Positions 1 through 64,000 of a stretch of DNA of 64,000 nt are shown here, one piece after another. Where the stretch lies: positions 40 through 64,039 of the forward strand of contig JAUPTX010000002.1 of NCBI GenBank assembly GCA_030917865.1, written 5' to 3'. The number at the start of each line of letters is the position of its first letter. Within the stretch, counting starts at the first letter, position 1. The notes beneath the pieces are model-generated. The model ran no database searches, was not told the origin of the DNA, and was given only the letters and a program-made list of their open reading frames with translations. Source of the DNA: Patescibacteria group bacterium. Lineage in GTDB: Bacteria > Patescibacteriota > Minisyncoccia > Phycocordibacterales > CSBR16-119. The position numbers and the translations under genes were made by a program.

Positions 1-1123
1 CTGAATTCATATAGTGAACAAAGACTCCGCCCTTTAGCGAGTTATTTCTTCTGATAGAGCCGACAGCAATGTCTGGCACCCCGTCGTTGTTTAAATCACC
101 AACTCCTTCTAAAGATGTTGCATAATTGTAAACAGTACCAAGACCAGTTGCGCCATTGGCGGTGTCTTTATCTATTTTTACACTAGAATCAATTGACCCG
201 TCGGTGTTCATAAAGTGAATATAAAAATAACTTCCAGTTGAGTCAGATATACTATCTGCGCCAACAGCAATGTCTGTGACCCCGTCGTTGTTTAAATCAC
301 CGATGTTTGCAACCGCCCCTCCGTAACCATCTGCAGCAAGTGTTGTTGGTCCATTTGTTGTAGAGCCATCGATTTTTACAGTAGAATCTATAGACCCGTC
401 AGTGTTCATAAAATGTATGAATGCTGCACCTCTAGCTGAACCACCAGCAGAATCAAAAGACGCACCAACGAGAAGGTCCGCAACCCCATCGTTGTTTAAA
501 TCACCAATACTATCTATGGAAGAACCATAGTGGTCATTTCCGTCTATGTTTCTAGTTGTACTAGGGCCATTTGCTGTATTTCTGTCTATTATAGAGGTTG
601 AATCAATTGACCCGTCGGTGTTCATAAAATGAACAAAAACCCTTCCTGTGTAAATTGAACTGTTATTAAAATAAGAAAGTGCGCCAATTGCAATATCACG
701 AACTCCATCGTTATTCAAATCGCCTATTCCAGCGACAGACCAACCATACCTAAAGTTATCAAAACCAAGAGTTGCACCATTGGTTGTTGTTCCATCCAAC
801 TTAATAGTGGACTTAACAGAGCCGTTATTATTCATAAAGTGAATATATGCTGCACCGTAATTTGCACCTCCAGTGTCGTCAACAGGAGCGCCAACTAAAA
901 TATCGTCAACATTGTCACCATCTAAGTCACCAATATTTGCAATAGAAAATCCGTATATTTTAGTTGTAACATCTGGGACATTTGTAGTAGATGAATTTAT
1001 CTTAATAACATCTAAAGAATCAATCGCCGCAAATATTTTTTTATCAACAAAAACAAAATACGATACGACAATAAGAGCCAAAGAAAGCAACGCCAAAATA
1101 TAAGAATGTTTTTTTCTTACCAT
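1..1123 (-). CDS. FG-GAP (integrin-alpha type) repeat protein with N-terminal signal/TM segment; 3' end cut by the window edge, so absent from the ORF track
   Basis: Manual minus-strand translation from the ATG at complement(1121..1123) gives MVRKKHSYILALLSLALIVVSYF... followed by at least five repeats of the type GDLNNDGV(x)DIAVGA...FIHFMNTDGSIDS. These DxNxDGxxD loops are typical of FG-GAP/VCBS repeats. No stop codon before position 1. Confidence 0.75.
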   Translation of the reverse strand, partial: MVRKKHSYILALLSLALIVVSYFVFVDKKIFAAIDSLDVIKINSSTTNVPDVTTKIYGFSIANIGDLDGDNVDDILVGAPVDDTGGANYGAAYIHFMNNNGSVKSTIKLDGTTTNGATLGFDNFRYGWSVAGIGDLNNDGVRDIAIGALSYFNNSSIYTGRVFVHFMNTDGSIDSTSIIDRNTANGPSTTRNIDGNDHYGSSIDSIGDLNNDGVADLLVGASFDSAGGSARGAAFIHFMNTDGSIDSTVKIDGSTTNGPTTLAADGYGGAVANIGDLNNDGVTDIAVGADSISDSTGSYFYIHFMNTDGSIDSSVKIDKDTANGATGLGTVYNYATSLEGVGDLNNDGVPDIAVGSIRRNNSLKGGVFVHYMNS

Positions 1124-1147
1124 CTTGATAATTATACCAAGAAAAAA

Positions 1148-2269
1148 TTAATTACTTTTATTTTTTGTGGAGAAAGATATTTCTACCATCTCTGGGGTGT
1201 TTAGAAGTCTTATTGGCGGACCAGAAGTTCCGACACCGCTGGTTGTTATTACACTTAAATCCTCAAAATCATTTAAACCATAATGATATTTTCCATAAAT
1301 AGCGCGAGTTATATATCTAAGTGGCCAAAACTGCCCCCTGTGTGTGTGGCCTGAGAACATTAAATCAAAGCCTATTTCTTCCGCTTCTTCATAGAAAATC
1401 GGTGCGTGGTTTAAAAGTATTGAAAAATCGGTTAATTTATTTTCAAAATTTTTAATAACAGGTAAAGCTTCATCTATTTCATCTTTTGACCTATAAACAA
1501 TTCCAACCACTGAAACATCTTCGTACGATCCAAGCCCGTCTTCAAGAACAATAAAACCGGATTTCTCTGCTGAATCTAAAAACTTTTCATAATTTCCGTA
1601 TTCTTCGTGGTTGCCAGGTATAAAAAATACCGGAACTTTTTCTGAAAGTTTCTTCCAGCTATTTTCTATTTCTTCTGTGGAAACATCTGGGCCGTCAAAA
1701 AAGTCCCCGGCTAAAAACACCACATCAGGATTCTTCTCTATTATTTTATTCACCAAACGATTTGCAGCTTTTTTATGATTAACCAAACCGTAGTGAGTAT
1801 CAGAAACTAAAATTATCTTTTTATCTTCCAAAGAAGCAGGGATATTTTCTTTTTCTACCACATAGGAAATTACTTTTAAATCTCTGGCTTGCACAAAAGC
1901 AAATACAGAAATAAAACAAGAAATAACAAAAGCACCAATTGGTATAAATGACGGCAACGGCTTTCTTATTATTTTAAAAACAAGATAAGCTAAAGAAATT
2001 AAAATCGCACCAACCAAAAAGTAGAAAGCAAGCCCCGCTCCAATACTCATCAAAGAATAAATATATTTTACAAACTCAAGATTTGAAGACCGACTTAAGG
2101 CGTTTGCAAAAATAAACAGAAACGGAAAGAGAAATCCTAAAACCCGCACAATATATGCTAGCTTTTGATTCATTTTAATAGTTTTCGTATAAACAAAAGC
2201 TGTAAAATACGAAAGTGCCAAAGTTGTAAGACTTACCGAAAGTAAAAATAAAAGCGCTTGTTTTGTCAT
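1148..2269 (-). CDS. membrane-anchored calcineurin-like metallophosphoesterase
   Basis: About 150 aa of hydrophobic helices at the N-terminus, then phosphoesterase motifs DTHYG, GDFFDG, GNHE and GHTHRGQ. Confidence 0.75.
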   Translation of the reverse strand: MTKQALLFLLSVSLTTLALSYFTAFVYTKTIKMNQKLAYIVRVLGFLFPFLFIFANALSRSSNLEFVKYIYSLMSIGAGLAFYFLVGAILISLAYLVFKIIRKPLPSFIPIGAFVISCFISVFAFVQARDLKVISYVVEKENIPASLEDKKIILVSDTHYGLVNHKKAANRLVNKIIEKNPDVVFLAGDFFDGPDVSTEEIENSWKKLSEKVPVFFIPGNHEEYGNYEKFLDSAEKSGFIVLEDGLGSYEDVSVVGIVYRSKDEIDEALPVIKNFENKLTDFSILLNHAPIFYEEAEEIGFDLMFSGHTHRGQFWPLRYITRAIYGKYHYGLNDFEDLSVITTSGVGTSGPPIRLLNTPEMVEISFSTKNKSN

Positions 2270-2318
2270 AGATTAAATATTACCACATTTATTACAAACA
2301 AAGACTTTTTACCACGTA

Positions 2319-2346
2319 TTGCAAAAAAATCATAAATAGGTAAAAT
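2319..2346 (+). promoter_or_regulatory. sigma70-like promoter for tRNA-Ala (-35 TTGCAA, 16-nt spacer, -10 TAAAAT)
   Basis: TTGCAA at 2319-2324 and TAAAAT at 2341-2346, 11 nt upstream of the tRNA 5' end. Confidence 0.4.
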
Positions 2347-2357
2347 GTATATCACTT

Positions 2358-2430
2358 GGGCCTATAGCTCAGTTGGTAGAGCAGTCGCTTTGCAAGCGAA
2401 AGGTCAGGAGTTCGAATCTCCTTAGGTCCA
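2358..2430 (+). tRNA. tRNA-Ala (anticodon TGC)
   Basis: Hand-folded cloverleaf: acceptor GGGCCTA/TAGGTCC with the G3:U70 wobble diagnostic of tRNA-Ala. D-arm GCTCAGTTGGTAGAGC, anticodon loop TTTGCAA, T-arm AGGAGTTCGAATCTCCT, discriminator A. No encoded CCA. Confidence 0.9.
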
Positions 2431-2435
2431 CAACT

Positions 2436-2470
2436 TAAATAGCGGCGCCCGCAGGGCGCCGCTATTTAAT
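2436..2470. terminator. bidirectional intrinsic terminator between tRNA-Ala (+) and ddl (-)
   Basis: Near-perfect palindrome ATAGCGGCGCCC-GCAG-GGCGCCGCTAT flanked by A/T runs on both sides. Confidence 0.6.
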
Positions 2471-3477
2471 TATCTATCTAATTTTCTTCTTATTAAATGG
2501 TCTATCCAGACATGATCTGGGCAACCAACTTCAGACATCATAGAAGGTAATATCTCCCCTTCGCCAAGTATCGGCTGACTGTCGACTTCGATAACATATA
2601 TTCCGCCCTTTGGAGAAATTATCAGGTTCGCTGTTGAATAATCCTTTAAATCAAACTCTTTGTGTAAAGTTTTAATTATGTCGTTTATAGCATCTTTATG
2701 CTCTTCTAATTTATTGTTTAAAATTTTAAGAGAATGCTTTTTGTTAAACCTCGTTTCATAGTCGAGTATTTTTCCAGGCTTTTGAATTTCAAAAGGAGGT
2801 AAAACATATTCTTCCTCACCACGAAGCCCATTTATTATTCCAGAAACGACCTCTGTTCCTTCTATGTATTCTTCGACAATTATTTCATCAAATCTGTCAG
2901 CCAAATCATTTAAAAGATAAATTAATTCTGAAAAAGTCGTAACCAGATACGTAAAAGTAGAAGCAGATCCAAGTATCGGTTTTACAACCCAAGGCGGATT
3001 TATTTTCTTGAAAATCTCCATAGCCTTTTTACGCATAAATTCAATCTGTTCTTTTTCATCCTCCATCTTAAGAAGACCTTGTAAAATAAAATATCTAGGC
3101 GTTTTAAGTCCAATATCTTCTAGTCTTTGTTTCTTTTTTTGCTTATTAGCTGTCATTGAAGAAGAAAAAGGATCAGAGCCAACATATGGAACACCGAGCT
3201 CGTCTAAGAAATCTTGGAGCTTTCCATCTTCACCATAAACACCGTACAAGGTATTAAAAACAACATCAACATATTTTTTTAAATCCCTTGGCTCCATTGG
3301 TAGACCTTTTTTGTGCCAAGTTCCATCTTTTGTAATCAAAATATCAACAGCCTCATATCTGTCTTTTGGAATGTGATTTAAAATATATGATCCAGCCGCA
3401 AGTGACATGTAGTATTCAGGAGTCACTCCGCCACGTATAACACCAACACGAATTTTAGAATTAGAATCCATATCCAT
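2470..3477 (-). CDS. ddl: D-alanine--D-alanine ligase-like ATP-grasp enzyme
   Basis: N-terminal KIRVGVIRGG...E..VSL motif, central ATP-grasp block (VVKP, EIIVEEYIEGTEVVSGII) and C-terminal EVDSQPILGEGEILPSMM segment resembling the Ddl C-terminal domain. Confidence 0.65.
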   Translation of the reverse strand: MDMDSNSKIRVGVIRGGVTPEYYMSLAAGSYILNHIPKDRYEAVDILITKDGTWHKKGLPMEPRDLKKYVDVVFNTLYGVYGEDGKLQDFLDELGVPYVGSDPFSSSMTANKQKKKQRLEDIGLKTPRYFILQGLLKMEDEKEQIEFMRKKAMEIFKKINPPWVVKPILGSASTFTYLVTTFSELIYLLNDLADRFDEIIVEEYIEGTEVVSGIINGLRGEEEYVLPPFEIQKPGKILDYETRFNKKHSLKILNNKLEEHKDAINDIIKTLHKEFDLKDYSTANLIISPKGGIYVIEVDSQPILGEGEILPSMMSEVGCPDHVWIDHLIRRKLDR

Positions 3478-3516
3478 ATTTTACACGAAAATATTTTTAT
3501 ACGTTTGTGGATTAAA

Positions 3517-4725
3517 CTATTTCTTTCCCAAAAACTTCTTCCCCCTCAAATCCTTATGATATTTAATAGAAAATCTATGGGCTTCAGCATTTACTAAAAC
3601 TATCGCGTCTTCTCTTCCTTTTATATAATCTTTTCCGCCCAAAATAGCTTTTGGTTTATGTCTTTCGTCTTTTACCACAGCCACAACTGGTATCACCGCG
3701 CCGATTTCATTTAACACTTTTTCAGCCGCGCGCTTTTGAGCCACAGACCCATCGACAACAATCATATTTGGATAGACCCATTCTGTATGAGCAAAACGCC
3801 GTAAAAGCATCTCACGAAGAGCGCCGACGTCGTTAGATTTATCAAATCCTTTTATTTTAAATTTTCGATACTCACTATTTTCTGGCACACTGTTTGTGAC
3901 AACGGTCATAACCCCCACCATCTCGCTTCCGCCAGTATGAGAAACATCGTATCCTTCAATACGAAAAGTTTTTTCTCTGTTTTCTATTCCCTCTTTTTTA
4001 ATTAAGGAAATATCTTTTATATGATCAAGTGCAAAAATTCTTTTCTTTAAAACATTTGCTTCTTCAAATCGTTCCTCTTTTGCGAGCTCCATCATTTCTT
4101 TTTCGAGTCTTTTTACAACATCTCTTTTTTTACCCTTAAAAAACAAAATCAGGTTCTCTATATTCTGTTCATAGGCTTTTATAAAATTAGAATCAGAAGA
4201 ATCTGGCGCAAGACCGATTTGTCTGTAAAATTCTTTTTGATCTTTCTTTATAGAATTTTCATCTTGAAACGGGAAAATCCTTCGGATTATCCTCATCGCT
4301 TCGCGTATAACAGAACCGTTTGGAAAAGGTCCAAATGTTGTTTTGAATTTCAGCCCCAGCTTTTCAACTTCTCTTTGGCGAACAGTCAAAACTTTTGGAA
4401 TATCTTCTTTAGTTATGCCGACGACATAAAAACTTTTATCATCTTTCTCTTTTGTGTTAGCTGCCGGCTGGTGTTTTTTAATTAGATTCGCTTCAAGTAT
4501 CAAAGCTTCGAGAACAGAGTCCGTCTCAAAAAATTTTACTTCGTCTGACTTTGTCACCATATCCAAAATAACAGGTCCGCGAGTATTAAATAAATCTTTT
4601 CCAAAATAACTTTTTACACGAGAGTGGAGTGAGGTTGCTTTTCCGATATACAAAATCTGCCCCTTTTCCAGGAACATATAAACACCCGGAGAATCTGGTA
4701 ATTTAGGCAAATCTTTACTTTTCAT
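3517..4725 (-). CDS. uvrC: excinuclease ABC subunit C (short form: GIY-YIG + UVR + RNase-H-like endonuclease domain; no C-terminal helix-hairpin-helix pair)
   Basis: GIY-YIG N-terminus (PGVYMFLEKGQILYIGKATSLHSRVKSYF), a UVR motif (EEANVLKKRIFALDHI), and a C-terminal block GYDVSHTGG...MIVVDGSVAQ...VVAVVKDERH typical of the UvrC 3'-incision domain. Only 402 aa. Confidence 0.8.
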   Translation of the reverse strand: MKSKDLPKLPDSPGVYMFLEKGQILYIGKATSLHSRVKSYFGKDLFNTRGPVILDMVTKSDEVKFFETDSVLEALILEANLIKKHQPAANTKEKDDKSFYVVGITKEDIPKVLTVRQREVEKLGLKFKTTFGPFPNGSVIREAMRIIRRIFPFQDENSIKKDQKEFYRQIGLAPDSSDSNFIKAYEQNIENLILFFKGKKRDVVKRLEKEMMELAKEERFEEANVLKKRIFALDHIKDISLIKKEGIENREKTFRIEGYDVSHTGGSEMVGVMTVVTNSVPENSEYRKFKIKGFDKSNDVGALREMLLRRFAHTEWVYPNMIVVDGSVAQKRAAEKVLNEIGAVIPVVAVVKDERHKPKAILGGKDYIKGREDAIVLVNAEAHRFSIKYHKDLRGKKFLGKK

Positions 4726-4761
4726 AAAATAAATATATCATAAATTAAAACCCCAGCACCC

Positions 4762-4983
4762 ATGAAAGACCAAAAGGTTCACAACAAAGAAAAGCTTAAG
4801 GCTTTCGACCAGCAAGATTGGATAACTGTAGCAATTCTTATTTTGGCCTTTATCTTAGTATACGTGAGCATCTCTGAAGAATACGAACAAGAAGAACCAA
4901 AACAAGAGATGAAAAGCGAATGGAGATCGCCCACACAAGAAGATACAGTGTATTATGAGATCGCACCATCGCCCCCGCTCTAA
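4762..4983 (+). CDS. hypothetical small membrane protein (73 aa, one predicted TM helix)
   Basis: ORF with hydrophobic core ITVAILILAFILVYVSI, followed by a GC hairpin plus T-run. Slightly GC-richer than its neighbours. Confidence 0.35.
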   Translation: MKDQKVHNKEKLKAFDQQDWITVAILILAFILVYVSISEEYEQEEPKQEMKSEWRSPTQEDTVYYEIAPSPPL

Positions 4984-5006
4984 TAAGAGTCGGGGGTTTA
5001 TTTTTT
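4972..5006 (+). terminator. intrinsic terminator (hairpin CCCCCGCTC..GAGTCGGGGG + TTTATTTTTT)
   Basis: Seen directly; overlaps the 3' end of uvrA on the opposite strand. Confidence 0.5.
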
Positions 5007-7646
5007 AATCTTCTTCATTGCTCTCTTTGTCTTTAGTAAGGTTTTTCGAAGATACTGACCTGTAAACGACTTTTCATTATCGGCAACTTCTTCTGGAGTC
5101 CCCTTTGCAATAACCCTACCTCCATTTTGCCCTCCCTCTGGACCCAAGTCTACGATATAATCAACCACTTTTATAAGGTCCAAGTTGTGTTCGATAACCA
5201 CAACAGTATTTCCCTTCTGAACCAATTTATCTAAAACAGAAATCAAATTCGCCACATCATCGTAGTGAAGTCCAACCGTTGGCTCATCAAGTAAATATAT
5301 TGTTCGCTCTGTCATAGGTCTATAAAGCTCTGAAGAAATTTTTACACGTTGAGCCTCCCCACCAGATAGAGTTGTTGCGGGCTGGCCAATTTCCAAATAA
5401 CCAAGACCAACATCAGAAAGAGTTTTTAGTCTGTCATAAATAGCTGGAATATCTCCAAAAAATTCTATTCCTTCTTCCACCGTCATACGCAAAACCTCGT
5501 AAACGTTTTTGCCTTTGTATTTTACTTTTAGAGTCTCTTTATCAAATCTTTTTCCATCACAAACATCACAAGTCACATACACGGTCGGCAAAAAGTGCAT
5601 CTCTACAGCCTGTAGACCTTTTCCTTCACAGGCCTCACATCGTCCACCTTTTACGTTAAAAGAAAATCTATTTGCTTTCCACCCCCGAAAACGCGCTTCG
5701 TCTGTAGCCGCAAACATATCTCGAATATGACCCCATGCGCCGGTATAAGTCGCCAAGTTTGAACGTGGTGTTCGACCGATCGGAGACTGATCTATCAAGA
5801 TCGCACGTGACAAATTTTCTGTGCCGGAAAATTCAGCACAGTTAAAAGTTTTTGCGCTTCTGTATTTTCTTTCAAATCTTGCTTGTAAATTTTTATGCAA
5901 AACTTCGTAAAGGAAAGAAGATTTTCCAGAACCAGAAACTCCAGTAATAGCAGTCATACGACCCAAAGGTATTTCTGCGTTTATATTTTTTATATTGAAT
6001 ACTTTTGCACCTTTTATTTTTATCCAACCCTTGTTCGTATCGCGTCTTTTTTCCGGCAAAGGAATAACTTCTTCTTCTCTTAAATATGAAATTGTTCGAG
6101 AACCGCTTTTATCTTCTTTTCCTGACAAAAGTTTATCAAGATAATCAGCAACAACAATCTGACCGCCATGAACTCCGGCCTTTGGACCAATATCTACAAT
6201 ATAATCAGACGCATAAATAGTATCTTCATCGTGCTCAACCACAATTATAGTGTTTCCAAGGTCTCGTAAATCCTCTAAAGTTTTGATCAGCCTATCGTTA
6301 TCTCTTTGATGAAGTCCGATTGTCGGTTCGTCGAGCACATATAGTGCGCCCACAAGCCTGGACCCTAGCTGCGAAGCAAGTCTGATACGCTGCGATTCAC
6401 CACCAGAAAGCGTGCTTGCTTTTCGATCAAGAGTTAAATAATCTAGTCCAACATTTAACATGAACTTTAGCCTATCTTCTATTTCTTTTATAACAGAAAC
6501 AGAAATCTCGGTTTCTTTTTTAGAAAGTTTTAAACTTGTTATAAAATCATATGCATCTTTTATAGACTGATCTGTAAATTTCACAATATTCATTCCTTTT
6601 GATCTGTCGCCCAAAAACACATTTAAAGCCTCTTCACGAAGTCTGGCCCCACCACAAGTATCACAAATCTCATCCCCAAAGAAATTTTTAGTACCAAGCC
6701 CGTTACAATCAGGACACGCACCATATGGAGAGTTAAAAGAAAAAAGTCTTGGCTCTATTTCAGGAAAAGTATATCCGTCATCTGGACAAATAAGTTTAGC
6801 GGAAAGTAAAATATTTTCTAGATCTTCACCCTTATTATGAAAATCAGAAACAACGATTCTAATAAATCCGTCAGATTCGTTTATGGCTCGCTCTATTGCT
6901 TCTGACAAACGCATATCAAAATCCTCGCTAGAATTTATTGCCTCACTAAAAGAAAAAGAATCGATTAGTAAATCTATCTCATGTTTTTTTGTTTTTGAAA
7001 GAGTTATAGAGTCACGTAAATTTTTAACAGCGCCATCAACACGCACTTTCGAATACCCCTTTCCTAAAAAGTCGTAAAGCATCTGATAGTATTCCCCCTT
7101 TCTTCCGCGAACAACAGGTGAATAAATATGCACAGAATCTTCTGTGTACTCTACACCCATCACTTCTTTTTTATTTGGAGAATTTTTCAAACCTCTGATT
7201 TTATTTTTTACAAATTCAGAAATTTCTTGATTTGAAAGTTTCTTAATTTCTTTTCCAGAAATAGGACTGTAAGGCCTGCCAATACGCGCATAAAGAACAC
7301 GCAGATAGTCGTAAATTTCTGTTATTGTGGCAACGGTAGAACGAGGGTTATTTGACCTTGATTTTTGATCAATAGAGATTGCTGGTGAAAGACCGGTGAT
7401 TTCATCGACGTCAGGCTTTGGCATTTGAGAAAGAAATTGACGCGCATAAGAAGAAAGCGACTCTACGTAACGACGTTGACCTTCTGCGAAAATTGTATCA
7501 AAAGCAAGCGAAGACTTTCCAGAACCAGAAAGACCAGTAAAAACCACCATTTTATTTCTTGGCATTTCAACACTTATATTTTTAAGATTATGAGTTTTTG
7601 CCCCACGAACCACTATTTTCCCCGCCTCAAATTCTTGTTTTTTCAT
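4998..7646 (-). CDS. uvrA: excinuclease ABC subunit A
   Basis: Two ABC ATPase modules with Walker A motifs GLSGSGKSS and [12 protein letters not shown] signatures LSGGESQR and LSGGEAQR, and zinc-finger cysteine clusters ([16 protein letters not shown]). Confidence 0.95.
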
Positions 7647-7752
7647 AAATATTTATAAATACGCTAAATCCCCCTCCGGATGACCTTTGGGGTTTACAGG
7701 AAGACTATACCACACTTTATAAAGATAATTAATAGGCAATATTTTTCCACAT

Positions 7753-7781
7753 TTGACAATATCACAGCTTCAGGCTATGAT
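7753..7781 (+). promoter_or_regulatory. near-consensus sigma70-type promoter (-35 TTGACA, 17-nt spacer, -10 TATGAT) driving the small GC-rich ORF pair
   Basis: TTGACA at 7753-7758 and TATGAT at 7776-7781. Shares the context tTTGACAAt with four other cassette promoters in this window. Confidence 0.5.
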
Positions 7782-7847
7782 ACCAATCCGCCACAAACGG
7801 CAAGTTCTTTCAATAGACCGATCACAAACAAAAACCTTAAACACTGA

Positions 7848-8024
7848 ATGCACCTAACATTGGACTTCTTGAACGGATCACTTGGCTTACTAGCAATAGT
7901 GGCTGTGATCCTAGCGATGTGGGCAATCACACCTAGCGACAAAAAGCGAAGTGCGCGGATTGCCGAATTCAAACGAGTAGCACTCAGGGCACGAATTGGT
8001 TTCTACAACATCATTTCACGATGA
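7848..8024 (+). CDS. hypothetical small membrane peptide (58 aa); not in the supplied ORF track (under 60 aa)
   Basis: Manual translation gives MHLTLDFLNGSLGLLAIVAVILAMWAITPSDKKRSARIAEFKRVALRARIGFYNIISR*. One hydrophobic helix. Lies in a visibly GC-rich patch. The stop codon overlaps the next start (ATGA). Confidence 0.35.
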   Translation: MHLTLDFLNGSLGLLAIVAVILAMWAITPSDKKRSARIAEFKRVALRARIGFYNIISR

Positions 8025-8170
8025 AAGCAGAGCTGATTCTAACCATAGTACTACTCGTAGTCGGAACCATTGCATGCTTGGCATACAAGTATACCTTGTG
8101 CAACCCGATGAAGTGGAGGAGGAAGGTTGTTCACTGGAACAACAAACTCTTCAAGGAAAAGGCTGCGTAA
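8021..8170 (+). CDS. hypothetical small membrane peptide (49 aa), translationally coupled to the upstream ORF
   Basis: Manual translation gives MKAELILTIVLLVVGTIACLAYKYTLCNPMKWRRKVVHWNNKLFKEKAA*. A hydrophobic helix followed by a basic tail. A 4-nt ATGA overlap couples it to the previous ORF. Confidence 0.35.
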   Translation: MKAELILTIVLLVVGTIACLAYKYTLCNPMKWRRKVVHWNNKLFKEKAA

Positions 8171-8249
8171 CCAATCGACGCAGTGGAAAAGTTTGTGTGA
8201 TCCTCACTGGAGGAAGCACGAGTCTTACACCAAAGTGCAAGATCGCGAA

Positions 8250-8283
8250 GGCCGTCACGGGAGTGACGGCCTTCATTATTTTT
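8250..8283 (+). terminator. intrinsic terminator (GGCCGTCAC-GGGA-GTGACGGCC + TTCATTATTTTT)
   Basis: Perfect 9-bp GC-rich stem followed by a T-rich tract, closing the small-ORF cassette. The tail overlaps the uvrB stop on the other strand. Confidence 0.7.
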
Positions 8284-10306
8284 ATTCTTCTTTTATTCCC
8301 TCAAATTTCTCCCGTAAAACTTTTATTTCATCTCGAAGTATTGCTGCAGTTTCAAAATCTAATTCTTTCACCGCTTCATTCATTTGTTTTTCTTTTAACT
8401 TAATCAACTTTTTAGGATTTTCTGCAAAAAGTTTTTCATCTATCTCAAGTTCTTTTTTCACCGCTTTTTTATGCTGTGAATCCATCGCCTCTGTAATATC
8501 TTTTATTTTTTTGATAATAGTTTTTGGAGTTATTTTATGCTTTTTATTATACGCTTCTTGAACAGACCTTCTTCTGTTTGTCTCGTCTATAGCCTTTTTC
8601 ATGGAATTCGTCACAGAGTCAGCATATAAAATAACGCGACCGTTTACATTTCTAGCTGCACGTCCGATTGTTTGTATTAAAGAAGTTTCAGATCGCAAAA
8701 AACCTTCTTTATCGGCGTCGAGTATACCAATCAAAGAAACTTCTGGTAAATCTAATCCCTCGCGAAGCAAGTTCACTCCAACCAAAATATCAAAATCACC
8801 TTTTCTAAACTCTGTTAAGATTTTTATTCTATCGATAGTCTTAACATCTGAGTGAACATACTCGGCTTTTATTCCTTCATTTTTTAAATATTCAGACAAA
8901 TCTTCTGCCATTTTTTTAGTTAAAGTCGTCGCGATAACTCGTCCGCCTTTTTTAATCTCAGCCTTTGCTTCGCTAATAAAATCTTGGACTTGTCCCTTAT
9001 ACTTTTTACCTTCTATAACTGGGCGGATTTCAAGCGCCGGGTCGATAAGCCCAGTTGGACGCACAATCTGCTCGACTATTTGCTGGCTATTTTCTTTTTC
9101 TTGGTCCGACGGCGTCGCGGAAACATATATCATCTGACCGACACGCTGATTAAACTCTTCATATCGAAGAGGTCTGTTATCTTTTGCAGAAGGTAAACGA
9201 AAACCGAAATCAACCAAGTTTTGTTTTCGAGAAGCGTCACCTCCATACATCGCCGAAAGTTGCGGCAAAGTCACATGCGACTCGTCTATAACAGTTAAAA
9301 ATTCTGGATTGCCATCTTTGTCGTGTGGGAAATATGAGATAAGCGTATCAGGCGCTTCACCAGGAGATTTACCCGAAAGATGTCTTGAATAGTTTTCAAT
9401 ACCAGAACAATATCCAACCTCTTTTATAAGAGCCAGGTCATATTTTGTTCTTCTTTTTAATCTTTCAGCTTCTAGAATTTTTCCTTCTTTTTCTAAAACC
9501 CTAAGTCGGTCTTTTAATTCTGCTTCGATAGACCTTATTGCATTTTCTTTTTTCTCGTCATTTGTTAAAAAGTGTTTTGCTGGGAATATAAAAATATTTT
9601 CTGGTCTGCCTGTAATTTTCGAAGAAACAGGATCGATCTCAATAATCTCAGAAATCTTGTCTCCGTTAAAATTTATCCGGTACATATAGTTTTCTGAAAT
9701 CGGCATGACCTCTACCATGGATCCAATAGCGCGAAACTGTCCTGAATTTAAGTCAGCATTTGTTCGGTCGTAGTGGATAGAGATTAGCCGACGCATGAGT
9801 TCGTTGCGCCCAATTTCTGAACCAACAGAAAGCATCAAATTATTTTGCCTGTATTCTTCTGGACTTCCTAAACCATAAATACAAGAAACCGATGCGACTA
9901 TTATCACATCGTCACGCGTCAAAAGCGACTGTGTTGAAGCATGTCGGAGTCTGTCTATCTCTTCATTTATCTGCGCATCTTTTTCTATATATGTATCGCT
10001 CGCCGCCATGTATGCTTCTGGCTGATAGTAGTCGTAGTAAGAAACGAAATAATGCACAGCGTTTTCTGGGAAAAATTCTTTAAACTCGCTGGCAAGTTGC
10101 GCAGCAAGAGTTTTGTTATGAGCTATAACAAGAGTTGGCTTTTGCACCTTTTCGATAACATTCGCAACAGTAAAAGTTTTTCCAGAACCAGTCACACCTA
10201 ATAAGGTCTGCTTTCGCATACCTTTTTTAAGACCATCCACTAACTTTTTAATAGCTTCTGGCTGATCTCCGGCTGGTTTGTATTCAGACTTAAGTTTGAA
10301 TTTCAT
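8282..10306 (-). CDS. uvrB: excinuclease ABC subunit B
   Basis: N-terminal KPAGDQPEAI...GVTGSGKTFT, helicase motifs, and a C-terminal UVR domain (ETAAILRDEIKVLRE). Confidence 0.95.
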   Translation of the reverse strand: MKFKLKSEYKPAGDQPEAIKKLVDGLKKGMRKQTLLGVTGSGKTFTVANVIEKVQKPTLVIAHNKTLAAQLASEFKEFFPENAVHYFVSYYDYYQPEAYMAASDTYIEKDAQINEEIDRLRHASTQSLLTRDDVIIVASVSCIYGLGSPEEYRQNNLMLSVGSEIGRNELMRRLISIHYDRTNADLNSGQFRAIGSMVEVMPISENYMYRINFNGDKISEIIEIDPVSSKITGRPENIFIFPAKHFLTNDEKKENAIRSIEAELKDRLRVLEKEGKILEAERLKRRTKYDLALIKEVGYCSGIENYSRHLSGKSPGEAPDTLISYFPHDKDGNPEFLTVIDESHVTLPQLSAMYGGDASRKQNLVDFGFRLPSAKDNRPLRYEEFNQRVGQMIYVSATPSDQEKENSQQIVEQIVRPTGLIDPALEIRPVIEGKKYKGQVQDFISEAKAEIKKGGRVIATTLTKKMAEDLSEYLKNEGIKAEYVHSDVKTIDRIKILTEFRKGDFDILVGVNLLREGLDLPEVSLIGILDADKEGFLRSETSLIQTIGRAARNVNGRVILYADSVTNSMKKAIDETNRRRSVQEAYNKKHKITPKTIIKKIKDITEAMDSQHKKAVKKELEIDEKLFAENPKKLIKLKEKQMNEAVKELDFETAAILRDEIKVLREKFEGIKEE

Positions 10307-10334
10307 GTTCGGATTATAACCTTAATTTAAAAAC

Positions 10335-10362
10335 TTGACAATATTTTAAACTTATTATAAAT
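10335..10362 (+). promoter_or_regulatory. sigma70-type promoter (-35 TTGACA, 15-nt spacer, -10 TATAAAT) for the 77-aa GC-rich ORF
   Basis: TTGACA at 10335-10340 and TATAAAT at 10356-10362. Same cTTGACAAt context as the 7753 promoter. Confidence 0.4.
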
Positions 10363-10380
10363 TATAAAAAACAAAATTCC

Positions 10381-10614
10381 ATGGCACAAGAAAAGAAGGA
10401 GCCCACAATGCTCGAAAAGTGTGGAATACTTTTCATTGCCTATAGTGTTGGCGAAAATCTGCCAACACCTAGGACGCTCAACAAGATCATCGGCGAGCTC
10501 GAAGCGGTGAGCGGTCTCACATCAGAAGAGATCCGACAGGTTTATCGCTACGTACAAGAAGAGGCATTCAAGATGTATCTTCCCAAAGAACGTAGAGGTG
10601 TCGGATTCAAGTAA
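10381..10614 (+). CDS. hypothetical small protein (77 aa), GC-rich cassette
   Basis: Complete ORF (MAQEKKEPTMLEKCGILFIAYSVGENLPTPRTLNKIIGELEAV...) bracketed by the promoter above and a GC-hairpin terminator. No family recognised. Confidence 0.4.
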   Translation: MAQEKKEPTMLEKCGILFIAYSVGENLPTPRTLNKIIGELEAVSGLTSEEIRQVYRYVQEEAFKMYLPKERRGVGFK

Positions 10615-10637
10615 GATGGTTCCCTGACACCACACCA

Positions 10638-10668
10638 AGAGCCCCGCATCGCAGGGCTCTCTTTTTTA
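10638..10668 (+). terminator. intrinsic terminator (AGAGCCC-CGCATCGCA-GGGCTCT + CTTTTTTAC)
   Basis: Seen directly. Confidence 0.6.
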
Positions 10669-10711
10669 CAAATACATCTCTTTTACTTTCTCTTCGAGTT
10701 TTTACCCTGAT

Positions 10712-11941
10712 TTATTTTATAGAGTACCCTTTTATAAACTCCTCCTTAAACTCGAAAAATTTATCCTCCAAAATCGCTTCGCGGATTTTGTGAACTAGGT
10801 TTACGATAAAATAAACATTGTGAACTGAAGCTAAAGTGTTAGCCAAAATTTCTTTTGCATGAAAAAGATGCGCCAAATACGCTTTCGTATAATTTTGACA
10901 AGTGTAACACTGGCAACCCTCTTCTATCGGCGAAAAGTCTGCTCTGTATGCAGCGTTTGTAATATGTATTGGTCCGTTTTTTGTATACAAAGATCCGTTA
11001 CGAGCAACACGTGTCGGAGCTACACAATCGAAAAGATCGCATCCATTTTCAACTCCCAAAAACACATCTATCGGGTCTCCGATACCGAGGAGATGCCTCG
11101 GCTTTTCTTCTGGCAGAGATTCATTCACCCACGCCACCGCTGTGCCCATATCGTCTTTGTCAAAAGATCCACCGATTCCAAATCCGTCGAACATGCTTCC
11201 GTTTTCTGTTTTCATTTCCGCTAAAGCTTTCGCAGACTCTTTTCGTAAATCTTCATGTCGTCCACCCTGAACCACCCCAAAAAGAGCCTGGATGTTTTCA
11301 GGATCTAATTTTTCATGAGCAACCAAACTTCTCATCGCCCATCTGTGAGTTCTGTCCATCGCTTCTTTTTGATACTCATGTGTTGCTTGCGGGCTCGTGC
11401 ATTCGTCGAATGCGAAAATCATATCAGCACCTAAATCCCACTGCACTTGCATCGAAGACTCTGGTGTAAATCTGTGCTGGTCGCCGTTTATGTGCGAACG
11501 AAAAGTCACACCATCTTCATCTATTTTTGCTAATTTATTTTTGTTTCCAGTTCCACCATCTTCTACCTTTTTTCTATTTTCATCTCCTGCTTTTGCAACC
11601 TTACTCACATGTTCACCGAAAGCGGCGCCCAATGAAAAAACCTGAAAACCTCCAGAGTCTGTCATTGTCGGACCTTGCCAACCCATGAATTTAGCGAAAC
11701 CTCCCGCCTTTTTTACAAGTTCATTTCCTGGCTGAAGATACAGGTGATATGTATTCGCCAGTACAACTTGTGCACCGAGACTTTTAAGCATTTCTGGCGT
11801 CATCGCTTTTACCGTGGCCTTGGTTCCCACTACAACAAAAGAAGGCGTATTGATTTCGCCGTTTGGAGTAGTTATTTTCCCTGCTCGCCCGAGTTTACCC
11901 GGAAGCTTTTTTTCAATTTTAAAATTAAAATTTTCTGACAT
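10712..11941 (-). CDS. tgt: queuine tRNA-ribosyltransferase (tRNA-guanine transglycosylase)
   Basis: N-terminus GRAGKITTPNGEINTPSFVVVGTKATVKAMTPEM...LANTYHLYLQPG and the zinc site CQCYTCQNYTKAYLAHL. Contains a roughly 40-aa insertion (GDENRKKVEDGGTGNKNKLAKIDEDG). Confidence 0.9.
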   Translation of the reverse strand: MSENFNFKIEKKLPGKLGRAGKITTPNGEINTPSFVVVGTKATVKAMTPEMLKSLGAQVVLANTYHLYLQPGNELVKKAGGFAKFMGWQGPTMTDSGGFQVFSLGAAFGEHVSKVAKAGDENRKKVEDGGTGNKNKLAKIDEDGVTFRSHINGDQHRFTPESSMQVQWDLGADMIFAFDECTSPQATHEYQKEAMDRTHRWAMRSLVAHEKLDPENIQALFGVVQGGRHEDLRKESAKALAEMKTENGSMFDGFGIGGSFDKDDMGTAVAWVNESLPEEKPRHLLGIGDPIDVFLGVENGCDLFDCVAPTRVARNGSLYTKNGPIHITNAAYRADFSPIEEGCQCYTCQNYTKAYLAHLFHAKEILANTLASVHNVYFIVNLVHKIREAILEDKFFEFKEEFIKGYSIK

Positions 11942-12424
11942 TTAAAAATCTTTTATTATAATCTCCGGTAAATCTTTTTTTGAAACTTGTATATACATTA
12001 CTGGTTCAATTTCTTCATAAGACACGGATTCATTGAAATTTATTTCTTTAAAATTTTCTTTTTCAAAAACATATACATAACCAAAAGCATCGTCTCCTAT
12101 TTGATCCATTGTTTCTTTTGTAGCACGAAATTCAAAACTTCCATTATTATTAGAAGAAAAACCGGTTCTCGATTCAAATGGTGCATTTTTTCCATTCATT
12201 ACCGCCATAAATATTGCCGTTTTAGCAAAAGGAGAAGTAAAAACCGCCGGCTCACCATCTGGGATTTTTTCATACTCGCCATTATCTTTTTTTATATGAT
12301 TAAAGGCTTGTCTTGGTTCAAATTTATTAATCTTAAAAGGCGAACCATGAAAAACATATCTTCCTGTTTTTTCAAGATTTTCTAAAATTTGTTTTGGTGT
12401 TTTTTCAAAATTTATATTTTCCAT
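11942..12424 (-). CDS. hypothetical protein (160 aa, soluble) between mreC and tgt
   Basis: Complete ORF tightly packed between mreC and tgt. No recognisable motif. Not MreD-like (not hydrophobic). Confidence 0.5.
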   Translation of the reverse strand: MENINFEKTPKQILENLEKTGRYVFHGSPFKINKFEPRQAFNHIKKDNGEYEKIPDGEPAVFTSPFAKTAIFMAVMNGKNAPFESRTGFSSNNNGSFEFRATKETMDQIGDDAFGYVYVFEKENFKEINFNESVSYEEIEPVMYIQVSKKDLPEIIIKDF

Positions 12425-12426
12425 TT

Positions 12427-13212
12427 TTATTTATCAATTCTCACCTGCACCCATTTTAACTCTTGGATATTTACTGCACTTCTAAACAAAACTGTTTTGT
12501 ATGAATCTCGTGGATCAAAAACAACTTTTTCTACCACACCCACGACGTAGTTGTTAATACTTGGATACAAAAATAGCTGACCTTCTTCTATTTCAAGTTC
12601 TCTTGGAAACTGAATTTCAAAATCCCCCGCACCGCGACCCTTTGCATTAAAATATCTCCCTGTGTTTTCTAGAGTCACCTGAGAAATATATCCTGGAGCA
12701 GAATACAAAACCACTTTTGAGGAATTTTTATCAACACTTTCTATCTCGCCGACAACAACGTTCCCCATAGCAAAAACCAAATCTTCAGGCTTCACGCCGT
12801 CTTCTTCTCCGATATCAATAATTATAGTTCCATATGGCGACCTTGTTGGTTTTGTTAGAATAGTTCCGATTATATTATTATCACCCACAGATCTTAAGAA
12901 AATTTCTTTTAGTGATTCGTTTTCTTTTTCTAATAAAGAAAATTGTGCGAGCTCTATCTTCGCTTCTTCTAGACGACTTTTTAGAATTTCATTTTGTCTG
13001 ATTAAATCTTTTTTTGATGTAAAAACTTCTTTTAAGAAAACATCTCTAAAAGCTATTTCTGTTTTCCAAATTGGTGTAACACTTCTTTCAAAAAAATTTG
13101 ATAAGAAAATTAGCTTACCTTCTCTAAACATAAAAAATAAAAAAACCAAAACCGCGATTAAGATAATCGCAGTATTTCTTTTTTTGTATTTTCTATCTAG
13201 GCGGTAATTCAT
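12427..13212 (-). CDS. mreC: rod shape-determining protein MreC
   Basis: N-terminal TM helix, coiled-coil segment (LKSRLEEAKIELAQFSLLEKENESLKE) and a C-terminal beta-rich domain. Sits immediately downstream of mreB. Confidence 0.8.
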   Translation of the reverse strand: MNYRLDRKYKKRNTAIILIAVLVFLFFMFREGKLIFLSNFFERSVTPIWKTEIAFRDVFLKEVFTSKKDLIRQNEILKSRLEEAKIELAQFSLLEKENESLKEIFLRSVGDNNIIGTILTKPTRSPYGTIIIDIGEEDGVKPEDLVFAMGNVVVGEIESVDKNSSKVVLYSAPGYISQVTLENTGRYFNAKGRGAGDFEIQFPRELEIEEGQLFLYPSINNYVVGVVEKVVFDPRDSYKTVLFRSAVNIQELKWVQVRIDK

Positions 13213-14242
13213 ATTGAGTATCGACTAATATATCTTTATATTTTTCTAAATTCTCTAATATAACTCCAGTACCACGAGCAACGGCGGTTATTGGGTCTTC
13301 GGAAATATGCACCGGCATCTTGATATGCTTTTGGATTAAAGTCGTAAGACCTTTGATCAAAGATCCGCCACCAGTAAGTATTATACCTCTATTCATAACG
13401 TCGGCTAATATTTCAGGAGGAGTTGTTTCCAAAACCTCTTTAACACCTTCAACCAAAATATTTATCGAAGCAAAAATTGCTTCTCGTATATCAGAATCAG
13501 TCACAACAACTTGTCTTGGTAGACCTGTCACCAAATCTCTACCACGAACTTCTATCTCTACCGGTTCTGGAAGAGGCAAAACAGAGCCTATGGCGATTTT
13601 AATATTTTCAGCAGTTTTTTCTCCAATCAAAAGTTTGAATTCATTTCTGAAATATGAAGAGATATCATTATTTAATTTATCACCAGCAATTATTAGATTT
13701 TTAGATTGCACGATACCTCCCAAAGAGATAACAGCAATATCTGTTGTTCCACCACCAATATCAACAATCATAGAACCCACAGGATCATGAACAGGTAAAC
13801 GTATCCCCACAGCCGCGGCCATTGGTTCTTCTACGACGTACACTTCTCTTGCTCCTGCATTTTTCGCAGCATCATAAACAGCTCGAACTTCAACGGAGGT
13901 TATACCTGAAGGCACGCCAATAACAACACGAGGTCTAAAAAACTTTGGAGACATTTTCTCAACTTTATTTAAAAGATAAGAAAGCATTTCTTCTGTTATT
14001 TCAAAATCAGAGACAACTCCATCCACCAAAGGTTTAACGGCTTGAATATGTGGAGGTGTTCGGCCGAGCATTTGTTTTGCTTCGGCACCAATAGCGACTA
14101 TCTGCCCTGTTTTTTTATTAACAGCAACAACAGAAGGCTCTGATAGTACAATACCTCGGCCTTCTAGATAGACCAAGGTGTTGGCTGTACCCAAATCAAT
14201 ACCAATATCGTTTGAAAATAATTTATAAAGTTTTGAAAACAT
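13193..14242 (-). CDS. mreB: rod shape-determining protein MreB (actin homologue)
   Basis: IGIDLGTANTLVY, DIGGGTTD and the actin-fold motifs of MreB. Confidence 0.95.
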   Translation of the reverse strand: MFSKLYKLFSNDIGIDLGTANTLVYLEGRGIVLSEPSVVAVNKKTGQIVAIGAEAKQMLGRTPPHIQAVKPLVDGVVSDFEITEEMLSYLLNKVEKMSPKFFRPRVVIGVPSGITSVEVRAVYDAAKNAGAREVYVVEEPMAAAVGIRLPVHDPVGSMIVDIGGGTTDIAVISLGGIVQSKNLIIAGDKLNNDISSYFRNEFKLLIGEKTAENIKIAIGSVLPLPEPVEIEVRGRDLVTGLPRQVVVTDSDIREAIFASINILVEGVKEVLETTPPEILADVMNRGIILTGGGSLIKGLTTLIQKHIKMPVHISEDPITAVARGTGVILENLEKYKDILVDTQYELPPR

Positions 14243-15479
14243 AATCTTTTAATTCTGAAATTAACTCTTCTTTTGAAACAATTCTTCCTTTTTCATCTTT
14301 TCTGTATTTTATTTCATACCCTCCCTCTTCAAGACTTCTTTTACTTACAACAACACGAAGAGGAATTCCAAACAAATCAGAATCTGCAAATTTTTCTCCA
14401 GCCGGAGCTTCTCTGTCGTCTAGCAACACTTCTACACCAGAAGAATTAAGCTCGTTGTAAATCTCTTCTGCTTTTTCATTTTCCCCTAAAGAGATTAAGT
14501 GAACATGAAAAGGACTAACTTCTTTTGGCCAGATTATTCCTTTTTCGTCAGATAAAACTTCTACGATAGTTCCCATAAGTCTTGAAGGTCCAATCCCATA
14601 CGAACCCATAAAAACTTTTTGCTCTTTTCCTTCTTCATCTTTGTAAACAAGATTTATAGGATCTGAAAATTTTGTTCCAAGTGTAAAAATATTTCCAACC
14701 TCTACCGCTTTTTGTTCAACCAAATTTTCACGACTCACACCAAGATCAGACAAAACCTCTTCGTTTAAAACTTCTTGGTTGATCGCAATACCCTTATCTT
14801 CATCAACATAAATAGTATCTTCTCCTGCAGAAGTTATTGTTTGAAATTCATGAGAGTACTTTGAAAAAGTTCCACCCGAAGCAAATGTCATATAAGTCAA
14901 ATGACCTATTCCAAGTCTTTCATAAACTTTTTTGTAAGCTTTTTGCACTTTTTCATAAAAAGAATTGTGCTCTTCTTCGTTCTTTGAAAAAGAATACATG
15001 TCTTTCATCAAAAATTCTCTTCCACGCATTACGCCAGATTTAGCACGAGCTTCATTTCGAAACTTTGCTTGAATTTGATAAACACAAACAGGCAAATCTC
15101 TATAAGAGTTTATGTGATTTTTTAACATTTCAGTTATCGGCTCTTCGTGAGTAAAGCCAAGCCCAAGCTCTGTTTCATTTTTAAGTTTTGTTTTAAACCA
15201 ATTATCCACCACATCGTCAGACCAGCGTCCAGACTTTTGCCAGACATCAGAATCCTGAAGAACCGTCATTTTGATTTCTTGTCCGCCGACAGCGTCCATC
15301 TCTTCACGAACGATATTTGAAATTTTATTCATCACGCGAAGTCCAAGTGGTAAATATGAATAAACCCCAGCCATCTCTTTATTAATAAATCCACCTCTGA
15401 TTAAAAGCTCAGCGTTTTTTGACACTTCGTCGGCTGGAGCCTCTTTTCTTGTTTTTATAAATAGTTTTGATTGTTTCAT
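14223..15479 (-). CDS. proS: prolyl-tRNA synthetase (short form without an insertion/editing domain)
   Basis: The N-terminus (KLFIKTRKEAPADEVSKNAELLIRGGFINKEMAGVYSYLPLGLRVMNKISNIVREEM) aligns to the ProRS N-terminus. Class II motifs and a C-terminal anticodon-binding domain. 418 aa. Confidence 0.85.
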   Translation of the reverse strand: MKQSKLFIKTRKEAPADEVSKNAELLIRGGFINKEMAGVYSYLPLGLRVMNKISNIVREEMDAVGGQEIKMTVLQDSDVWQKSGRWSDDVVDNWFKTKLKNETELGLGFTHEEPITEMLKNHINSYRDLPVCVYQIQAKFRNEARAKSGVMRGREFLMKDMYSFSKNEEEHNSFYEKVQKAYKKVYERLGIGHLTYMTFASGGTFSKYSHEFQTITSAGEDTIYVDEDKGIAINQEVLNEEVLSDLGVSRENLVEQKAVEVGNIFTLGTKFSDPINLVYKDEEGKEQKVFMGSYGIGPSRLMGTIVEVLSDEKGIIWPKEVSPFHVHLISLGENEKAEEIYNELNSSGVEVLLDDREAPAGEKFADSDLFGIPLRVVVSKRSLEEGGYEIKYRKDEKGRIVSKEELISELKDYVFKTL

Positions 15480-15480
15480 C

Positions 15481-15600
15481 CGGTTAGAGGCAGGTCACGG
15501 TCACCCGATTTTCTGCCATAGGTTAATTTATAATAAAACTTTAATTTTCTAATTCCAGTTTAGAGTTTATATTTTAGTGACCGCGGCCTCTAACGGGATT
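15481..15600 (-). promoter_or_regulatory. long imperfect inverted repeat in the proS leader whose downstream arm abuts the start codon (possible regulatory structure)
   Basis: Arms CCCGTTAGAGGC-CGCGGTCAC and GTGACCG-TGACCT-GCCTCTAACCGG separated by about 75 nt of AT-rich loop. The downstream arm ends 0 nt from the proS ATG. Confidence 0.3.
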
Positions 15601-15643
15601 CATAAGGCTTATAATACTTTAAAATTCCTTTTTTTGCTATATT

Positions 15644-15672
15644 TGACAAAACACTATTTATATGATAATATA
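15644..15672 (+). promoter_or_regulatory. sigma70-type promoter (-35 TTGACA, 17-nt spacer, -10 TAATAT) for the 77-aa ORF at 15700
   Basis: TTGACA at 15644-15649 and TAATAT at 15667-15672, in the context aTTTGACAAa. Confidence 0.4.
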
Positions 15673-15699
15673 TAGAAGAACCTGAACAAATTAGAAACA

Positions 15700-15933
15700 A
15701 TGAGCTACTACTCCTTCATCTTTCGCATTCAGTACCTGTCTGCCCAAAAAGTGGTCATGACTGAGTTTACGTCCAACACCTTAAAATCAATTGATTGCTC
15801 AACGCTATCACATCTAAGAGATATGATAGCCTTGGAGCTTGGATCAACTGAGAAAAGGGCGTCAGCCAGTCAAAGAATTGGAAAAATGGTTGACAAGGTG
15901 GAGGTTGATCTGGTCAGCCACTGCAAGATCTGA
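15700..15933 (+). CDS. hypothetical small protein (77 aa), GC-richer cassette inside the 680-bp proS-rpsB gap
   Basis: Complete ORF MSYYSFIFRIQYLSAQKVVMTEF... with its own promoter and terminator. No family recognised. Confidence 0.35.
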   Translation: MSYYSFIFRIQYLSAQKVVMTEFTSNTLKSIDCSTLSHLRDMIALELGSTEKRASASQRIGKMVDKVEVDLVSHCKI

Positions 15934-15953
15934 ACATGTGAACCATTGAAGTA

Positions 15954-15986
15954 GACCTCGGCCAAGCGCTGGGGTCTTCTTTTTTA
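15954..15986 (+). terminator. intrinsic terminator (GC hairpin ending GGGGTCTTCTTTTTT)
   Basis: GACC..GGTC stem with a CCAAGCGCTGG core, followed by TCTTCTTTTTT. Confidence 0.5.
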
Positions 15987-16161
15987 CCCCTTGAAAAAAA
16001 CCTCATTTTGTAGTAAAGTATCGTTTGTCTGTAAGTAATCCGCCTTGGTCAAAAACCCCGGCAGATGCCCTCCCTAGTCAGGAGCGGTCAAACGAAAGCA
16101 ATTAAAATAACAAAGCTTTTGTGCAGATATAGAGCCTAAATTACAGGGTAAATTACAAATT

Positions 16162-16833
16162 ATGTCAAAACAAAATCTACAAGAAATGATTGACGCTGGT
16201 GTACACTTCGGATACACAAAAACTCGAAGACACCCAAGCGCAAAACCTTTTATTTTCGATACGAAAAACAAGGTTGATCTAATCGATATAAACAAAACAG
16301 AAGAAATGCTTAAAAAAGCTTCTGAGTTTATGGCGTCTCTAGGAAAAGACGGAAAGAAAGTTCTTTTCGTTGGAACAAAAGCTGAAGCTAAAGATTTAGT
16401 TAAAAATTCAGCAGATAAACTAAGAATGCCTTTTGTTATAAGCCGATGGATTGGTGGAACATTAACAAACTTTGGAGAAATCAAAAGAAGAGTTGATGTT
16501 TTAACAGATCTTAAAGAAAGAAAAGATAAAGGTTTACTTGAAAAATACACAAAGAAAGAACAATCTGATTTCGGAAGACAAATCAACAAAATGGAAGGAT
16601 ACTTTGGAGGCCTTGTTGGTATGGAAAGAAAGCCAGACGCTATCGTGATCATCGATGTTAAAAAAGAAATAAACGCTTTCAGAGAAGCAAAACAACTAAA
16701 AATCCCAGTTATCTCAATCTCAAGCACAGACTGTGATATCAGTGAAGTTGATTATCCAATATTGGCTAACGACGCAGCTATCTCAAGTCTAAAACTTCTG
16801 CTAGACAAACTAACAGAAAGTTATTCTGCCTAA
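16162..16833 (+). CDS. rpsB: 30S ribosomal protein S2
   Basis: MIDAGVHFGYTKTRRHPSAKPFIF...LFVGTK...ISRWIGGTLTNF. Confidence 0.95.
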   Translation: MSKQNLQEMIDAGVHFGYTKTRRHPSAKPFIFDTKNKVDLIDINKTEEMLKKASEFMASLGKDGKKVLFVGTKAEAKDLVKNSADKLRMPFVISRWIGGTLTNFGEIKRRVDVLTDLKERKDKGLLEKYTKKEQSDFGRQINKMEGYFGGLVGMERKPDAIVIIDVKKEINAFREAKQLKIPVISISSTDCDISEVDYPILANDAAISSLKLLLDKLTESYSA

Positions 16834-16841
16834 CTTTAAAT

Positions 16842-16871
16842 ACCGTCTTTCGTGTTAAAATGAAAGACGGT
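16842..16871 (+). terminator. 10-bp perfect hairpin after rpsB (ACCGTCTTTC-loop-GAAAGACGGT); attenuator or terminator before tsf
   Basis: Seen directly, followed by a T-rich stretch. Encloses the ORF-track start codon at 16860. Confidence 0.45.
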
Positions 16872-16907
16872 ATTTCAAACATTAAAAATAGTTCATTTAT
16901 TTTATTT

Positions 16908-17675
16908 ATGACAACAGAGTTAATTAAACAATTACGAGACGAGACTGGTATTTCTGTAATGCAATGTAAAAAAGCGTTAGAAGAAGCTGGTGGAGATGTA
17001 GAAAAAGCGAGAATCATCCTTAAAAAGAAAAGCGGTGTCGCTGCTTCTAAAAAAGCTGACAGAGAGCTCGCTTCTGGATTTATTGCGTCAGCAGCAGGAG
17101 AAGGAAAAGTTGCTATCGTTACTCTTTTCTGCGAAACAGACTTCGTTGCAAAAAATGAAGACTTTATAAAGGTTGCAAAATCTATCGCAGAAAAAGCTAT
17201 AACTGAAGGAGAATCTGCAAAAGAATCTTCTTCTGATACGGTAAACGAATTGATTCAAAAAATCGGAGAAAATATCAAAATTGGTGATATTAAAATCGCA
17301 GAAGGAAATGCTGGATCTTATGTTCACAATGGACAAATCGCAGCCGTAGTAAACCTAAAAGAAAAGAACGATGAACTGGCTCGCGATATCGCAATGCACA
17401 TAACAGCAATGCGACCAGCTTTCATGAACGAATCTGACATCGACGAAACAGCAAAAGAAAATGCTAAATCTATTTTCAGCAAAGAAGTAGAAGAACAAGC
17501 AAAAGACAAACCTGAAGAGATGAAGACTCAAATCTTAAACGGCAAACTTGCATCTTTCTTTAAAGATCAAGTTTTAATGAAGCAATCTTTCGTAAAAGAT
17601 CCTTCTAAAACAATAGAACAGCTTGTTAAAGAAGCAAATAACGAAATAGTGTCTTATACACTAGAACAAATATAG
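16908..17675 (+). CDS. tsf: elongation factor Ts (start moved to the internal ATG at 16908; the ORF track begins at 16860)
   Basis: MTTELIKQLRDETGISVMQCKKALEEAGGDVEKA matches the conserved EF-Ts N-terminus. The 16860 ATG lies inside the rpsB hairpin. Confidence 0.9.
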   Translation: MTTELIKQLRDETGISVMQCKKALEEAGGDVEKARIILKKKSGVAASKKADRELASGFIASAAGEGKVAIVTLFCETDFVAKNEDFIKVAKSIAEKAITEGESAKESSSDTVNELIQKIGENIKIGDIKIAEGNAGSYVHNGQIAAVVNLKEKNDELARDIAMHITAMRPAFMNESDIDETAKENAKSIFSKEVEEQAKDKPEEMKTQILNGKLASFFKDQVLMKQSFVKDPSKTIEQLVKEANNEIVSYTLEQI

Positions 17676-17678
17676 TTT

Positions 17679-18110
17679 ATGCAAACTCTTCTTATCATAT
17701 TTGGAATATCTTTAATTGGAATTCTGGTAATGATATACCGCGGTGTTTCTCATGTTCGAAGAAATGGCTTTGAACATGAGGAAGACGGTGTCCACCCTGT
17801 TGCGAAAAACCTAAATTCCATACTAAAAAAGATTGGAATAATTTTCACTTACATAATGCATGTGATAGCGGCATTTCTTTCAAGGATCTGGGCCAGGATA
17901 ACCCACAAGATTTCAAATATCTACAAGAAGATTGTAAACAAGCTAGAAGACTACTTCAAACACAAACACGAGAACAATATAAACAAAGATATAAAAACAC
18001 AGTCAATACTTCTAACCACAATAAAGGCCTATAAAAAAGAAATAAAGAAACTAAACCAAAAAATAGAGCCTGACCAGATGCGACCAAAAGACAATACAAA
18101 AGTGGAATAA
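17679..18110 (+). CDS. hypothetical membrane protein (143 aa) immediately downstream of tsf
   Basis: Two hydrophobic segments (LLIIFGISLIGILVMIY and IGIIFTYIMHVIAAFL), then a lysine-rich tail. Starts 4 nt after the tsf stop. Confidence 0.5.
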   Translation: MQTLLIIFGISLIGILVMIYRGVSHVRRNGFEHEEDGVHPVAKNLNSILKKIGIIFTYIMHVIAAFLSRIWARITHKISNIYKKIVNKLEDYFKHKHENNINKDIKTQSILLTTIKAYKKEIKKLNQKIEPDQMRPKDNTKVE

Positions 18111-18184
18111 CAAGGGTTGACTTTATGTCAGAAAAAAATAAAATAGAGTAAGTTTTTGAAATATAGAACTGAAATATTTTATAC

Positions 18185-18260
18185 GCCGTCTTAGCTCAGT
18201 TGGTAGAGCAACCGCCTTGTAAGCGGTAGGTCCCGAGTTCAAATCTCGGAGACGGCTCCA
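18185..18260 (+). tRNA. tRNA-Thr (anticodon TGT), CCA encoded
   Basis: Hand-folded: acceptor GCCGTCT/AGACGGC, D-arm GCTCAGTTGGTAGAGC, anticodon stem ACCGC/GCGGT with loop CTTGTAA, T-arm CCGAGTTCAAATCTCGG, then TCCA. Confidence 0.9.
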
Positions 18261-18261
18261 A

Positions 18262-18294
18262 ATAAATAAACCCCGTAAGGGGTTTATTTATTTG
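18262..18294. terminator. bidirectional terminator (AAATAAACCCC-GTAA-GGGGTTTATTT)
   Basis: Perfect palindrome with A/T-rich flanks, between tRNA-Thr (+) and the convergent minus-strand gene. Confidence 0.7.
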
Positions 18295-19528
18295 GAGGGT
18301 TTATGGAGTTTCTTATTTTTTTAGCCAAAATCTGACTATAGCTCATATTTTTACCATCAACAACTTCGTCTTTACCAACACTCTTATGTTCAATATCTAT
18401 ACCAAAAAATTTTTCCGCAACCGCCAAAGCAAGTCTTGCATCTTCTTCCGAAGCACCATGCATAACAACCTGATCATTTAACCTAACACCCTGTTCTGAC
18501 ATGTCTTGAAAAATTTTAATATCGCCATTGTATCCTGAATCCCTAAGAGATTTCATAAAATCAATAAACCTTTCTGGGGTTAGCGTATTTAAATCTTTTA
18601 AAGAAAAATATGATTTATAAGTCTCCTGTCCCACCTCAGCTGCACCATTATTTATCCCAAAAAATAACCACGAATCAGATTTTTGTGTTCCTTGTCTTAC
18701 TCTTATATTTTCAGAAATAAATCGATTTTCTTCACCGGCCTTTTCTTTCATAAGATAAGAAAATCTTGCAAACTCTTTTTCAGACTCTGGTTTTATACGT
18801 GCTTTTATTTTTCTATTCTCTAAAACAATCTCATTCACTGAAGTGCCCATACGCTGCCAAGGAGCAAGCCTTAACTGGTCATCATCAATAGCTAAATGAT
18901 TTTTAATAGCAAAATCAACGTAATCTTCTCGAGAAATTTTTGACAAGTCTACACCTTGGTATTTTGCAATTTTTGCCAACTCATAACTGGCAGACCATCC
19001 ACTTAATTTTTTTCTCTCTTCAATATTTAAAAATTCAACATCTTTATTAGACGAAGGGGCATCAATAGTTTCGCCTTGTGTTTCAGCATCTTTGGCAAAT
19101 TCTTCAATCCCAAGAAGACTTCTTATTTCTTTAATTTTTTTATTATCTTCGACTTTTCTTTCTGTTATTTTATTATGTTTTTCTTCTTGTTTCTTTAGGG
19201 CGGCAACACATCTAGCTTTCCATTCTTTTATTTTTCTTGTTTTATCTTCATCTATATATTCAGGGATTGTCCAAATAAAATCTAAAGTTTCAGAATCAAT
19301 ACCATCAAACGCATATTTTGAAGGAATTGTATCCATCTCATTATCTTTATTTTCTTGAGATATTTCAGATAATCTTTTTTCAAGAGCAGAAGTAAATGAA
19401 GGAGGTAAACCTTGAAAAATAGAATCTCTTGATTCACCGTTTTTAATACGCTCTACATATTCTTCTATCTTTTTTTCTGCAGCAGATATATTTAAATTGT
19501 CTCTCTGAGATTCCATAAACAAATACAC
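18284..19528 (-). CDS. hypothetical acidic protein (414 aa); the true start may be the second Met (MESQRDN)
   Basis: Long complete ORF with protein-like composition and no recognisable motif. Confidence 0.6.
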   Translation of the reverse strand: MYLFMESQRDNLNISAAEKKIEEYVERIKNGESRDSIFQGLPPSFTSALEKRLSEISQENKDNEMDTIPSKYAFDGIDSETLDFIWTIPEYIDEDKTRKIKEWKARCVAALKKQEEKHNKITERKVEDNKKIKEIRSLLGIEEFAKDAETQGETIDAPSSNKDVEFLNIEERKKLSGWSASYELAKIAKYQGVDLSKISREDYVDFAIKNHLAIDDDQLRLAPWQRMGTSVNEIVLENRKIKARIKPESEKEFARFSYLMKEKAGEENRFISENIRVRQGTQKSDSWLFFGINNGAAEVGQETYKSYFSLKDLNTLTPERFIDFMKSLRDSGYNGDIKIFQDMSEQGVRLNDQVVMHGASEEDARLALAVAEKFFGIDIEHKSVGKDEVVDGKNMSYSQILAKKIRNSINPPNK

Positions 19529-19563
19529 TTTATCATCTTATTAATTTTTCTACAATATAATCA

Positions 19564-19594
19564 AAAGCCGGAACGCGAAGCGTTCCGGCTTTTG
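19564..19594. terminator. bidirectional terminator (AAAAGCCGGAACGC-GAA-GCGTTCCGGCTTTT)
   Basis: Perfect 10-bp stem with A-run and T-run flanks. Confidence 0.7.
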
Positions 19595-19595
19595 A

Positions 19596-19955
19596 TTATT
19601 TCACCACTCCCCAATCCCCTTTATACAAAATCCCTTCCACCTTATGGTTATCAATCCAAACATAGTTTCCACCGCGAGGTTTATCCATTAGAAGCGCGTG
19701 ATATTTAAATCCATGATCTTTTAGCCACTTCTCTGTTACCTCTCGATGATCTTTATTTGATCTTGAGGTAAAGAAGGTCACAATGTGCCCAGCTTCATAA
19801 AGAGAATTGATTTTCTCTCTTGCGCCAACATACTCTTTAGAGGTCACCATTCGCTCTGGCTCCTCATTCGGAATATCATCGCAGATGGTTCCATCTATAT
19901 CTATTAGATAATTTATCTTACCTTCTGGTAAAACAGGGCTTACGTTTCCTGACAT
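19596..19955 (-). CDS. small HAD-superfamily phosphatase-like protein (119 aa)
   Basis: DxDGT motif I (LIDIDGTICDD), T/S motif II (FFTSRS), Lys in MDKPRGG, Asp in WIDNH. Confidence 0.55.
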   Translation of the reverse strand: MSGNVSPVLPEGKINYLIDIDGTICDDIPNEEPERMVTSKEYVGAREKINSLYEAGHIVTFFTSRSNKDHREVTEKWLKDHGFKYHALLMDKPRGGNYVWIDNHKVEGILYKGDWGVVK

Positions 19956-19961
19956 TTTATT

Positions 19962-20690
19962 TTAATTAGTAGAGTCTTTTTCTGATTCTTTCTTCTCTGC
20001 CTCTTCTAAAGCTTTTTTCTCAGCTTCTCTTTTTTCCTTTATCTTCAAAAGCTCTGGCATTATTGTCTCTATATCTTCGCGAGATTTAAATCCTTTATAG
20101 ACTCTTTCGTTTATTATAAGAGCTGGAAGATTTTGATCTATTTGATAAATTGATTTTAGTGCATCGATAGCAGAAAGATCCATATAGTAATCGAAAGAAT
20201 AAACTCGAAGCTCAGGATACTCTTGTCTTAGATCTGTTAAAACATATCCTTGCTTACCACAATCCTCACAGTCTTCTCTTCCATAAAAGTATATTATAGA
20301 TTCAATATTTAGATTACATCTTTCTGTTGCTTTTTGCATTAAAAGAAAGTCTTTTATCTGTAGTAGAGAATAATATTTTTTAAGACTTAAAAGTTCACCA
20401 TCTAAGTCGAAATTTTTCTCTCCGTATTCTATCTTGCTTGCAAGCTCGTTTAACTCTTTAGATAAAATAGAGTCTGTAATATTTTCACAAGAAAGTTCTT
20501 CGAATAAATCAAATTGAGTTTCCAGAGAAAGAATGTCTATAGATATGGTATCTTCTATCTTTCTGATTTCTTCTAATTTACTGTTGTTTAGATTATTAGA
20601 AATATAGAAAGCAGTAGCAAATATAAAAATGGTTATAAAAAACACTATAATATACTTCTTCCAATCATTTTTTTCTTCAATATTTTTCAT
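19962..20690 (-). CDS. membrane-anchored protein with an extracytoplasmic CxxC motif (possibly thioredoxin-like)
   Basis: N-terminal TM helix. YFYGREDCEDCGKQGYV segment (CxxC). Lysine/glutamate-rich tail. Tightly linked to the GT2 gene upstream. Confidence 0.5.
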   Translation of the reverse strand: MKNIEEKNDWKKYIIVFFITIFIFATAFYISNNLNNSKLEEIRKIEDTISIDILSLETQFDLFEELSCENITDSILSKELNELASKIEYGEKNFDLDGELLSLKKYYSLLQIKDFLLMQKATERCNLNIESIIYFYGREDCEDCGKQGYVLTDLRQEYPELRVYSFDYYMDLSAIDALKSIYQIDQNLPALIINERVYKGFKSREDIETIMPELLKIKEKREAEKKALEEAEKKESEKDSTN

Positions 20691-20701
20691 AGGATATTAC
20701 T

Positions 20702-21952
20702 TTACCTCCAAGCGGTCTTTTTTGCAAATACTGCGTTATAAATCGCTTTCATAACCCAAAAAGGAGCAATGAAAGAAAATGTAAACATAAATAATATAAT
20801 TCTTAAATCGAATCCATATTTTCCGGTCGCCATTCTTTTACCGATTATGATTGTTGTCATAACAATCAAATAAAGAACAAGTCCTGTGAACACATAAGCT
20901 TCTGTGTTTAGGAAAAATGTATCAAAGTTAGGCATGCCAAAAGTAAAATTGAAATCGAAACCGGTAATGCTAACTTTTTCGATGAATTTAATTATTGCTT
21001 TAATAATTTGAACAAACAAAAGACCTAGAATATATGGCACAGCAATAATAGAAACGAATCCAGCAGGAACAGCAAGTAAAGAAAAAGTTCCGTACTCTTT
21101 TTTAAATAATATGTGCTTATAATCTAGAGTATTCATTATAAATCCATATATCCATCTAAGTCTTTGTTTATAAAGCGCTAAAACATTTTTAGGTCCAGTT
21201 GTATAAACAAAAGCATCGTTACATTGATCAATCTTGTAGTGATTTTTCTGCATACGAAAAGCTATTTCCATATCTTCTGTATTGTGAGCCTTTCTAAAAA
21301 GACCAAGATTTGTGAAGACCTCTCTCCTAAACACAGAAAAAGGTCCAGGTGTAACGTATATTCCACCAAGTATACCTAAAACCTTCTTTAAAAAGACAGC
21401 CCATTCGTATTCAACTTTTTGCAAAACCTGAGTAAAGCTTTTAGGCTTGTCTATTAGAATAGACGGTGCCACAGCCATTGTCTTCGGATCTTTTTGGAAA
21501 TAAGATATTATTCTTCGCAGCGCGTCCGGATCAACGAAAGAGTCTGCATCCAAACAAGAAACGAATTCAGATTCTGAATTTTCTATAGCATAGTTAACAG
21601 CAGTGTGTTTACCACCGTTTTCTTTTTGAATTATTTTTATATTAGGGTATTTTTCAAATTTTTTCAGAACCTGCCAAGTATTATCTGTAGATCCGTCATC
21701 AACAGCGATAATAGTCACCTTGTCTTTTGGATAATCCATCGCAAGCAAAGAATTTAAGGTTTTTTCAACTGTTTTTTCTTCATTCCAACAAGGAACAGCC
21801 ACTGCCACGGTTGGATAATAGTCTAATTTAGTAGTACCTTTTCGATACTGTATCTTTTTTCTTTTCTCAAAAAAGGTAATCAAAAAGAATATCTGCACAT
21901 ACATGGAGATAAAGGCCAAAATATAGAATATTATAGTCGAAACATTATTCAT
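20702..21952 (-). CDS. family-2 glycosyltransferase, processive type (Q-R-x-R-W motif), polytopic membrane protein
   Basis: VAVAVPCWNEE...IIAVDDGSTDNT (DxD region), QRLRW motif, and TM helices at both ends. Resembles PgaC, IcaA and cellulose-synthase-like synthases. Confidence 0.8.
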   Translation of the reverse strand: MNNVSTIIFYILAFISMYVQIFFLITFFEKRKKIQYRKGTTKLDYYPTVAVAVPCWNEEKTVEKTLNSLLAMDYPKDKVTIIAVDDGSTDNTWQVLKKFEKYPNIKIIQKENGGKHTAVNYAIENSESEFVSCLDADSFVDPDALRRIISYFQKDPKTMAVAPSILIDKPKSFTQVLQKVEYEWAVFLKKVLGILGGIYVTPGPFSVFRREVFTNLGLFRKAHNTEDMEIAFRMQKNHYKIDQCNDAFVYTTGPKNVLALYKQRLRWIYGFIMNTLDYKHILFKKEYGTFSLLAVPAGFVSIIAVPYILGLLFVQIIKAIIKFIEKVSITGFDFNFTFGMPNFDTFFLNTEAYVFTGLVLYLIVMTTIIIGKRMATGKYGFDLRIILFMFTFSFIAPFWVMKAIYNAVFAKKTAWR

Positions 21953-22007
21953 TTAGACGTTTGGTATTATACCACAAAATAGGCTGTTTTACAACACTAA
22001 AATATTA

Positions 22008-22262
22008 TTATTTGTGGACGTCGCAAGATCCGTCTTTACAAGAAGCACAAGACCCATTATCGCACTTTTTACACCCGCAATGCCCCATTATTATATAAAC
22101 TGCAGAAACACCGACGAGGGCGTAGATTATGTAAGCCAAACTTCCTGATCCAACAATCAAGGTCACCAAATTTATCTCTCCGCCCAAAAATAAGCCACCC
22201 ACCGCAACAAGCCCCCAATTAAGCGCACCTATTAAAGTTAACCACCATGCTATTTTTTTCAT
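22008..22262 (-). CDS. DUF378-family small membrane protein with a cysteine-rich C-terminal tail
   Basis: LTLIGALNWGLVAVGG matches the DUF378 core. Tail GHCGCKKCDNGSCASCKDGSCDVHK carries 8 Cys. Confidence 0.6.
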   Translation of the reverse strand: MKKIAWWLTLIGALNWGLVAVGGLFLGGEINLVTLIVGSGSLAYIIYALVGVSAVYIIMGHCGCKKCDNGSCASCKDGSCDVHK

Positions 22263-22315
22263 ATAATTATAAAATTTATTTCGTAATAATACTTTAGTAA
22301 AAGTATAGCACAGCT

Positions 22316-23566
22316 CTAATCAAAGTAGTTTCGAAGTCTAGCAATCTTTTCGTTATTTCTTAATTTTTCATGAACCTTGGCTTCGATTTGTCGAATTCTT
22401 TCTCGGGTAACACCAAACTCATGACCCACTTCTTCTAGTGTGTGCTGTATTCCATCCTCTAGACCATAGCGCATTTCTAAAATTTTCTTTTCTTTTGGCG
22501 AAAGCTCATTAAGAACCTCTTTAATCTGGTCAGACAAAATTCTTTGAGCAGAATCTTGGTCAGGACGCGCGATTTTATCATCAGCAATAAATTCTCCGAG
22601 AGTTGATTTGTCTTCGTCTTCACTTATTGGCTTTTCCAAAGATGCAGTGGATTGGCTAATCTTTTCTATAACGTGAATCTTTTCAACCTCAACGCCCATC
22701 TCTGTTGCAACTTCTTCAGCCAAAGGCTCCCTTCCTAAATCTTGGAAAAGTCTTCTGTAAACTTGTTTATATTTTGAAATCGTTTCAACCATGTGCACGG
22801 GTATACGGATGGTTCTAGATTGGTCCGCTAAAGCTCGAGTGATAGATTGTCTGATCCACCATGTTGCATATGTAGAGAATTTGAAACCCTTTGACCAGTC
22901 GAATTTTTCTACCGCTTTGAAAAGCCCCAGGTTTCCTTCTTGAATCAAATCAAGCAAAGTTAAGTCCTGACTTCTTCCAGAATATTTTTTCGCGATAGAA
23001 ACAACCAAACGAAGGTTTGCCCTCGCAAGCAAGTTTTTAGCTTCTTCGTCGCCCGCTTCTATTCTTTTTGCCAAATCTTTTTCTTCTGAAGCCTTAATCA
23101 AAGAATACTGACCAATTTCCTTTAGATACATTTGAATAGAATCTCTACCTTTTTTATCTTTTACATATTTTTCTATTTTATCTTTTGGATCTTCAAAGTC
23201 GAGCAAATTACCACCCTCCAAAACATCGATTCCAGAATCCATCATCTGAGAATATAGATCATCTAAAAAGATAACGTCGTTTTCAATATTTGGAAAAGTT
23301 TTTAGAATTTCATCGTAAGTAATAAACCCTCTTTTCTTACCTTTTTCGATTATTTGATCAGCCTGCTTTTGTTGAATTTCAGCTTTTGTTAAAACCTTCT
23401 TCTCTCTTGAACCCTTTACAAGAGTCTTTTTTATAATCTTCTTTACTTCTTTTTTAACAACCTTTTTAGTAACAGGCTTTTTTGAAACCTTTTTTACAGA
23501 TTTTTTAGCAGCTTTTTTTACAACTTTCTTTACCATCTTTTTATTTGTCTTTTTTGTTTTTGGCAT
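22316..23566 (-). CDS. rpoD: RNA polymerase primary sigma factor (sigma-70 family) with a roughly 50-aa lysine-rich N-terminal extension
   Basis: Regions 1.2 to 4 are present ([65 protein letters not shown]). The N-terminus is KK(x)VKK repeats. Confidence 0.9.
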
Positions 23567-23571
23567 ATTTT

Positions 23572-25284
23572 TTAGTTTGATTTAATGTATCGACTATTAT
23601 TAATTTGATCAATTTCTTTTTGTAATAATTGTTGCTCTTTTAATAATTTATTAGCTCTCTCGTCATCCCTTTCACTATCGGCAAACCGAAGCTCTTCTTT
23701 TATATCTAATAACTTTTTTTGCAAGTAATTTCTTTTGTAATTATCAAATGTTTCTTCAAGTCCCAAAGTGTAATCTCTTTCACTAAAAACAAATTCGCTT
23801 TCTCTGTCTTTGAATTTATCTAAGAGTATTTGGAAACCTCCTTCTCCTGAAACCTCAACTATCTTTTCTTTAATCTTATCATCTTTATCTTTTGCAATAT
23901 ACGCTCCCCATATTTCTTTTTCTATATCACTGACTTTTTCTTCGATATTTTGAAATTCTTTTTTAGGCAAAGCTTCTTTTTTAGGAACAAAATTTGCTGT
24001 GGTGGCTTTTGATAAATCGGATATTATATAGTCTTCTTTGATTCCCGTTATAGAACTTACTTCTTTTATAAAATACGCTCTTTCTATATCACTATTTATT
24101 TTAACAATTTCCGGCAGGACTTCTTCTTTAATTCTTTTTCCTAAATCTCTTTCATCTTTAGCGGAATTTTTTATTTTATGTGTGTAAAATAAAATTAAAT
24201 GCTTTGCATTTTTTAAAATCTTTGACCAAGCATCCTTACCAAAGTCTTTTATAATATCTGCTGGATCTTTTCCACCAAGAACATCTACAATCTTAACGTC
24301 CATGCCTAAAGACATAGCGATAGATGCAGATCTTTTTGCTGCATTAACACCAGCGCTGTCAGAGTCGAAAGCTAAAACCAGATTATTAGAAAGTCTTTTA
24401 ATAACACCAAGATTGTTTACACTTGAATTTTTTCCTGTTGTTGTGTCAGAAAGCGCAGTCCCAGAAACACCCACAGTATTTTTAAATCCAGCCTGATGAA
24501 GAAGAGCTACGTCAAACTGCCCTTCTACTATTGTGGTGAAATTATATTTTCTAATATAATTTTTTGCCTTATCTATACCAAACAAAACGTCACTTTTATT
24601 AAATAGCGGAGTGTCTGGACTGTTAACGTATTTTGCAGATTTGCCATCGTCTTTAAATATTCTTCCAGAAAAAGCTATTGTTCTACCGGACGAATCACAA
24701 ATAGGAAACATTATTCTATCTCTGAAAGTATCATAGTGCCCTCTTTCTGTTTTCTTAATCAAGCCAACCAAAGACAAATCTTTTTCTTGAAATTTATTTT
24801 TTAAATAATCGTATAAATTTCTCCAGCCAGCCGGTGCATACCCAACACGAAATTCTTCTATACTTTTTTCTATAAGACCACGATTTAAAACAAGGTAATC
24901 AGTAACTTCTTTACTTTCTTTTAATTTCAACTGAAAAAACTTTGTAGCCTCTTCCATTATTTCGTAAAGTTTATCTTTTTCTTCTTTTTCTTTTGGATTA
25001 AAGTTTTGAAGAGAGATACCAGCTTTATCAGCCAAAACTTTCAAAGCTCCACGAAAGTCTAATCCCTCCATCTCCTGGACAAAGGTGAACATATCGCCAC
25101 CTTTGCCCGTCGAGAAGCAATGATACAGACCCTTATCAGGAGAAACATAAAAAGATGGTGTTCTCTCCTGCTTAAAAGGAGATTTACCTTTATAATTCTT
25201 CCCAGCTGGAACAAGAGCAACGTATGCTGAAACAACATCAACAATATTTAAACGCTCTTTAATTAAATCAACTGGAGATGTCAT
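23572..25284 (-). CDS. dnaG: DNA primase DnaG (TOPRIM); zinc-ribbon region present but its zinc ligands are substituted
   Basis: N-terminus [51 protein letters not shown] aligns to the CHC2 zinc finger but has S/K/S/T in place of C/H/C/C. TOPRIM motifs (EGQFDV, DSDSAG) are intact. Confidence 0.85.
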
Positions 25285-25316
25285 AAATAAAGGTATTTCT
25301 CTTTTATTTTAAGATA

Positions 25317-28300
25317 TTAAGCCTCTTCTTCATTTACCACTTCCTCTTCTTCTACATAGTCACCTCGGAAACCTGTTCCTGCCGGGATAAGTCTTCCGAT
25401 AATAACATTTTCTTTTAGACCTCTTAGGTTATCAACGCCACCCTTTATTGCATTATTGATCAAAACTCTGTTTGTGTTTTGGAACGACGCAGCAGATAAC
25501 CATGAGGTTGTTGTAAGCGATACTTGAGAAATACCCTCCACTACAACCTCGGCCTTTGCTGGCTTACCACCCTCAGCTACAGTTCTTTCATTTTCTTCTA
25601 TTAGTTCGATATTTTCAACAACATCGTTTGGAGAAAATGTAGTGTCTCCAGCGTCAGCTATTTTTCTTCTTGAGAACATTTGTCTTACGATTATTTCAAG
25701 GTGTTTTCTTGAAATAGGAGCACCTTGTAGTTCGTAAACTTTGTTAATTTCGTCGATAATATAATTTTCTGCCAAATCCTTACCTCCGTATTTAAACACG
25801 TCAGTAATTTTCGCAGAACCGTCTGTTAGAAGTTGACCTTTTGTCACCACTTCTCCTTTTTTAACAGTAGGTGTTCTCTTTAGAGGAACTGGATATTCTA
25901 GAGTGTTTGATTTTCCATCGTTCTTAGAGTCAGACAGAACTACAATCATTCTTTCTTTTCCTTCACCTTTGATTTCTAGAACTTGTCCGTCTACCATACA
26001 TACAACAGCTGGATTTTTAGGATTTCTTCTTTCGAAAACTTCTTCGACACGAGGAAGACCTTGAGTAATATCTGATCCTCCCGCCACACCTCCGGCGTGG
26101 AATGTTCTAAGTGTTAGCTGAGTACCTGGTTCACCGATAGCTTGAGCCGCAATAATACCAACAGCTTCTCCAAGTTTTACTGGTTTATTTCTTCCAAGAT
26201 CAAGACCGTAACAAGCCTGACATACTCCGTGAACAGTCTCACAAGCGATAGGAGTTCTGATGAAAACTTCTTTGATTCCAAGTTTTTCAATTTCTTTCGC
26301 TTCTTCTTTAGTTACAATATGACCTTTTTTGAAAATGGTATTTCCAGAAGTATCTTTCAAATCTTCAGCCAAAGTTCTACCCATTATGTTTTTAGACAAA
26401 GGTATGATAAGTCCTGAAATATTTTCTTCTGTCATAACTCTGCCTTTCTTTGTTCCACAATCTTCTTCTGTAACAACAACGTCTTGTGACACGTCTACAA
26501 GTCTTCTTGTTAGATAACCAGCTGATGCAGTCTTAAGAGCTGTATCGGCCAAACCTTTTCTAGAACCGTGAGTTGTAATGAAATATTCAAGTGGAGAAAG
26601 ACCTTCTTTGAAAGACGGAACAACTGGGAAATCGATGATTCTACCAACAGTGTTTGTCATAAGTCCTTTCATACCTGCCATCTGCACAAGCTGACCCATA
26701 GAACCTCTCGCTTGAGAATTAATCATGTCAGCCGCTGGACCATTTTTGTCCATAGAGCCTGGAATAGCTTCTTGGATTTTCATCTTTGCAGCTTCCCAGA
26801 TAGATATAACTTTTTGATATCTTTCTTCTTCAGAAAGAAGACCGTCGTTGAATTGAGATATAACTTCTGCTTCTTCTTTTCTTGCATTTGCTACAATCTC
26901 AGTTTTTTCTTTTGGAACAACCACGTTGTCCATACTCCAAGTAATACCTGATTTTGTAGAATATTTATATCCGAACTCTTTAATTTTATCCAAAACTGCT
27001 GGAGTCTCGTCTACACCATATTTGTAAATCACATCGTCAACCAACGCAGAAAGTTTCTTCTGTGTCATGTCGTCGTTTACATATGGGAAATCTTTTGGAA
27101 GAGATGAATTGAACATCAATCGTCCAACTGTTGTTTCAAAAACCTTTCCTTCGAATTTTGCATATCGCGGTGAATCAGTTGGAAGAACTTTTACCTTCGC
27201 TCTAAAAGACACTTGTCCGTAATCATAAGCAGTCATCGCCTCATTTGGACTTGCGAAATATTTTCCTTCACCTGTTGCACCATCTACAGTTTTCGTCATC
27301 CAATAACATCCGAGCACAATGTCTTGTTTTGGGTTAACGATAGGGTTACCGTCTTGAGGTTTAAGTAGGTTTTTGTTTGAAGCCATCAAATCTCTAGCTT
27401 CTGCTTGAGCTGCTTCTCCCAATGGAACATACACCGCCATTTGGTCTCCGTCGAAGTCAGCGTTGAAAGCTGAACATACTAATGGATGAACTTGAATAGC
27501 CTTACCTTCGATAAGAACTGGATTGAAAGCTTGAATACCAAGTCTGTGTAGAGTTGGCGCACGGTTTAGAAGTACATATTTGCCTTGAATCACTTCTTCA
27601 AGAATAGCCCAAACTTCTGGCACACCTTCTTCGATTAACTTGTTCGCACCTCTTATGTTAAATGCAAGCTCTCTTGAAAGAATCTTTGAAATAACGAAAG
27701 GTCTGAAAAGCTCAAGAGCCATTCTCTTTGGAAGACCACATTGGTTAAGTTTTAGCTGTGGGCCAACAACGATCACAGAACGACCAGAATAGTCTACTCG
27801 TTTACCTAAAAGGTTTTGTCGGAATAGACCTTGTTTTGATTTAAGGTTGTCTGACAAAGATTTCAAAGCTCGTCTTTGTGTTTGATTCATCGCAGCATCT
27901 GATTTTGCGATAGAGTTATCCAAAAGAGCATCAACGGCTTCTTGCAAGATTCTCTTTTCGTTTCGCAAAATAACATCAGGGGCGTTGATCTCGATAAGTT
28001 TTCGTAGACGGTTATTTCTGTTTATAACTCTTCGATATAGATCGTTAACATCTGAAGTTGCGTGTCGTCCACCCTCCAGAGCAACCATCGGACGAAGTCC
28101 TGGTGGTATAACTGGTAGAGATTTTACGAACATCCATTCAGGTCTAACATTTGAATGAATCATTGATCTAATAAGACCAAGTCTTTTCTTTAGTTTAACT
28201 TTGTCTAGCGCACCAGCCTTTTCGATCATTTCTTCTGTTTCTTTCTTTAGTTTTTCTAAATCAAGATTTGAGAAAAGATTGTAAATAGCTTCAGCACCAA

Positions 28301-28937
28301 TACTTGCTTCAAAAGCAGAAGAATATCTTAGTGAATAGTGATGATATTCTATTTCTGATAGAACTCGTCCAACATTTATATCAGCCAAATCTCTTTTTGT
28401 GTTAGAGAAAAGTTCTTTTAGCTTTTCTTTTGTTTCGTCATCACTTGCTGATTTTACTTTTTGTTTATATTCAGATTCCAAATCTTTTATGATTCGGCTC
28501 TTTTCGTCGTTGTTAACTTTGTGGATCATATATCCAGCGAAATAAACAACTTTTTCAAGATCAGTTAGAGTAATGTTTAGTAAGATGCTCATTCTTGATG
28601 GAACACCTCGAAGAAACCAAATATGAGCAACAGGAGAAGCAAGTTCTATGTGCCCCATTCTCTCTCTTCGTACAATAGATTTTGTTATTTCAACTCCACA
28701 TTTTTCACAAACAATACCTTTGTATTTTACTCCTCGATATTTTTTACAGTAACATTCATAGTCTTTCTCTGGACCAAAAATCTTTTCATCGAAAAGACCG
28801 CCTCGTTCTGAACGACCTGTTCTGTAGTTTATTGTTTCTGGTTTTGTGATTTCACCATAAGACCATTCTTTAACTCTCTCAGGAGAAGCAAGTTTGATAC
28901 TTATTTGATTGAAATCTTTTTCGTCTAAAACTTTCAT
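25317..28937 (-). CDS. rpoC: DNA-directed RNA polymerase subunit beta'
   Basis: Zinc finger CKKYRGVKYKGIVCEKCGVE, the NADFDGD catalytic motif and the trigger-loop region. 1206 aa. Confidence 0.97.
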   Translation of the reverse strand: MKVLDEKDFNQISIKLASPERVKEWSYGEITKPETINYRTGRSERGGLFDEKIFGPEKDYECYCKKYRGVKYKGIVCEKCGVEITKSIVRRERMGHIELASPVAHIWFLRGVPSRMSILLNITLTDLEKVVYFAGYMIHKVNNDEKSRIIKDLESEYKQKVKSASDDETKEKLKELFSNTKRDLADINVGRVLSEIEYHHYSLRYSSAFEASIGAEAIYNLFSNLDLEKLKKETEEMIEKAGALDKVKLKKRLGLIRSMIHSNVRPEWMFVKSLPVIPPGLRPMVALEGGRHATSDVNDLYRRVINRNNRLRKLIEINAPDVILRNEKRILQEAVDALLDNSIAKSDAAMNQTQRRALKSLSDNLKSKQGLFRQNLLGKRVDYSGRSVIVVGPQLKLNQCGLPKRMALELFRPFVISKILSRELAFNIRGANKLIEEGVPEVWAILEEVIQGKYVLLNRAPTLHRLGIQAFNPVLIEGKAIQVHPLVCSAFNADFDGDQMAVYVPLGEAAQAEARDLMASNKNLLKPQDGNPIVNPKQDIVLGCYWMTKTVDGATGEGKYFASPNEAMTAYDYGQVSFRAKVKVLPTDSPRYAKFEGKVFETTVGRLMFNSSLPKDFPYVNDDMTQKKLSALVDDVIYKYGVDETPAVLDKIKEFGYKYSTKSGITWSMDNVVVPKEKTEIVANARKEEAEVISQFNDGLLSEEERYQKVISIWEAAKMKIQEAIPGSMDKNGPAADMINSQARGSMGQLVQMAGMKGLMTNTVGRIIDFPVVPSFKEGLSPLEYFITTHGSRKGLADTALKTASAGYLTRRLVDVSQDVVVTEEDCGTKKGRVMTEENISGLIIPLSKNIMGRTLAEDLKDTSGNTIFKKGHIVTKEEAKEIEKLGIKEVFIRTPIACETVHGVCQACYGLDLGRNKPVKLGEAVGIIAAQAIGEPGTQLTLRTFHAGGVAGGSDITQGLPRVEEVFERRNPKNPAVVCMVDGQVLEIKGEGKERMIVVLSDSKNDGKSNTLEYPVPLKRTPTVKKGEVVTKGQLLTDGSAKITDVFKYGGKDLAENYIIDEINKVYELQGAPISRKHLEIIVRQMFSRRKIADAGDTTFSPNDVVENIELIEENERTVAEGGKPAKAEVVVEGISQVSLTTTSWLSAASFQNTNRVLINNAIKGGVDNLRGLKENVIIGRLIPAGTGFRGDYVEEEEVVNEEEA

Positions 28938-28956
28938 AATAATTGGAGATTATTTA

Positions 28957-31900
28957 TTAATTATCGTCTTGTGTAAGATCAATATCGAGAGCAAGACCTC
29001 TTAGGTAGTTAAGCATCACTTTAAATGAAGCAGGAATATTTGGTTCTTGTATTTTTTCTCCCTTGATAATTGAATCGAAAGTCTGTGATCGACCTAAAAT
29101 GTCATCAGATTTTATTGTAAGCATTTCTCGTAGCGCGTGAGCAGCACCGTATCCTTCTAGAGCCCACACTTCCATTTCTCCGAATCTTTGACCTCCTGAT
29201 TGAGCTTTACCTCCCAAAGGTTGTTGAGTAATAAGTGAGTATGGACCAATAGCTCTGGCGTGAACTTTGTCTTCAACCATGTGGTGAAGTTTAAGCATGT
29301 ACATGTAACCCATCGCAGTCTTTTGGTCGAAAGGCTCACCTGTTCGTCCATCGTATAGTTGAACTTGTCCGTCTTCTGGAAGACCAGCTTTTCTTAATTC
29401 TCCTTTAATCTCATCTACCGTAGCACCGCCGAAAAGTGGAACTATAGCTTGGTAACCAAGTGCATTCGCAGCAAGACCTAAGTGGATTTCAAGGATTTGT
29501 CCAAGGTTCATACGAGACGGAACACCGAGCGGAGTCAGTATCACGTCCACAGGTTCACCATCTTTTGTATATGGCATTTCTTCTTCTGGTAGGATTGTAG
29601 AGATAACACCTTTGTTTCCGTGTCGTCCTGCAAGTTTGTCTCCAACAGAAATATTTCTAAGTTGTGCAACTTCTACAACAACCTTTTTAATAATTCCTGA
29701 TTCTAGTTGGTGACCCTTATCTCTTGAGAAAACCTTTACAGAGATAACTCTTCCGGCACCACCGTGACCAACACGCATAGATGTGTCTTTTACGTCACGA
29801 GCTTTTTCAGCGAAAATTGATCGTAGCAGTCTTTCTTCTGGAGTAAGTTCTGTTTCTCCTTTTGGAGTAATCTTACCAACCAAGATATCGTTTTCACGAA
29901 CTTCTGCACCAACTCGCACGATTCCTTCTTCGTCCAAGTTAACAAGCTTAGATTCTCCAACGTTTGGAATATCTCTTGTTGTCACTTCTGGTCCTAATTT
30001 TGTATCTCGAACAACACAAATAAATTCTTCAACATAAATACTTGAGAAAATACTATTTTTAACAAGTCTTTCTGAAAGAATAATCGCGTCTTCGTAATTT
30101 CGTCCGTTCCATGACATGAAAGCCACACGCACGTTTTGACCCAAAGCCACTTGTCCGTTAACAGTCGAGGGAGCATCAGCTAGAACATCGCCTTTTTTAA
30201 CTTTGTCTCCAACAGAAACAACAGGTCGCTGTCTCATCATAGAGAATTTGTTTGTTCTGATTGCTCCGATCAAATCGTATTCTGTTTTCTTTCCTGCAGA
30301 ATTTTCTACAACGACTTTTTTAGAATCAACATAAGAAATAGTTCCAGCTTCTTCCGCTAAAATAATTCTTCCTGAATCACGAGCGATGAAGTCTTCCATA
30401 CCTGTTGCTACATATGCAGCTTGAGGCACGATACAAGGCACTGATTGCTTTTGCATGTTTGAACCCATGAGCGCTCTGTTTGCGTCGTTGTGTTCTAGGA
30501 AAGGAATCATAGAAGTACCAACAGAGAAAGCTTGATTTGTTGCAACGTCTATAAAGTCGATATCTTCTTTTGGAGCAAGCCCTGGAGAACCTTTCTTTCG
30601 AGCTTCGATCATGTCTCCTAGAAGATTTCCCTTATCATCTCTTTTAACACCTGCGTGTGCGATGTTGTATTTCTCTTCTTCAAGAGCGTTCATATAGATC
30701 ACTTCTCCAGTGATTTTTCCATTCTTAACTTTTACATAAGGAGTTTCTATAACACCAAATTCATTTATTTTTGAATAAGTAGAAAGGTGAAGAACTAAAC
30801 CGATGTTCGGACCTTCTGGTGTGTGGATAGGACAAACACGTCCGTAGTGAGAAGTGTGCACGTCACGAACTTCAAGACCAGCTCTCTCGCGTGTCAGACC
30901 TCCTGGACCTAAAGCAGAAAGAGTTCTTAAGTGCTCGAGTTCTGAAAGAACATTTTCTTGATCCATGAATTGTGAAAGTTGGTTTGTCGTAAAGAATTCT
31001 TTTATACGAGCTTGTAGTGGGCGTTGATTGATGATTGTCACAGGTGTAGCTGTGTCACCATCGATAGTAGACATCCTGTCTTGGATGTTTCTTTTAATTT
31101 GAGTCATACCAACTCGGAATTTTTGTTGTAGAAGTTCGCCTACATATCGAACTCTTCTTCTTCCTAAGTGGTCGATATCATCTGCCTTTGATCCTGGAGT
31201 TGTGTTTAGGTCAAAAACATTTTTTGTAATAGTCACAATGTCGTCTGCATTAAGAGTTAGTCTTGCTAGCTCTGCTTTGTCCATAGACTTTTCAAAACGA
31301 CTATTGAATCTGTGTCGCCCGACAGCAGAAAAATCATATCTTTCTTTGTTAAAGATTGCGTCGATGAATTCTTTTGCGTTGTCAGATGTAGCCATGTCTC
31401 CGTCTCGAAGTCTCTTGTAGATATCTACATATGCTTCTTCTGGAGTCTTTGCACTATCTTTATCTAGAATTTGATTAAGTAGTTTTTCGTGAACTTCGTT
31501 ACCTTTGAAAGCTTTTCTGATCTTGTCATCTGTATCAAGACCCATAACTCTCATAAGTTCAGTCACTGGGAATTTTCTTTTCTTGTCGATTCTGGCATAA
31601 ACAGTGTTGTCTTTGTCAGTTTCGAATTCAATCCAAACTCCTCTGTTTGGAATAATTTTCGCACCGAATTTCTTTCGTCCTTTTACATCAAGCTCTGTGA
31701 AGAAAACACCAGAACTTCTTGTAAGCTGAGGCACGATAACTCTCTCAACACCGTTGATTATGAAAGTTCCTTGCTTTGTCATCAAAGGAAAATCAGAGAA
31801 GAAAACTTCTTGCTCCTTTGTAGAACCATTTAATCTATTCAAAAGCTTTACACGCACCTTAAGAGGAGCTTCGTATGAAAGCTTGTTCTCTTTTGTGTAA

Positions 31901-32133
31901 AGTGGAGTATGTTTTGGTTCTCCCAAAGTGAAAGATTCAAAAGAAAGTTCAAATTTCTTTTCTGAATAATCCTTCATCGGAGAGAACTCTTTTAATGTCT
32001 CCTTTATACCTTCTTTTATAAGCCACTTGTAAGACTCGATTTGAGTCTCAAGAAGGTTTGGCATAGGAACCAAAGGCTCCTTGTATTTAGAGAAATATTT
32101 TTTCTCTAGCGTTTTGTTTTTCGTTTTCGCCAT
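28957..32133 (-). CDS. rpoB: DNA-directed RNA polymerase subunit beta
   Basis: Conserved beta-subunit blocks (GRHGNKGV, SRMNLGQILE, rifampicin-region sequences). 1058 aa. Immediately upstream of rpoC. Confidence 0.97.
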   Translation of the reverse strand: MAKTKNKTLEKKYFSKYKEPLVPMPNLLETQIESYKWLIKEGIKETLKEFSPMKDYSEKKFELSFESFTLGEPKHTPLYTKENKLSYEAPLKVRVKLLNRLNGSTKEQEVFFSDFPLMTKQGTFIINGVERVIVPQLTRSSGVFFTELDVKGRKKFGAKIIPNRGVWIEFETDKDNTVYARIDKKRKFPVTELMRVMGLDTDDKIRKAFKGNEVHEKLLNQILDKDSAKTPEEAYVDIYKRLRDGDMATSDNAKEFIDAIFNKERYDFSAVGRHRFNSRFEKSMDKAELARLTLNADDIVTITKNVFDLNTTPGSKADDIDHLGRRRVRYVGELLQQKFRVGMTQIKRNIQDRMSTIDGDTATPVTIINQRPLQARIKEFFTTNQLSQFMDQENVLSELEHLRTLSALGPGGLTRERAGLEVRDVHTSHYGRVCPIHTPEGPNIGLVLHLSTYSKINEFGVIETPYVKVKNGKITGEVIYMNALEEEKYNIAHAGVKRDDKGNLLGDMIEARKKGSPGLAPKEDIDFIDVATNQAFSVGTSMIPFLEHNDANRALMGSNMQKQSVPCIVPQAAYVATGMEDFIARDSGRIILAEEAGTISYVDSKKVVVENSAGKKTEYDLIGAIRTNKFSMMRQRPVVSVGDKVKKGDVLADAPSTVNGQVALGQNVRVAFMSWNGRNYEDAIILSERLVKNSIFSSIYVEEFICVVRDTKLGPEVTTRDIPNVGESKLVNLDEEGIVRVGAEVRENDILVGKITPKGETELTPEERLLRSIFAEKARDVKDTSMRVGHGGAGRVISVKVFSRDKGHQLESGIIKKVVVEVAQLRNISVGDKLAGRHGNKGVISTILPEEEMPYTKDGEPVDVILTPLGVPSRMNLGQILEIHLGLAANALGYQAIVPLFGGATVDEIKGELRKAGLPEDGQVQLYDGRTGEPFDQKTAMGYMYMLKLHHMVEDKVHARAIGPYSLITQQPLGGKAQSGGQRFGEMEVWALEGYGAAHALREMLTIKSDDILGRSQTFDSIIKGEKIQEPNIPASFKVMLNYLRGLALDIDLTQDDN

Positions 32134-32379
32134 ATTTACCTAGCCCGCTAATAAAAGATATAAAAACAAAAAAGACGACAAGGCCTACACGCCTTATCTT
32201 CTTTTAGATTACTTGTCTTTATTATCTTGTTTTAGCAAAGCAAATCTTGTATTAAACTCCTAATAATACAATTGCTTTAACGCCCATAACTCAATCGCGC
32301 AATTTGTGTGGTAAGTATAGCTGATTTTTGCATTTTGTCAAATATTGATCACCGTCGCAAAATGATCAAATTTGGACTT

Positions 32380-32721
32380 CTACTTCGGCTCAACTTTTAT
32401 AGTATTTATCTCTTCGTCTACCCTGCTCTTTACATTTGAAACCATCTTTTTCACCTTTCCATACAAAGACCAAAAAACTAACTCCAAAATCAAAAACGGA
32501 ATCAAAGAAAACCAAAACAAAAACCTAAAAAACCCCAAAGAATTTAAAATAATTTCTGTAAAACCCAGAACAAAAAACAAAGCAATAAAAAGTCCGCCTA
32601 AAATAGTAAAAAGTATTAGCGGAGCTTTAATAATCTCCAAAAGAGCATCTTGCCCGAAGCCTGTCGGATCTTTTACTCCATTTTTAACATCTTTATAGGT
32701 TTTAAATATTGCGAAAATCAT
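32380..32721 (-). CDS. hypothetical small membrane protein (113 aa) downstream of trmD, in the slot where rplS usually sits
   Basis: Two or three hydrophobic helices (LILFTILGGLFIALFFVLGF and FLFWFSLIPFLILELVFWSLY). Preferred over the overlapping plus-strand ORF 32372..32698, which has low-complexity composition. Confidence 0.5.
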   Translation of the reverse strand: MIFAIFKTYKDVKNGVKDPTGFGQDALLEIIKAPLILFTILGGLFIALFFVLGFTEIILNSLGFFRFLFWFSLIPFLILELVFWSLYGKVKKMVSNVKSRVDEEINTIKVEPK

Positions 32722-32722
32722 T

Positions 32723-33418
32723 TTATTTTTCTTCCCCCTTTTTATACTCCTCTAATTTTTTATGATGCCCTGAAAGAAAGACTTTTGGAACTTTGTATTT
32801 TTTCACTTTCCCTTCTTTTCCTGCTGGTTTGTATTCATAAATTTCTGGACGTGTGTACATTTCTCCGCTTGAAACTCTATTTTCTTCTAAAGATTCAATT
32901 TTACCGAGAACGCCAGGAATTTGTCGAGAAACTGTATCTATCACAATCATTGCTGGGATTTCCCCACCAGTTAACACATAGTCTCCGACAGAAACTTCTA
33001 GCGCCTTTGTTATTTTTTTCACTCGCGCGTCTATTCCCTCGTATCGGCCACAAATTAAAATCAAATCATCGAACTTTTTCGCAGAATTTTTCGCGAAAGT
33101 AGTATCGAGTTTTTCACCACCCGGAGCAAAGATTATTGTTTTTGTTTTTCCTTTGGATTTTTTAACTGCAGATTCCCACGCGCGGATTATAGGGTCGGCG
33201 ATCATCACCATCCCAGGCCCTCCACCATAAGGTTTGTCGTCTATCTTGCTTGAAATATTTCCATCTGGCCAAACCTTTCGGAGTTTTCCACGCACAAAAT
33301 CCCGCGGGTTATAAAAATTAACTTTTATTTTTTTCTCTTTTATCGCCCGCGCCAAAATAGACTCGCCTAGATACGAGTCGAACATGTTCGGGAAAATTGT
33401 TATTACGTGAAATGTCAT
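32723..33418 (-). CDS. trmD: tRNA (guanine37-N1)-methyltransferase TrmD (start moved to the internal ATG; the ORF track extends to 33487)
   Basis: MTFHVITIFPNMFDSYLGESILARA matches the conserved TrmD N-terminus. The 23-codon upstream extension is AT-rich with low-complexity composition. Confidence 0.85.
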   Translation of the reverse strand: MTFHVITIFPNMFDSYLGESILARAIKEKKIKVNFYNPRDFVRGKLRKVWPDGNISSKIDDKPYGGGPGMVMIADPIIRAWESAVKKSKGKTKTIIFAPGGEKLDTTFAKNSAKKFDDLILICGRYEGIDARVKKITKALEVSVGDYVLTGGEIPAMIVIDTVSRQIPGVLGKIESLEENRVSSGEMYTRPEIYEYKPAGKEGKVKKYKVPKVFLSGHHKKLEEYKKGEEK

Positions 33419-33487
33419 GGATAGTTTAAAGTTGTTGGTTTTTAGTTTATAGAAATAGTTTATATTTTTTAGCATAAATTGCAACAC

Positions 33488-33509
33488 AAAACCCGCCGAA
33501 GCGGGTTTT
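33488..33509. terminator. GC hairpin (AAAACCCGC-CGAA-GCGGGTTTT) between the KH-protein gene and trmD; possible internal attenuator or terminator
   Basis: Palindromic with A/T flanks. Confidence 0.45.
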
Positions 33510-33550
33510 GTGATTTACTGTGCCGTGTCGCGACAAGTTTGTTTTTTAAA

Positions 33551-33865
33551 TTAAATTCCCTTTAAATCATTCATCGCAGCATCTACATCAGATGCCATAG
33601 AACCTGCTGGTTTTTGAAATCCTTCTGGTTCGTCGATTTTTAGATTTACTCTTGAGTTATTTTTCATACCGATAACTCGAAGAAGTGTTCTGATTGCCTT
33701 TGCTGTATTTCCTTGGCGACCGATTATTTTACCCATATCGTCGCGAGCGACTGATAGAGTTAACAATACTCCCATCTCATCAACCTTTCGGTCAATCTTC
33801 ACTTCACCTGCGTTGTCTACTAAAGATTTGACAACATACTCAAGAAATTCTTTATCTCTTTCCAT
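33551..33865 (-). CDS. KH-domain RNA-binding protein (YlqC/UPF0109-like), in the usual position between rpsP and trmD
   Basis: GKIIGRQGNTAKAIRTLL is a KH GxxG loop. Size and synteny match the rpsP-KH-(rimM)-trmD operon. No rimM is present. Confidence 0.75.
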   Translation of the reverse strand: MERDKEFLEYVVKSLVDNAGEVKIDRKVDEMGVLLTLSVARDDMGKIIGRQGNTAKAIRTLLRVIGMKNNSRVNLKIDEPEGFQKPAGSMASDVDAAMNDLKGI

Positions 33866-33994
33866 GTGTAAGCATTAAAATAATATTTTAATTTGCAGAA
33901 CTTCTGACTAAGAATTACTGCTTTAAATATTCTACATTGATAAACAAAAAATTACAACTAGAGTTGTAATTTTTTGTGAATAATTTTTAAAAAA

Positions 33995-34291
33995 TTATTT
34001 TTGCTTTCTTTTTGTTGTTTTAGATTTCTTTGGTAGAACGTTTATCTTGTTTCCTTCGATAACTTTTTTATCAACCAAGAAATTGTGAACTGTTCCTGAA
34101 GCTTTTGCACCTTTTGAAATCCAGTACTTAACTTTTTCTTCTTTTAAGTTAACTGTTCCAGCTTTCGGGTCATATGAGCCAAGAACTTCAATAAACTTAC
34201 CGCTTTGAGCTGCGTTTGTGTGCTCACCAACAACAACCCTAAAATGAGGTTCGTTTTTTCTTCCTGTTCTTTGTAATCTAATCTTTAACAT
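33995..34291 (-). CDS. rpsP: 30S ribosomal protein S16
   Basis: MLKIRLQRTGRKNEPHFRVVV. Confidence 0.95.
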   Translation of the reverse strand: MLKIRLQRTGRKNEPHFRVVVGEHTNAAQSGKFIEVLGSYDPKAGTVNLKEEKVKYWISKGAKASGTVHNFLVDKKVIEGNKINVLPKKSKTTKRKQK

Positions 34292-34298
34292 GTTCGAA

Positions 34299-34327
34299 AT
34301 ATTAGCAGATATTCTTTATATAGTCAA
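34299..34327 (-). promoter_or_regulatory. sigma70-type promoter for rpsP (minus strand: -35 TTGACT, 17-nt spacer, -10 TAATAT), 7 nt upstream of the ATG
   Basis: The reverse complement of 34299-34327 reads TTGACT-atataaagaatatctgc-TAATAT, then ttcgaac ATG. Confidence 0.45.
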
Positions 34328-34510
34328 ATGGTCGAGGGCGCAGGCAAAGCCTGCGCCCAAGTTGGCAAATGAGTGACAGATGTAGCCTATTTTCGATGGA
34401 AAAATCGATTAGGCTTTCCTTGGTGGAACTTCGTAGGAAATCCGCGCCTTCCGCGAGCTCTCGCTCCGCCCCCGGCACGTGTGTGTCTGGTTCCACTTTG
34501 ACCACGTTTA
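34328..34510. other. GC-rich, stop-codon-rich, apparently non-coding structured element (candidate small RNA or 5' leader of rnr); class not identified
   Basis: About 180 nt with far higher GC than the flanks. Perfect hairpin GGGCGCAGGC-AAA-GCCTGCGCCC (34335-34359). Nested hairpin AGCCTATTTTCGAT-GGAAAA-ATCGATTAGGCT (34385-34416). Long-range pairing GTGGAAC...GTTCCAC. No convincing ORF. Confidence 0.4.
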
Positions 34511-34583
34511 CTCATGAAGATCTGGATTTGTTTTAATTCTATCAGACTAATAAATCGCGTCCAAATATGCTAAGCTATAATTA

Positions 34584-36512
34584 ATGAAAAAGAAAAAAGA
34601 AAACAAGTTTCGAAAAGAACAAACTGGCGTTATTAGAATCTCTCAAAAAGGTATCGGCTTTATGAAAAGCGATACAAAAGAAGGAATCGAAATACCTCAA
34701 AATCTATTAGGAGTTGCGCTTCACGGAGACACCGTAAAAGTTGCCATAAACTCTAAAAGAAAAGGCGGACCAGAAATAGGAGAAGTTGTAGAAATAGTCA
34801 AAAGAGCTAAAAAGGGCTTTTCTGGAAAAATAGTAAAAGAAGATGGTGAATACTTTTTAATAGCGAGCGACCCTCGTATGCCTTTTAATATTTTAATTAC
34901 AGAAAAAGACAGAAACGGTGCGGAGGTTGGAGACAAGGTTTTCGTAAAGCTTAAAAAATGGACTTCGAGAAAACAAACGCCGTCTGGGGTCGTGGACAGG
35001 GTTTTAGGTAAACACGGAGAACACAACGCAGAAATGGAAGGAATAATTTTAGAAAAAGGATTCGAAAGCTCGTTTCCAGAAAAAGTAGAACAAGAAGCAA
35101 TATATATAAAAGAGAAAAATTACGAAGATGAAATCGCAAAAAGAAGAGACTTGCGATCTGTTCCGACTTTTACTATAGACCCATTCGATGCAAAAGATTT
35201 CGACGACGCGCTATCTTTCGTAAAACTTCCTAACGGAAACTTTGAAGTCGGCGTGCACATCGCAGACGTTGCATTTTTTGTCCGTCCGGGAACAGCTCTC
35301 GACAAAGAAGCTCTCGAACGCGCAACTTCTGTTTATCTAGTAGATCGAACAATCCCGATGCTTCCAGAAGTTCTATCAAATGATTTATGTAGTTTAAACC
35401 CGAACGAAGACAAATTCGCTTTTTCTTCGATTTTTGAATTAGACGAAAAAGGAAATGTTCACAAAGAATGGTTTGGCAGAACTGTTATAAATTCAGACAA
35501 AAGATTTACATACGAAGAAGCACAAGAAGTCTTAGACAAAGGCGAAGGTATTTTCTACGAAGAATTAAATATTTTAAATAACATTGCAAAAGAACTAACA
35601 AAAGAGCGAATAAAAGCCGGCGCTCTTTTGATGGAACAAGACGAAGTTAAATTTATACTAGACGAAAACGGCGTACCGGTAGACGTTTATACAAAAAGAC
35701 GCGGAGACACAAACAAACTAATAGAAGAGTTCATGCTTTTGGCCAACAGACGCGTGGCAGAATTTGGAAGTTTCGATAAAAACAAAAAAGAAAGACTTTT
35801 TATATACCGAATCCACCAAGACCCAGACAAAGACAAAATGAAAGATCTAGCAAACTATCTTAAAATTTTAGGATATAATTTGCCGATTCATAAAGGATAC
35901 GTCGACCCAAAAGAATTAAACAAACTTCTTTTAGCTCTCGAAGGCAAAAACGAAAAAGATACAGTGCAAAGCGTCGTTGTCAGATCAATGCAAAAAGCGA
36001 TCTATTCAACCAAAAACAGATCTGGTCACTATGGTCTCGCATTTAAATACTACACTCATTTCACTTCCCCAATCAGAAGATATCCTGACATAATCGCCCA
36101 CAGAATGCTCGATATATATTTATCCGGAGGAAATATAGGCAAAGATAAACAAAACTATTATGAAGAAATGGCGACACATTCGTCCGAAAGAGAACGCGAC
36201 GCGCAAGAAGCAGAAAGAGGAAGTATAAAATTCAAACAAATAGAATACATGGCAAAAAGACTGGGACAAAAATTCACAGGTGTTGTCACTGGTATAACAG
36301 AATGGGGTATCTACATATCTGAGGAAAAGTCTCATGCAGAAGGTATGATAAAATTAAGAAGTCTTGAAACTGATTACTACACATACGATGAGAAAAATTT
36401 AATGGTTGTCGGACAAAAGACCAAACACATAATCAGAATCGGCGACAAAGTTTCAATAAAAGTCACAAAAGCGGACCCAGAAGAAGGAGTTATAGATTAC
36501 GAATTTGCATAA
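34584..36512 (+). CDS. rnr: ribonuclease R / RNase II-family 3'-5' exoribonuclease
   Basis: RNB catalytic motif (DPFDAKDFDDALS), a cold-shock-like N-terminal region and a C-terminal S1 domain (GVVTGITEWGIYISEE). Confidence 0.9.
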   Translation: MKKKKENKFRKEQTGVIRISQKGIGFMKSDTKEGIEIPQNLLGVALHGDTVKVAINSKRKGGPEIGEVVEIVKRAKKGFSGKIVKEDGEYFLIASDPRMPFNILITEKDRNGAEVGDKVFVKLKKWTSRKQTPSGVVDRVLGKHGEHNAEMEGIILEKGFESSFPEKVEQEAIYIKEKNYEDEIAKRRDLRSVPTFTIDPFDAKDFDDALSFVKLPNGNFEVGVHIADVAFFVRPGTALDKEALERATSVYLVDRTIPMLPEVLSNDLCSLNPNEDKFAFSSIFELDEKGNVHKEWFGRTVINSDKRFTYEEAQEVLDKGEGIFYEELNILNNIAKELTKERIKAGALLMEQDEVKFILDENGVPVDVYTKRRGDTNKLIEEFMLLANRRVAEFGSFDKNKKERLFIYRIHQDPDKDKMKDLANYLKILGYNLPIHKGYVDPKELNKLLLALEGKNEKDTVQSVVVRSMQKAIYSTKNRSGHYGLAFKYYTHFTSPIRRYPDIIAHRMLDIYLSGGNIGKDKQNYYEEMATHSSERERDAQEAERGSIKFKQIEYMAKRLGQKFTGVVTGITEWGIYISEEKSHAEGMIKLRSLETDYYTYDEKNLMVVGQKTKHIIRIGDKVSIKVTKADPEEGVIDYEFA

Positions 36513-36520
36513 AATTCTAA

Positions 36521-39124
36521 ATGTCAAAAAAGATTTTTAAAAACATACTTTGGAGTATTGTACCTATTGGATTAGGTATTGTTTTGACTGCATTTATCTG
36601 GAACAGCGCCGAACAAGCTATCACAAAAGAAAATGCGCCAAGAGAAAGATCTTCTTTTATAACCAAAATTAAAAATATAAATATTAAAATCGGCGAGAAA
36701 AATATTTCTCAAACTGTTTTTAAATTCGACAACACAATCTACCCACCAACTCCTGTTTACATGATTAAAAACCCAGACAAAGAACTCGACATAGGTGCAG
36801 TTTCTTTTGTTGTTGGAGATGTAAATACTGGAGAAATAATCTTAGAAAAAAACAGCGAAGCTGTATTCCCTATCGCATCGGTAACTAAACTAATGACAGC
36901 GCTAGTGTCACTAGAAACATTACCTCAAGAAGAAAAAACAAAAGTTTCAAATCGTGCGGCAAATATCGAAAGTTCTCGTGGAGACCTACGAACAGGTGAA
37001 AATGTTTTAATATCTGATTTACTCTACCCTCTTCTTTTAGTTTCCAGCAACAACGCGGCTGAAGTTCTAGCAGAAACAAAAGGTCGCCCGAGCTTCATGC
37101 AAAACATGAACGAATTTGCAGACAAAATCGGGATGAGCAAAACAAACTTCGATGACCCGAGTGGACTTTCAAGTAAAAACACCTCCACAGCCAAAGATCT
37201 TTTTAAATTAACAACATATCTTGAAAACAATCACAGACTTGTTTTTGACATCTCTACTCTTACAGAATACACAGCGATAGGCAAAGTCTGGAGAAATATA
37301 AATAGATTTTCAAACAATGACAACTTTATAGGAGGAAAAACAGGTTTTACAAGCCAAGCAAAAAGAACGGGCGTAGGTATTTTCTCTGTCTCTTTTCCAG
37401 AATATGAAGACAGACATATAGGTATAATTCTTCTTAGAACAGACGACAGAACTAAAGACATTTATACAATACTTAATTATCTGAGAGAAAATGTCGCTTA
37501 TGGATACGAAGAAGAAATCAAAAACCAGATAGCTGGAGCAAAAACAACAGACGGAGAAGTTTTAGGAGAATCCGACAGCTTATCTTTTTTAAGATTAAAG
37601 AAAAAAGAAAATGACTCGATAATAAACAGAGTTTCTGTTGTAGAGCCAAACAATTGCCCAAAACCAACAGAAGGGTTTCAAGATCTTTCTTTATTTAATG
37701 CATCTAGAGAAAACAAACTACCAACGAACTACATCCCAAAAGACCTGTCTCCGATTAAAAACATAATAGAGACCAAAGGTCGAGATATTTGCCTTACAGA
37801 AAAAGCAAAAGATGCACTCGCAAAACTAAACGAAAACGCTAAAAACGAAGGATTGGAAATTGTCGCCACTTCTGCCTTTCGAAGCGAAGAAACACAAAAA
37901 TGGATTCACGATGAATGGCACAGAAAAAACCAAGTGATAAACGGTGAAGAAGCTATTGCAAAACCAGGACACTCTGAACACCAACTCGGCACAACAGTCG
38001 ACTTCACTGCGCCGGGCGTCGGATATGATTCAGCGGATAGGAATTTTCACTTAACACCAGAATACGAATGGCTTTTAAACAATGCACACAAATACGGCTT
38101 TGTTTTAAGCTATCCAAATAAAAAACAAACTGGATATATTTTTGAACCTTGGCATTGGCGATATGTCGGAATTGAAAACTCATATCATATAAAACTTGCA
38201 GACATAACAATTCAAGAATTTCTTTCTGGCCAAAAACAAGAGTTTAAACCAGAAGAAAAGCAAGAAGTCACCATCTCATTTTTAGGAGACATAATGATGG
38301 ATCGCGGAGTCAAAACTTCTGTGTATAAAAACTACGGAGGCGACTTTAATTCCCTATTTAAAAATTTAGGAGAACTTAAAGATGATGATATAACTTTCGC
38401 AAACCTTGAAGGCCCTGTTTCTGATGTCGGGAAAAATGTCGGCAGCAAATACTCTTTTCGCATGGAAGAAAAAACTTTAGACGCACTTAAAAATGCTTCT
38501 TTTGAAATAGTATCGTTCGCAAACAACCACGTCGGAGACTGGAGTGTAGCCGCTTTTGACGACACCTTAGGAGGATTAAATAGAGTAGGAATAAAATACA
38601 CTGGCGCAGGTAAAAATCTAGCTGACGCAAGCGAGGTCAGAGTGATAGAAGAAAACGGAGTGAAAGTAGGATTTCTAGCTTTCACAGATGTCGGACCAAA
38701 TTGGATGGCCGCTGGAGAAAATAAGTCAGGGATACTTTTAGCAAGCGACCCAAAAAGACTTGAATATATAAAAACTGCAAAAGAAAAAGTAGATGTGCTT
38801 GTCGTATCGTACCACTGGGGCGAAGAATACGTAGCGTTTAATGCTCGTCAAAAAAGTTTAGCTGAAAGCTCAATCGATGCTGGTGCTGATATCATCGCAG
38901 GTCATCACCCACACGTAAGACAAGATACGCTTACATATAAAGATGGGCTGATTATGTATTCACTTGGAAACGCAATCTTTGATCAATACTTCTCAGAAGA
39001 AACAATGAAAGGAGGACTCGTAAATGTCACTGTCACAAAAGAAGGCATAAAAGATTTTGAAGAAAAAGTTTTTACGCTGGATAAGACTTATGTGCCAGGT
39101 GTTCCGGAAAAAAATAAAAATTAA
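36521..39124 (+). CDS. tri-domain exported cell-wall enzyme: S11 D-Ala-D-Ala carboxypeptidase (SxxK/SxN/KTG) + M15B VanY-like D,D-carboxypeptidase + CapA/PGA_cap-like metallophosphatase domain
   Basis: N-terminal TM helix. ASVTKLM (SxxK), SSNN (SxN), GGKTGFT (KTG). Then SAFRSEETQ...GHSEHQLGTTVDF...EPWHWRYVG (M15B signature). Then GDIMMDRGV, ANLEGP, FANNHVGDW, HWGEEY, GHHPHV (CapA-type). Confidence 0.8.
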   Translation: MSKKIFKNILWSIVPIGLGIVLTAFIWNSAEQAITKENAPRERSSFITKIKNINIKIGEKNISQTVFKFDNTIYPPTPVYMIKNPDKELDIGAVSFVVGDVNTGEIILEKNSEAVFPIASVTKLMTALVSLETLPQEEKTKVSNRAANIESSRGDLRTGENVLISDLLYPLLLVSSNNAAEVLAETKGRPSFMQNMNEFADKIGMSKTNFDDPSGLSSKNTSTAKDLFKLTTYLENNHRLVFDISTLTEYTAIGKVWRNINRFSNNDNFIGGKTGFTSQAKRTGVGIFSVSFPEYEDRHIGIILLRTDDRTKDIYTILNYLRENVAYGYEEEIKNQIAGAKTTDGEVLGESDSLSFLRLKKKENDSIINRVSVVEPNNCPKPTEGFQDLSLFNASRENKLPTNYIPKDLSPIKNIIETKGRDICLTEKAKDALAKLNENAKNEGLEIVATSAFRSEETQKWIHDEWHRKNQVINGEEAIAKPGHSEHQLGTTVDFTAPGVGYDSADRNFHLTPEYEWLLNNAHKYGFVLSYPNKKQTGYIFEPWHWRYVGIENSYHIKLADITIQEFLSGQKQEFKPEEKQEVTISFLGDIMMDRGVKTSVYKNYGGDFNSLFKNLGELKDDDITFANLEGPVSDVGKNVGSKYSFRMEEKTLDALKNASFEIVSFANNHVGDWSVAAFDDTLGGLNRVGIKYTGAGKNLADASEVRVIEENGVKVGFLAFTDVGPNWMAAGENKSGILLASDPKRLEYIKTAKEKVDVLVVSYHWGEEYVAFNARQKSLAESSIDAGADIIAGHHPHVRQDTLTYKDGLIMYSLGNAIFDQYFSEETMKGGLVNVTVTKEGIKDFEEKVFTLDKTYVPGVPEKNKN

Positions 39125-39164
39125 AAGTGGTCCCGTACGGCACCACTTTTAATTTTTATATACA

Positions 39165-41390
39165 TTACTTCGCATACCCTTCCGCCTCGGCAAACTTTAT
39201 CGAAAGGAGTTTTGACGCCCCGTCCCCACCGATTGTCACTCCGTAGATCAAATCTGCTCGCGACATCGTCTCTCTGTTATGAGTCACAACGATAAGCTCA
39301 GAATATTTTGAGAGCCTCTCAAGCATATCTCCATATCTTTTTGAGTTAGCTTCGTCGAGTGCCGCATCTGTTTCGTCGAGCACGAGGAACGGTGGCGGGT
39401 TTACCTGACTCATCGCGAAAAGTAGCGCGATAGATGTCAGAGACCTCTCCCCACCAGATAACATCGCCAAATCTTTTACTTTCTTTTGAGGAAGAGACAC
39501 ATTTATGTCTATCCCCTGCTCGAAACTTTTATCTTCTTCAACCACATCAGTCTCATCCATATTCTCGTCTAGCTTTTTTGGCTTTTCTACTACAATAGAA
39601 AGAAATGCCCCTCCGCCACCAAACATCAATTTAAAGAATTCTTCAAACCTCTCGTTTATCTTCGTAAGTCCTGTTTTAAATTCCGTGTCTAGCGTTACCT
39701 TTAGTTCGTCAATTAAAGTTTCTAGACTTTTTATGCTTCCTTCCAAATCCGCTAACTCTTTGATCAAGAAATTATCTCTTTCTGCGGTTTCTTCGTATTC
39801 TTTCAGAACATCAAACCCTCCGCCTGTACCGATATCTTCTAGTTTAATTTTCAATCTCTCGATTTGTCTTCGCAGGTCTTCTTGTTCTTCGTCTCTGAAA
39901 TCAATATTATCGTCACCTTTTTCAAATCCTAAAATATTCTGACCAACCAACACAACAGCCTCTTTCATATTTTCTTCAAACAAAGTTTTTCGTCGCAAGA
40001 AAATTGTATTTTTGTTCTCTATAACTTCCAAAGAAGACGCGACCCTGTTTCGTTCGTTTTCAAGAGTAAATTTTTCTTCGCCTGCTTTGTATCTATCTTC
40101 TTTGTTTTTTGAAATCTCATTTCGAATCAAAGAAACTTTTTCACTCGATTCTTCGATACTCTTGTCTAGCTCTGATATTTTAGAAAGTAATCCTTTTTTG
40201 CTTTCCAAAAGATTATCCAAATCTTCTCTTGAAACTTCGCCTGTTAATTTATACTTTTGTCTAAAACTACTTAAATCGTCTTTTATTTTCTTCAAAGAGG
40301 CTCCGGCAGAAGTTAAATCGCTAGACGACAAAGCGCTGTCGATATCGTCGTGTATTGAATCTATAAAAGAATTAAACTCACTGTTTTTTATTGTTATAGA
40401 CGAATCACCTCTTGAAACTTTCGCTTCTTCAAGCTCCACCAAACCTTCTATTTTACCGAGCGATCTTGAAAGATTTTCTTTTTCAAATCTAAAAGCTCTG
40501 ACTTTTTCTAAAATAGAATCTATCTCAGCGGTTTTTTGGATTTCAAAAGAATTATCATCTTCTATTTTAATATTTGAAATTTTTTGATTAAGAGAATCCA
40601 GTAAATCTTTTAGTCTAGACTTTTCTTTTTTTATAAAAGATTCTTCGTGACCTAAATAGGCATGCTCTCTTTTAAAATACAAAAGATAAAGCGTTGTCAG
40701 TTCCCCACGGAGTTCTTCGCCTTTTTGGATTTTTTCAACTTGCTTTTTAAGGTATCGCAAATGCGGAGCAAGTTCTCTTCTTATACTTTCTATTTCTTTG
40801 ATATTTTCTTTTGTTTTTGAAAGTTTTTTCTCGCTTTCTTTTAATCTGTATTGATATATCTTAAGACCAAGAGCGTCTTCTATCATCCCTCTTCGCTCTT
40901 TTGTGCTAGCTGTCAAAACCCTATCTGCATGACCTTGGGAAATAATATGGTGACCCGAAGAACCAATATTCACAGAAGCTAAAAGCTCAACAATATCACG
41001 AAGTCTGACTTCTGTGTTGTTTATATAGTAACTATTATTTCCGTCCGCAAAAACCTCTCTTTTGATTGAAATTTCGTCGAAGTCTACATTTATAGGAGAA
41101 TCACCACTTGGTAATTTAAAAACTCTATTTTTGTTATCAAAATTTATCGAGACATACGCTCTGTTTTGTTTTTGAACACCAGAAGATCCTTTGAAGATCA
41201 AATCTTTCCCTGATTTCCCTCTTAAAGATTTCATTGACTGCTCACCCAAAACGAAACGAAAAGATTCTACAACGTTTGATTTTCCTGATCCGTTTGGGCC
41301 AACAACACAAGTTAACGGGTGCGTAAAATCCAGCCGGCTCTTTTTGCCGAAAGACTTAAAACCGTTTAGTTCTATAGCTTTTAAATGCAT
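39165..41390 (-). CDS. smc: SMC-family chromosome-segregation ATPase, short form (741 aa)
   Basis: N-terminus LNGFKSFGKK...VVGPNGSGKSNVVESFRFVLGEQS, long coiled coils, and C-terminal LSGGERSLTSIALLFAM...LVLDETDAALD. Much shorter than the canonical roughly 1180-aa SMC. Confidence 0.7.
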   Translation of the reverse strand: MHLKAIELNGFKSFGKKSRLDFTHPLTCVVGPNGSGKSNVVESFRFVLGEQSMKSLRGKSGKDLIFKGSSGVQKQNRAYVSINFDNKNRVFKLPSGDSPINVDFDEISIKREVFADGNNSYYINNTEVRLRDIVELLASVNIGSSGHHIISQGHADRVLTASTKERRGMIEDALGLKIYQYRLKESEKKLSKTKENIKEIESIRRELAPHLRYLKKQVEKIQKGEELRGELTTLYLLYFKREHAYLGHEESFIKKEKSRLKDLLDSLNQKISNIKIEDDNSFEIQKTAEIDSILEKVRAFRFEKENLSRSLGKIEGLVELEEAKVSRGDSSITIKNSEFNSFIDSIHDDIDSALSSSDLTSAGASLKKIKDDLSSFRQKYKLTGEVSREDLDNLLESKKGLLSKISELDKSIEESSEKVSLIRNEISKNKEDRYKAGEEKFTLENERNRVASSLEVIENKNTIFLRRKTLFEENMKEAVVLVGQNILGFEKGDDNIDFRDEEQEDLRRQIERLKIKLEDIGTGGGFDVLKEYEETAERDNFLIKELADLEGSIKSLETLIDELKVTLDTEFKTGLTKINERFEEFFKLMFGGGGAFLSIVVEKPKKLDENMDETDVVEEDKSFEQGIDINVSLPQKKVKDLAMLSGGERSLTSIALLFAMSQVNPPPFLVLDETDAALDEANSKRYGDMLERLSKYSELIVVTHNRETMSRADLIYGVTIGGDGASKLLSIKFAEAEGYAK

Positions 41391-41460
41391 GTTTAATAAT
41401 AGTATTTTAACATAGAATTTTTAATTCAAGATATGTTTATATTACTTTTTATTTACAAAA

Positions 41461-41540
41461 GCCCGGCGCCTTTGGCGCCGGCCCTAAAACCGCAAAAATA
41501 AAATAGGTCGATATATCGACCTATTTTATTTTTAAATTTT
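41461..41540. terminator. two tandem palindromic terminators downstream of rnc (CCGGCGCC-TTT-GGCGCCGG and AGGTCGATATATCGACCT with T/A-run flanks)
   Basis: Seen directly at 41461-41484 and 41504-41522. Confidence 0.6.
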
Positions 41541-41580
41541 TAGCTTATGTTCTACATTCTACGATTCACAATCTACATCT

Positions 41581-42273
41581 CTATATCCACTTCTTCTTAT
41601 TCAATGCATTTCTTGCAGCATCTTGTTCAGCTTCTTGTTTTGACTTACCTTTCCCTTCTGCCACCTTTTCTTCGCCAAAATATATTCCTATAGTGAAGTT
41701 CTTATCATGATCAGGTCCTGTTTCTGAAATAACTTCATAAGAAGGAGTAAATCCGACAATTTCTTGCGCCTTTTCCTGAACAAAACTTTTAGAATCTATG
41801 TATGTTTTATTTTTTACAATTTTATCAATTCCAGAAAACAAACTATCAGAGATAAATTTTTTAGAATTCTCATATCCTGAATCTAGATATATCGCTCCGA
41901 CTATTGCTTCAAAAGTGTTGGCCAAAATATAACTTCGCGCTTTTCCTGTATCTTTTGACTCCCCTTTTGAGAGTAAAAGATAGTCATTTGCGCCCCATTC
42001 TCTGGCTGCATCAGAAATACTGTTTGTGTTCACGAGCGCTGCTCTGATAGAAGTCAGCTCACCTTCTGGCTTGTTTGGAAATCTTTCGTACAACTCTTCT
42101 GTTGTCACAAGCTCCAAAACCGCGTCTCCCAAAAATTCTAAACGCTCGTTGTGGCCTGTCACAACTCCTTGATTTTCATTTATGTATGACCTATGAGTAA
42201 AAGCCTGTTTTAACAGGTTTATATTTTTAAACTTTATACCAATCTTTTCTTCAAAACTAGAAAAATCTTTCAT
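41581..42273 (-). CDS. rnc: ribonuclease III
   Basis: RNase III signature ERLEFLGDAVLELVTTEELY and a C-terminal dsRBD. Confidence 0.95.
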   Translation of the reverse strand: MKDFSSFEEKIGIKFKNINLLKQAFTHRSYINENQGVVTGHNERLEFLGDAVLELVTTEELYERFPNKPEGELTSIRAALVNTNSISDAAREWGANDYLLLSKGESKDTGKARSYILANTFEAIVGAIYLDSGYENSKKFISDSLFSGIDKIVKNKTYIDSKSFVQEKAQEIVGFTPSYEVISETGPDHDKNFTIGIYFGEEKVAEGKGKSKQEAEQDAARNALNKKKWI

Positions 42274-42349
42274 TTTTAATAAAAGACTACATACCTTGTG
42301 TAAACAAAGCCAAAGGATTTACTTATACTAAGCATGTATATCTTAGAAA

Positions 42350-43240
42350 TTATTTTGTAATATACTCAACCGATTGTGCTAAAAGTGGCAAGATATCGTC
42401 GTATGTTTTGATATCTTCAAGCTCTGCGAGCGTAAACCACTTTCCGCCATCAAGACCGCCGTTTGTTTTAACGTTCATTTCCACAAATGGCGACTTAACC
42501 AGGTAATAACTTACCTGTTTACGAATTTTACCTTTTTCTGGGTGAGATGCAACATATTCGTTTTCCCCGAGAAGTTTTACAATTTCCGCATCTAAATCTG
42601 TCTTTTCTTTAATCTCTCTGATAGCGCCCTCTTCTGAAGTTTCGCCGTCTTCTACTCCGCCTTTTGCGAGAGTCCAATATCCAAAAACATCGTGGACAAG
42701 ACCGAAATAGAACTGACCGTCTTTTTCAGAAACGATAACACCCCCTGCCTTTTTCTCGACAGGCATGTCTTCTAGTTTAACTTCTTTTACTTTTTTCTTT
42801 CCACTGTCTTCTTTTCCTGGTTCACCCATCTCTTTATACACAGCGCCGAGTACTCCGTTTACGAATTTGCCGGATTTTTCACCACCGAAAGTTTTCGCGA
42901 GTTCGATCGCTTCGTTAATAGCAACTTTTGGAGGAACTTCGTTTTTGTCTGCGAACAAAAGTTCAGCCAAACCAATACGAAGAACATTTCTATCAACCAT
43001 AGAAATTTTCTCAAGAGGCCACTCTGGTGCAGCGCGAGTGATTATTTCATCAATAGATTCTTGTTTATCGAGAACGATTTTTAGCAAGGTCTCCATGAAA
43101 GAGTCCACAGAAAGACCAGGTCCAAATTCAGAAGTGTTATGAAGAAGTTCTTCTGATAGGTCAGAAGACTTGCGACCGTTAAAGTCCCATTCAAAAAGTG
43201 TTTGTAAAACTATAGAACGTGCTAAATGTCTGTTTGCCAT
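42350..43240 (-). CDS. nusB: transcription antitermination factor NusB fused to a C-terminal NUDIX hydrolase domain
   Basis: Residues 1 to about 140 are NusB-like (ARSIVLQTLFEWDF...VDRNVLRIGLAELLF...FVNGVLGAV). A lysine-rich linker follows, then a Nudix fold with the box GGVEDGETSEEGAIREIKEKTDLD. Confidence 0.8.
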   Translation of the reverse strand: MANRHLARSIVLQTLFEWDFNGRKSSDLSEELLHNTSEFGPGLSVDSFMETLLKIVLDKQESIDEIITRAAPEWPLEKISMVDRNVLRIGLAELLFADKNEVPPKVAINEAIELAKTFGGEKSGKFVNGVLGAVYKEMGEPGKEDSGKKKVKEVKLEDMPVEKKAGGVIVSEKDGQFYFGLVHDVFGYWTLAKGGVEDGETSEEGAIREIKEKTDLDAEIVKLLGENEYVASHPEKGKIRKQVSYYLVKSPFVEMNVKTNGGLDGGKWFTLAELEDIKTYDDILPLLAQSVEYITK

Positions 43241-43303
43241 TTTTTCTCAATTAACTATTACAAAGAATATTGTAGCATAAAAAAAGAAAAAGCAAGCAAT
43301 GGA

Positions 43304-43507
43304 TTAATTGCTCGCTTTTTCTTTCTTCGCTTTTTTAGCTACATTTAAAACTTGTCGGCCTTTGTACATACCTGTGTCCAGAGAAACTCGGTGTCTCATG
43401 TGAGCAACTCCTGTTTCTTTATCAACTACAATAGAAGCTGATGGAGCACGGTGGTGTGACCTTCTGTTTTTTGTATGAGCTCTTGTATGTCGCATTCTTA
43501 CTACCAT
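43304..43507 (-). CDS. rpmF: 50S ribosomal protein L32 (start moved to the internal ATG at 43507; the ORF track extends to 43564)
   Basis: MVVRMRHTRAHTKNRRSHHRAP...VVDKETGVAHMRHRVSLDTGMYKGRQV matches the L32 family. The upstream extension (MAVFQRACFLFAFQYTNPY) is not protein-like. Confidence 0.85.
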   Translation of the reverse strand: MVVRMRHTRAHTKNRRSHHRAPSASIVVDKETGVAHMRHRVSLDTGMYKGRQVLNVAKKAKKEKASN

Positions 43508-43572
43508 ATAGGGATTAGTATACTGAAAAGCAAATAAAAAGCAAGCCCTTTGAAATACCGCCAATCTACCGC

Positions 43573-45345
43573 TTGAAGGAGGTTTATGCTAATATTATCC
43601 TTATGGAAAACGAAAAACTATCACACAAAAGACACACATTAGCCCACCTTCTGGCTCAGGCGGTTTTAGAGCATTATCCGTCTGCCCTCCCAACACTTGG
43701 CCCAGCAGTAGAAAACGGCTTTTATTACGACTTTGATTTTGGTGCGGAAAAATTAACAGACGAAGACTTAAAGAAGATCCAAAAATCAATGAAGAAAAAC
43801 CTGAACAAATGGACAGAATTTTCTCACCGAGTCGTCTCAGCACAAGAAGCAAAAGATTTCTACAAAAATAATCCCTACAAACTAGAGCTGATAGAAGAAA
43901 TCGCAAACAAAGGTGAAGATATAACTTTCTACTCTTGTGGAGGATTTGAAGATTTGTGCCGAGGTGGACACTCAGAAAACCCATCAAAAGAAATTTCTGG
44001 CGATGCTTTTAAGCTATCTCACATAGCAGGAGCGTACTGGCGAGGAGATGAAAAAAATAAAATGCTAACTCGTATTTATGGTGTGGCTTTTGAAACGGCA
44101 GAAGATTTGAAAAACTACGAAGACTTTTTAGCAGAAGCAAAGAAGCGCGATCACAGAAAAATTGGCGCAGAGCTAGACCTTTTCACTTTCTCTGATTTGG
44201 TTGGACCGGGGCTACCACTTTTCACACCCAAGGGTACTCTTGTCCGAGATTTGGTAATTGAAAAAATAAGTAAAATCCAGAAAAAATTCGGATATCAAAA
44301 AGTTACAATTCCTCACATCACAAAAGCAGATTTGTATAAAACATCTGGTCACTACGAAAAATACGGCGAAGATTTATTTAAAGTAAAAGGCCGAGGCGAG
44401 ACAGAATTCTGTATCAAGCCAATGAACTGCCCTCACCACACACAAATCTATGCCTCACAAATGAGAAGCTATAAAGATTTACCTCTACGATATGTAGAAA
44501 CAACAACAGTTTACCGAGATGAACAAGCTGGTGAGCTGATGGGGCTTTCACGAGTACGAGCAATCTCTCAAGACGATGGACATATTTTCTGTACACCAGA
44601 GCAAGTAGAAGAAGAAATTAAAAATATCATCTACATAATCAAAGAATTCTACAACTCTTTAGGAATGCTACAAGACGGCAGATATTGGGTTTCTCTTTCT
44701 GTACGCGACCCGCAAAACTTGGACAAATACATTGGAGATGAAAATATCTGGAATACAGCAGAAAAGACCCTCGAAGAAATTTGTAAAAACGAAGGTCTAA
44801 ACTACAAACGAGTCGAAGGCGAAGCAGCTTTCTACGGACCAAAGATAGATTTCCAATTCAAAGACGCTATCGGCCGAGAATGGCAACTAGGTACTGCACA
44901 GCTGGACTTCAATATGCCGAAAAGATTTGGACTAGAATACACAGACAAAGACGGACAAAAGAAAACTCCTGTGATGATCCACCGCGCTATCGCAGGGTCG
45001 CTCGAGAGATTTCTCTCTGTTGCCATCGAACACTTTGCTGGTGCCTTCCCTGTTTGGATGTCGCCTGTACAAGTCGCGATAGTACCAGTGAACGCCGAAG
45101 CTCATGGAGACTATGCAAGGCAGGTTTACGAAAAACTTTTAGAAGCTGACGTGCGCGCAGAGCTTTATGCCGAAAACGAATCACTTGGCAAAAGAGTGCG
45201 ACAAATCAAAACTCAAAAAATCCCTTTTACGCTCGTAATCGGTGATAAAGAAAAAGATTCAGACAAACTGACAGCTGAAGGAAGAAACGAGGAGAAACAC
45301 GAAAATTTGAGTATAGAAGAAATAGTAAAATTAATTAAATCATAA
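43573..45345 (+). CDS. thrS: threonyl-tRNA synthetase (short form without an N-terminal TGS domain); its last roughly 500 nt are visibly GC-richer
   Basis: Second-additional-domain motifs HKRHTLAHLLAQAV and CGGFEDLCRGGH, a class II core, and a C-terminal anticodon-binding domain. Confidence 0.9.
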   Translation: MKEVYANIILMENEKLSHKRHTLAHLLAQAVLEHYPSALPTLGPAVENGFYYDFDFGAEKLTDEDLKKIQKSMKKNLNKWTEFSHRVVSAQEAKDFYKNNPYKLELIEEIANKGEDITFYSCGGFEDLCRGGHSENPSKEISGDAFKLSHIAGAYWRGDEKNKMLTRIYGVAFETAEDLKNYEDFLAEAKKRDHRKIGAELDLFTFSDLVGPGLPLFTPKGTLVRDLVIEKISKIQKKFGYQKVTIPHITKADLYKTSGHYEKYGEDLFKVKGRGETEFCIKPMNCPHHTQIYASQMRSYKDLPLRYVETTTVYRDEQAGELMGLSRVRAISQDDGHIFCTPEQVEEEIKNIIYIIKEFYNSLGMLQDGRYWVSLSVRDPQNLDKYIGDENIWNTAEKTLEEICKNEGLNYKRVEGEAAFYGPKIDFQFKDAIGREWQLGTAQLDFNMPKRFGLEYTDKDGQKKTPVMIHRAIAGSLERFLSVAIEHFAGAFPVWMSPVQVAIVPVNAEAHGDYARQVYEKLLEADVRAELYAENESLGKRVRQIKTQKIPFTLVIGDKEKDSDKLTAEGRNEEKHENLSIEEIVKLIKS

Positions 45346-45346
45346 A

Positions 45347-45408
45347 ATATAGGGCGCCTTCGGCGCCCTATATTTTATTTAAAAGCCCTACCAACTGGTA
45401 GGGCTTTT
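45347..45408. terminator. two adjacent GC hairpin terminators (TATAGGGCGCC-TTCG-GGCGCCCTATA + T-run for thrS; AAAAGCCCTACCA-ACTG-GTAGGGCTTTT, bidirectional, for the murD fragment)
   Basis: Seen directly at 45348-45380 and 45381-45408. Confidence 0.7.
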
Positions 45409-45954
45409 GCACGCAAGACGCGCCACAGAACTTCTGAACTCCCGAGATCTATGCTCATAGTTCGTAAAAAGGTCAAAACTTGCACACGCTGGAGAAAGCA
45501 GAACTGTATACCCGGGCTGAGCAAGCTGCATTGCAGACATAACAGCTTCGTCCATTAAAAGACAGTCCGAGGTAACGGGAACGTCTTGAGAGAAAAAATT
45601 CCTCAGACGATCGTTTACCCTGCCCAAGGCAACGATTGCTTTTACCTTCTTTTCGACAGCAGACAGAAGCACCGAATAGTTATTTCCCTTATCGACGCCG
45701 CCAGCAATCCAAATTATTGGACCACCAGTTTCTTCTAGTGCCCACCAAGCAGAATTCACATTGGTTGAAAAAGAATCATCTACAAAACTGATACCTTCGA
45801 ATAGCCCAACTTTTAGCAGACGATAGTCGAGGACCGGACGAAAACCTTCTCGTATTTCGTCTTTAGTTGGAGAAATTCTACCCTCAATACCAACACCCTC
45901 TCTCTTGTGCCCAGCAATGTTTCCGTTTACTGCGATCTCTATTATGTGTCTCAT
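45388..45954 (-). pseudogene. murD: GC-rich gene fragment matching only the C-terminal domain of UDP-N-acetylmuramoylalanine--D-glutamate ligase (MurD); truncated remnant or captured fragment
   Basis: VDDSFSTNVNSAWWALEE...IIWIAGGVDKGNNYSVL...LSPACASFDLFTNYEHRSREF aligns to the MurD C-terminal domain. The ATP-binding and N-terminal domains are absent (188 aa versus about 440). GC is visibly higher than in neighbouring genes. Confidence 0.55.
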
Positions 45955-46031
45955 GGTGCTGTAATTTGCATATATTATACAACGAAAAAGCCTTGTAATA
46001 GCAAGGCTTTTTCAGAACAACATATTTAATT

Positions 46032-48074
46032 TTATATATCAATATCCGCCAACTTTGCGTTTGTTTGTATAAATGCTTTTCTTGGAGGAACTTCACTTCC
46101 CATAAGCATATCAAAGGTTTTATCAGCTTCGATAGCATCTTCGATTTTAACTTGAAGAAGTATTCTATTGTCTTTATCCATCGTAGTTTCTTTAAGTTCG
46201 TCTGGGTTCATTTCTCCGAGACCTTTATATCGTTGAACAGAAAGTTTTGGCTTCTTTGTCTTTACCTCTTCTTCCTCTTCTACTGGAACACCTTCAGTTT
46301 CTCCAGTTTCTTCAAGATCTGTTTCGGAAACACCTTCTTTCTTTAGGAATTCTTTTTTCTCTTCATCAGAGTAAAGATAGATTTTTTCTTTTCCTTTTGT
46401 CACCTTGTAAAGTGGCGGCTGTGCGATATACAGATATCCAGCTTCTACAACAGGTCGGAAATATCTGTAGAACAAAGTCAAAAGCAAAGTTCTAATGTGT
46501 GCACCGTCAACGTCGGCATCTGTCGCGATGATGATTTTGTGATATCTAATGTCTTCGATATTAAATGTATCGCCGATAGAAGTACCGATAGCAATAACCA
46601 AAGATTTAACTTCGTTTGATGCAAGCATTTTGTCGAGTCTCGCTCTTTCTACGTTTAGGATTTTACCTTTGAGAGGTAGCACTGCTTGAGTTCGTCTATC
46701 GCGACCCATTTTTGTCGAACCACCCGCAGAGTCTCCCTCTACGATAAAAAGCTCTGATTCTTCGGCAGATTTTGACTGACAATCAGCAAGCTTTCCAGGT
46801 AGAGTCATCCCCTCCAAAGCACCTTTTCTCAAAACTGAATCTTTGGCAGCTTTCGCAGCTTTTCGCGCCTTAAGAGCAAGTATCGCTTTGTTGATTATTG
46901 ATTTTGCTTCGTCTGGGTTTTCTTCTAGGAAATTTGCAAATGCATCAGAGAAAACAGACTCAACAGCACCTCGTGCTTCTGGACTACCGAGTTTATCTTT
47001 TGTTTGACCTTCGAATTGGATTTCTGGCATTTTCACAGAAACTACAGCAGTGAGTCCTTCTAGCACGTCGTCTCCAGTAAAGCCACCCTCTTTTTCGTTT
47101 AGGATTCCGTTCTTTTTGTTATAGTTGTTTATGAGTCTTGTCAGTGCGGTTTTAAAACCTGTGACGTGCATACCCCCTCCTGGTGTATAGATATTGTTCG
47201 CAAAAGGAACAATACGAGAAGAAATATCGTCTACATATTGAAGTGCGATTTCAACTGTTATGTCGTCAACTTCTTTTTCAACATAGAAAATTTTATCGTT
47301 AACAGATTTTAGATCTTGGTTGTAGTGAGCAACCATAGAAACAATACCTCCTTCGAAATAAAAAGACATCGAAGGTATTTCAAGACCCAAATCTTTTACA
47401 AAGAAAGTGTCGTCTTCGTTTATCTTTTCTTCGTAGTCCCTAGCATCGTTTATAGTTATACGAAGTTTACGAACTAGGTAAGCCTGCTCTCTGTAGTGGT
47501 TAACAATTCTTTTCCAATCAAATTTAATTTCTTTGAAAATCTCAACGTCTGATTGAAACTTTACGATTGTTCCATTTTCTTTTGAAGATCCGATTTTCTT
47601 AACTTTATATTGAGGTTTACCGATTTTATATTCTTGAACATGCAAGCCACCTTCTCTGTGAACCGTTACTTTCATATGAGTCGAAAGAGCGTTCACCACA
47701 GAAGCACCCACACCGTGAAGACCTCCGGAAACTTTATAACCCTTGTCTTTTCCACCGAATTTACCTCCGGCGTGAAGAACCGTCATGATAGTTTCTAATG
47801 CAGAAACTTTTGTTTTTGAGTGAATACCAACTGGGATACCTCGCCCGTTGTCGGCAACACGCACGTAGTCGTTTGGCAAAAGAGTTATTTCGATATGATC
47901 ACAGTGACCCGCCATCGCTTCGTCGCGAGAGTTATCGAAAATTTCTTTTATAAGGTGATGAAGTCCGTCTGGTCCAGTTGAACCGATGTACATACCAGGA
48001 CGTTTTCTAACAGGCTCTAACCCCTCGAGAACTGAAATGTCATCTGCACTATAGTTACTTGTATCTTTTGCCAT
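46032..48074 (-). CDS. gyrB: DNA gyrase subunit B (type IIA topoisomerase ATPase subunit; ParE cannot be formally excluded)
   Basis: GHKL ATPase N-terminus (LEGLEPVRKRPGMYIGSTG...HHLIKEIFDNSRDEAMAG), a TOPRIM domain and the C-terminal end. Confidence 0.85.
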   Translation of the reverse strand: MAKDTSNYSADDISVLEGLEPVRKRPGMYIGSTGPDGLHHLIKEIFDNSRDEAMAGHCDHIEITLLPNDYVRVADNGRGIPVGIHSKTKVSALETIMTVLHAGGKFGGKDKGYKVSGGLHGVGASVVNALSTHMKVTVHREGGLHVQEYKIGKPQYKVKKIGSSKENGTIVKFQSDVEIFKEIKFDWKRIVNHYREQAYLVRKLRITINDARDYEEKINEDDTFFVKDLGLEIPSMSFYFEGGIVSMVAHYNQDLKSVNDKIFYVEKEVDDITVEIALQYVDDISSRIVPFANNIYTPGGGMHVTGFKTALTRLINNYNKKNGILNEKEGGFTGDDVLEGLTAVVSVKMPEIQFEGQTKDKLGSPEARGAVESVFSDAFANFLEENPDEAKSIINKAILALKARKAAKAAKDSVLRKGALEGMTLPGKLADCQSKSAEESELFIVEGDSAGGSTKMGRDRRTQAVLPLKGKILNVERARLDKMLASNEVKSLVIAIGTSIGDTFNIEDIRYHKIIIATDADVDGAHIRTLLLTLFYRYFRPVVEAGYLYIAQPPLYKVTKGKEKIYLYSDEEKKEFLKKEGVSETDLEETGETEGVPVEEEEEVKTKKPKLSVQRYKGLGEMNPDELKETTMDKDNRILLQVKIEDAIEADKTFDMLMGSEVPPRKAFIQTNAKLADIDI

Positions 48075-48168
48075 ATTTTAGTCGTGTTTTTATTAAAATT
48101 ACCATTATATTATAGCAAATTTTGACACTTTTTACAAAGAAATTTGTGGGAAAAAACAGAGTTTTTGT

Positions 48169-48197
48169 TTGACAAATTAATATAAAATATGTATACT
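48169..48197 (+). promoter_or_regulatory. sigma70-type promoter (-35 TTGACA, 17-nt spacer, -10 TATACT) for the 168-aa secreted ORF
   Basis: TTGACA at 48169-48174 and TATACT at 48192-48197, in the context tTTGACAAa. Confidence 0.45.
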
Positions 48198-48224
48198 TAC
48201 GAGCGAACCAACACAAACAAATAG

Positions 48225-48731
48225 ATGAAAAAACTGATCCTTCTCGCCATCTTTTTCCTGGGCATGATCGCCCAAGAAACATTCGGCCAAACCCGATACG
48301 GATGGGCAAACCCCATACCTGACAGTATGACGTGGAACTTGGACCAGTCGGTCAAAGAGGACTTTATCCTCTCCCCTCCAAGCGGCCAAGGTGACATACC
48401 CTTAGAATCGAGTATCTGGCAGAAACCAGAGAAAGACAAGATGACCGTAAAGATCGTGGCTGTAAGGCCCGCCGATCTCGGATTCGGACTTGGTTACGAC
48501 CACTCCGAATTCATCCTGGCCGCCAAAAAGCTCGGATACCTGCATTGCCCCGAATGGGTCCCAATCCAGGCGTACATGAGCTTTGGAAGGAGCAAGGGTC
48601 ACATCTTCTTCTACACAGGAGAAGCGAAGAAGTACTGGTGCTTTGGCCTATACGGCTACAAAAGCCAAGACCTTTGGAAAAGGACCCTGGACGGCAGACC
48701 TGATTCCATATGGATATTCGTACGAGAGTAA
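48225..48731 (+). CDS. hypothetical secreted protein (168 aa, N-terminal signal peptide), GC-rich cassette
   Basis: MKKLILLAIFFLGMIAQETFGQ signal peptide. The body is rich in aromatic residues and glycine. GC is roughly 50% by eye. A chance ORF of this length at that GC is improbable. Confidence 0.55.
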   Translation: MKKLILLAIFFLGMIAQETFGQTRYGWANPIPDSMTWNLDQSVKEDFILSPPSGQGDIPLESSIWQKPEKDKMTVKIVAVRPADLGFGLGYDHSEFILAAKKLGYLHCPEWVPIQAYMSFGRSKGHIFFYTGEAKKYWCFGLYGYKSQDLWKRTLDGRPDSIWIFVRE

Positions 48732-48744
48732 CAACTCTGGTACA

Positions 48745-48783
48745 AAAACCCCTGAAGCGAAAGCTTCAGGGGTTTCTTGTTTA
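48745..48783. terminator. bidirectional intrinsic terminator (AAAACCCCTGAAGC-GAAA-GCTTCAGGGGTTT + CTTGTTT)
   Basis: Perfect 13-bp stem between the convergent 168-aa ORF and pheT. Confidence 0.7.
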
Positions 48784-50595
48784 TCTTATTTCAAATCCTT
48801 TATCTTTTAATTTTGTGTAAATTTCTTCCATTATCGGAGCAACTTCTTCGTCTGTTAGAGTTTTTTCATGCGACTGAAATACAAGTCTGTAAGCATATGA
48901 AGTCTTGTAATCTTTTTGATACACATCGACAAGTCTCGGCTCTCTTGCTAAAAGATTCGCATCTTTTAAAACTTCTTCTATTTCTTTTTTATCAATCTCG
49001 TTTGGTATCAAAACAGCAATATCTCTTGTGATAAAAGGAAAAGAAGACCATTGTGTAAACTTTTTATTTTCTTTAATCTCATTTTCTGCAAATTTATAAG
49101 AAGAAAAATCTATGTTATTTTCTTTTACAAATTCGTCTAGTGACATTTCTGTCACACCTTTTTTATCCACCAAGGCAATATTTAAAACTTCGGAATCTTC
49201 TGTCGTAAAAACATTTCCGATTTCAAAAAGTTTTACATCATCAAGCCCCAAAACCCCAGCGTTTAATTTATTTATTTCATAAGACTCTTTTATTCCATCA
49301 GAAATATTTGTTCGGAGGTTTGATTTCCCTTTTGGACCACGAGCAACCTCGACCTTACCCTTTTTACCGAAAGTATATGTCATCGTCTCGCTATAGCCTT
49401 CATTTAACAGTTTCAAACGTACGGCAAAAATCTTTGCAAAAGTTTCGTTTATTTTTGGTTTTACAGAAATTTCTGGCATTACTGGCGCAACTTTTTCATA
49501 ACCAATAGTTCTACCAATTTCTTCTACTAAATCTTGCATCATATTTAGATCAAGTCTTTCTCCAGGAACAAAGATTTGGAAAATACCGTTTGTCTCACTG
49601 TAATCAAATCCAAGGGAAAGAACTGCTGTGGTTATCGTCGCGACGTCAAAGTCTACTCCCAAAACCCTGTTTATATCTTTCTGAGATACGACTATTTTTC
49701 TTTTTTCTTGCCACTTTTCTTTTGATTCATAAACGTCGACAATATCTTCAAAAGTTGCATCTGGAAACATTTCAAAAATCAAAGAAGAAAGTTCTGTCAT
49801 ACCGAGCGTCGCGTATTCTGGAGACAAATCATTTTCAAATCTTTTTGTAGAGTCTGTAAGTATGCCAAGTCTTCGTGCTGTCTTTCGCACAGATGAAGGC
49901 GCAAAGTTTGCAACTTCTATAACGATATCTTTTGTATTTTCATCAACTTCGGCTTTTGTTCCGCCTTTTACACCAGCAATAGCGAGAGCGCCTTCTTCAT
50001 CTGCAATAACTAAATCGGTTTCTAAAAGCTCTTTCTCTTCTCCGCCCAAGATTTGTATTTCTTCACCCATCTGAGCATTTCTAATATAGATTGTTTTATT
50101 GTCGGCAATTTTATCATAATCAAAAGCATGCGTTGGCTGACCAACGTTAAACATTACGATATTTGTCGCGTCGACAATATTGTTTATACTTCGCTGCCCA
50201 ATTGATTCTAAGTGCGTTACCATCCACTCTTTAGAAGGTCCGACTTTTACCCCGCGAATAATTCGCGCAGAGTATCTTCGGCAAGCACCTCCTTCTATGT
50301 TTATTTTTAATTCTGTTGGAGCGGATTCAGGAATTTTATATGAGAGTGTCGGATCAACAAAAGGAATATTTAAAAGCCCAGAAAGTTCTTTTGCCACACC
50401 TCTGTGTGAAAGCAAATCGTGCGCTCTGTTTGGCAAAATATTTATATCAAAAATAGTATCTTCTTTTCCATCTTTACCAATAAAAGTTTCTACACCTTCA
50501 ACTTCAGTTAAATGGTATGTGAAAACATCTGCCAATTTTTCAGCAGTCGGAATTTCTGGTATATACCACTTTAGCCAGTTGTAAGATATTTTCAT
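48781..50595 (-). CDS. pheT: phenylalanyl-tRNA synthetase beta subunit (short form, 604 aa)
   Basis: MKISYNWLKWYIP N-terminus, B3/B4 and B5 regions, and a C-terminal catalytic-like domain. Confidence 0.85.
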   Translation of the reverse strand: MKISYNWLKWYIPEIPTAEKLADVFTYHLTEVEGVETFIGKDGKEDTIFDINILPNRAHDLLSHRGVAKELSGLLNIPFVDPTLSYKIPESAPTELKINIEGGACRRYSARIIRGVKVGPSKEWMVTHLESIGQRSINNIVDATNIVMFNVGQPTHAFDYDKIADNKTIYIRNAQMGEEIQILGGEEKELLETDLVIADEEGALAIAGVKGGTKAEVDENTKDIVIEVANFAPSSVRKTARRLGILTDSTKRFENDLSPEYATLGMTELSSLIFEMFPDATFEDIVDVYESKEKWQEKRKIVVSQKDINRVLGVDFDVATITTAVLSLGFDYSETNGIFQIFVPGERLDLNMMQDLVEEIGRTIGYEKVAPVMPEISVKPKINETFAKIFAVRLKLLNEGYSETMTYTFGKKGKVEVARGPKGKSNLRTNISDGIKESYEINKLNAGVLGLDDVKLFEIGNVFTTEDSEVLNIALVDKKGVTEMSLDEFVKENNIDFSSYKFAENEIKENKKFTQWSSFPFITRDIAVLIPNEIDKKEIEEVLKDANLLAREPRLVDVYQKDYKTSYAYRLVFQSHEKTLTDEEVAPIMEEIYTKLKDKGFEIR

Positions 50596-51230
50596 GAGTT
50601 AATTTTATTATATTCTGCTTTATACTCCTCAATATAACGGGAAAACATTTCATTTTTTTGAGAATTAAGTACCTTTAATTTTTCTTCTCTTAACTGTGGA
50701 TCTAATTCTTTCTTATAAAGATCATCTACTTGTGATAAATATATTAGGTTTTGAAATTTAATTTTATTCCAAAGATTATTGTACTCTAACTCCACTAAAA
50801 TATCCTTTGTTTTAGATAAATCAACTACGGTAGAACCCTTATAAAAAATTTTATAAATTTTATTTTGAGTAGAACCAAGCATAGGTAAGCTTATAACCGA
50901 ATTATATGCAGCATGTCTAATCTTATGAACTACTAAAAAATTATTTTCTCTTGATAGATTCATGCAGTATTTGTCTGCATTAGATAAAACGTCATAATCG
51001 TATGTTTTCCCTTCAATATCTGAAAATATTTCTTTTTCTATTAATTTTTTATCTTTATCTAAAATGAAATCTTGTTCATCAAAATCACTTATTTTATCTG
51101 ACAACTCACAAATATACGCAATAAAAACATCGGTCACATTATTAACTATGTATACAGAACTCTCAAACCATTCTTGCTTTTGTCTAAGAAGTGTCCACCT
51201 TTTTTCTTCAAAAATAGATTTACTACTCAT
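50592..51230 (-). CDS. hypothetical AT-rich protein (212 aa) inserted between pheS and pheT
   Basis: Complete ORF starting 3 nt after the pheS stop; its stop overlaps the pheT start by 4 nt. Very AT-rich. No recognised motif. Confidence 0.55.
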   Translation of the reverse strand: MSSKSIFEEKRWTLLRQKQEWFESSVYIVNNVTDVFIAYICELSDKISDFDEQDFILDKDKKLIEKEIFSDIEGKTYDYDVLSNADKYCMNLSRENNFLVVHKIRHAAYNSVISLPMLGSTQNKIYKIFYKGSTVVDLSKTKDILVELEYNNLWNKIKFQNLIYLSQVDDLYKKELDPQLREEKLKVLNSQKNEMFSRYIEEYKAEYNKINS

Positions 51231-51233
51231 AAA

Positions 51234-51929
51234 CTAAAATTGATTTATCCTAATATCCCCCTGATAAAAATATCGCACATCTGGAATTTGCCATTTAACC
51301 ATCGCAACACGATCGAGTCCGCCACCAAAAGCAAATCCTTGAACCTTCTCTGGATCAAGTCCTGCATTTTTCAAAACATCAGGATGAATCATCCCGCCAC
51401 CCATCATCTCGAGCCATTTACCTTTGAACTTTGTGTGAATTTCAACAGAAGGTTCTGTGAATGGAAAAAAGCTCGGGCGGAATTCAACTAAAACATCTTC
51501 ACCTAAAACTTGTTTGTAAAATTCTAAAAGCACAGCTTTTAAATTAGCCAAACTTACTTTTGGTCCAACCATACATCCGTCTATCTGAAAAAATTGCATT
51601 TCGTGAGTCGCGTCTGTTGCTTCGTTTCGAAAAACTTTTCCAACAGAGATAAAAGCGCCTTCACTTTTACCTTCTTCTGCGAGCTTTTTCAAAGACCTGG
51701 CCGTGGAGTTTGTCGCATGAGTTCGCAAAACAAAACCAGGTTTTCCTTTGATATAAAAAGTGTCTTGCATGTCACGCGCCGGGTGATCTTTCGGCACATT
51801 TAAAGCGTCGAAATTGTGCCATTCATCTTCGAGTTCTGGAGCGGTCGAAACCTCAAATCCCATGCGAGAAAAAACACCAATAGATTCGGTCATTAATTTA
51901 ACGAGTGGATGTTCTTTACCTTTTTCCAT
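51234..51929 (-). CDS. pheS: phenylalanyl-tRNA synthetase alpha subunit (short form, 231 aa, catalytic core only)
   Basis: Class II motif 2 (FRNEATDATHEMQFFQIDG) and motif 3 (GFAFGGGLDRVAMV). Confidence 0.9.
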   Translation of the reverse strand: MEKGKEHPLVKLMTESIGVFSRMGFEVSTAPELEDEWHNFDALNVPKDHPARDMQDTFYIKGKPGFVLRTHATNSTARSLKKLAEEGKSEGAFISVGKVFRNEATDATHEMQFFQIDGCMVGPKVSLANLKAVLLEFYKQVLGEDVLVEFRPSFFPFTEPSVEIHTKFKGKWLEMMGGGMIHPDVLKNAGLDPEKVQGFAFGGGLDRVAMVKWQIPDVRYFYQGDIRINQF

Positions 51930-52067
51930 TCCTCAAATATAACAGATTTAACACTGTTTTAAAAGGCATATAAACTTTGACAAACCACATTTTTTTTATT
52001 GGATTTTAAAAACTATAACACTTTAACTTCTAGAATAAATATCGTTTAAAAAATATTTATTAAACAA

Positions 52068-55000
52068 CTATTTTACTTCTGAATCTGTTATCACATAGGG
52101 CTTACATTTTTGTAATCTTATTGTAGCACTACCCTCGTTATTGTTTTGATTTGCATCTGATTGATCGAGATAATGCAGGACGGCAATATTAGTCCTATTT
52201 CCACAAACCTTTGGTGAATTAGGAACTTTCATTGTTATAAATATATGCGTTTGCTGATTAGGAAAAAGTGTTGGAATGTAAAACATATGAACATTGTTGT
52301 TGTATGCGTTCGTGTTAGGTGTTTGATGAGAGTGATATATCAATCCTGGTGGAATTATTTCTTTAACTTGAACATTTGTAGCAGTATTATCTCCTAAATT
52401 TTTTACATCTATCCTCCAAGTTATATATCTATCAAATAAAGAGAGTGATGAATCAACCAACTCTTTTGCAACCCTTATATCTACTTTTCCATCAGTATTA
52501 ACTGGTGGAGTGTCTCCAACCAAAGCAACACCGAAATCTAAGTTTTCTACTGTTTCTCCGTCTTCTAGCGTGACTGTATACATATGGTTGTAATTTATAA
52601 ATGGATCAGTACTTATTCCCGGCTGTGTCACCGATTGATACAAATTTTCACCTATTAAACCGACGTAATACTCTCCGTCTGGAAGGTTTGTGAATTCGTA
52701 TCTACCGAGGTTTGGAATGTCTTCCGTAGTTGTGGTTTGGATTGGCATGTTGTTACCAGCTTGGAAAAGACCCACCGGAATACCTGCAAGGCGTAGCTCG
52801 GTCGATTGTTGAGAGCCGTTTTGGTTTTGGTCTTGATAAATATATCCATGAATAGAAGAAGTTCCTGCTTTTTTTAAACTTACACCATCAATATAAAACA
52901 TAGAGCTTACAAAAATATTACTCGTGTCAGAAATAAATTCGGGATCAAAAGCAATATAATTATACTCTATTCCATTATCTGGAATAGAAAAGTCTAAAAA
53001 GTATTCTTGCCATAAACCTATATTAGGATGTGAATATGAGTTAAGGTTTACAGGTACAGAAAATAACAAATCTGTCTGATTTGACACAAAAGATTCTTGA
53101 AAAGAAGGACTTGATAAAGGCTCTGCTGAAATATAAATTTTTTGATTGACATTAGATATCCCACCACCTCTTAGATATACACCGCGCCAAACCAATCGAT
53201 AACTACCAGGAAGAATGGGCTCTAAAGTCTTTGTTTGAATACTTTCAACATAAGTAGGCAAGCCAATATAATTACCAGGAACAAAAGAATTGGTCCCGCC
53301 AATATATCTGTTATTTGGAATACCATTATATGTTTCTTGAGGCCCAGAATTAGTCCAAGGAAAATCAAAATTTAAATCTCTAGTATATATATCAGTAGAT
53401 GGTCTAAAGTTACACCAACCAAGAAAATCACTTGGGCATAAAAAAGATAACTGACCTGCTCCATTTCCAGCACCCGGCAAATCTCCGATTTCAAAATTTC
53501 CATTACAAATATATTCATCGGGGTCATTAATACTTTCACAAGATGCTGCAGTCTTTATTAAAGCAGTAAATGAAAATCTGTTTGTATTTGAATTCTTGTT
53601 TGTATACCTAAAAACTCTAGTAGAAGTATCGATGGTTGGAATAATGTTTACAGACACAGAACCTGATGAATTTGATTGAATAGATCCAGTACAATTTGAT
53701 CCTGAGAAATACTGTATTACATCTCCAGGATCTGAAGCAACAACCTCAAAAATGTTAATCTTAAGCTGATTAACAGACCCCCCGGGATTAATATCATTAT
53801 CTAGTAAATTAACACACACTGGCTCTGTTCCATTAAACTGAATAAAATCATTCGTTGCTACCGGACTCGGCACTTCACACCCAGCCAATCCCTCCACCAT
53901 ATATCCCAAATGACACAAAACTTCTAGTTCATGTTCGTGGATATCTCTTTCTGTATTTGTTCCAATTGATGGATGCATTACATAAGTCTGTCCTGGGGCG
54001 CGATTCATGTCAAAGTGCGAAAGAGACGAGCCCTGTTGCCAGCTTGTTGGACTGTAAACAGGGCGAACGCCATCCGGAGCAGCGTTTAAAATATTTTTAA
54101 CACCACGGTAAACAACCTGGTTTGTTACAAACCAAGGAGAAGGGGCTCCGACTGGGACGTTTAATAGGTTTGTGACAGCGGTGATAAATCTGTTTTGAAG
54201 ACTTTCATCTTTGTGTGTGTAGTAGTCAAATGTTCCATGATTATAGGAAATATTGGTTTCATTTATAACCGAAGGCAAAAGACCTCTTAAACCAAGTGCA
54301 TGCATCATCTCATGCCACATAACGGTATAGAAGTCATAAGTATTCGCGTTAAGACTTGAATCAACGCTCCAGTTAATACCATTAAAATTTATTATTATGA
54401 AAGCGTCAAAAGACCCTTGTGCTGGGGTTGGGTTTTGTCTTGAGATGATATGTTTGTGAAGAGAGCCGTTGTCAGGGTTAGCAGAGTAATAGCCCAAATA
54501 TGAAGACGCCCCAGCTAGAGCTCCTGGTGGTAAGGGCTGGTCACTTCTTGTAAAAAGAATATCTGAGGTTACGGTAGTCGTATCTATCATTAGAATCTCT
54601 GACATATCTTCTAGAACCTGACAAGCTTCTTCTCTTCTACCATCTCCATATGTAGGGTCATCAAAACCAACGTTAGTGTTTAGTGCCACATCTTCAAAGT
54701 AGGCTTTGAAGTATCCCGTGACAGATGTATTTGCTCTACAGTTATATACTCCTGGATTACTTGTATCTTCATCGTATGCAACTACTTTTTTTGTTTTTAG
54801 GGAATCCAAGAAAGATTGTTTTCTTGGTTCTTCTTTTTTCATGAAAGCGTTTTCTTTTACCGGGTAACCCCAGGCGTCACGAATTGGTCCAAAGTCAACA
54901 TACTCTAATCCATATTCTTGTTTTAGGATAGCTCTTGCTTTTTCTTCGTCAAAAGGAAGTATCGGTAGGTCAAAGTTTGCCTCTTTTTTGTTTACTGGAA

Positions 55001-55217
55001 GCTTTGAGTATTGATATTGGAAATTAAATACTCCTGGAAATTCTTTTGAAGGAGAGATGTTATAGATGTTTTCACTTATTTGCCCAATCAAAGAAGCTTG
55101 GGCCGAATTTTCTATCTGAAGAATACTTGGAATAACAAGCCCTTGCATAGTAAAAAAAGTAAGAAACAAAATTCCCACAGAAATAATAAAATTTATTGAA
55201 GGTTTATATTTTTTCAT
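52068..55217 (-). CDS. large secreted/surface protein (1049 aa): signal peptide, HExxH zinc-metalloprotease-like region, SdrD-B/CnaB-type domain and C-terminal DUF11 repeat domain
   Basis: N-terminal hydrophobic signal. YTVMWHEMMHALGL (HExxH). A second HEHELE motif. GYIYQDQNQNGSQQSTE...GRYEFTNLPDGEYYV (SdrD B-like). VDIRVAKE...WRIDVKNLGDNTATNVQVKEIIPPGL (DUF11-like). Confidence 0.7.
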   Translation of the reverse strand: MKKYKPSINFIISVGILFLTFFTMQGLVIPSILQIENSAQASLIGQISENIYNISPSKEFPGVFNFQYQYSKLPVNKKEANFDLPILPFDEEKARAILKQEYGLEYVDFGPIRDAWGYPVKENAFMKKEEPRKQSFLDSLKTKKVVAYDEDTSNPGVYNCRANTSVTGYFKAYFEDVALNTNVGFDDPTYGDGRREEACQVLEDMSEILMIDTTTVTSDILFTRSDQPLPPGALAGASSYLGYYSANPDNGSLHKHIISRQNPTPAQGSFDAFIIINFNGINWSVDSSLNANTYDFYTVMWHEMMHALGLRGLLPSVINETNISYNHGTFDYYTHKDESLQNRFITAVTNLLNVPVGAPSPWFVTNQVVYRGVKNILNAAPDGVRPVYSPTSWQQGSSLSHFDMNRAPGQTYVMHPSIGTNTERDIHEHELEVLCHLGYMVEGLAGCEVPSPVATNDFIQFNGTEPVCVNLLDNDINPGGSVNQLKINIFEVVASDPGDVIQYFSGSNCTGSIQSNSSGSVSVNIIPTIDTSTRVFRYTNKNSNTNRFSFTALIKTAASCESINDPDEYICNGNFEIGDLPGAGNGAGQLSFLCPSDFLGWCNFRPSTDIYTRDLNFDFPWTNSGPQETYNGIPNNRYIGGTNSFVPGNYIGLPTYVESIQTKTLEPILPGSYRLVWRGVYLRGGGISNVNQKIYISAEPLSSPSFQESFVSNQTDLLFSVPVNLNSYSHPNIGLWQEYFLDFSIPDNGIEYNYIAFDPEFISDTSNIFVSSMFYIDGVSLKKAGTSSIHGYIYQDQNQNGSQQSTELRLAGIPVGLFQAGNNMPIQTTTTEDIPNLGRYEFTNLPDGEYYVGLIGENLYQSVTQPGISTDPFINYNHMYTVTLEDGETVENLDFGVALVGDTPPVNTDGKVDIRVAKELVDSSLSLFDRYITWRIDVKNLGDNTATNVQVKEIIPPGLIYHSHQTPNTNAYNNNVHMFYIPTLFPNQQTHIFITMKVPNSPKVCGNRTNIAVLHYLDQSDANQNNNEGSATIRLQKCKPYVITDSEVK

Positions 55218-55269
55218 ACCCCTCCATTATAGCAAAATATAATTCGTATCGATATTTTAAACAACCTTT

Positions 55270-56313
55270 TTAAAAATTATCAAAATTTTTCCTTAAGTAA
55301 TTTTTTCTATACTGATTTCCATGTTGTTGACGTCTATCTCTTCTAACCAAAAATCTGTTCATTTTAGAAGGCAGTGCGTCGCACAAACGACAAAAGTTAG
55401 AACAATACCCTTTATACTTTTCTAAACAATCATCACAAGACAAATGCAGAACATGACAGTTTTCATTTTTACAATGCCTATGTTCATCTGTTTTGTTTTT
55501 ATCACACAAGTGACACACTGAGATTATTTCATCCCCCACCTTCTCGCCGAGTCTTTCGTCAAAAACGAAATTTTTACCCTTGAATTTATTTGGCAAACCT
55601 TTTTCTTTTACCTGATGAGCGTAATCTATCACTCCACCTTTTATGTGTTTTACATTTTTAAATCCCTTATGCTTCATCCAAGCGCTTGCCTTCTCGCACC
55701 TGATTCCTCCAGTACAATAAAGCAAAACCTCTTCGTCTTTTTTGTCAGAAAACATATTTTCTACTTTTGCGAGCTGTTCACGGAAAGTATCCACTGGCAT
55801 TATCTTTGCATTTTCAAAATGTCCAATTTCAGCTTCGTAAAAATTCCTCATATCTATCACAGTCGCGCCTTTGTCTATCATCTCATTCACCTCTTCGGCG
55901 CTCGCATACGCGCCAGTATTAGCTGGATCAAAAGTAGAGTCATCTAGTCCATCTGCGACAATTTTTGGGCGGACTTTTACAATCAACTTTAGGAAAGATG
56001 ATTTACCTTTTTCTTCTACAGCCACTTTATACGGCACTCCGACAAACTCCGGGATGCTTTGAATAAATTTATCAAAAGCTTCAAAGTTATGTTCTGGAAC
56101 ATTCATCTGCGCGTTTATCCCCTCGTGCGCCACGTAGATACGACCCAAACATCCAAACTTTTCAAAATTAACATACAAAAAATCTCGCATCGTTTTTGGA
56201 TCTGCGATTTTCACATAGCGATAAAAAGATATTGTCTTTCGGCGAAAATCTTCTTTTTCTATCTGTGCCAAAAGCTGCTCTTTTGACTTTCTGTTGTAGA
56301 GTTTTTTAATCAT
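55270..56313 (-). CDS. trhO: rhodanese-domain protein of the TrhO/YceA (UPF0176) family (tRNA U34 hydroxylase-like)
   Basis: Rhodanese active-site loop LYCTGGIRCEKASAWM and a Cys-rich C-terminal tail (CHLCDKNKTDEHRHCKNENCHVLHLSCDDC). Confidence 0.7.
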   Translation of the reverse strand: MIKKLYNRKSKEQLLAQIEKEDFRRKTISFYRYVKIADPKTMRDFLYVNFEKFGCLGRIYVAHEGINAQMNVPEHNFEAFDKFIQSIPEFVGVPYKVAVEEKGKSSFLKLIVKVRPKIVADGLDDSTFDPANTGAYASAEEVNEMIDKGATVIDMRNFYEAEIGHFENAKIMPVDTFREQLAKVENMFSDKKDEEVLLYCTGGIRCEKASAWMKHKGFKNVKHIKGGVIDYAHQVKEKGLPNKFKGKNFVFDERLGEKVGDEIISVCHLCDKNKTDEHRHCKNENCHVLHLSCDDCLEKYKGYCSNFCRLCDALPSKMNRFLVRRDRRQQHGNQYRKNYLRKNFDNF

Positions 56314-56356
56314 AAGATATTTAGATATTAAAACTTTTTTAGGTTTTTAGGAAGGG

Positions 56357-56385
56357 TTGACAAAAATACAATAAAGATGTAATTT
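56357..56385 (+). promoter_or_regulatory. sigma70-type promoter (-35 TTGACA, 17-nt spacer, -10 TAATTT) for the 155-aa GC-rich ORF
   Basis: TTGACA at 56357-56362, in the context gGTTGACAAa. Confidence 0.35.
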
Positions 56386-56419
56386 AACGTTTGAAAGAAC
56401 AAACCTTAAACTCAATAGA

Positions 56420-56887
56420 ATGAGAACAATTGAAACACAAGTGCCAAACTGGCAAGGAGTACCAGCTGTTGGAATGGGGAAACTCATCTTCAACGATGTC
56501 ACGTACATATACTGTGTACTAGATACACGATTGTTAATGAAGCTCGCCACCATCTGCAAAGACGGCATACTGGCGGTAAGTATGGACTACCCAGGCGAAT
56601 ATCGCGAGCTAGCACTGATTCACGAACTCATTGAGTTCTCATCTTGGCAAGAAAAAGACCGAAAAAGAGTCTGCTCCTGCCAAAGTGCACTTCAACAAGA
56701 ATTAAGTATGGCCCAAAATCGTGGAATCGATATGGGTGAATACATAAAGCTTAGGCTTGAATTCTTTGAGGGTGTTGTGAGTTATTACGAAGGAAGGACA
56801 GGTAGCGGAGAAGCCACGGAAGAGGAGTGGGAGATCTTTGAGCACGTTGCACAAAGCCGAGACCATCTGAAAAGCCTGGTCCAATAA
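56420..56887 (+). CDS. hypothetical protein (155 aa), GC-rich cassette
   Basis: Complete ORF followed by a perfect terminator. No recognised family. GC roughly 47% by eye. Confidence 0.5.
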   Translation: MRTIETQVPNWQGVPAVGMGKLIFNDVTYIYCVLDTRLLMKLATICKDGILAVSMDYPGEYRELALIHELIEFSSWQEKDRKRVCSCQSALQQELSMAQNRGIDMGEYIKLRLEFFEGVVSYYEGRTGSGEATEEEWEIFEHVAQSRDHLKSLVQ

Positions 56888-56906
56888 CCAAGGACCATTC
56901 CACCAA

Positions 56907-56950
56907 AGCCCTGCCGGGCATTAACCGGCAGGGCTTCTTCTTTTAAAAAA
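56907..56950 (+). terminator. intrinsic terminator (AGCCCTGCCGG-GCATTAA-CCGGCAGGGCT + TCTTCTTTT)
   Basis: Perfect 11-bp stem and T-tail. Confidence 0.75.
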
Positions 56951-56983
56951 AATATTGTAATATGGCCAAAAACGCAGCACAAA

Positions 56984-57334
56984 ATGTTCCACAAACTTCA
57001 CCTCATACACCCAGGAGAACTTCATGGTGAAAACCACGCAGGAAATTATCATTACAACTTCTTCGCACAGAACAGAGATCAAATACCGAAAGGTATAGTT
57101 ATAGACCGCGTATTCCCCGGATTAAGCCTTATCTTTTTTGGAGATCGCGTGGAGAGAAACGGCAACATCTACGCCCCTGGACTTTATCGCGCCAAAGGAC
57201 TTATCTACTGTTCCTTCGCTGACCCAAGCGGATGGGAGGAATATTGGGTCTGTCTAGATGAAGAAGGAGCACCCGTGGTGAAGTACGGAGGACAGGATCT
57301 TTCCATGTACTACCGATACGTGGTGAAGAAGTGA
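56984..57334 (+). CDS. hypothetical protein (116 aa), GC-rich cassette
   Basis: Complete ORF (MFHKLHLIHPGELHGENHAGNYHYNFF...) with its own terminator. Rich in Tyr, Gly and His. No family recognised. Confidence 0.45.
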   Translation: MFHKLHLIHPGELHGENHAGNYHYNFFAQNRDQIPKGIVIDRVFPGLSLIFFGDRVERNGNIYAPGLYRAKGLIYCSFADPSGWEEYWVCLDEEGAPVVKYGGQDLSMYYRYVVKK

Positions 57335-57348
57335 CGAAGATGTCACGA

Positions 57349-57389
57349 AGCCCCGCAGCCGAAGGCTGCGGGGCTTCTTCTTTTTTATA
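57349..57389. terminator. bidirectional intrinsic terminator (GCCCCGCAGCC-GAA-GGCTGCGGGGC + TTCTTCTTTTTT), shared with the convergent helicase gene
   Basis: Perfect 11-bp stem. The tail is near-identical to the 56907 terminator (GGGCTTCTTCTTTT). Confidence 0.75.
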
Positions 57390-60300
57390 TCCTATTTTTT
57401 ATCTCTTCTACCAGCTCACAATATTTTTCATTTCCCTCGCCCATATCTTTTGGATCACAGGGTGTATCCCAAAATTTTAAGTTCAATATTTCATCCGACA
57501 CACGGATTATCTCTGACTTTAGATTTTCCACCTCCTCATCTGTTGGGGCAAATGTGTGTTTTGTAAATTTACCTTTTTCGTCTGGCTCAACGAATTCCAA
57601 AGATCCTTCGTCCATCACAAACTTTCCATCAGCATAAAGCGAAAGAAGAAGTTTATAGAAAACTATTTGCCTATAGTATGCACCATCAGAATCTTTCGTC
57701 TCTCCGCGCACGAATTTTTCTGATTTTGGCTTTCCTGTTTTATAGTCCACCACTCGCACGTGCCTCTCGCTTCCGTCTATAAACTCCAGCTTATCCAACT
57801 TACCAGTTAAACGAATCTCTGAATTTATATAAACCCCATTTATAGGAAGCTCAACCAAGGCATGTTTGTGTAATTTGCCCTTATTTTCTTCATACCACGC
57901 GTCGAGAGTTTTATATCCCTTGTCGAGCAAATCTTCTCTTTCGCTATCTCGAAGAGTTTCGCCAGAAAGTCTTTCTTCAAATTTTTGAAATAAAAATTCT
58001 TTGCCAGGTTCTTCGTATTTCAAGCTTTCAAAAAAAGCCTGAAGAACAGCATGGATCACGGTTCCATAAATCTGACTTCTGTTTTGTGGTTCTGGTAGCC
58101 GGACCAAATTGCGGTAGAAATAACGCCAAGGAGATTTTAGATAATTGTTTAAAGCTGTCACCGAAAGACCTTGAGACAAAAACTTTTCTCTGACGAAATC
58201 TTTGTATTTTTCTTTGTAATCTTCTTTTGTTGGCTTTACTATTTTTTCTTTAAATAAAATTTCTTTTTCTTTAGAAAAATTTTGCACAAAATTATCAGGA
58301 GAAACTATCTCGATAAAATCTGTATCTATCTCGCCGACAAACTGACTCGGCACACGCTCTCGCCCATCAGAAGAAAAAGATCCGTATGAAATATGTATTT
58401 CTTTTTTCGCACGAGTAAGCGCAACATAAAAAAGTCTTCTTTCTTCGTTGTCATTTTCTCCCGAAGAAGATTCGTCAAAATAATCAAAATCATTTTCTTT
58501 TTTATCTTTTATCAAAGAATAAACCGAAGGAAGAAGTTTTAATATTTCTCTTTTAGATTTGTTGCCCCAGTGCCCGTCGTACGCACCAACGATATAAACA
58601 TTTTCAAACTCAAGACCTTTTGATTTATGTGCAGTCATAAGTCTAACCGCGTCGCCTAAAGGTTTCGCTTTTCTTTTAATAGAAAGTCCGTGTTTTTCTA
58701 TGATGTCTAAATATTCACAAAAATCAGAAAGTCTAGCTGAAGGATTTGTTTTTTCTAAATCCCTTGCTTCTTCAAAAAAAGTGTTGATTACTTCGACTTT
58801 TTCAGGGTTTTCTGAAAGAGCTGTTGTTAAAAGTCCTGACTGCCTTAATATCTTTTCTAAACACTCTACAAGTTCTTCGTTTTTAGACGAGCTCACCCAA
58901 CCGGATAAATTCGCATAAGTTTCTAAAAATGATTCTTTGTTTTCTAGAGGCATTTTATCTAGCATTTTTTCCTTATTTGAAATTATGTCGTATAAGTCAA
59001 ATTTTTTCTTATCTTTTGCACTACGAACAACTCGAATTAAATCGATCGGAGAAATTTTGAACAAATCAAGATGAAGCATTTCAGCCAAAACGTCGTCGTC
59101 GCCAAAATTATTTACCGCTTTGATTATTTTAATAAACTTTCTGATATAAGAGTCACGTAAAATATCCTGATCAGATTCTATAACATAAGGGATCCCAAAA
59201 CGTGCCAACATATCCGCCACAGGAAACGCGTCACCATTATTTCTGTATAAAACAGCACAAGAAGACGCACCATTTCCCTCTTTTATTTTTTCTTGTATTG
59301 AAGAAGCGACGAAATAATATTCACTGGCATCGTCTGGAAAAGTGTAGAAATGTATTTTCTTTTCTTTTTCTTTTATATTTGCAGAAAGCTTTTCTCGTCC
59401 CGCCAAAAGACTGTGTGCCGAGTCTAAAATAGTCTGGGTTGAACGATAATTTTCTGTAAGAGTTATAAGTTTAGCTTCTGGATAAAGATGCTTAAAGTAG
59501 AAAAAGTTTTCTAAAGAAGCACCTTGGAATTTAAAGATTGATTGCTTTTTGTCTCCCACAACAAACAAGTTTGGGCTCTCGTGGAAATTCGCCAAGAGCT
59601 CAAGTATTTTATTTTGAGCATTGTTTGTATCTTGATGCTCGTCAACCAAAATATATTGATGATTTTCTTGGAGACGTAAAAGCAAATCAGAGTCTTCTTT
59701 TAGCATCTTCAAAACCTCCATTATCATATCGTTGTAGTCGTAATATTTTTTCTCTACGAGTTTTTCTTCATATTTTCTATAAACCAAAGCAAGTTCTCTA
59801 TTTTTCTCGATTCGTTTTTTCAAATCTTGATATTCATTTTTAATCTTGCCTTTATAGCGACCTTTTTCGTGATAAAGATCAGAAATTTCTTCAAAATCTC
59901 TTTGCGCCAAGAAAACAATATTATCAAAATCTTCAGGCAAAACTCCCTCTCTTTTTAAATCACTTATCGCAGAATTTATGGCTTTTGTGTAATACAAAGT
60001 ATCGCCAAAAGGTTTAAGCAAGCTTAATTTAGTCTCAATTATAATTTCTTCAATTAGAGAAATTTGAATGCTTTCTGTGATATTTTTAGCGCCAATAATT
60101 CTCGGGAAATTTTCTGGATTGTCGCGAATCACATCGTTTGCAAATCCGTGAAAAGTTTTAATCACAACAGAATACGCCGCAGATCCGATAAAATCTGTTA
60201 ATCTTTTACGCATATTAGAAACTCCAGACTCGGTGAAAGTCAGAGCCAAGATGTTTTCTGGGGCGGTGTCTGTTTGTCTTAGAATATTTGCAATACGAAG

Positions 60301-60435
60301 AGACAGGATTTGAGTCTTCCCTGTTCCTGGACCAGCAACAACCATAACTGGGCCTTCTATGGTGTCCACAGCTTCTTTTTGAGCCTTATTTAGCCTTTCA
60401 TAGCTTTCCAAAAACGCTTTTTCATCTTTTTTCAT
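57385..60435 (-). CDS. UvrD/PcrA-family superfamily-1 helicase fused to a C-terminal RecB-like PD-(D/E)xK nuclease domain (AddA-like)
   Basis: Walker A AGPGTGKTQILSLRIANIL and SF1 helicase motifs. C-terminal nuclease motifs (VVDYKTGK and YRQIVFYKLL, the QhxxY motif). No AddB-like partner is adjacent. Confidence 0.8.
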   Translation of the reverse strand: MKKDEKAFLESYERLNKAQKEAVDTIEGPVMVVAGPGTGKTQILSLRIANILRQTDTAPENILALTFTESGVSNMRKRLTDFIGSAAYSVVIKTFHGFANDVIRDNPENFPRIIGAKNITESIQISLIEEIIIETKLSLLKPFGDTLYYTKAINSAISDLKREGVLPEDFDNIVFLAQRDFEEISDLYHEKGRYKGKIKNEYQDLKKRIEKNRELALVYRKYEEKLVEKKYYDYNDMIMEVLKMLKEDSDLLLRLQENHQYILVDEHQDTNNAQNKILELLANFHESPNLFVVGDKKQSIFKFQGASLENFFYFKHLYPEAKLITLTENYRSTQTILDSAHSLLAGREKLSANIKEKEKKIHFYTFPDDASEYYFVASSIQEKIKEGNGASSCAVLYRNNGDAFPVADMLARFGIPYVIESDQDILRDSYIRKFIKIIKAVNNFGDDDVLAEMLHLDLFKISPIDLIRVVRSAKDKKKFDLYDIISNKEKMLDKMPLENKESFLETYANLSGWVSSSKNEELVECLEKILRQSGLLTTALSENPEKVEVINTFFEEARDLEKTNPSARLSDFCEYLDIIEKHGLSIKRKAKPLGDAVRLMTAHKSKGLEFENVYIVGAYDGHWGNKSKREILKLLPSVYSLIKDKKENDFDYFDESSSGENDNEERRLFYVALTRAKKEIHISYGSFSSDGRERVPSQFVGEIDTDFIEIVSPDNFVQNFSKEKEILFKEKIVKPTKEDYKEKYKDFVREKFLSQGLSVTALNNYLKSPWRYFYRNLVRLPEPQNRSQIYGTVIHAVLQAFFESLKYEEPGKEFLFQKFEERLSGETLRDSEREDLLDKGYKTLDAWYEENKGKLHKHALVELPINGVYINSEIRLTGKLDKLEFIDGSERHVRVVDYKTGKPKSEKFVRGETKDSDGAYYRQIVFYKLLLSLYADGKFVMDEGSLEFVEPDEKGKFTKHTFAPTDEEVENLKSEIIRVSDEILNLKFWDTPCDPKDMGEGNEKYCELVEEIKNRI

Positions 60436-60490
60436 GTAAGTATTATATCACAACCAAAAACGCGTTATAATAAAAACAAAGCACAGAACC

Positions 60491-60730
60491 ATGAATCAAA
60501 TTGGTGGAAAACCCGGCGCCACTATAACAACTTACGACAACAAAACAAACAAAAAAATAATCTTCTCTTTCTTTCATTTCCTTAACGGTCAAATACAAAT
60601 GACAATAACAAAAGGTAATAAAGAAAAAATAGTTGTATTTAGCTCTGAGGAAGATTTCCTCAACCGAGCAGAACGTAGTGGGTTACCGAGCCAATTTATC
60701 CAGACAGTTATTCTAGCCTCTCAGATATAG
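60491..60730 (+). CDS. hypothetical small protein (79 aa)
   Basis: Complete ORF in the 300-bp gap between the helicase and pepF. No motif. Confidence 0.3.
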   Translation: MNQIGGKPGATITTYDNKTNKKIIFSFFHFLNGQIQMTITKGNKEKIVVFSSEEDFLNRAERSGLPSQFIQTVILASQI

Positions 60731-60740
60731 TATTGAGGGG

Positions 60741-62732
60741 CTATTTTTTTATACCAAGGGCTTTAAGAAAAGCTTTATTGTTTGGCTTTCTTCCTAGGAA
60801 ATCTTTCATATATTCGAATTCATCCATACTTCCACCTTTTGACAGAACCTTATCTCTTAATTCTTTTCCTACTTTTTTATTTAAAAGACCAGATTCTTCA
60901 AATCTAGAAAATATGTCGTATGAATAGATCAAAGAAATAGAATACGCATAATAACTCGAAGCATATCCAACCATGTGCCCCCAACTTGCAGGAAAAAGAC
61001 TTTTTGGTGAAGAATCTCTCATTCCATATTTTTTGAATATTTTCTTTGCATAGCCCATTAAATCCTTAATCTTTTTACCATAATGATAATCTAGATCTAA
61101 AACACCAAGTAGCATTGTATAGTGATATTTTTCAGCATTAAAATCCTCTCGTAAAGATTTTATTGATCCAACAATCTCTTCGCTTACTGATTCACCTGTT
61201 TTATAGTGTTTTGATATCTTTTTCATTAACCCTAAATCATTAAACCAATTCTCAAAAAGCTGTGAAGGTGTTTCAACAAAATCAAAATCTGTATCCGTTC
61301 CAGACTGACTCTCAAAAGTTGCCCTAGTTAAAAGAGAGTGACACGAATGACCAAATTCATGAAATAGAGTTCTAACTTCATCACGAGATAAAAGAGACGG
61401 GTTTCCATTTTGACCTTTCGGGAAATTGCCAATAATTGTAGAGACCGGCATGGCGTAGTTTTTGTTTTTTGGATAATCTAAATAATAACCAGGCATAATA
61501 CCCCAAGAACACATATGAGAATATTTCCCATCCCTTGGAAACATATCAAGAATTAAAATTCCAATTTTTTTATTTTTTTCAACCAAATCATATATCATCA
61601 AATCCTCGTGCCAGAGCTTTAATTCTTTATTCTGAAGAAAAGATATGCTAAAAAGACTGCCAAACATATTAAACATTTGATCTAGAACATGGTTAAGTTC
61701 AAAATATTCTTTTATTTTTTGATCATCTAAATTATATTTTTCTTTTTTATACAATTCAGAATAATAGGAAGCGTCGTAATAGGTCGTTTTATCGCCCTTT
61801 TTACCGGTAATAGACGCCTTATAAGAATCTATCAACTTTTCAGACTCTAAATATTTTGGTTTTATTTTCTTCAAACTCTCCTCTAATATAATTCTTACAT
61901 TTTGCGGACTCTTAGACATTCTGTCTGACAAAACAAATTCAGAATAGTTTTTATAGCCAAGTATTTTAGCCTGCTTATTTCTTAACTCAAAAAGTTTTTC
62001 TAAAATTTTAATATTTTCTTTTCCACCCTTTAAACTATTTAAGTCCGCAAGTTCTTTTCTTTTTTTATCACTCTTTGCAAATCTCATAAACGGTCGATAA
62101 ACAGGATACGATGTATCCACTATATATTTCCCAGTCTTTTCATCTTTATGAAGAGAATTTACATATTCAGATGAAAGACCATCTAGATCTTTTTCAGTAC
62201 AAAGAATTTGTTTTTTAAAATTATTAAGATTTGAGCTAAATTTAGAACCCAAACTTATTTGTTCTTTAATAATATTTTTTAGTTCTTTTTGTTTTTCTTC
62301 TGAAAGTTGAAAACCGGCTTTTTTATAAAAATCATTCTGATCTCTATAAAGCTCTTTTTCAGCAGTAGATAGTTTTTCTTTTTTAGGATTATATTCCTTA
62401 AAAGCTCTGTATAGATCTTTATCATAAATCAAATCTGTCATTTTTTCTGAGATTTCAGTAAAATATTTTTTACCTGCCTCCCTTTGTTCTTTGTTTGAGC
62501 TTACATAAAAAAGAACCTCGGCAAAAATAGAATCTATTCCAGAATCTAATTGACCAGCTTTTTCGTAGGCATAGATTGTGTTTAAAAAGTTTCTATCTTT
62601 TTTAGGAATAGATTTTATCTTTTCTAAATCTTGTTTTGTTTTTTCAAAAACCATTTCTAGGTTTTTCTTTATATCTTCAGGACTCCAATTTATCCATTCA
62701 AAATCTTTTTGTGTCTTTGGTATTATTTTCAT
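60741..62732 (-). CDS. pepF: M3-family oligoendopeptidase (PepF-like)
   Basis: Zinc-binding HEFGHSCH (HExxH) within an M3B-like architecture. 663 aa. Confidence 0.8.
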   Translation of the reverse strand: MKIIPKTQKDFEWINWSPEDIKKNLEMVFEKTKQDLEKIKSIPKKDRNFLNTIYAYEKAGQLDSGIDSIFAEVLFYVSSNKEQREAGKKYFTEISEKMTDLIYDKDLYRAFKEYNPKKEKLSTAEKELYRDQNDFYKKAGFQLSEEKQKELKNIIKEQISLGSKFSSNLNNFKKQILCTEKDLDGLSSEYVNSLHKDEKTGKYIVDTSYPVYRPFMRFAKSDKKRKELADLNSLKGGKENIKILEKLFELRNKQAKILGYKNYSEFVLSDRMSKSPQNVRIILEESLKKIKPKYLESEKLIDSYKASITGKKGDKTTYYDASYYSELYKKEKYNLDDQKIKEYFELNHVLDQMFNMFGSLFSISFLQNKELKLWHEDLMIYDLVEKNKKIGILILDMFPRDGKYSHMCSWGIMPGYYLDYPKNKNYAMPVSTIIGNFPKGQNGNPSLLSRDEVRTLFHEFGHSCHSLLTRATFESQSGTDTDFDFVETPSQLFENWFNDLGLMKKISKHYKTGESVSEEIVGSIKSLREDFNAEKYHYTMLLGVLDLDYHYGKKIKDLMGYAKKIFKKYGMRDSSPKSLFPASWGHMVGYASSYYAYSISLIYSYDIFSRFEESGLLNKKVGKELRDKVLSKGGSMDEFEYMKDFLGRKPNNKAFLKALGIKK

Positions 62733-62756
62733 ATCCGCTTATCTTAAAATTAATTG

Positions 62757-62827
62757 TCGGGAAGCCGGGAATCGAACCCGGGCCACACCCACCCCATGGG
62801 TGCACACTACCACTGTGCTACATCCCG
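62757..62827 (-). tRNA. probable tRNA-Pro (anticodon GGG) with non-canonical features (U6-U66 mismatch, short D-stem, no position 26)
   Basis: The minus strand reads CGGGATG-TA-GCACAGTGGTAGTGTG-CACCC-ATGGGGT-GGGTG-TGGC-CCGGGTTCGATTCCCGG-CTTCCCG-A. It has a canonical T-arm (GGTTCGATTCC) and D-loop (AGTGGTAG). The anticodon loop is AT-GGG-GT. Should be confirmed with tRNAscan-SE. Confidence 0.55.
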
Positions 62828-62850
62828 CCCTTTCGGGATTTTGTTTTATT
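62821..62850 (+). other. plus-strand-oriented hairpin with T-run (ATCCCG-CCCTTT-CGGGAT + TTTGTTTTATT) overlapping the tRNA-Pro 5' end; no plus-strand gene upstream
   Basis: Seen directly. Confidence 0.3.
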
Positions 62851-63445
62851 AAGAATTTTTTATGATCTCCTCAACCTTATTCCAATTCACCACATTCCAA
62901 AAATCTGAAACATAGTCAGCTCTTTTGTTTTGATGTTTTAAATAATACGCATGCTCCCAAACATCGATCCCAAGAATCGGGATACCTTTTTCTTTTGCAT
63001 CGTCCATGAGTGGATTGTCTTGTAGAGATGTTTGAACTATTTTCAAAATACCATCTTGTTTAATAAGCCAAACCCACCCAGAACCAAAAAGACTCAGCGC
63101 CGACTCTGTAAATTTATTTTTAAATTCATCGAAACTCCCAAAATCTTTTTCAACTGATTTAGCAAAAATCTCTCCTGGCGCACCACCATATTTTGATAGA
63201 ATCTCCCAAAAGAAAGAATGGTTCCAGTGACCGCCGGCATTATTGCGAACTACTCTTTCAAGCCCTGACACACTCGAGAGAATTTCTTCTATGGATTTTT
63301 GTTCCAATTCTGTTCCCTCTATGGCTCTATTTAATTTATCTACATATCCACCATGATGCTTTGTATGGTGTATTTCAATTGTTTTTGCATCAATAAAAGG
63401 CTCTAACGCATCATATTCATATTTTAATTTTGGTAATTCAAACAT
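62849..63445 (-). CDS. sodA: Fe/Mn superoxide dismutase
   Basis: HHTKHHGGYVDKLN, and metal ligands in the DVWEHAYY motif. Confidence 0.95.
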   Translation of the reverse strand: MFELPKLKYEYDALEPFIDAKTIEIHHTKHHGGYVDKLNRAIEGTELEQKSIEEILSSVSGLERVVRNNAGGHWNHSFFWEILSKYGGAPGEIFAKSVEKDFGSFDEFKNKFTESALSLFGSGWVWLIKQDGILKIVQTSLQDNPLMDDAKEKGIPILGIDVWEHAYYLKHQNKRADYVSDFWNVVNWNKVEEIIKNS

Positions 63446-63497
63446 GTTGCCATTATAACAAAAATCCCAAACCTTTAAAGAGTTTAGGATTTTTTGA

Positions 63498-63914
63498 TTA
63501 TTTTTTAAGAGAGTCTCTTATTTCCATCAATACATCTAATTCTGATGGGCCTTTTGGAGACGGATTTTCTGCCTCTTTTTTCTTTAATTTATTCATCCCC
63601 TTAATAACAAAAAATAGCGCTAGTGCTACAACTAAAAAAGCAATGAATGCGTTTATAAAAGCCCCAAGCGCTAAAACAGAGGCCCCGGCCTCACGAGCAA
63701 CAGATAAAGATGTGAGAGTTTCTCCTGTTGGATTTCTCAAAATCAAGAAAAGATTGCTAAAATCTGGCAACTTTAAAAGACCAGAAATCACAGGCATCAC
63801 AACATCATCAACTAAAGATTTGACCACGGTTCCAAAAGCGCCTCCGATTATAATACCGACAGCCAAGTCGATCATATTTCCCTTCATTGCAAATTCTTTA
63901 AATTCCTTTAACAT
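63498..63914 (-). CDS. mscL: large-conductance mechanosensitive channel
   Basis: MLKEFKEFAMKGNMIDLAVGIIIGGAFGTVVKSLVDDVVMPVI. Confidence 0.9.
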   Translation of the reverse strand: MLKEFKEFAMKGNMIDLAVGIIIGGAFGTVVKSLVDDVVMPVISGLLKLPDFSNLFLILRNPTGETLTSLSVAREAGASVLALGAFINAFIAFLVVALALFFVIKGMNKLKKKEAENPSPKGPSELDVLMEIRDSLKK

Positions 63915-63957
63915 GTGAATATAACTAACTTTTAATAGTTTAATTATACTGAATTTT

Positions 63958-64000
63958 GGAGGCGTCGCATAGCGGTCTAGTGCACCATCTTGGAAAGGTG
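63958..64000 (+). tRNA. 5' part of a type II tRNA, probably tRNA-Ser (anticodon GGA), cut by the window edge
   Basis: GGAGGCG-TC-GCA-TAGCGGTCTAG-TGC-A-CCATC-TTGGAAA-GGTG... It has a Ser-type D-arm (3-bp stem, 11-nt loop xAGCGGTxxAx) and an anticodon loop with U33, GGA and A37. The rest lies outside the window. Confidence 0.5.

Follow-up and report, generated by a model that had tools for sequence, protein, structure and literature searches.

Promoter–ORF–terminator units of atypical composition for small proteins in the inter-operon gaps of a Paceibacteria contig

Described systems of small autonomous units

Each phage moron of the HK97/HK022 type is a transcription unit in its own right, equipped with promoter and terminator and of atypical composition (Cumby, Davidson & Maxwell 2012, PMC3594210). 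T4-like phages carry PeSLs, composite terminator/early-promoter motifs, in their hyperplastic regions (Comeau, Arbiol & Krisch 2014, PMC4122927). A moron- or PeSL-like organisation is found here in a cellular chromosome, on a metagenome-assembled contig of the Paceibacteria (candidate phyla radiation), of which a stretch of 64,000 nt (the window) was analysed. Like phage morons, the units of the window are inserted between conserved genes, differ in composition from their neighbours, vary in presence between close relatives and often encode small membrane or secreted proteins (PMC3594210). In contrast to morons, they are flanked by chromosomal housekeeping operons rather than prophage, and no phage homologues were found; most of them appear to be old, syntenic and vertically inherited, with a composition maintained over saturated divergence and not the mark of a recent transfer. 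With PeSL regions they share small variable ORFs placed between a stem-loop terminator and a promoter, terminator-promoter composites in tandem arrays, and indels and swaps between close relatives that break at the modules, while the core genes around them stay collinear. Unlike PeSLs, however, they reside on a bacterial chromosome, modules from separate slots have little in common apart from the functional consensus, no family of cassettes was seen in more than one slot, and motif-mediated recombination is putative.

In bacteria, orphan genes and genes of recent acquisition usually have a higher AT content than the genome in which they reside. The lineage-specific orphan genes of flexible genomic islets resemble the genes of these units in being fast-evolving, taxon-restricted and small and in occupying recurrent sites of strain-variable content between core genes, whereas the latter are markedly richer in GC3 and C3, are uniform in their expression architecture and show excess mRNA folding. 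Integron gene cassettes are comparable in that they, too, are short units of one ORF each that line up head to tail at one chromosomal site, vary in content and have a hairpin-forming sequence behind every ORF. In contrast to integron cassettes, the units in the window each carry a promoter of their own, their hairpins have perfectly paired GC stems and T tails (intrinsic terminators) rather than the imperfect pairing of attC sites, and many dispersed slots take the place of one array; neither an integrase nor attI was seen.

Anatomy and coding status of the units

Nine of the 16 gaps of at least 90 bp in the window hold a small-gene unit and three hold tRNAs. Five units (c1–c5; Table 1) display the full architecture, in which TTGACAA-N17-(-10) precedes a short ORF and a T-tailed GC hairpin closes the unit. 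The initial annotation had grouped c6 and c7 with these cassettes as related units; both possess a -10-like hexamer and lack a TTGACA -35. The cassettes look like independent transcription units of atypical composition, the activity of the promoters and terminators being predicted from their motifs.

Table 1. Features of the units in the window; promoters and terminators are predictions
Unit (span)	Feature	Positions	Strand	Remarks
c1 (7753-8283)	promoter	7753..7781	+	TTGACA-17-TATGAT, 11/12 consensus positions
c1	leader	7782..7847	+	66 nt, A/C-rich
c1	c1a	7848..8024	+	58 aa, single-pass membrane protein
c1	c1b	8021..8170	+	49 aa, single-pass membrane protein
c1	terminator	8246..8283	+	12-13-bp GC stem, T-rich tail
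c2 (10335-10668)	promoter	10335..10363	+	TTGACA-17-TAAATT
c2	putative ORF	10381..10614	+	77 aa, orphan
c2	terminator	10638..10668	+	about 90% identical to L012
c3 (15643-15986)	promoter	15643..15671	+	TTGACA-17-TAATAT, TG upstream of -10
c3	putative ORF	15700..15933	+	77 aa, orphan
c3	terminator	15953..15986	+	tail GGGGTCTTCTTTTTT
c4 (48169-48783)	promoter	48169..48197	+	TTGACA-17-TATACT, 11/12 consensus positions; then leader cgaaccaacacaaacaaatag
c4	gene	48225..48731	+	168 aa, N-terminal signal peptide
c4	terminator	48746..48783	+	GC hairpin
c5 (56357-56945)	UPF0176-UvrD slot promoter	56357..56385	+	TTGACA-17-TAATTT
c5	gene	56420..56887	+	155 aa, N-terminal beta-sheet and helical bundle
c5	terminator	56905..56945	+	tail GGGCTTCTTCTTTT
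c6	gene	56984..57334	+	116 aa; only -10-like TAATAT (56958-56963) upstream in window
c6	terminator	57345..57389	+	tail GGGGCTTCTTCTTTTTT
c7	gene	45388..45954	-	188 aa, stand-alone MurD C-terminal-domain protein
x4762	gene	4762..4983	+	73-aa single-pass membrane protein, uvrC-uvrA gap; GC3 0.43
x34514	putative unit	34387..34515	-	42-aa Arg/Gly-rich ORF, A/C-rich leader, GC hairpin
x60491	ORF	60491..60730	+	79 aa, UvrD-peptidase M3 gap; A/C-rich leader

TTGACAA stands at the start of all five listed promoters, with TAnnnT 16-18 nt downstream of each. Six full TTGACAA/TAnnnT matches were observed in the window (2.8 ± 1.6 expected), and all six fall in the 11% of it that lies outside host genes (P about 2e-6): five at cassettes and one upstream of rpoB. 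The motif also has some host use (rpoB here, peptidase M3 in L021 and L022). The earlier statement that host genes mostly lack textbook promoters needs correction: host promoters exist, mostly as -10 boxes just upstream of the ATG. Unit leaders consist of about 50% A, 30% C, 10% G and 10% U and contain no Shine-Dalgarno sequence; near the start codon, bases are predicted to be unpaired with a probability of 0.47-0.84, versus 0.32-0.42 within the coding sequence. Every unit ends in a GC hairpin followed by a T tail, and exactly three of these tails, those of c3, c5 and c6, read GGG(G)(T)CTTCTT(C)TTTT, a sequence with no further occurrence. Ordinary host operons also end in strong GC hairpins, however, and the terminator therefore does not set the cassettes apart.

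Further units lie outside those annotated initially. A promoter-like TTTACT-16-TATCAT (4714-4741) precedes x4762, whose orthologue in L012 is 48% identical in amino acid sequence between flanks of 85-97% identity. The putative x34514 has a TAGAAT -10 with TG upstream, and x60491 has TATAAT at 60466-60471 and a GC3 of 0.34, inside the host range. As x4762 and x60491 have this layout but hardly any GC3 excess or none, architecture and composition do not always go together.

Comparison with relatives indicates that most unit ORFs are real genes. The concern that they might be spurious and lack homologues in relatives is answered by syntenic orthologues for c1, c4, c5, c6 and c7, all five of which are conserved under purifying selection (dN/dS of unit genes 0.10-0.32); in the alignments of c4, c5 and c6, many columns of Cys, Trp, Gly and Pro are invariant. 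The unit proteins evolve 5-20 times faster than the products of flanking genes. They do not form one family and comprise several unrelated families and two orphans, c2 and c3. Homology searches recovered relatives within this clade only, none of them viral, and none at all for c2 or c3. Several products are predicted to be secreted or membrane-bound (c4 and its paralogues by a signal peptide; c1a, c1b and x4762 by a single transmembrane segment), and c5, c6 and c7 appear cytosolic.

c1a and c1b are translationally coupled, stop and start overlapping in ATGA. The pair is kept in L012 with 38-46% amino acid identity and a GC3 of 0.55-0.77; the DNA is no longer alignable and conservation is visible at the protein level only. 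Invariant residues of c5 include H-E-L-x-E and C-S-C. c7 matches positions 304-439 of 441 of TIGR01087 (E = 7e-39) and Pfam Mur_ligase_C; it is preceded by a -10 TATAAT (45974-45979) and has a bidirectional terminator at about 45373-45400. Its orthologue in L014 is 57% identical (dN/dS 0.16). At this position L001 has only an unrelated AT-rich gene, which L014 possesses alongside the c7 orthologue.

Composition and predicted folding

The cassettes are indeed GC-richer than the host, with GC 0.44-0.51 and GC3 0.40-0.64 as compared with 0.362 and 0.289 ± 0.065 for host genes; the host background, previously given as 33% GC, was measured at 36.6%. Third-position T drops from 0.35 to 0.17 and C climbs from 0.14 to 0.32. 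This shift, mainly from T3 to C3, is strand-asymmetric (C > G, A > T), an asymmetry not predicted by base-pairing selection alone. Codon-usage z-scores range from -3.0 to -6.5. Comparison with 5000 samples of length-matched host chunks placed c1b, c3 and c4 at or above the host maximum, c5 (0.455) above the 99.9th percentile (0.444) of the closest size class in the sampling, 168 codons, c2 and c6 just below the 99.9th percentile, and c1a inside the host range. No such GC3 bias was found in the host genes for ribosomal proteins, EF-Ts and RNA polymerase. Composition changes abruptly at the unit edges. Other Paceibacteria have GC3 values of 0.5-0.65 and also use TTGACAA promoters.

Relative to synonymous-codon permutations, cassette coding sequences are predicted to fold with a mean z of -2.07, negative in 21 of 22 genes, a set that includes related orthologues and represents about 12 independent families. 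The corresponding values are -0.56 for host segments, -0.71 for small host genes and -0.12 for GC-matched host segments. Dinucleotide shuffling yields -2.6 for cassettes versus -0.37 for the host (P = 5e-5). For some genes the excess is small (c6, -0.6; c7, 0.05).

Inheritance, turnover and origin

Most units seem, from their distribution among relatives, to be vertically inherited, yet close relatives differ from one another by gains, losses and swaps of units. The c4 genes constitute a small clade-restricted family, which in relatives forms tandem arrays beside gyrB, each copy having its own TTGACAA promoter and hairpin; the c4 promoter region is 96% identical to that of L001. In all relatives that were examined (L001, L014, L015, L018, L025, L053 and L055), family members adjoin gyrB, the most distant of them at profile E-values of 1e-17 to 1e-22. 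Their GC3 stays at 0.42-0.69, as compared with 0.27-0.32 in the local background, also when the dS of the flanks reaches or exceeds about 1. In the UPF0176-UvrD slot, at least five unrelated ORFs occur across relatives: the slot promoter is conserved in L001, L013, L018 and L020 with different ORFs downstream, c5 is missing from L001, the closest relative, and the core of its terminator, GCCCTGCCGG...CCGGCGGGGC, also follows unrelated ORFs in L013, L018, L020 and L025. The entire c3 unit (about 15641-15986) is missing in L012. In this relative the c2 promoter/ATG and the c2 terminator are both kept and enclose an unrelated zinc-ribbon-like ORF of 103 aa; the identity of that terminator exceeds that of the surrounding coding DNA. 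On the opposite strand, the c2 -35 reads TTGTCA-17-TATAAT, a back-to-back promoter-like site for uvrB.

One reading takes the units for recently acquired morons, imports with their own promoter and terminator from a GC-richer donor (phage, plasmid or GC-rich Paceibacteria) whose composition has not yet ameliorated. The features that define morons (PMC3594210), the atypical composition, the clean indels of c3 and c5 between close relatives, the orphan status of c2 and c3 and the composition and promoters of other Paceibacteria all accord with this reading. It is contradicted, however, for c1, c4, c5, c6 and c7, which have orthologues in the same slots across the clade. The dS between the window and L001 is 0.34 for c4 and c6, equal to or below that of the flanks (0.36-0.64), high GC3 persists in orthologues with saturated synonymous sites, and distant c4-family members still adjoin gyrB in AT-rich genomes. 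Viral homologues were sought by sequence and by fold and none was found; no phage genes were seen at the units, and no integrase, terminal inverted repeats or target-site duplications at their junctions. Recent lateral acquisition is not supported as a general explanation in view of the same-slot orthologues, the flank-like dS and the maintained GC3, and the import scenario is considered rather unlikely. The absence of homologues for c2 and c3 makes their coding status putative, and recent acquisition may apply to these two. The other initial proposal, a lineage-specific family of highly expressed small proteins, fits better, with several families in place of one.

Equally doubtful as the main driver is a shuffling of ORFs by short homologies in promoters and terminators, for which PeSLs provide a precedent (PMC4122927), the GC rise being a by-product of GC-biased gene conversion. 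The breakpoints of the c2 swap and of the c3 and c5 indels lie in or beside promoters or terminators, terminators of the same core follow unrelated ORFs in the UPF0176-UvrD slot, and the tandem arrays contain terminator-TTGACAA composites a few nucleotides apart. However, no homologous cassettes were seen in two different slots among the relatives searched, and modules of different slots are alike only in a functional consensus of roughly 7-12 nt. A conserved terminator may simply be resident while the ORFs upstream are deleted or diverge, and gene conversion predicts an equal rise of G3 and C3 rather than a shift mostly from T to C.

It is less probable still that some units, especially c2 and c3, represent structured non-coding or dual-function RNAs with incidental ORFs. 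Their transcripts fold below shuffled controls (z = -3.3 and -2.3), with agreement between codon-permutation and dinucleotide tests, neither has a protein homologue, and the codon-model score of c3 is about zero. In addition, the exact c3 and c1a sequences are not in the protein collection, suggesting that no pipeline called either as a gene. On the other hand, no Rfam family matched the units even at permissive thresholds, and the annotated frame scores best throughout; the coding nature of the sister units c1, c4, c5 and c6 is clear from dN/dS < 1, from signal peptides or transmembrane segments and from conservation at the protein level only, and c2 has an alternative internal start at 10408 with AAGGAG upstream, whose 68-aa product is the NCBI annotation. 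A chimeric joining of GC-richer fragments into an AT-rich contig, conceivable for a metagenome-assembled genome with abrupt compositional edges, is refuted and has a negligible probability, as the same junctions recur in independent NCBI, JGI, ENA and Logan assemblies (c4 with both flanks in at least nine contigs) and the slots are syntenic in many relatives.

The explanation judged probable, if with some reserve, is that inter-operon gaps act as fixed slots for mostly monocistronic, autonomous modules encoding accessory small proteins. Each module would comprise a strong sigma-70-type promoter (-35 TTGACAA and a -10), a short leader that is rich in A and C, poor in G and U, devoid of a Shine-Dalgarno sequence and predicted to be unpaired, a small GC3/C3-rich ORF with more mRNA folding than expected from its codon content, and an intrinsic terminator. 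Most modules are oriented against the flanking operons and would therefore be insulated from them. Insertions, deletions and the replacement of ORFs would change what a slot contains, the breakpoints falling in or beside the promoter and terminator modules, and the products would be clade-restricted accessory small proteins, probably highly expressed and possibly with a surface or interaction role. The atypical composition is a maintained property and not a fading foreign trace, and selection for a stable, long-lived and efficiently initiated mRNA would be its most likely cause.

Architecture and composition of the small-ORF units

Patescibacteria have tiny genomes in which a large share of the genes encode small hypothetical proteins that nobody can place. 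By exact look-ups the window was matched to a 64.6-kb Patescibacteria MAG contig (NCBI proteins MDQ59013xx, locus tags QG580_*). The nearest relatives of its UvrD helicase (73–81% identity) come from MAGs that carry the label Candidatus Paceibacterota or the automatically given name "uncultured Candidatus Saccharibacteria", followed by Zambryskibacteria at 55% identity. The units considered here—short ORFs in the gaps between housekeeping operons—share a layout recognised by reading the sequence, in which a promoter is followed by a leader of 11–66 nt, an ORF, and a GC-rich hairpin with a T tail.

Small-ORF units and neighbouring features of the window (promoters, terminators and leaders are sequence predictions)
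Feature	Positions (strand)	Description
x4762	4762–4983	further unit of like kind
c1	7753–8283	two-gene unit c1a/c1b, ATGA overlap; TTGACA promoter at 7753
c2	10335–10668	TTGACA promoter at 10335
AT-rich gene	11942–12424 (-)	tgt–mreC; GC 0.29
proS leader	15480–15640 (-)	candidate leader RNA, about 160 nt
c3	15643–15986	TTGACA promoter at 15643
x34514	34387–34515 (-)	perhaps a further unit
gap	41391–41580	two strong hairpins, no ORF
c7	45388–45954 (-)	MurD C-terminal-domain ORF
c4	48169–48783	TTGACA promoter at 48169
AT-rich gene	50592–51230 (-)	pheT–pheS; GC 0.26
gap	51930–52067	TTGACAA at 51977–51983 (+)
surface-protein gene	52068–55217 (-)	DUF11/SdrD-like, 1049 aa
c5	56357–56945	TTGACA promoter at 56357
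c6	56984–57334	ORF
x60491	60491–60730	further unit of like kind

The initial annotation had described this architecture for four cassettes, c1–c4, where it is indeed present, as it is at c5. Its TTGACAA −35 element in front of all six units holds for c1–c5, which carry their own predicted promoter (TTGACA-N17 and a −10 box), whereas c6 and c7 have a −10 box only; a GC hairpin with a T tail is predicted for every unit. The tail GGG(G)(T)CTTCTT(C)TTTT, ascribed to three terminators, occurs in exactly three copies in the window, at c3, c5 and c6. The heptamer TTGACAA is found 12 times, below the 20 expected, and the full pattern TTGACA-N16–18-TAnnnT six times against 2.8 ± 1.6 expected. All six full matches lie outside host genes, that is, in 11% of the sequence (P about 2 × 10−6); five precede units and the sixth lies 5′ of rpoB. 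Such elements are not confined to the units: host-gene promoters exist, mostly as −10 boxes close 5′ of the ATG, host operons likewise end in hairpins as strong as those of the units, and TTGACAA promoters serve ordinary genes too, e.g., peptidase M3 in two related contigs (L021 and L022). Among the 16 gaps of at least 90 bp, nine hold a small-ORF unit and three hold tRNAs.

The −35 element of c2 (TTGACAA, 10335–10341) reads TTGTCAA on the opposite strand, where a 17-nt spacer and TATAAT follow; one heptamer appears to serve as −35 for the back-to-back c2 and uvrB promoters. At x34514, upstream of rpsP, a 42-aa Arg/Gly-rich ORF (MSKRGQSGTRHTRAGGGARARGRRGFPTKFHQGKPNRFFHRK; local GC about 0.5) is accompanied by a TAGAAT −10 box with TG before it, an A/C-rich leader and a GC hairpin, has no Rfam match, and is replaced in the mechanical ORF list by a 67-aa GTG ORF in another frame. 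A Shine-Dalgarno duplex is detectable in only about 21% of host genes, and the cassette genes largely lack one too, which disposes of a Shine-Dalgarno difference between the two groups. In many host genes (e.g., 60436–60460, 63446–63470, 55218–55240, 10307–10320) TATAAT lies about 5–12 nt upstream of the ATG with no Shine-Dalgarno; such proximity suggests that leaderless or very short-leadered host mRNAs are widespread in the window.

The greater GC-richness claimed for the unit ORFs was borne out, and their codon usage is distant from that of host genes. While the window has a GC content of 36.6% and its 44 host genes average 36.2% GC with a GC3 of 0.289 ± 0.065, unit ORFs reach GC 0.44–0.51 and GC3 0.40–0.64, with codon-usage log-likelihood z values of −3.0 to −6.5 relative to host genes. 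In comparison with 5000 random host stretches of matching length, c1b, c3 and c4 equal or surpass the highest value sampled, c5 (0.455) exceeds the 99.9th percentile (0.444) of the nearest sampled size class (168 codons), c2 and c6 fall just below the 99.9th percentile, and c1a lies inside the range. The third-position shift is mainly from T to C (T3 0.35 to 0.17, C3 0.14 to 0.32). Ordinary translational selection is an unlikely cause of this composition and its C3 enrichment because ribosomal-protein, EF-Ts and RNA polymerase genes (rpsB, rpsP, rpmF, tsf, rpoB/C) have a GC3 of only 0.25–0.29.

Coding status and origin of the units

Patterns of conservation mark most unit ORFs as genuine, fast-evolving genes under purifying selection. 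Among 5.8 billion proteins searched, only 4–7 clusters each were returned for c4, c5 and c6, whose alignments contain many invariant Cys, Trp, Gly and Pro positions; a c4 profile run against 1.84 billion representatives found only 22 proteins, nearly all of 160–200 aa. The closest relative, L001 (about 90% DNA identity), gives a dN/dS of 0.13 for c4 and of 0.32 for c6, and the dS of both (0.34) is like or slightly below that of flanking genes (0.36–0.64). Versus more distant relatives, dN of unit genes is 0.27–0.57, the flanks showing 0.02–0.12. The c1a/c1b pair is kept in the related contig L012 at 38–46% protein identity, the DNA being no longer alignable. For c2 and c3, no homologues were found in local loci or two metagenome scans; of the six frames of these putative ORFs the annotated one scored best under a codon model trained on verified cassettes, though weakly for c3.

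The statement that the ORFs fall into no recognised family holds for Pfam, PHROGs, PADLOC and NCBIfam, which yielded nothing for the unit proteins but the MurD C-terminal domain of c7; weak matches of transmembrane helices to PycTM, Atthog and phrog_25496 are noise. c7 itself had been taken for a murD fragment. It matches positions 304–439 of 441 (the last 136) of TIGR01087 with E = 7e-39, and its 134 bits fall below the 212-bit cut-off for full-length MurD, which rules out a full-length three-domain UDP-N-acetylmuramoylalanine--D-glutamate ligase. This partial match, together with the orthologue kept in contig L014 (dN/dS 0.16), identifies c7 as a stand-alone Mur-ligase C-terminal-domain protein rather than a decaying fragment.

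As to the nature of the units, two readings had been offered. The first, laterally acquired "moron" genes, agrees with the architecture, the composition itself and some indels (c3, c5), but recent import does not fit as a general explanation. c1, c4, c6 and c7 are syntenic in relatives and co-diverge with their flanks, and for the c4 family synteny reaches the most distant detectable members. GC3 stays high in orthologues with saturated synonymous sites (when the window is compared with the L012/L014 genome, the flanks have a dS of about 1 or higher). No foreign-context homologues of the units emerged from the loci and profile searches, three viral-contig scans gave no viral loci and only chance 20-residue matches within tail-fibre or structural genes, PHROGs gave no significant match, and a Foldseek search of c5 against BFVD gave no match with E < 0.1. 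The synteny, the flank-like dS, the lack of viral or foreign homologues in these searches and the high GC3 at saturation together show a composition that is maintained rather than a fading signature. The second reading, a lineage-specific family of highly expressed small proteins, comes closer, as a lineage-specific set of small proteins predicted to be independently expressed, but several unrelated families are involved instead of one.

In an AT-rich genome, a GC-rich island often proves to be an RNA gene. Structured-RNA genes were rejected here: ARAGORN and a gathering-threshold scan of the window with Rfam 15 gave three tRNAs only, and permissive Rfam scans nothing further save a chance match to a palindromic terminator. 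An assembly artefact is dismissed by the presence of c4 with both flanks, and hence of its junctions, in at least nine independent assemblies. Next to c3, the segment upstream of the prolyl-tRNA synthetase gene is very similar to that of L012, with one long block, GTGACCGCGGCCTCTAACGGGATTCATAAGGCTTATAATAC, unchanged between them, and has no Rfam match; this conservation suggests a regulatory leader RNA.

Conserved slots with changing contents

The relatives compared (L001; L012, L014 and L020 from one sample; L013; L015; L018/L019; L025; L053; L055) all have housekeeping genes collinear with the window, the units being flanked by uvrA/B/C, tgt, proS, rpsB, gyrB, pheST and uvrD. In the slot—the gap holding one or more units—between gyrB and pheT, c4-family genes are always present: the window, L001, L015, L053 and L055 have a single one, L014 and L025 two ORFs (one detectably c4-like in each), and L018 three (two detectably c4-like). 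Each copy has a TTGACAA promoter and a hairpin of its own, encodes a signal peptide and is preceded by an A/C-rich leader, in many cases gaaccaacaca; GC3 is 0.42–0.69 over a local background of 0.27–0.32. In the L014 and L018 arrays TTGACAA follows the preceding hairpin and T tail within about 5–10 nt; in the window, the c6 −10 box comes after the c5 terminator. The UPF0176–UvrD slot keeps its promoter and terminator core (GCCCTGCCGG...CCGGCGGGGC) while its content varies: c5 and c6 in the window, c6 only in L001, c5 only in L018, a 56-aa membrane ORF in L013, a 77-aa ORF plus c6 in L020 and a 79-aa ORF in L025. Terminator cores are common to one slot across genomes and are partly shared between slots, e.g., GCCCGCAGC...GCTGCGGGC.

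Several breakpoints coincide with these modules. The c3 unit differs from L012 by a clean indel of some 345 bp, which begins a little ahead of TTGACAA and finishes exactly where the T tail does; the c5 indel begins directly after TTGACAA. At c2, the promoter, the leader and the beginning of the ORF (ATG-GCA-CA) are conserved with L012, as are the terminator and 3′ flank (about 90%); between ATG and terminator, L012 has an unrelated 103-aa Cys-rich ORF.

Other genes of these regions also vary. The AT-rich genes in pheT–pheS and tgt–mreC, neither with a Pfam match, are absent from L001 and L012, respectively, amid conserved operons, and L018 carries a nucleoside deoxyribosyltransferase-like gene at the pheT/pheS position; they constitute a second, AT-rich class of variable genes separate from the GC-rich units. 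Extra AT-rich genes missing from the window occupy the c1 and c2 slots of L012 (9058–9324 and 5987–6605; a GIY-YIG gene of 88 aa, a 94-aa ORF and a DUF1653 gene of 105 aa), so that slots gather both kinds of small gene. L001 shares the TTGACAA promoter at 51977 and uses it for a plus-strand gene of 652 aa; the window copy is directed into the 3′ end of the convergent DUF11/SdrD-like gene, which replaces the 652–673-aa plus-strand gene of L001, L018 and L020. Where the window has the ORF-free gap with two hairpins, L001 (3187–3447) has an 86-aa HTH_3 gene on the plus strand.

Phage morons are defined by their own promoter and terminator, a composition unlike that of their neighbours and their being extra DNA relative to related genomes (PMC3594210). 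The units resemble them in layout and composition, as far as sequence prediction goes, and c3 and c5 are indels between relatives; unlike morons, they are flanked by chromosomal housekeeping genes with no phage setting, and most are not recent additions. In T4-like phages, PeSL motifs—modules of terminator stem-loop and promoter—bracket small variable ORFs in hyperplastic regions (PMC4122927). Similar terminator–promoter composites bracket variable ORFs in the L014 and L018 arrays and at c5–c6, and the breakpoints of the c2 swap and the c3 and c5 indels lie at promoter and terminator modules. Unlike PeSL-bracketed genes, the units reside in a cellular Paceibacteria chromosome. PeSL motifs further recur as sequence-conserved copies at many sites, between which they mediate exchange; among the relatives' loci, terminator cores are partly shared between slots, but no cassette family turned up in more than one slot. 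No paper describing such an organisation in Patescibacteria was found in the limited searchable literature.

The units fail the defining features of integron cassettes, MITEs and IS elements. Integrons consist of promoterless, attC-ended cassettes adjoining an intI integrase, attI and Pc, whereas the units are equipped with individual promoters, their hairpins have a perfect GC stem and a T tail, and the Pfam families given for genes of related loci include no integrase. MITEs and IS elements have terminal inverted repeats and target-site duplications, with a transposase in autonomous copies; the c3 and c5 junctions have neither repeats nor duplications, and an inverted-repeat scan returned terminators only.

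mRNA folding and the meaning of the units

Cassette leaders consist of about 50% A, 30% C, 10% G and 10% U, and the predicted unpaired probability is 0.47–0.84 around the start codon versus 0.32–0.42 inside the coding sequence. Cassette coding sequences are predicted to fold more stably than their dinucleotide shuffles (mean z −2.6; host segments −0.37; Mann-Whitney P = 5e-5). In the more telling comparison, with permutations of their own synonymous codons, the mean z is −2.07, negative in 21 of 22 genes that represent about 12 independent families, all values referring to predicted folds; among the controls, host segments gave −0.56 and small host genes taken whole −0.71, and host segments of matched GC (about 0.455) gave −0.12. 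GC content and small size are thereby ruled out as the source of the excess, and no long internal inverted repeats apart from terminators explain it. From the excess, selection at synonymous sites is inferred, towards an mRNA body that is folded and probably long-lived while the initiation region ahead of it stays open; the dS of c4, c6 and x60491, slightly under that of their flanks, points in the same direction. This mRNA-folding model does not account for the asymmetry between strands, with C exceeding G and A exceeding T. The most extreme GC3 (0.69) and permutation z (−7.7) were seen in a 142-aa signal-peptide ORF that follows the c4 orthologue in tandem in L014 (7364–7792).

Judged from sequence, the units form a coherent, previously undescribed gene class with a maintained but unexplained composition and a predicted mRNA-folding signature. 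A bolder reading, which we hold to be rather unlikely, is that of a CPR genome with genome-wide plug-in expression slots, each holding resident elements (a strong promoter, an A/C-rich leader free of structure, a terminator), in which small ORFs would be exchanged by recombination at the regulatory modules and their mRNAs selected at synonymous sites for GC-rich, highly folded coding sequences. Exchange of this kind would parallel, on a chromosome, the PeSL or moron shuffling of phages. The selection on the mRNAs would set the fast-evolving proteins (secreted, membrane-bound and cytosolic) apart as an expression class of their own, which may serve the episymbiotic interaction with the host.

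For this one Paceibacteria clade, the coherent class means that many small hypothetical genes become recognisable by a common expression architecture, a fixed site between core operons, rapid evolution, strain turnover, a maintained codon composition and excess folding. These traits allow accessory genes that are likely highly expressed and interaction-mediating to be picked from sequence alone in uncultivated episymbionts. The units run counter to the rule that an atypical composition marks a gene as a recent import, and they offer a testable case in which selection on mRNA structure would shape codon usage. Should the promoter and terminator modules indeed mediate the exchange of ORFs, a bacterial chromosome would share a mechanism hitherto described in phage genomes.

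Follow-up and report, generated by a model that had tools for sequence, protein, structure and literature searches.

Small membrane proteins are systematically missed in genome annotation, most of all in uncultivated Patescibacteria with their tiny and presumably streamlined genomes. The stretch of Patescibacteria DNA analyzed here (64,000 nucleotides, hereafter the window) raises this question in the spacer between uvrA and uvrB. Does the plus strand of this spacer encode two overlapping membrane peptides, and what might such peptides do? An initial annotation had placed a promoter, two mini-ORFs joined by an ATGA overlap and a terminator here, and every one of these features was recovered at its position (Table 1). 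The arrangement is more than chance, as 11 other genomes with DNA otherwise too diverged to align have the promoter in the same place and share the two reading frames, their overlap and the terminator.

Table 1. Features of the cassette and of the adjoining uvrA promoter, with positions in the window.
Feature	Position	Strand	Basis
uvrA promoter -10 box (TGGTATAGT on the minus strand)	7704-7712	-	conserved in relatives
Cassette promoter, sigma-70-type (TTGACA-17-TATGAT)	7753-7781	+	matches 11 of 12 positions
5' leader, A/C-rich, without Shine-Dalgarno sequence, predicted mostly unpaired	7788-7847	+	sequence and folding
GTTCTTT box in the leader	7804-7810	+	kept across cassette genomes
ORF1, 58 aa	7848-8024	+	homologues in 10 genomes, one family by BLASTP and HMM
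ORF2, 49 aa, in a different frame from ORF1	8021-8170	+	type A homologues in 8 genomes
Hairpin HP0, spanning the end of ORF2 (final codons and stop)	8162-8184	+	covariation
Hairpin HP1, bipartite stem, inner CCUC/GAGG helix, ACUG/AUUG loop	8193-8221	+	RNAalifold
Hairpin HP2, loop mostly CAAG	8222-8243	+	covariation
Intrinsic terminator, 12-bp perfect stem and GGGA loop	8247-8274	+	sequence

Setting and conservation of the cassette

The genes uvrA (4998-7646) and uvrB (8282-10306) both lie on the minus strand and are separated by 635 bp. The mini-ORF unit (7788-8283) occupies the plus strand, antisense to both genes, and has a G+C content of 46.6% compared to 36.6% in the window. Its neighbors are uvrA, uvrB, uvrC, tgt, mreB, and mreC. 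As the uvrA-uvrC and tgt-uvrB spacers also carry small plus-strand genes, which are unrelated to the cassette, the position of the cassette in this row of genes is only weak evidence for a role in DNA damage. A search for mobile-element boundaries found no flanking repeats around the cassette, and the idea was dropped. The expectation that the unit would be unannotated holds for ORF1, which is absent from every protein collection searched. It does not hold for ORF2, which is present in the JGI record as a hypothetical protein, so that the unit is partly annotated; in only one of the 11 two-ORF genomes (L085) did gene callers find both ORFs.

Closer relatives were reached via UvrB homologues and contig look-ups, and it was these that resolved the coding question. 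Besides the window, 11 distinct genomes with UvrB identities of 98-76% were found to carry the cassette, which answers the call of the initial annotation to look for the pair between uvrA and uvrB in related genomes. Without exception it occupies the spacer between uvrB and uvrA on the strand opposite to the uvr genes, in one copy per locus, and the cassettes share the promoter position, the leader box and a structured 3' domain of ~120 nt. The frames, the helix-plus-tail shape and the hinge motifs of ORF1 and ORF2 are kept, while the ORF DNA is alignable by blastn only with the closest relative (L082). In this closest pair, omega is 0.46 for ORF1 and 0.21 for ORF2, substitutions favor third codon positions (18 of 34) and the ORF1 indel measures 3 nt and is in-frame. 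Synonymous divergence in the ORFs (dS 0.22-0.26) is below that of uvrA and uvrB (0.46). Distant pairs show pN values of 0.38-0.55 and pS values of 0.7-0.9, and the peptides evolve ~10 times faster than UvrA. Neither another frame nor the other strand is conserved over its full length.

The initial annotation had proposed that conservation of nucleotides without either reading frame would point to a non-coding RNA. The opposite pattern was found, with frames kept at the protein level and nucleotides diverged. The idea that this GC-rich stretch holds a non-coding RNA gene, or ORFs that arose by chance, would be in line with the structured 3' part and with the G+C content, as GC-rich patches in AT-rich genomes are typical of structured RNA genes. 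However, both frames are conserved as protein where the DNA no longer aligns, and neither tRNA, tmRNA nor Rfam models match; hence, we regard this explanation as effectively refuted. A gene for a structured RNA such as tmRNA, RNase P or 6S, concealed in this stretch, was likewise rejected in the absence of tRNA, tmRNA or Rfam matches. Judged by their sequences, the two ORFs are genuine conserved genes for predicted single-helix membrane peptides of an undescribed family.

The content of the cassette varies. In two genomes ORF2 is replaced by a TM peptide that differs beyond recognition (type B), and similarity between types A and B is not significant. ORF1 comprises only 32 aa in L095, and L002 carries a single 150-aa ORF with three helices inside the same RNA frame. 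The interior of the cassette of L002, the nearest species-level genome (76% UvrB identity), shows no detectable similarity by blastn, tblastx, BLASTP, or hhalign.

The two peptides resemble each other in layout. ORF1 has a short acidic N-terminus, a TM helix, the conserved hinge W-A-I-T-P-S-D-K-K and a basic helical tail. ORF2 starts with its TM helix, followed by the conserved hinge and tail Y-K...N-P-x-K-W-x-R-x-V-V-x-W-N-x-K-L. Each has one hydrophobic stretch (19-residue Kyte-Doolittle means of 2.26 for ORF1 and 2.51 for ORF2), and both tails carry a net charge of +7 and are rich in K, R, W, and Y. AlphaFold2 predicts helices at residues 2-27 and 31-57 with a break at 28-30 for ORF1 (mean pLDDT 80), and helices at 3-27 and 29-48 with a break at N28/P29 for ORF2 (mean pLDDT 82). 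Hydropathy, charge and structure prediction thus bear out the description of a single hydrophobic helix with a basic tail, and this shape holds in all homologues. According to the positive-inside rule, an N-out/C-in topology fits both peptides. The amphipathicity of the tails is no better than that of shuffled sequences. ORF1 and ORF2 were also considered as paralogues, and their similarity is not significant.

Family searches in Pfam, NCBIfam, PHROG, PADLOC, and Rfam gave no match for the peptides or the unit. Isolated weak matches in Pfam, NCBIfam, and PADLOC are driven by the TM helix and none recurs among homologues, the best being PycTM (E = 0.0035, one sequence only); PHROG matches are weak and inconsistent. 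No profile of Hok, Fst, Ldr, TisB, Gef, or another toxin family matches, and the peptides share no sequence similarity with known damage-induced division inhibitors. Rfam 15 yields nothing at gathering level; its sole match, between ctRNA_pGA1 and the hairpin of the terminator, reaches 19.8 bits where the gathering threshold is 45 (E = 0.38). A word-indexed protein search returned nothing for ORF1 and only ORF2 itself for ORF2. Beyond this, exhaustive HMMER searches of 1.84 billion representatives yielded ORF2 of L085 and two spurious repeat proteins, but nothing else, and neither profile has a viral homologue in 2.9 million IMG/VR viral contigs.

Putative expression of the cassette

Transcription would start at about position 7788. 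In all relatives the promoter occupies the same position, 41-67 nt 5' of the ORF1 ATG, with a TTGACA, TTGCCA, TTGTCA, or TTGACT box, a 17-nt spacer and TAnnnT. The cassette and uvrA promoters are arranged back-to-back with their -35 boxes ~20 bp apart. Compared to L082, the stretch 7647-7787 has diverged by 5.7% and the cassette leader by 25%. Within the leader, GTTCTT is invariant in 12 of 12 cassette genomes, including L002 and L095, and the seventh base of the box is T except in L090 (GTTCTTC). The box lies ~15-25 nt 3' of the inferred transcription start. In the window, the GTTCTTT 7-mer occurs at chance frequency (28 observed, 26 expected), and scanning the promoters of uvrA and uvrB revealed no copy upstream of either gene. 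GTTCTTT itself is not palindromic, nor was any palindromic or LexA-like box found. Within the 64 kb covered, an SOS-type operator was provisionally set aside because GTTCTTT occurs at chance frequency and is missing from the uvr promoters.

A single mRNA of ~490 nt would arise from this near-consensus promoter, back-to-back with that of uvrA. The unpaired probability around the ORF1 start is 0.67-0.68 compared to a transcript mean of 0.39-0.40, and in 9 of 10 genomes this region is less paired than the transcript is on average. Only 2 of the 33 long ORFs in the window have a Shine-Dalgarno-like motif, so that initiation without it is normal in this genome. Ribosomes may load on the open A/C-rich leader in this way, translate ORF1 and, where its UGA overlaps the next AUG (AUGA), terminate and then begin anew with ORF2. 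Ten of the 11 two-ORF cassettes have a stop/start overlap, of 4 nt in eight and 10-11 nt in two; the remaining cassette has a 7-nt gap between the ORFs. This conserved overlap is the feature by which a translationally coupled bicistronic operon would be recognized, and it suggests joint production of the two peptides. Burial of the ORF2 start in structure is not consistent (mean unpaired probability 0.45, coding mean 0.38), so that the putative coupling is read solely from the geometry of the overlap. In the window the junction is flanked by an inverted repeat, a feature that is inconsistent across genomes; a structure sequestering the ORF2 start was thus rejected.

The 3' domain extends from the ORF2 stop codon to the terminator and comprises four covarying hairpins, with z-scores of -5 to -8 relative to shuffled sequences in every genome. 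HP0 was recovered by independent minimum free energy (MFE) folds in 10 of 10 genomes tested, and the stop codon lies within, before or after it depending on the genome. As MAFFT placed rows out of register for pair counting, HP0 and HP2 were assessed by swapping hairpin arms between genomes. HP0 occurs as 6 distinct stems (6.0 of 6 pairs within a genome, 2.7 of 6 with swapped arms) and HP2 as 10 (5.6 of 6 and 3.2 of 6). The terminator stem, in 8 distinct versions, forms 9.0 of 9 pairs within a genome and 6.3 of 9 with swapped arms. Since the MFE fold of each sequence defined its arms, the within-genome pairing is partly built in, and the informative measures are the drop between genomes and the shuffle z-scores. 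HP1 (RNAalifold) shows compensatory changes as well as G-U pairs that exist on the plus strand only, and it was recovered in all genomes.

The T-run of the terminator (ATTATTTTT, 8275-8283) abuts the uvrB stop codon. The four-hairpin domain would hence halt transcription just short of a head-on entry into uvrB, and it probably stabilizes the mRNA. On the minus strand of the window no T-run follows the terminator hairpin, while some relatives have 5-6 T on the other strand, where the terminator might plausibly be bidirectional.

The claim that two real, overlapping membrane-peptide genes are co-transcribed here draws support from the conserved frames. Rather probably, the cassette is an operon of two genes that encode very small membrane proteins, inherited vertically and specific to one Patescibacteria lineage.

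Possible functions of the peptide pair

We favor the reading that the cassette encodes two small membrane proteins that are translated together and restricted to one lineage. In each peptide a conserved hinge, TPS in ORF1 and NP in ORF2, would join the TM helix to the basic helical tail. By analogy to the many small membrane proteins of bacteria that tune or anchor a larger membrane protein, the two may form a non-lethal membrane hetero-oligomer with such a function, tentatively the likeliest of the functions considered, though at less than even odds. The place beside uvrA would then reflect a shared promoter architecture and not a role in excision repair. The accessory proteins AcrZ, KdpF, CydX, and MgtS are non-toxic and bind a larger membrane protein. 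Similar to the cassette peptides, they are small, have a single TM helix and are weakly constrained in sequence. Their genes usually sit in or beside the partner's operon or are under stress regulation, whereas the cassette has no adjacent partner gene and encodes two co-translated peptides. The turnover of ORF2 to type B and the single 150-aa ORF of L002 argue against a tight, specific heterodimer. The shape of the peptides, which would also fit type I toxins, and the tails without significant amphipathicity count against the favored reading as well. The near-consensus promoter, the accessible start, the lack of a conserved antisense promoter and the strict vertical inheritance speak against a poison.

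The initial annotation had considered the pair type I toxin-like. In such a module, one or both peptides would damage or depolarize the membrane and an antisense RNA would hold expression down, supplied by an undetected sRNA or by uvrB read-through fully complementary to the cassette mRNA. The peptides agree with published criteria for type I toxins, i.e., small (<60-70 aa) hydrophobic peptides with a single TM region whose C-terminus is polar, charged or aromatic (Fozo et al., 2010; PMC2887945). SOS-linked single-TM toxins exist, for example DinQ, which is linked to DNA damage (PMC3567139). Like Hok/Mok-Sok, TisB-IstR1, DinQ-AgrB, Fst, and TxpA-RatA, the cassette is a free-standing intergenic unit with its own promoter and terminator, a long structured mRNA and peptides of matching size with one helix and a charged aromatic tail, and it belongs to a narrow, lineage-restricted and fast-evolving family. 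In the window, the hairpin on the uvrB strand without T-run makes antisense read-through plausible. However, read-through is not a conserved feature given the plausibly bidirectional terminators of some relatives, and the claim is not supported on other counts. The proposed search for an antisense small-RNA promoter, carried out on both strands in 10 genomes, found none that is positionally conserved; the minus strand gave only sporadic 9/12 matches in unrelated sequence. Neither an Rfam antitoxin RNA nor Hok, Fst, Ldr, TisB, or another toxin family matches, the sense promoter is near-consensus and the locus is single-copy, strictly syntenic and vertically inherited. The primary transcripts of hok, aapA1, and dinQ are translationally inert owing to a sequestered start and fold-back, neither of which is consistently predicted for the cassette: its ORF1 start is accessible, and a Hok-like 5'-3' fold-back was rejected because the predicted long-range pairs differ between genomes. 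Type I toxins normally have one ORF, so two co-conserved peptides would be unusual. Translation of Hok depends on an overlapping upstream ORF (mok), whereas the cassette peptides overlap end to start and not as one nested leader ORF. Taken together, we consider a toxin function unlikely. Far less probable is the suggested holin-like pair or a prophage remnant. Two adjacent small membrane proteins with charged C-termini on one transcript do resemble XhlA/XhlB of PBSX, a two-component holin, and one type B ORF2 has a weak PHROG holin match (E = 0.21). Yet there is no endolysin, lysis cassette or other phage gene nearby, no flanking repeat and no match of either profile among the viral contigs, and the synteny is strictly chromosomal; the holin claim thus finds no support.

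The second half of the initial proposal, a stress link via uvrA and uvrB, is not supported beyond the position itself. In a related reading, the peptides would be DNA-damage checkpoint proteins, co-induced with uvrA and delaying division or growth while repair proceeds, like SidA, DidA, YneA, and SosA. In many bacteria a small inhibitor bound to the membrane imposes the damage checkpoint (PMC6051672, PMC4211646, PMC6851548). The uvrB-uvrA position is kept in 12 of 12 genomes, the back-to-back promoters lie in a highly conserved stretch and the invariant GTTCTTT box just 3' of the start site could be an operator. The cassette shares with these inhibitors the small single-pass membrane proteins genetically associated with the damage response, and its divergence from uvrA recalls YneA, which is divergently transcribed from a repair regulator gene. 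What stands of the link is this promoter arrangement; a shared operator was not found, leaving position only. The box occurs at chance frequency and is missing from the uvr promoters, and no palindromic or LexA-like box or other damage-responsive operator was detected. Furthermore, nearby spacers hold unrelated small genes, the peptides have no homology to known inhibitors and the latter are single genes, not a coupled pair. YneA and SosA carry extracellular domains, whereas the cassette peptides have none and their tails are predicted to be cytoplasmic. Hence, a checkpoint role seems even less likely than a toxin. Alternatively, the transcript might act mainly as RNA, either as an antisense insulator or regulator between uvrB and uvrA or as the source of a 3'-derived small RNA, with the peptides being secondary. 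The framework of promoter, box, hairpins and GGGA terminator outreaches the peptides (to 76% UvrB identity) and is better conserved, the peptides turn over within it (type B ORF2, the short ORF1 of L095, the long ORF of L002) and the low dS of the ORFs relative to uvrA and uvrB is consistent with constraint on the RNA. The excludons of Listeria are a documented case of divergent genes controlled through long antisense transcripts that overlap (PMC3377988), and the cassette resembles them as a unit antisense between co-directional genes with an RNA complementary to any read-through transcript. It differs in ending at a strong terminator before uvrB, in overlapping no neighboring CDS and in encoding peptides under selection. 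Purifying selection on both frames, the conserved hinges and the in-frame indels indicate that the peptides are not a by-product; moreover, uvrA has its own conserved promoter and no Rfam family matches. A transcript acting mainly as RNA is therefore improbable. We give marginally more credit, still at a low level, to a combination in which the conserved framework of promoter, box, four-hairpin domain and terminator is an RNA scaffold lying antisense in the uvrB-uvrA junction and the peptides are a toxin-like or checkpoint effector, whose level would be set by the cassette's own strong promoter against convergent uvrB read-through.

If this combination held, membrane physiology or growth would be coupled inversely to the expression of excision-repair genes. 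The cassette would then extend the SOS-linked type I toxins by a variant with two peptides and no antitoxin, and its scaffold would tolerate a rapid swap of peptide cargo. To our knowledge, no SOS-linked type I toxin system is known in this phylum. If the co-translated pair that we favor has an ordinary accessory role, the wider significance would be modest. Position, promoter, overlap and 3' domain are kept while UvrB differs by up to a quarter of its residues and the peptides change far faster than UvrA, which shows clearly that selection acts on this 500-bp locus. The cassette may serve as a compact test case for initiation without Shine-Dalgarno sequences and for termination-reinitiation coupling in CPR bacteria, and it allows one to ask whether the repair-gene neighborhoods of these bacteria carry membrane-acting effectors.

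Coding evidence for an antisense unit between uvrB and uvrA

The window corresponds to a metagenome contig of the JGI collection. Its 635-bp spacer between uvrA and uvrB, which are both encoded on the minus strand together with uvrC farther downstream, holds a plus-strand transcription unit. The initial annotation had proposed a promoter, two mini-ORFs (ORF1 and ORF2) overlapping by ATGA and a terminator, and all of these were found in place (see table). The unit has a G+C content of 46.6% compared to 36.6% for the window, and GC-rich islands within AT-rich genomes are a frequent mark of structured RNA. In the GC-rich patch, ARAGORN detected no tRNA or tmRNA, and the single Rfam match was the terminator hairpin at a sub-threshold score. 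A non-coding RNA gene was considered and discarded on account of these missing matches and of the conservation of the frames as protein.

ORF1 of the window is absent from every protein collection searched. Direct protein searches with ORF2 returned only itself (a JGI "hypothetical protein"), and scanning 1.84 billion representatives exhaustively with HMMER yielded a single additional protein, of 51 aa. Relatives were therefore reached via UvrB homologues (98% down to 76% identity), the nearest of which belong to Patescibacteria (CPR, Parcubacteria-type) genomes, and by fetching their contigs; one further metagenome locus was located with an ORF1 profile. The unit is present in 11 further distinct genomes, in all of them between uvrB and uvrA and in antisense orientation. 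Nucleotide profiles of its 3' domain and of its promoter plus leader match exactly once per locus and reveal no further copy in the 64-kb window.

ORF1 homologues form a single family (10 genomes, 52-80 aa) with the motif (L/M)W(A/V)I(T/S)xS(D/S)K(K/R)..ARI, and ORF2 homologues form a family in 8 genomes (49-101 aa) with the motif YK....NPxK(W/F)xRx(V/I)V..N.K(L/F). Peptide identity is just 25-47% at a UvrB identity of 84-92%, and the ORF DNA gives no blastn alignment past the closest relative, L082. Distant pairs show pN values of 0.38-0.55 versus pS values of 0.7-0.9. Comparing the window with L082 gives omega values of 0.46 (ORF1) and 0.21 (ORF2), against 0.036 for uvrB and 0.011 for uvrA; third codon positions take 18 of the 34 substitutions, and the sole indel in ORF1 spans 3 nt. 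No other frame or strand of the unit is conserved over its full length. Because the frames are conserved with omega below 1, a third-position bias, an in-frame indel and no rival frame, sequence comparison identifies ORF1 and ORF2 as protein-coding genes on which purifying, though relaxed, selection acts; purely nucleotide-level conservation, which the initial annotation had named as the sign of an ncRNA, is not what the relatives display. In the same comparison, dS of the mini-ORFs (0.22-0.26) is about half that of uvrA/uvrB (0.46), a difference that could stem from constraint on the coding region at the RNA level, or simply from small numbers.

In every genome, each of the two peptides starts with a short N-terminus of acidic or neutral character, continues with one hydrophobic helix and ends in a tail with a net charge of +3 to +12. 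Given the basic tails and the positive-inside rule, both peptides probably adopt an N-out/C-in topology. AlphaFold2 models of the single sequences show helix-break-helix arrangements (mean pLDDT 80 for ORF1 and 82 for ORF2), with breaks that coincide with conserved motifs (T28-P29-S30 in ORF1, N28-P29 in ORF2). The basic tails are predicted to be helical, and their amphipathicity is not significant. Neither peptide has a consistent family match in Pfam, NCBIfam, PHROG or PADLOC.

Features of the antisense unit and its surroundings (window positions unless a relative's locus is named)
Feature	Position	Strand	Description
uvrA	4998-7646	minus	UvrA, 882 aa
uvrA extended -10 box	7704-7712	minus	TGGTATAGT; conserved uvrA promoter
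Cassette promoter	7753-7781	plus	TTGACA-17-TATGAT, 11/12 positions matched
GTTCTTT box	7804-7810	plus	in cassette leader
ORF1	7848-8024	plus	58 aa
ORF2	8021-8170	plus	49 aa; frame differs from ORF1; ATGA common to both
HP0	8162-8184	plus	3' domain hairpin
HP1	8193-8221	plus	3' domain hairpin
HP2	8222-8243	plus	3' domain hairpin
Terminator hairpin	8247-8274	plus	perfect 12-bp stem, GGGA loop, then T-run
uvrB	8282-10306	minus	UvrB, 674 aa
uvrB TTATAAT region	10306-10330	minus	TTATAAT upstream of uvrB ATG
uvrA leader element	7670-7692	minus	CCCCCTCCGGAnnnCCTTTGGGG
uvrA-uvrC spacer gene	4762-4983	plus	73 aa
uvrB-tgt spacer ORF	10381-10614	plus	77 aa
GIY-YIG ORF	L085 6022-6288		
GIY-YIG ORF	L088 6007-6291		
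GIY-YIG ORF	L094 6007-6291		
GIY-YIG ORF	L089 4453-4758		
TIR_2-domain protein	L094 2601-3293		230 aa, between tgt and uvrB
Hairpin element and AT-rich DNA	L082 ~6100-6330		between cassette terminator and uvrB

A conserved RNA framework with changing peptides

The cassette promoter lies 41-67 nt upstream of the ORF1 ATG in every genome and stands back-to-back with the uvrA promoter, with a distance of about 20 bp between their -35 boxes. Divergence from L082 is only 5.7% in this stretch and 25% in the cassette leader. Amid the fast-diverging leader, the GTTCTT core of the box is the one invariant element (12/12 genomes). It sits approximately 15-25 nt into the inferred transcript, is not palindromic and might act as an operator, an RNA motif or an initial-transcribed-region signal; elsewhere in the window GTTCTTT occurs at chance frequency. 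The leader is A/C-rich, lacks a Shine-Dalgarno (SD) sequence and is predicted to be open. Going without an SD sequence is normal here, since an SD-like motif precedes just 2 of the 33 long ORFs of the window. In several window ORFs, only a few bases separate a -10 box from the ATG, and the uvrB mRNA looks leaderless because TTATAAT lies just 6 nt upstream of its ATG. This genome seems to depend on leaderless or SD-independent initiation. The uvrA 5' leader contains a strongly conserved element, CCCCCTCCGGAnnnCCTTTGGGG, which on the uvrA strand can form a hairpin (CCCC / AAA / GG / 4-nt loop / CC / GGA / GGGG) whose stems are kept while the loop varies in L082, L085, L086, L087, L090 and L094. 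Its role may be that of a regulatory structure or of a binding site for a protein.

ORF1 and ORF2 meet in an ATGA in 8 genomes, overlap by 10-11 nt in 2 and are separated by 7 nt in 1. This conserved stop/start overlap argues for translational coupling; structures burying the ORF2 start are not consistently predicted across genomes. The mRNA folds into four hairpins (HP0, HP1, HP2 and the terminator) over the stretch that runs from the stop codon of ORF2 to the T-run, which adjoins the uvrB stop codon. Independent folds recovered this layout in each of the 10 genomes examined (z-scores -5 to -8), and for HP1 and the terminator RNAalifold found compensatory changes in 11 of the 20 pairs. When stem arms were swapped between genomes, pairing fell from 6.0 to 2.7 of 6 in HP0, from 5.6 to 3.2 of 6 in HP2 and from 9.0 to 6.3 of 9 in the terminator. 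On the opposite strand each G-U pair would become a C-A mismatch, which assigns the structure to the plus-strand mRNA. Moreover, the stop codon of ORF2 lies inside HP0 in some genomes and outside it in others, and HP0 is thus an RNA-level element.

The encoded peptides are exchanged within this frame. Two relatives (L088 and L094) carry, downstream of the identical ATGA overlap, an ORF2 of another type that is conserved between them and has no recognizable relation to that of the window. In L095/L096, a relative with 76% UvrB identity, the promoter, GTTCTTT box, ATGA overlap and GGGA-loop terminator are retained, ORF1 is shortened to 32 aa with VWAIGTGG kept, and the 45-aa ORF2 is no longer matched by the profiles. 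In L002, the closest species-level genome (UvrB 76%), the spacer is long and encodes a single antisense ORF of 150 aa and three helices. No similarity to the window is detectable in the interior of this spacer; promoter, box and leader are shared, including the leader string aaacgggctcacaaa found in both L002 and L095, and the terminator is similar. Since the frame is kept while the ORFs differ, the RNA framework is older, and more stable, than the peptides it encodes.

Small genes and insertions around uvrB

A second antisense gene, in the uvrA-uvrC spacer, encodes a small membrane protein whose single TM helix lies between a basic N-terminus and an acidic C-terminus. Conservation extends to L082 (74% aa identity) and L085 (47%), this gene too is fast-evolving, and a gene is called at the equivalent position in several relatives. 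The uvrB-tgt spacer contains a third small plus-strand ORF, non-hydrophobic, in a further GC-rich patch (~47%) with a hairpin and T-run near 10640-10670. None of the fetched loci has a homologue; relatives carry other genes there, e.g., DUF1653 and antisense ORFs of 95-128 aa. The spacers flanking uvrB appear to be hotspots of small accessory genes, and the TIR_2 insertion in L094 likewise points to the uvrB flanks as variable DNA able to host defence-type genes.

In some relatives, the uvrB stop is separated from the cassette terminator by a stand-alone GIY-YIG ORF (88-101 aa). It is missing from the window, persists as a degraded remnant in L090 and looks like a mobile, homing-endonuclease-like insertion. 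L082 has an approximately 70-nt hairpin element, gaaaatgatgctgtttgag...cgagttcatgattttc, with AT-rich DNA in the same gap, and similar insertions occur in L088, L090 and L094. The contigs L083 and L084 break within this stretch, suggesting that it is a repeated, MITE-like sequence in these genomes.

Possible functions of the peptide pair

Building on the demonstrated architecture (a conserved transcription unit, two selected and overlapping frames, peptides of membrane type and a structured 3' domain), a single mRNA of ~490 nt would be initiated without an SD sequence at ORF1, and termination-reinitiation would lead onto ORF2, so that both peptides are synthesized jointly. Inserted N-out/C-in, they might form a hetero-oligomeric membrane complex, while the 3' domain would stabilize the mRNA and halt transcription ahead of a collision with uvrB.

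We tentatively favor a non-lethal accessory or regulatory membrane pair because of the near-consensus promoter, the open start, the lack of a dedicated antisense RNA and the strictly vertical inheritance. The type I toxin logic of the initial annotation seems unlikely: both peptides satisfy published protein criteria (PMC2887945) and uvrB read-through could supply an antisense RNA, but the defining antitoxin RNA was sought and not found, and the mRNA, with its start predicted open, does not appear translationally inert. Peptide shape and the free-standing locus are reminiscent of type I toxins; lacking their defining RNA antitoxin and a match to any of their families, the unit is not classed with them. 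A DNA-damage checkpoint role like that of SidA, DidA, YneA or SosA is less probable still. The coupling of the cassette promoter to that of uvrA speaks for it, but no operator common to the cassette and repair genes was found, and position alone is weak evidence because the adjoining spacers likewise hold small plus-strand genes. Readings that put the RNA first, deny coding or invoke a phage are minor or can be dismissed.

As judged from sequence, the unit is a conserved, translationally coupled small-protein operon. Our literature search gave no description of it; what was returned was of a general nature and dealt with small proteins, type I toxins and SOS peptides. We rate the unit as a new family within a known kind, the small bacterial membrane proteins. 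The finding is real and clean, if not very surprising, and would be key to an open question only if the toxin or checkpoint reading were true. Two of its traits are less usual, namely its strictly syntenic antisense placement within the uvrB-uvrA junction and a covarying four-hairpin 3' domain that is longer-lived than the peptides.

Follow-up and report, generated by a model that had tools for sequence, protein, structure and literature searches.

A gene on the forward (+) strand of the window, the whole 64,000-nucleotide (64-kb) stretch of DNA analysed, runs from an ATG start codon over 36521..39124 and encodes an 867-residue protein with three domains in the order S11 - M15B - PGA_cap, as defined from the list of open reading frames and Pfam. 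Judging from the sequence, we consider it fairly probable that this is a membrane-anchored housekeeping enzyme that processes peptidoglycan stem peptides with three active modules, its CapA-type domain working on wall peptide. An initial annotation had called the protein a dedicated envelope-remodelling enzyme, which is a fair description of three intact catalytic domains in one extracytoplasmic polypeptide. In the open-access papers and preprints searched, we found no account of an S11/M15B/PGA_cap fusion or of PGA_cap or MslH-like enzymes acting on peptidoglycan.

The fusion protein, its membrane anchor and its genomic setting

The three-domain fusion read from the sequence in the initial annotation is confirmed: a Pfam scan recovered Peptidase_S11, VanY and PGA_cap in order, all far above their cut-offs, and every catalytic motif quoted at that stage was located in the translated reading frame. 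The catalytic residues are all invariant across the 84-119 homologous domains compared. A mis-assembled chimera is ruled out, as the identical protein is encoded on two independent public metagenome contigs and the same domain order is found in 24 other proteins (65-92% identity).

A hydropathy scan of the 867 residues gives a single hydrophobic segment (approximately residues 9-30; 36545..36610, +), and the AF2 model has a helix at residues 2-35 and a disordered, low-confidence linker at residues 31-76 (36611-36748, +; pLDDT <50). From the one N-terminal hydrophobic segment and the modelled helix and linker, the protein is therefore predicted to be membrane-anchored and outward-facing. Of 121 family members, 116 have a hydrophobic N-terminal segment. 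The data support the earlier description 'exported' for an outward-facing protein anchored by its N-terminal segment, not for one whose signal peptide is cleaved off. In the full-length AF2 model (pTM 0.42), the inter-domain geometry is unreliable and the M15B domain has a pLDDT <50, because only ~26 aligned sequences included M15B.

The conserved upstream neighbour rnr (RNase R; 34584..36512, +) ends 8 nt before the start codon of the fusion gene, and the two are probably co-transcribed; a promoter and terminator scan gave no excess of sites over shuffled sequence. A census of the protein and its 120 best homologs, confirmed by Pfam, includes four arrangements: S11-PGAcap-M15B (58), S11-PGAcap (28), S11-M15B-PGAcap (25) and YkuD-S11-PGAcap (8, the H...SGGC(I)R catalytic motif of YkuD being intact in 6 of them). 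At the related loci, rnr lies directly before the fusion gene for all five architectural variants (gaps of 1-9 nt), within a block whose order, trmD-KH-S16 / rnr-fusion gene / SMC-rnc-nusB-L32-gyrB, is conserved in all variants. Because rnr precedes every variant and the surrounding block is shared, the variants are positional orthologs that have gained, lost or moved the third module; this common position rules out unrelated paralogs as the source of the different domain orders. As judged from these comparisons, S11 plus PGA_cap is the constant core, and the gene is a syntenic housekeeping gene in Patescibacteria. The architecture, initially considered unusual, is so against model bacteria but not in Patescibacteria, where 259 homologs at E <= 1e-10 carry the S11-M15B-PGA_cap architecture or close variants and the gene belongs to the syntenic core.

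The CapA-type domain

The PGA_cap (CapA/PgsA-type) domain was placed at residues 579-860 (38255..39100, +) by Pfam, AF2 and Foldseek, and is predicted to be a metalloenzyme of calcineurin fold. The Pfam model PGA_cap (PF09587) matches residues 584-822 over all of its positions (1-255 of 255; E 5e-66, 223.3 bits, cut-off 27). The motifs GDIMMD (589-594), NNHVGD (668-673) and GHHPHV (794-799) are present, and D590, E630, N669, H670, D673, H765, H796 and H798 are invariant in 106 of 106 domains. The AF2 model of the domain (pLDDT 95.8) has as its top Foldseek match, and closest solved structure, the lasso-peptide C-terminal Trp epimerase MslH (PDB 8GQ9; E 3e-20, TM 0.82). Pfam and AF2 with Foldseek therefore bear out the earlier assignment of a CapA-type domain with a metallophosphatase fold.

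MslH has the catalytic pairs H88/D91 and H295/D11 and binds Ca through E44, N87, H259 and H261 (PMC10406935). Direct alignment matches its Asn87, His88, Asp91, His259 and His295 with N669, H670, D673, H765 and H798, and D590 and E630 correspond to Asp11 and Glu44 by motif position only; seven of the eight functional residues, both His/Asp pairs included, are kept in this sense. The position of the Ca ligand His261 is taken by Gly767, itself invariant in 106 of 106 domains, and the extra invariant H796 creates a YmdB-like HxH motif. The resemblance has limits: the two share only 17% identity, the NCBIfam equivalog model for MslH gives 50 bits where 700 is the cut-off, and MslH is a cytoplasmic protein of 437 residues that works with MslB1 and is encoded in a RiPP gene cluster. 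The discoverers of MslH proposed that CapA itself is a peptide epimerase (PMC8179263).

The H796-P-H798 motif is as in the dinuclear phosphodiesterase YmdB, and a two-metal hydrolase site would be just as compatible with the sequence (PMC10406935). The third domain might then be a true metallophosphoesterase acting on phosphodiester-linked (teichoic-acid-like) wall polymers or on lipid-carrier pyrophosphates, which we consider unlikely. The fold is calcineurin-like, the H670/D673 pair is kept together with the HxH motif as in YmdB (PMC10406935), and the Foldseek matches next after MslH are YmdB-type phosphoesterases (2cv9, 1t70), 5'-nucleotidases and purple acid phosphatases. These matches are, however, far poorer than MslH (E ~1e-9 to 3e-9, TM 0.57), the His of DxH is missing from motif I, and where YmdB has an Asn after the Glu (Asn40) this domain has Gly631. 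No CapA or PGA_cap phosphoesterase was found in the literature searched, and the two systems with assigned roles, MslH and CapA/PgsA, both act on peptide substrates. The fusion partners also speak for peptide stems and glycan as targets rather than phosphodiesters: in the nearest PGA_cap representatives they are S11, M15B, YkuD, Polysacc_deac_1 (CE4 deacetylase), Amidase_2, Peptidase_M23 and GGACT. A Polysacc_deac_1 gene is the next neighbour of the YkuD variant. Memo-like and beta-propeller domains, for which we know of no peptidoglycan role, also occur as partners. That this PGA_cap subfamily is fused time and again to enzymes acting on peptidoglycan suggests that the 'capsule' domain works on the cell wall itself.

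It is quite improbable, in our view, that the protein combines two redundant DD-carboxypeptidases (S11 and VanY-type) with a CapA domain for making or anchoring a capsule of poly-gamma-glutamate. In favour of such a role, CapA of Bacillus anthracis pXO2, a genuine capsule protein, is 37.5% identical to PGA_cap, the motifs GDIMMxR, NxExP, ANNHxxD, HWGEEY, GHHPHV and YSLGNxxFDQ are all common to both, and CapA/PgsA, like the predicted topology of the fusion protein, is membrane-anchored and outward-facing. However, CapA is a stand-alone protein whose gene lies within the pXO2 capsule operon capB-capC-capA-capD-capE, whereas PGA_cap is here the C-terminal module of a peptidoglycan peptidase encoded in a housekeeping block. 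Searches of the 64-kb window and of five related loci, which reach at most 10 kb to either side of the gene and less at contig ends, gave no capB, capC, capD or capE, and the fusion partners of the PGA_cap subfamily are enzymes of peptidoglycan rather than of the capsule. Capsule anchoring in B. anthracis is in any case the job of CapD, not CapA. The capsule link drawn in the initial annotation is accordingly not upheld.

The two peptidase domains

The peptidase S11 (low-molecular-weight class C PBP) DD-peptidase domain spans residues 79-341 (36755..37543, +) by Pfam, PDB matches and AF2, with a Pfam Peptidase_S11 (PF00768) match at residues 87-283 (E 1e-35, 123.6 bits, cut-off 27.6). Its pLDDT is >90, and the fold ends at approximately residue 341, where a disordered linker follows. 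The motifs SVTK (120-123), SNN (176-178) and KTG (273-275) have the correct order and spacing, the SxxK motif locating the catalytic S120 (codon 36878-36880, +). The S, K, S, K and G of these motifs are invariant in 119 of 119 homologous domains; in SxN, 100 of the 119 have Asp as the last residue. The PDB relatives are DacB (3mfd) and the endopeptidases 6muq and 6azi. The Pfam scan of the 867-residue protein gave no match to a PBP5_C domain after S11. The NCBIfam models for DacA, DacC and DacD score 37-42 bits (cut-offs 610-765), and the best NCBIfam match is a PBP7-type DD-endopeptidase model (101.8 bits, cut-off 294). On these similarities, the domain could be an endopeptidase rather than a carboxypeptidase.

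The M15B (VanY/LdcB-type, LAS superfamily) zinc carboxypeptidase domain covers residues 386-575 (37676..38245, +) by Pfam and alignment to LdcB; Pfam VanY (PF02557) matches residues 425-550 (E 3e-35, 121.4 bits, cut-off 25). The zinc ligands H487, D494 and H545, contributed by SEHQLG (485-490), the Asp that follows it and EPWHW (542-546), align to H185, D192 and H244 of BsLdcB (4ox3), and the catalytic E542 and R454, the Arg for the substrate carboxylate, align to its Glu and Arg (functional residues of LdcB from PMC4087270). The zinc carboxypeptidase signature is, as first proposed, complete: ligands, Glu and Arg are intact, and none of the five varies among the 84 domains compared.

The specificity of M15B bears on the earlier description of two DD-carboxypeptidase activities, which the comparisons do not support. 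The domain scores 107 bits to BsLdcB and 99 to BaLdcB (4mph) against 68 to VanY, 58 to SpLdcB and 57 to VanXY, so that LdcB of Streptococcus pneumoniae falls below VanY. Its identity is 36-39% to LdcB versus 31% to VanY, and the loop past the zinc-binding Asp has 47-49 residues here, 48 in LdcB and 42 in VanY. By bit score, identity and loop length, the domain is closest to the proven Bacillus LD-carboxypeptidase LdcB. NCBIfam scans do not separate LdcB from VanY or VanXY for this domain (vanXY 82.5, LdcB 73.5, vanY_BG 72 bits, all far below the cut-offs). With the scores divided between LD- and DD-type enzymes, the LD activity is putative. In favour of two redundant DD-carboxypeptidases beside a capsule domain, Pfam names both peptidase families 'D-alanyl-D-alanine carboxypeptidase' and NCBIfam puts vanXY slightly above LdcB; against this, the best full-length matches of M15B are proven LD-carboxypeptidases, M15B is dispensable or has YkuD in its place in the positional orthologs, and the S11 domain has no PBP5_C and a PBP7-type best NCBIfam match. 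Because M15B is nearest to LdcB and is missing, moved or replaced by YkuD in these orthologs, we suggest that the two peptidases are probably not redundant but work one after the other, from penta- to tetra- and on to tripeptide.

Proposed function and its implications

We propose that this single outward-facing chain processes the peptidoglycan stem peptides of the Patescibacteria (Paceibacteria-type) cell that makes it. The S11 serine DD-peptidase would, from its family membership, remove D-Ala5 or cut 4-3 cross-links, either reaction leaving a tetrapeptide with a terminal D-Ala4. The LdcB-like zinc domain would then take off D-Ala4 as an LD-carboxypeptidase to give the tripeptide. The CapA-type domain would act on the same wall peptide rather than on a poly-gamma-glutamate capsule. 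Its likely target would be a residue whose alpha-carboxylate is free. This would be the newly exposed C-terminal residue, or else the gamma-linked D-Glu at position 2, whose local structure is the same as that of a single poly-gamma-glutamate unit. For the chemistry, we prefer metal-dependent epimerisation by the two His/Asp pairs, as in MslH, with hydrolysis at the gamma-D-Glu bond as second choice. What we infer in this model is the identity of the substrate, the LD specificity, the order of the steps and the reaction of the third domain. By analogy with MslH, we put forward only tentatively the specific assignment of the CapA-type domain as an extracytoplasmic epimerase that inverts a stem-peptide residue with a free alpha-carboxylate (C-terminal or position-2 gamma-linked Glu).

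Two known systems resemble the proposed sequence. DacA (S11) and LdcB/DacB (M15B) of Bacillus subtilis and S. pneumoniae belong to the same two enzyme families and trim the stem peptide sequentially from penta- to tetra- to tripeptide (PMC4087270), as the fusion probably does; the M15B domain has the full LdcB set of zinc ligands, Glu and Arg. DacA and LdcB/DacB are two separate proteins, whereas here one chain combines both families with a third, CapA-type domain; unlike DacA, the S11 domain has no PBP5 C-terminal domain and looks PBP7-like, and the LD specificity is putative. In Helicobacter and Campylobacter, Csd6/Pgp2 (a YkuD-fold LD-carboxypeptidase) and then Csd4/Pgp1 (a DL-carboxypeptidase) trim stepwise from tetra- to tri- to dipeptide (PMC3961634). 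The LD step is thus performed by YkuD in Csd6/Pgp2, and some orthologs here carry YkuD where others have M15B. Those enzymes are, however, separate proteins of different families, and a third step at gamma-D-Glu is our hypothesis.

The window encodes Ddl, MreB and MreC, from which we conclude that the organism builds a D-Ala-D-Ala-terminated wall of its own. Episymbiosis and reduced biosynthetic capacity are common among Patescibacteria, and the same chemistry could be aimed at a host, the episymbiont remodelling the peptidoglycan of the cell it is attached to or harvesting D-Ala and peptides from it. We regard this as quite unlikely. Hydropathy and AF2 indicate a surface-exposed protein, and the 64-kb window holds genes for further large surface proteins (DUF11/SdrD_B). 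However, the gene is part of a strictly conserved housekeeping block, probably co-transcribed with rnr, the N-terminal anchor is short with neither reach nor adhesion domains, and the organism has MreB/MreC and a wall of its own. Surface proteins with peptidoglycan-binding domains are discussed in PMC10936435, but the Paceibacteria of that study parasitise archaea, which are without this substrate.

The fusion family bears on a long-standing question. The function of CapA/PgsA has been debated for decades, with transporter, polymer-release factor and, latest, epimerase among the roles given to it. These natural fusions set a canonical CapA domain, with all motifs intact, beside enzymes whose substrate, the peptidoglycan stem peptide, is known, in organisms in which the 64-kb window and the five related loci hold no sign of a polyglutamate pathway. 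The fusion family offers a concrete, soluble test system for CapA chemistry, and it corrects the label 'capsule biosynthesis protein' that automatic annotation has put on these genes in public databases. In this tiny-genome Patescibacteria bacterium, two enzymes that trim cell-wall peptides are joined to a CapA-type domain of putative reaction. The family points to a wall-modification step outside the textbook pathway, a step that seems to belong to the core of a very large bacterial phylum that is uncultivated. If the epimerase assignment is true, Patescibacteria would edit the stereochemistry of their wall after its assembly, and PGA_cap/CapA proteins would be general epimerases of N-acylated residues with a free alpha-carboxylate, with poly-gamma-glutamate and peptidoglycan as substrates.

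The fusion protein and its active sites

The open reading frame at 36521..39124 on the + strand begins with ATG and encodes 867 amino acids, exactly where the initial annotation placed it. The Pfam scan divides the protein into three domains without overlap, each well over its curated cut-off: Peptidase_S11 (residues 87-283, E 1e-35), VanY of the M15B type (425-550, E 3e-35) and PGA_cap (584-822, E 5e-66, full model covered), and all the motifs first quoted in support of a three-domain fusion are present. Two independent public metagenome contigs encode exactly this protein, which rules out an assembly artefact. The sole hydrophobic segment, residues 9-30, forms a helix in the AF2 model, with a disordered linker after it; the protein is therefore anchored at its N-terminus and faces outwards.

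Residue conservation was evaluated in alignments of the domains of the query and of the 120 top-ranking proteins among its 259 relatives. In the S11 domain S120, K123, S176, K273 and G275 are invariant (119/119 domains); the second PBP motif is S-x-D in 100 of the 119 family members rather than the canonical S-x-N, and is S-N-N in the clade of the window. In the M15B domain R454, H487, D494, E542 and H545 are invariant (84/84) and align, residue for residue, with the zinc ligands, Glu and Arg whose roles are described for Bacillus LdcB, an LD-carboxypeptidase (PMC4087270). The PGA_cap domain, modelled as a calcineurin-like fold with a pLDDT of 95.8, has eight invariant residues in 106/106 domains (D590, E630, N669, H670, D673, H765, H796 and H798). 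None of the three regions therefore lacks its catalytic residues or turns out to be a different fold, and we regard the three domains as CATALYTICALLY competent. The window also encodes, at 1148-2269 on the - strand and adjoining ddl (2470-3477), a further, unrelated calcineurin-like phosphoesterase (Pfam Metallophos), which carries an N-terminal extension of 150 residues.

Distribution, domain order and gene neighbourhood

The protein search returned 259 relatives at E <= 1e-10, so the architecture, first described as unusual, is common within the phylum; all organism-named relatives are labelled Patescibacteria, Paceibacterota, Minisyncoccia or Nomurabacteria. Public databases already contain proteins with this architecture, under an automatic annotation, either 'CapA family protein' or 'cap protein'. 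When GTDB species-representative genomes were scanned, matches running from S11 through PGA_cap came from Patescibacteria-titled genomes or unclassified 'bacterium' MAGs, and in genomes bearing the name of another phylum (Burkholderiales for the most part) the match was confined to S11. One S11-only match, on a contig titled Crocinitomicaceae (locus L022, JBLIKX010000005.1; 40% identity), resembles the Patescibacteria S11-only matches, and the contig may be mis-binned.

A census of the query plus the 120 top-ranking relatives, confirmed by Pfam, shows that domain order varies: 58 are S11-PGA_cap-M15B (13 of these with a duplicated PGA_cap and a length near 1190 residues), 28 are S11-PGA_cap, 25 have the S11-M15B-PGA_cap order of the window (65-92% identity to the window protein), 8 are YkuD-S11-PGA_cap and 2, probably truncated, are S11-M15B. 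Every variant looked up adjoins rnr (the RNase R gene) on its downstream side, with gaps of 1-9 nt, in a shared housekeeping block, trmD-KH-S16 / rnr-gene / SMC-rnc-nusB/NUDIX-L32-(thrS)-gyrB. Since they occupy the same slot in the same block, the architectural variants are positional orthologs. The constant core is S11 plus PGA_cap; what varies, through gain, relocation or loss, is the LD-type module (M15B or YkuD). The orthologs with two PGA_cap domains (P0025-P0029, P0035, P0041, P0047, P0052, P0065, P0079, P0080 and P0083) are about 1170-1205 residues long. The second copy of P0026, the one that was aligned, is a divergent paralog that retains GD, NLEG, NNHxxD and H-G-G-x-E and has G-S-G-P-H in place of GHHPH, the form of the motif resembling that of MslH, a lasso-peptide epimerase (PDB 8GQ9); its first copy carries Arg in place of His670.

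Other features of the window were noted. The SMC-family protein (39165-41390, - strand) has only 741 residues with both ATPase halves, N- and C-terminal, intact, and the short form (740-747 residues) is kept at the same position in relatives; a typical bacterial SMC has about 1180 residues, which means a far shorter coiled coil here. A 296-residue single-chain fusion of NusB and NUDIX (42350-43240, - strand) is conserved in every related locus examined. The 188-residue frame at 45388-45954 (- strand) has a weak precomputed Mur_ligase_C match only and no Pfam match at E <= 1e-5; possibly this is a remnant, or a small domain in its own right. The 1049-residue protein at 52068-55217 (- strand), with C-terminal SdrD_B and DUF11 repeats and about 780 N-terminal residues outside any assigned domain, is probably a surface or adhesion protein. 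The GC and AT skews are positive only at 16001-18000 and 34-38 kb, which are the stretches of + strand genes (rpsB-tsf, 16162-17675; rnr and the fusion gene); elsewhere nearly all genes lie on the - strand.

The two peptidases

The best curated model for the S11 domain is the PBP7-type DD-endopeptidase, and neither the Pfam scan nor the AF2 model has a PBP5-type C-terminal domain. By sequence, the domain is predicted to be a DD-peptidase, carboxypeptidase or endopeptidase, and would in either case yield a tetrapeptide. The initial annotation made M15B a second DD-carboxypeptidase, a reading that the comparison makes less likely. The domain scores 107 bits against BsLdcB and 99 bits against BaLdcB, the proven Bacillus LD-carboxypeptidases, versus 68 bits against VanY; its identity is 36-39% to LdcB versus 31% to VanY, and the loop after the zinc-binding Asp has 47-49 residues (48 in LdcB, 42 in VanY). 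S. pneumoniae LdcB scores below VanY, and the NCBIfam models do not separate LdcB from VanY or VanXY for this domain. The evidence favours an LdcB-like enzyme. Some orthologs have YkuD instead of M15B; enzymes with this fold catalyse L,D reactions on tetrapeptides, and one of them, Pgp2, acts as an LD-carboxypeptidase (PMC3961634). Of the 8 YkuD variants, 6 keep the catalytic H...SGGC(I)R motif. Scores, identity, loop and the YkuD alternative together make it more likely that the stem is shortened stepwise, pentapeptide to tetrapeptide to tripeptide, than that the two enzymes are redundant DD-carboxypeptidases. The window encodes Ddl, MreB and MreC, from which we conclude that the organism builds a wall with D-Ala-D-Ala termini, the substrate that the peptidases need.

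The CapA-type domain: chemistry and substrate

The solved structure nearest to the PGA_cap domain is MslH (E 3e-20, TM 0.82), a Ca-dependent epimerase that acts on the C-terminal residue of a peptide using two His/Asp pairs (PMC10406935). The group that discovered MslH suggested an epimerase role for CapA as well, with poly-gamma-glutamate as the substrate (PMC8179263). The fusion protein keeps both catalytic pairs (H670/D673 and H798 by direct alignment, D590 by motif position). However, where MslH has its Ca ligand His261, the fusion protein has Gly767, and the HxH motif (H796-P-H798) is common to this domain, CapA and the dinuclear phosphodiesterase YmdB (PMC10406935), so a two-metal hydrolase is equally compatible with the site. 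That the domain is specifically an epimerase seems rather unlikely. The MslH mechanism would require an N-acylated residue whose free alpha-carboxylate binds the metal. The C-terminal Trp of MslA and every unit of poly-gamma-glutamate would present such a residue, as would, in peptidoglycan, the gamma-linked D-Glu at position 2 and the C-terminal residue exposed by the fused peptidases; by analogy, this feature may unify the three cases.

By sequence, the domain is a canonical CapA, with 37.5% identity to pXO2 CapA of B. anthracis (E 4e-40) and all active-site motifs in common. The genomic context is wholly unlike: pXO2 has the order capB-capC-capA-capD-capE, whereas capB, capC, capD and capE are all absent from the 64-kb window and from five related loci. 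A PGA_cap-only search of 1.84 billion representative proteins yielded 25,724 clusters at E <= 1e-3, and partner domains were surveyed in the 143 closest new representatives. PGA_cap stands alone in 78 of these; its partners are S11, M15B, YkuD, Polysacc_deac_1 (including one S11-PGA_cap-CE4 protein), Amidase_2, Peptidase_M23, gamma-glutamyl cyclotransferase (GGACT; P0215 only), a Memo-like domain (PF01875; P0205, P0211, P0214, P0220, P0228, P0237 and P0246, one ordered Memo-PGA_cap-YkuD) and a beta-propeller (P0125 and P0204). With the exception of Memo-like and beta-propeller domains, these partners work on peptidoglycan or, for GGACT, on gamma-glutamyl bonds. A CE4 deacetylase is also encoded by the gene next to the YkuD variant. 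By guilt by association, such partners and this neighbour place the substrate in the wall and not in a capsule, and we consider it probable that the domain works on peptidoglycan.

The original observation of the fusion is confirmed, and its interpretation is supported in part: the description as an envelope-remodelling enzyme holds, but the paired DD-carboxypeptidases and the capsule link are not supported, and within the phylum the architecture is common. We found no open-access paper on the fusion or on a link between PGA_cap and peptidoglycan. All three domains come from known families; what is new is their combination and what it implies for CapA-type domains.
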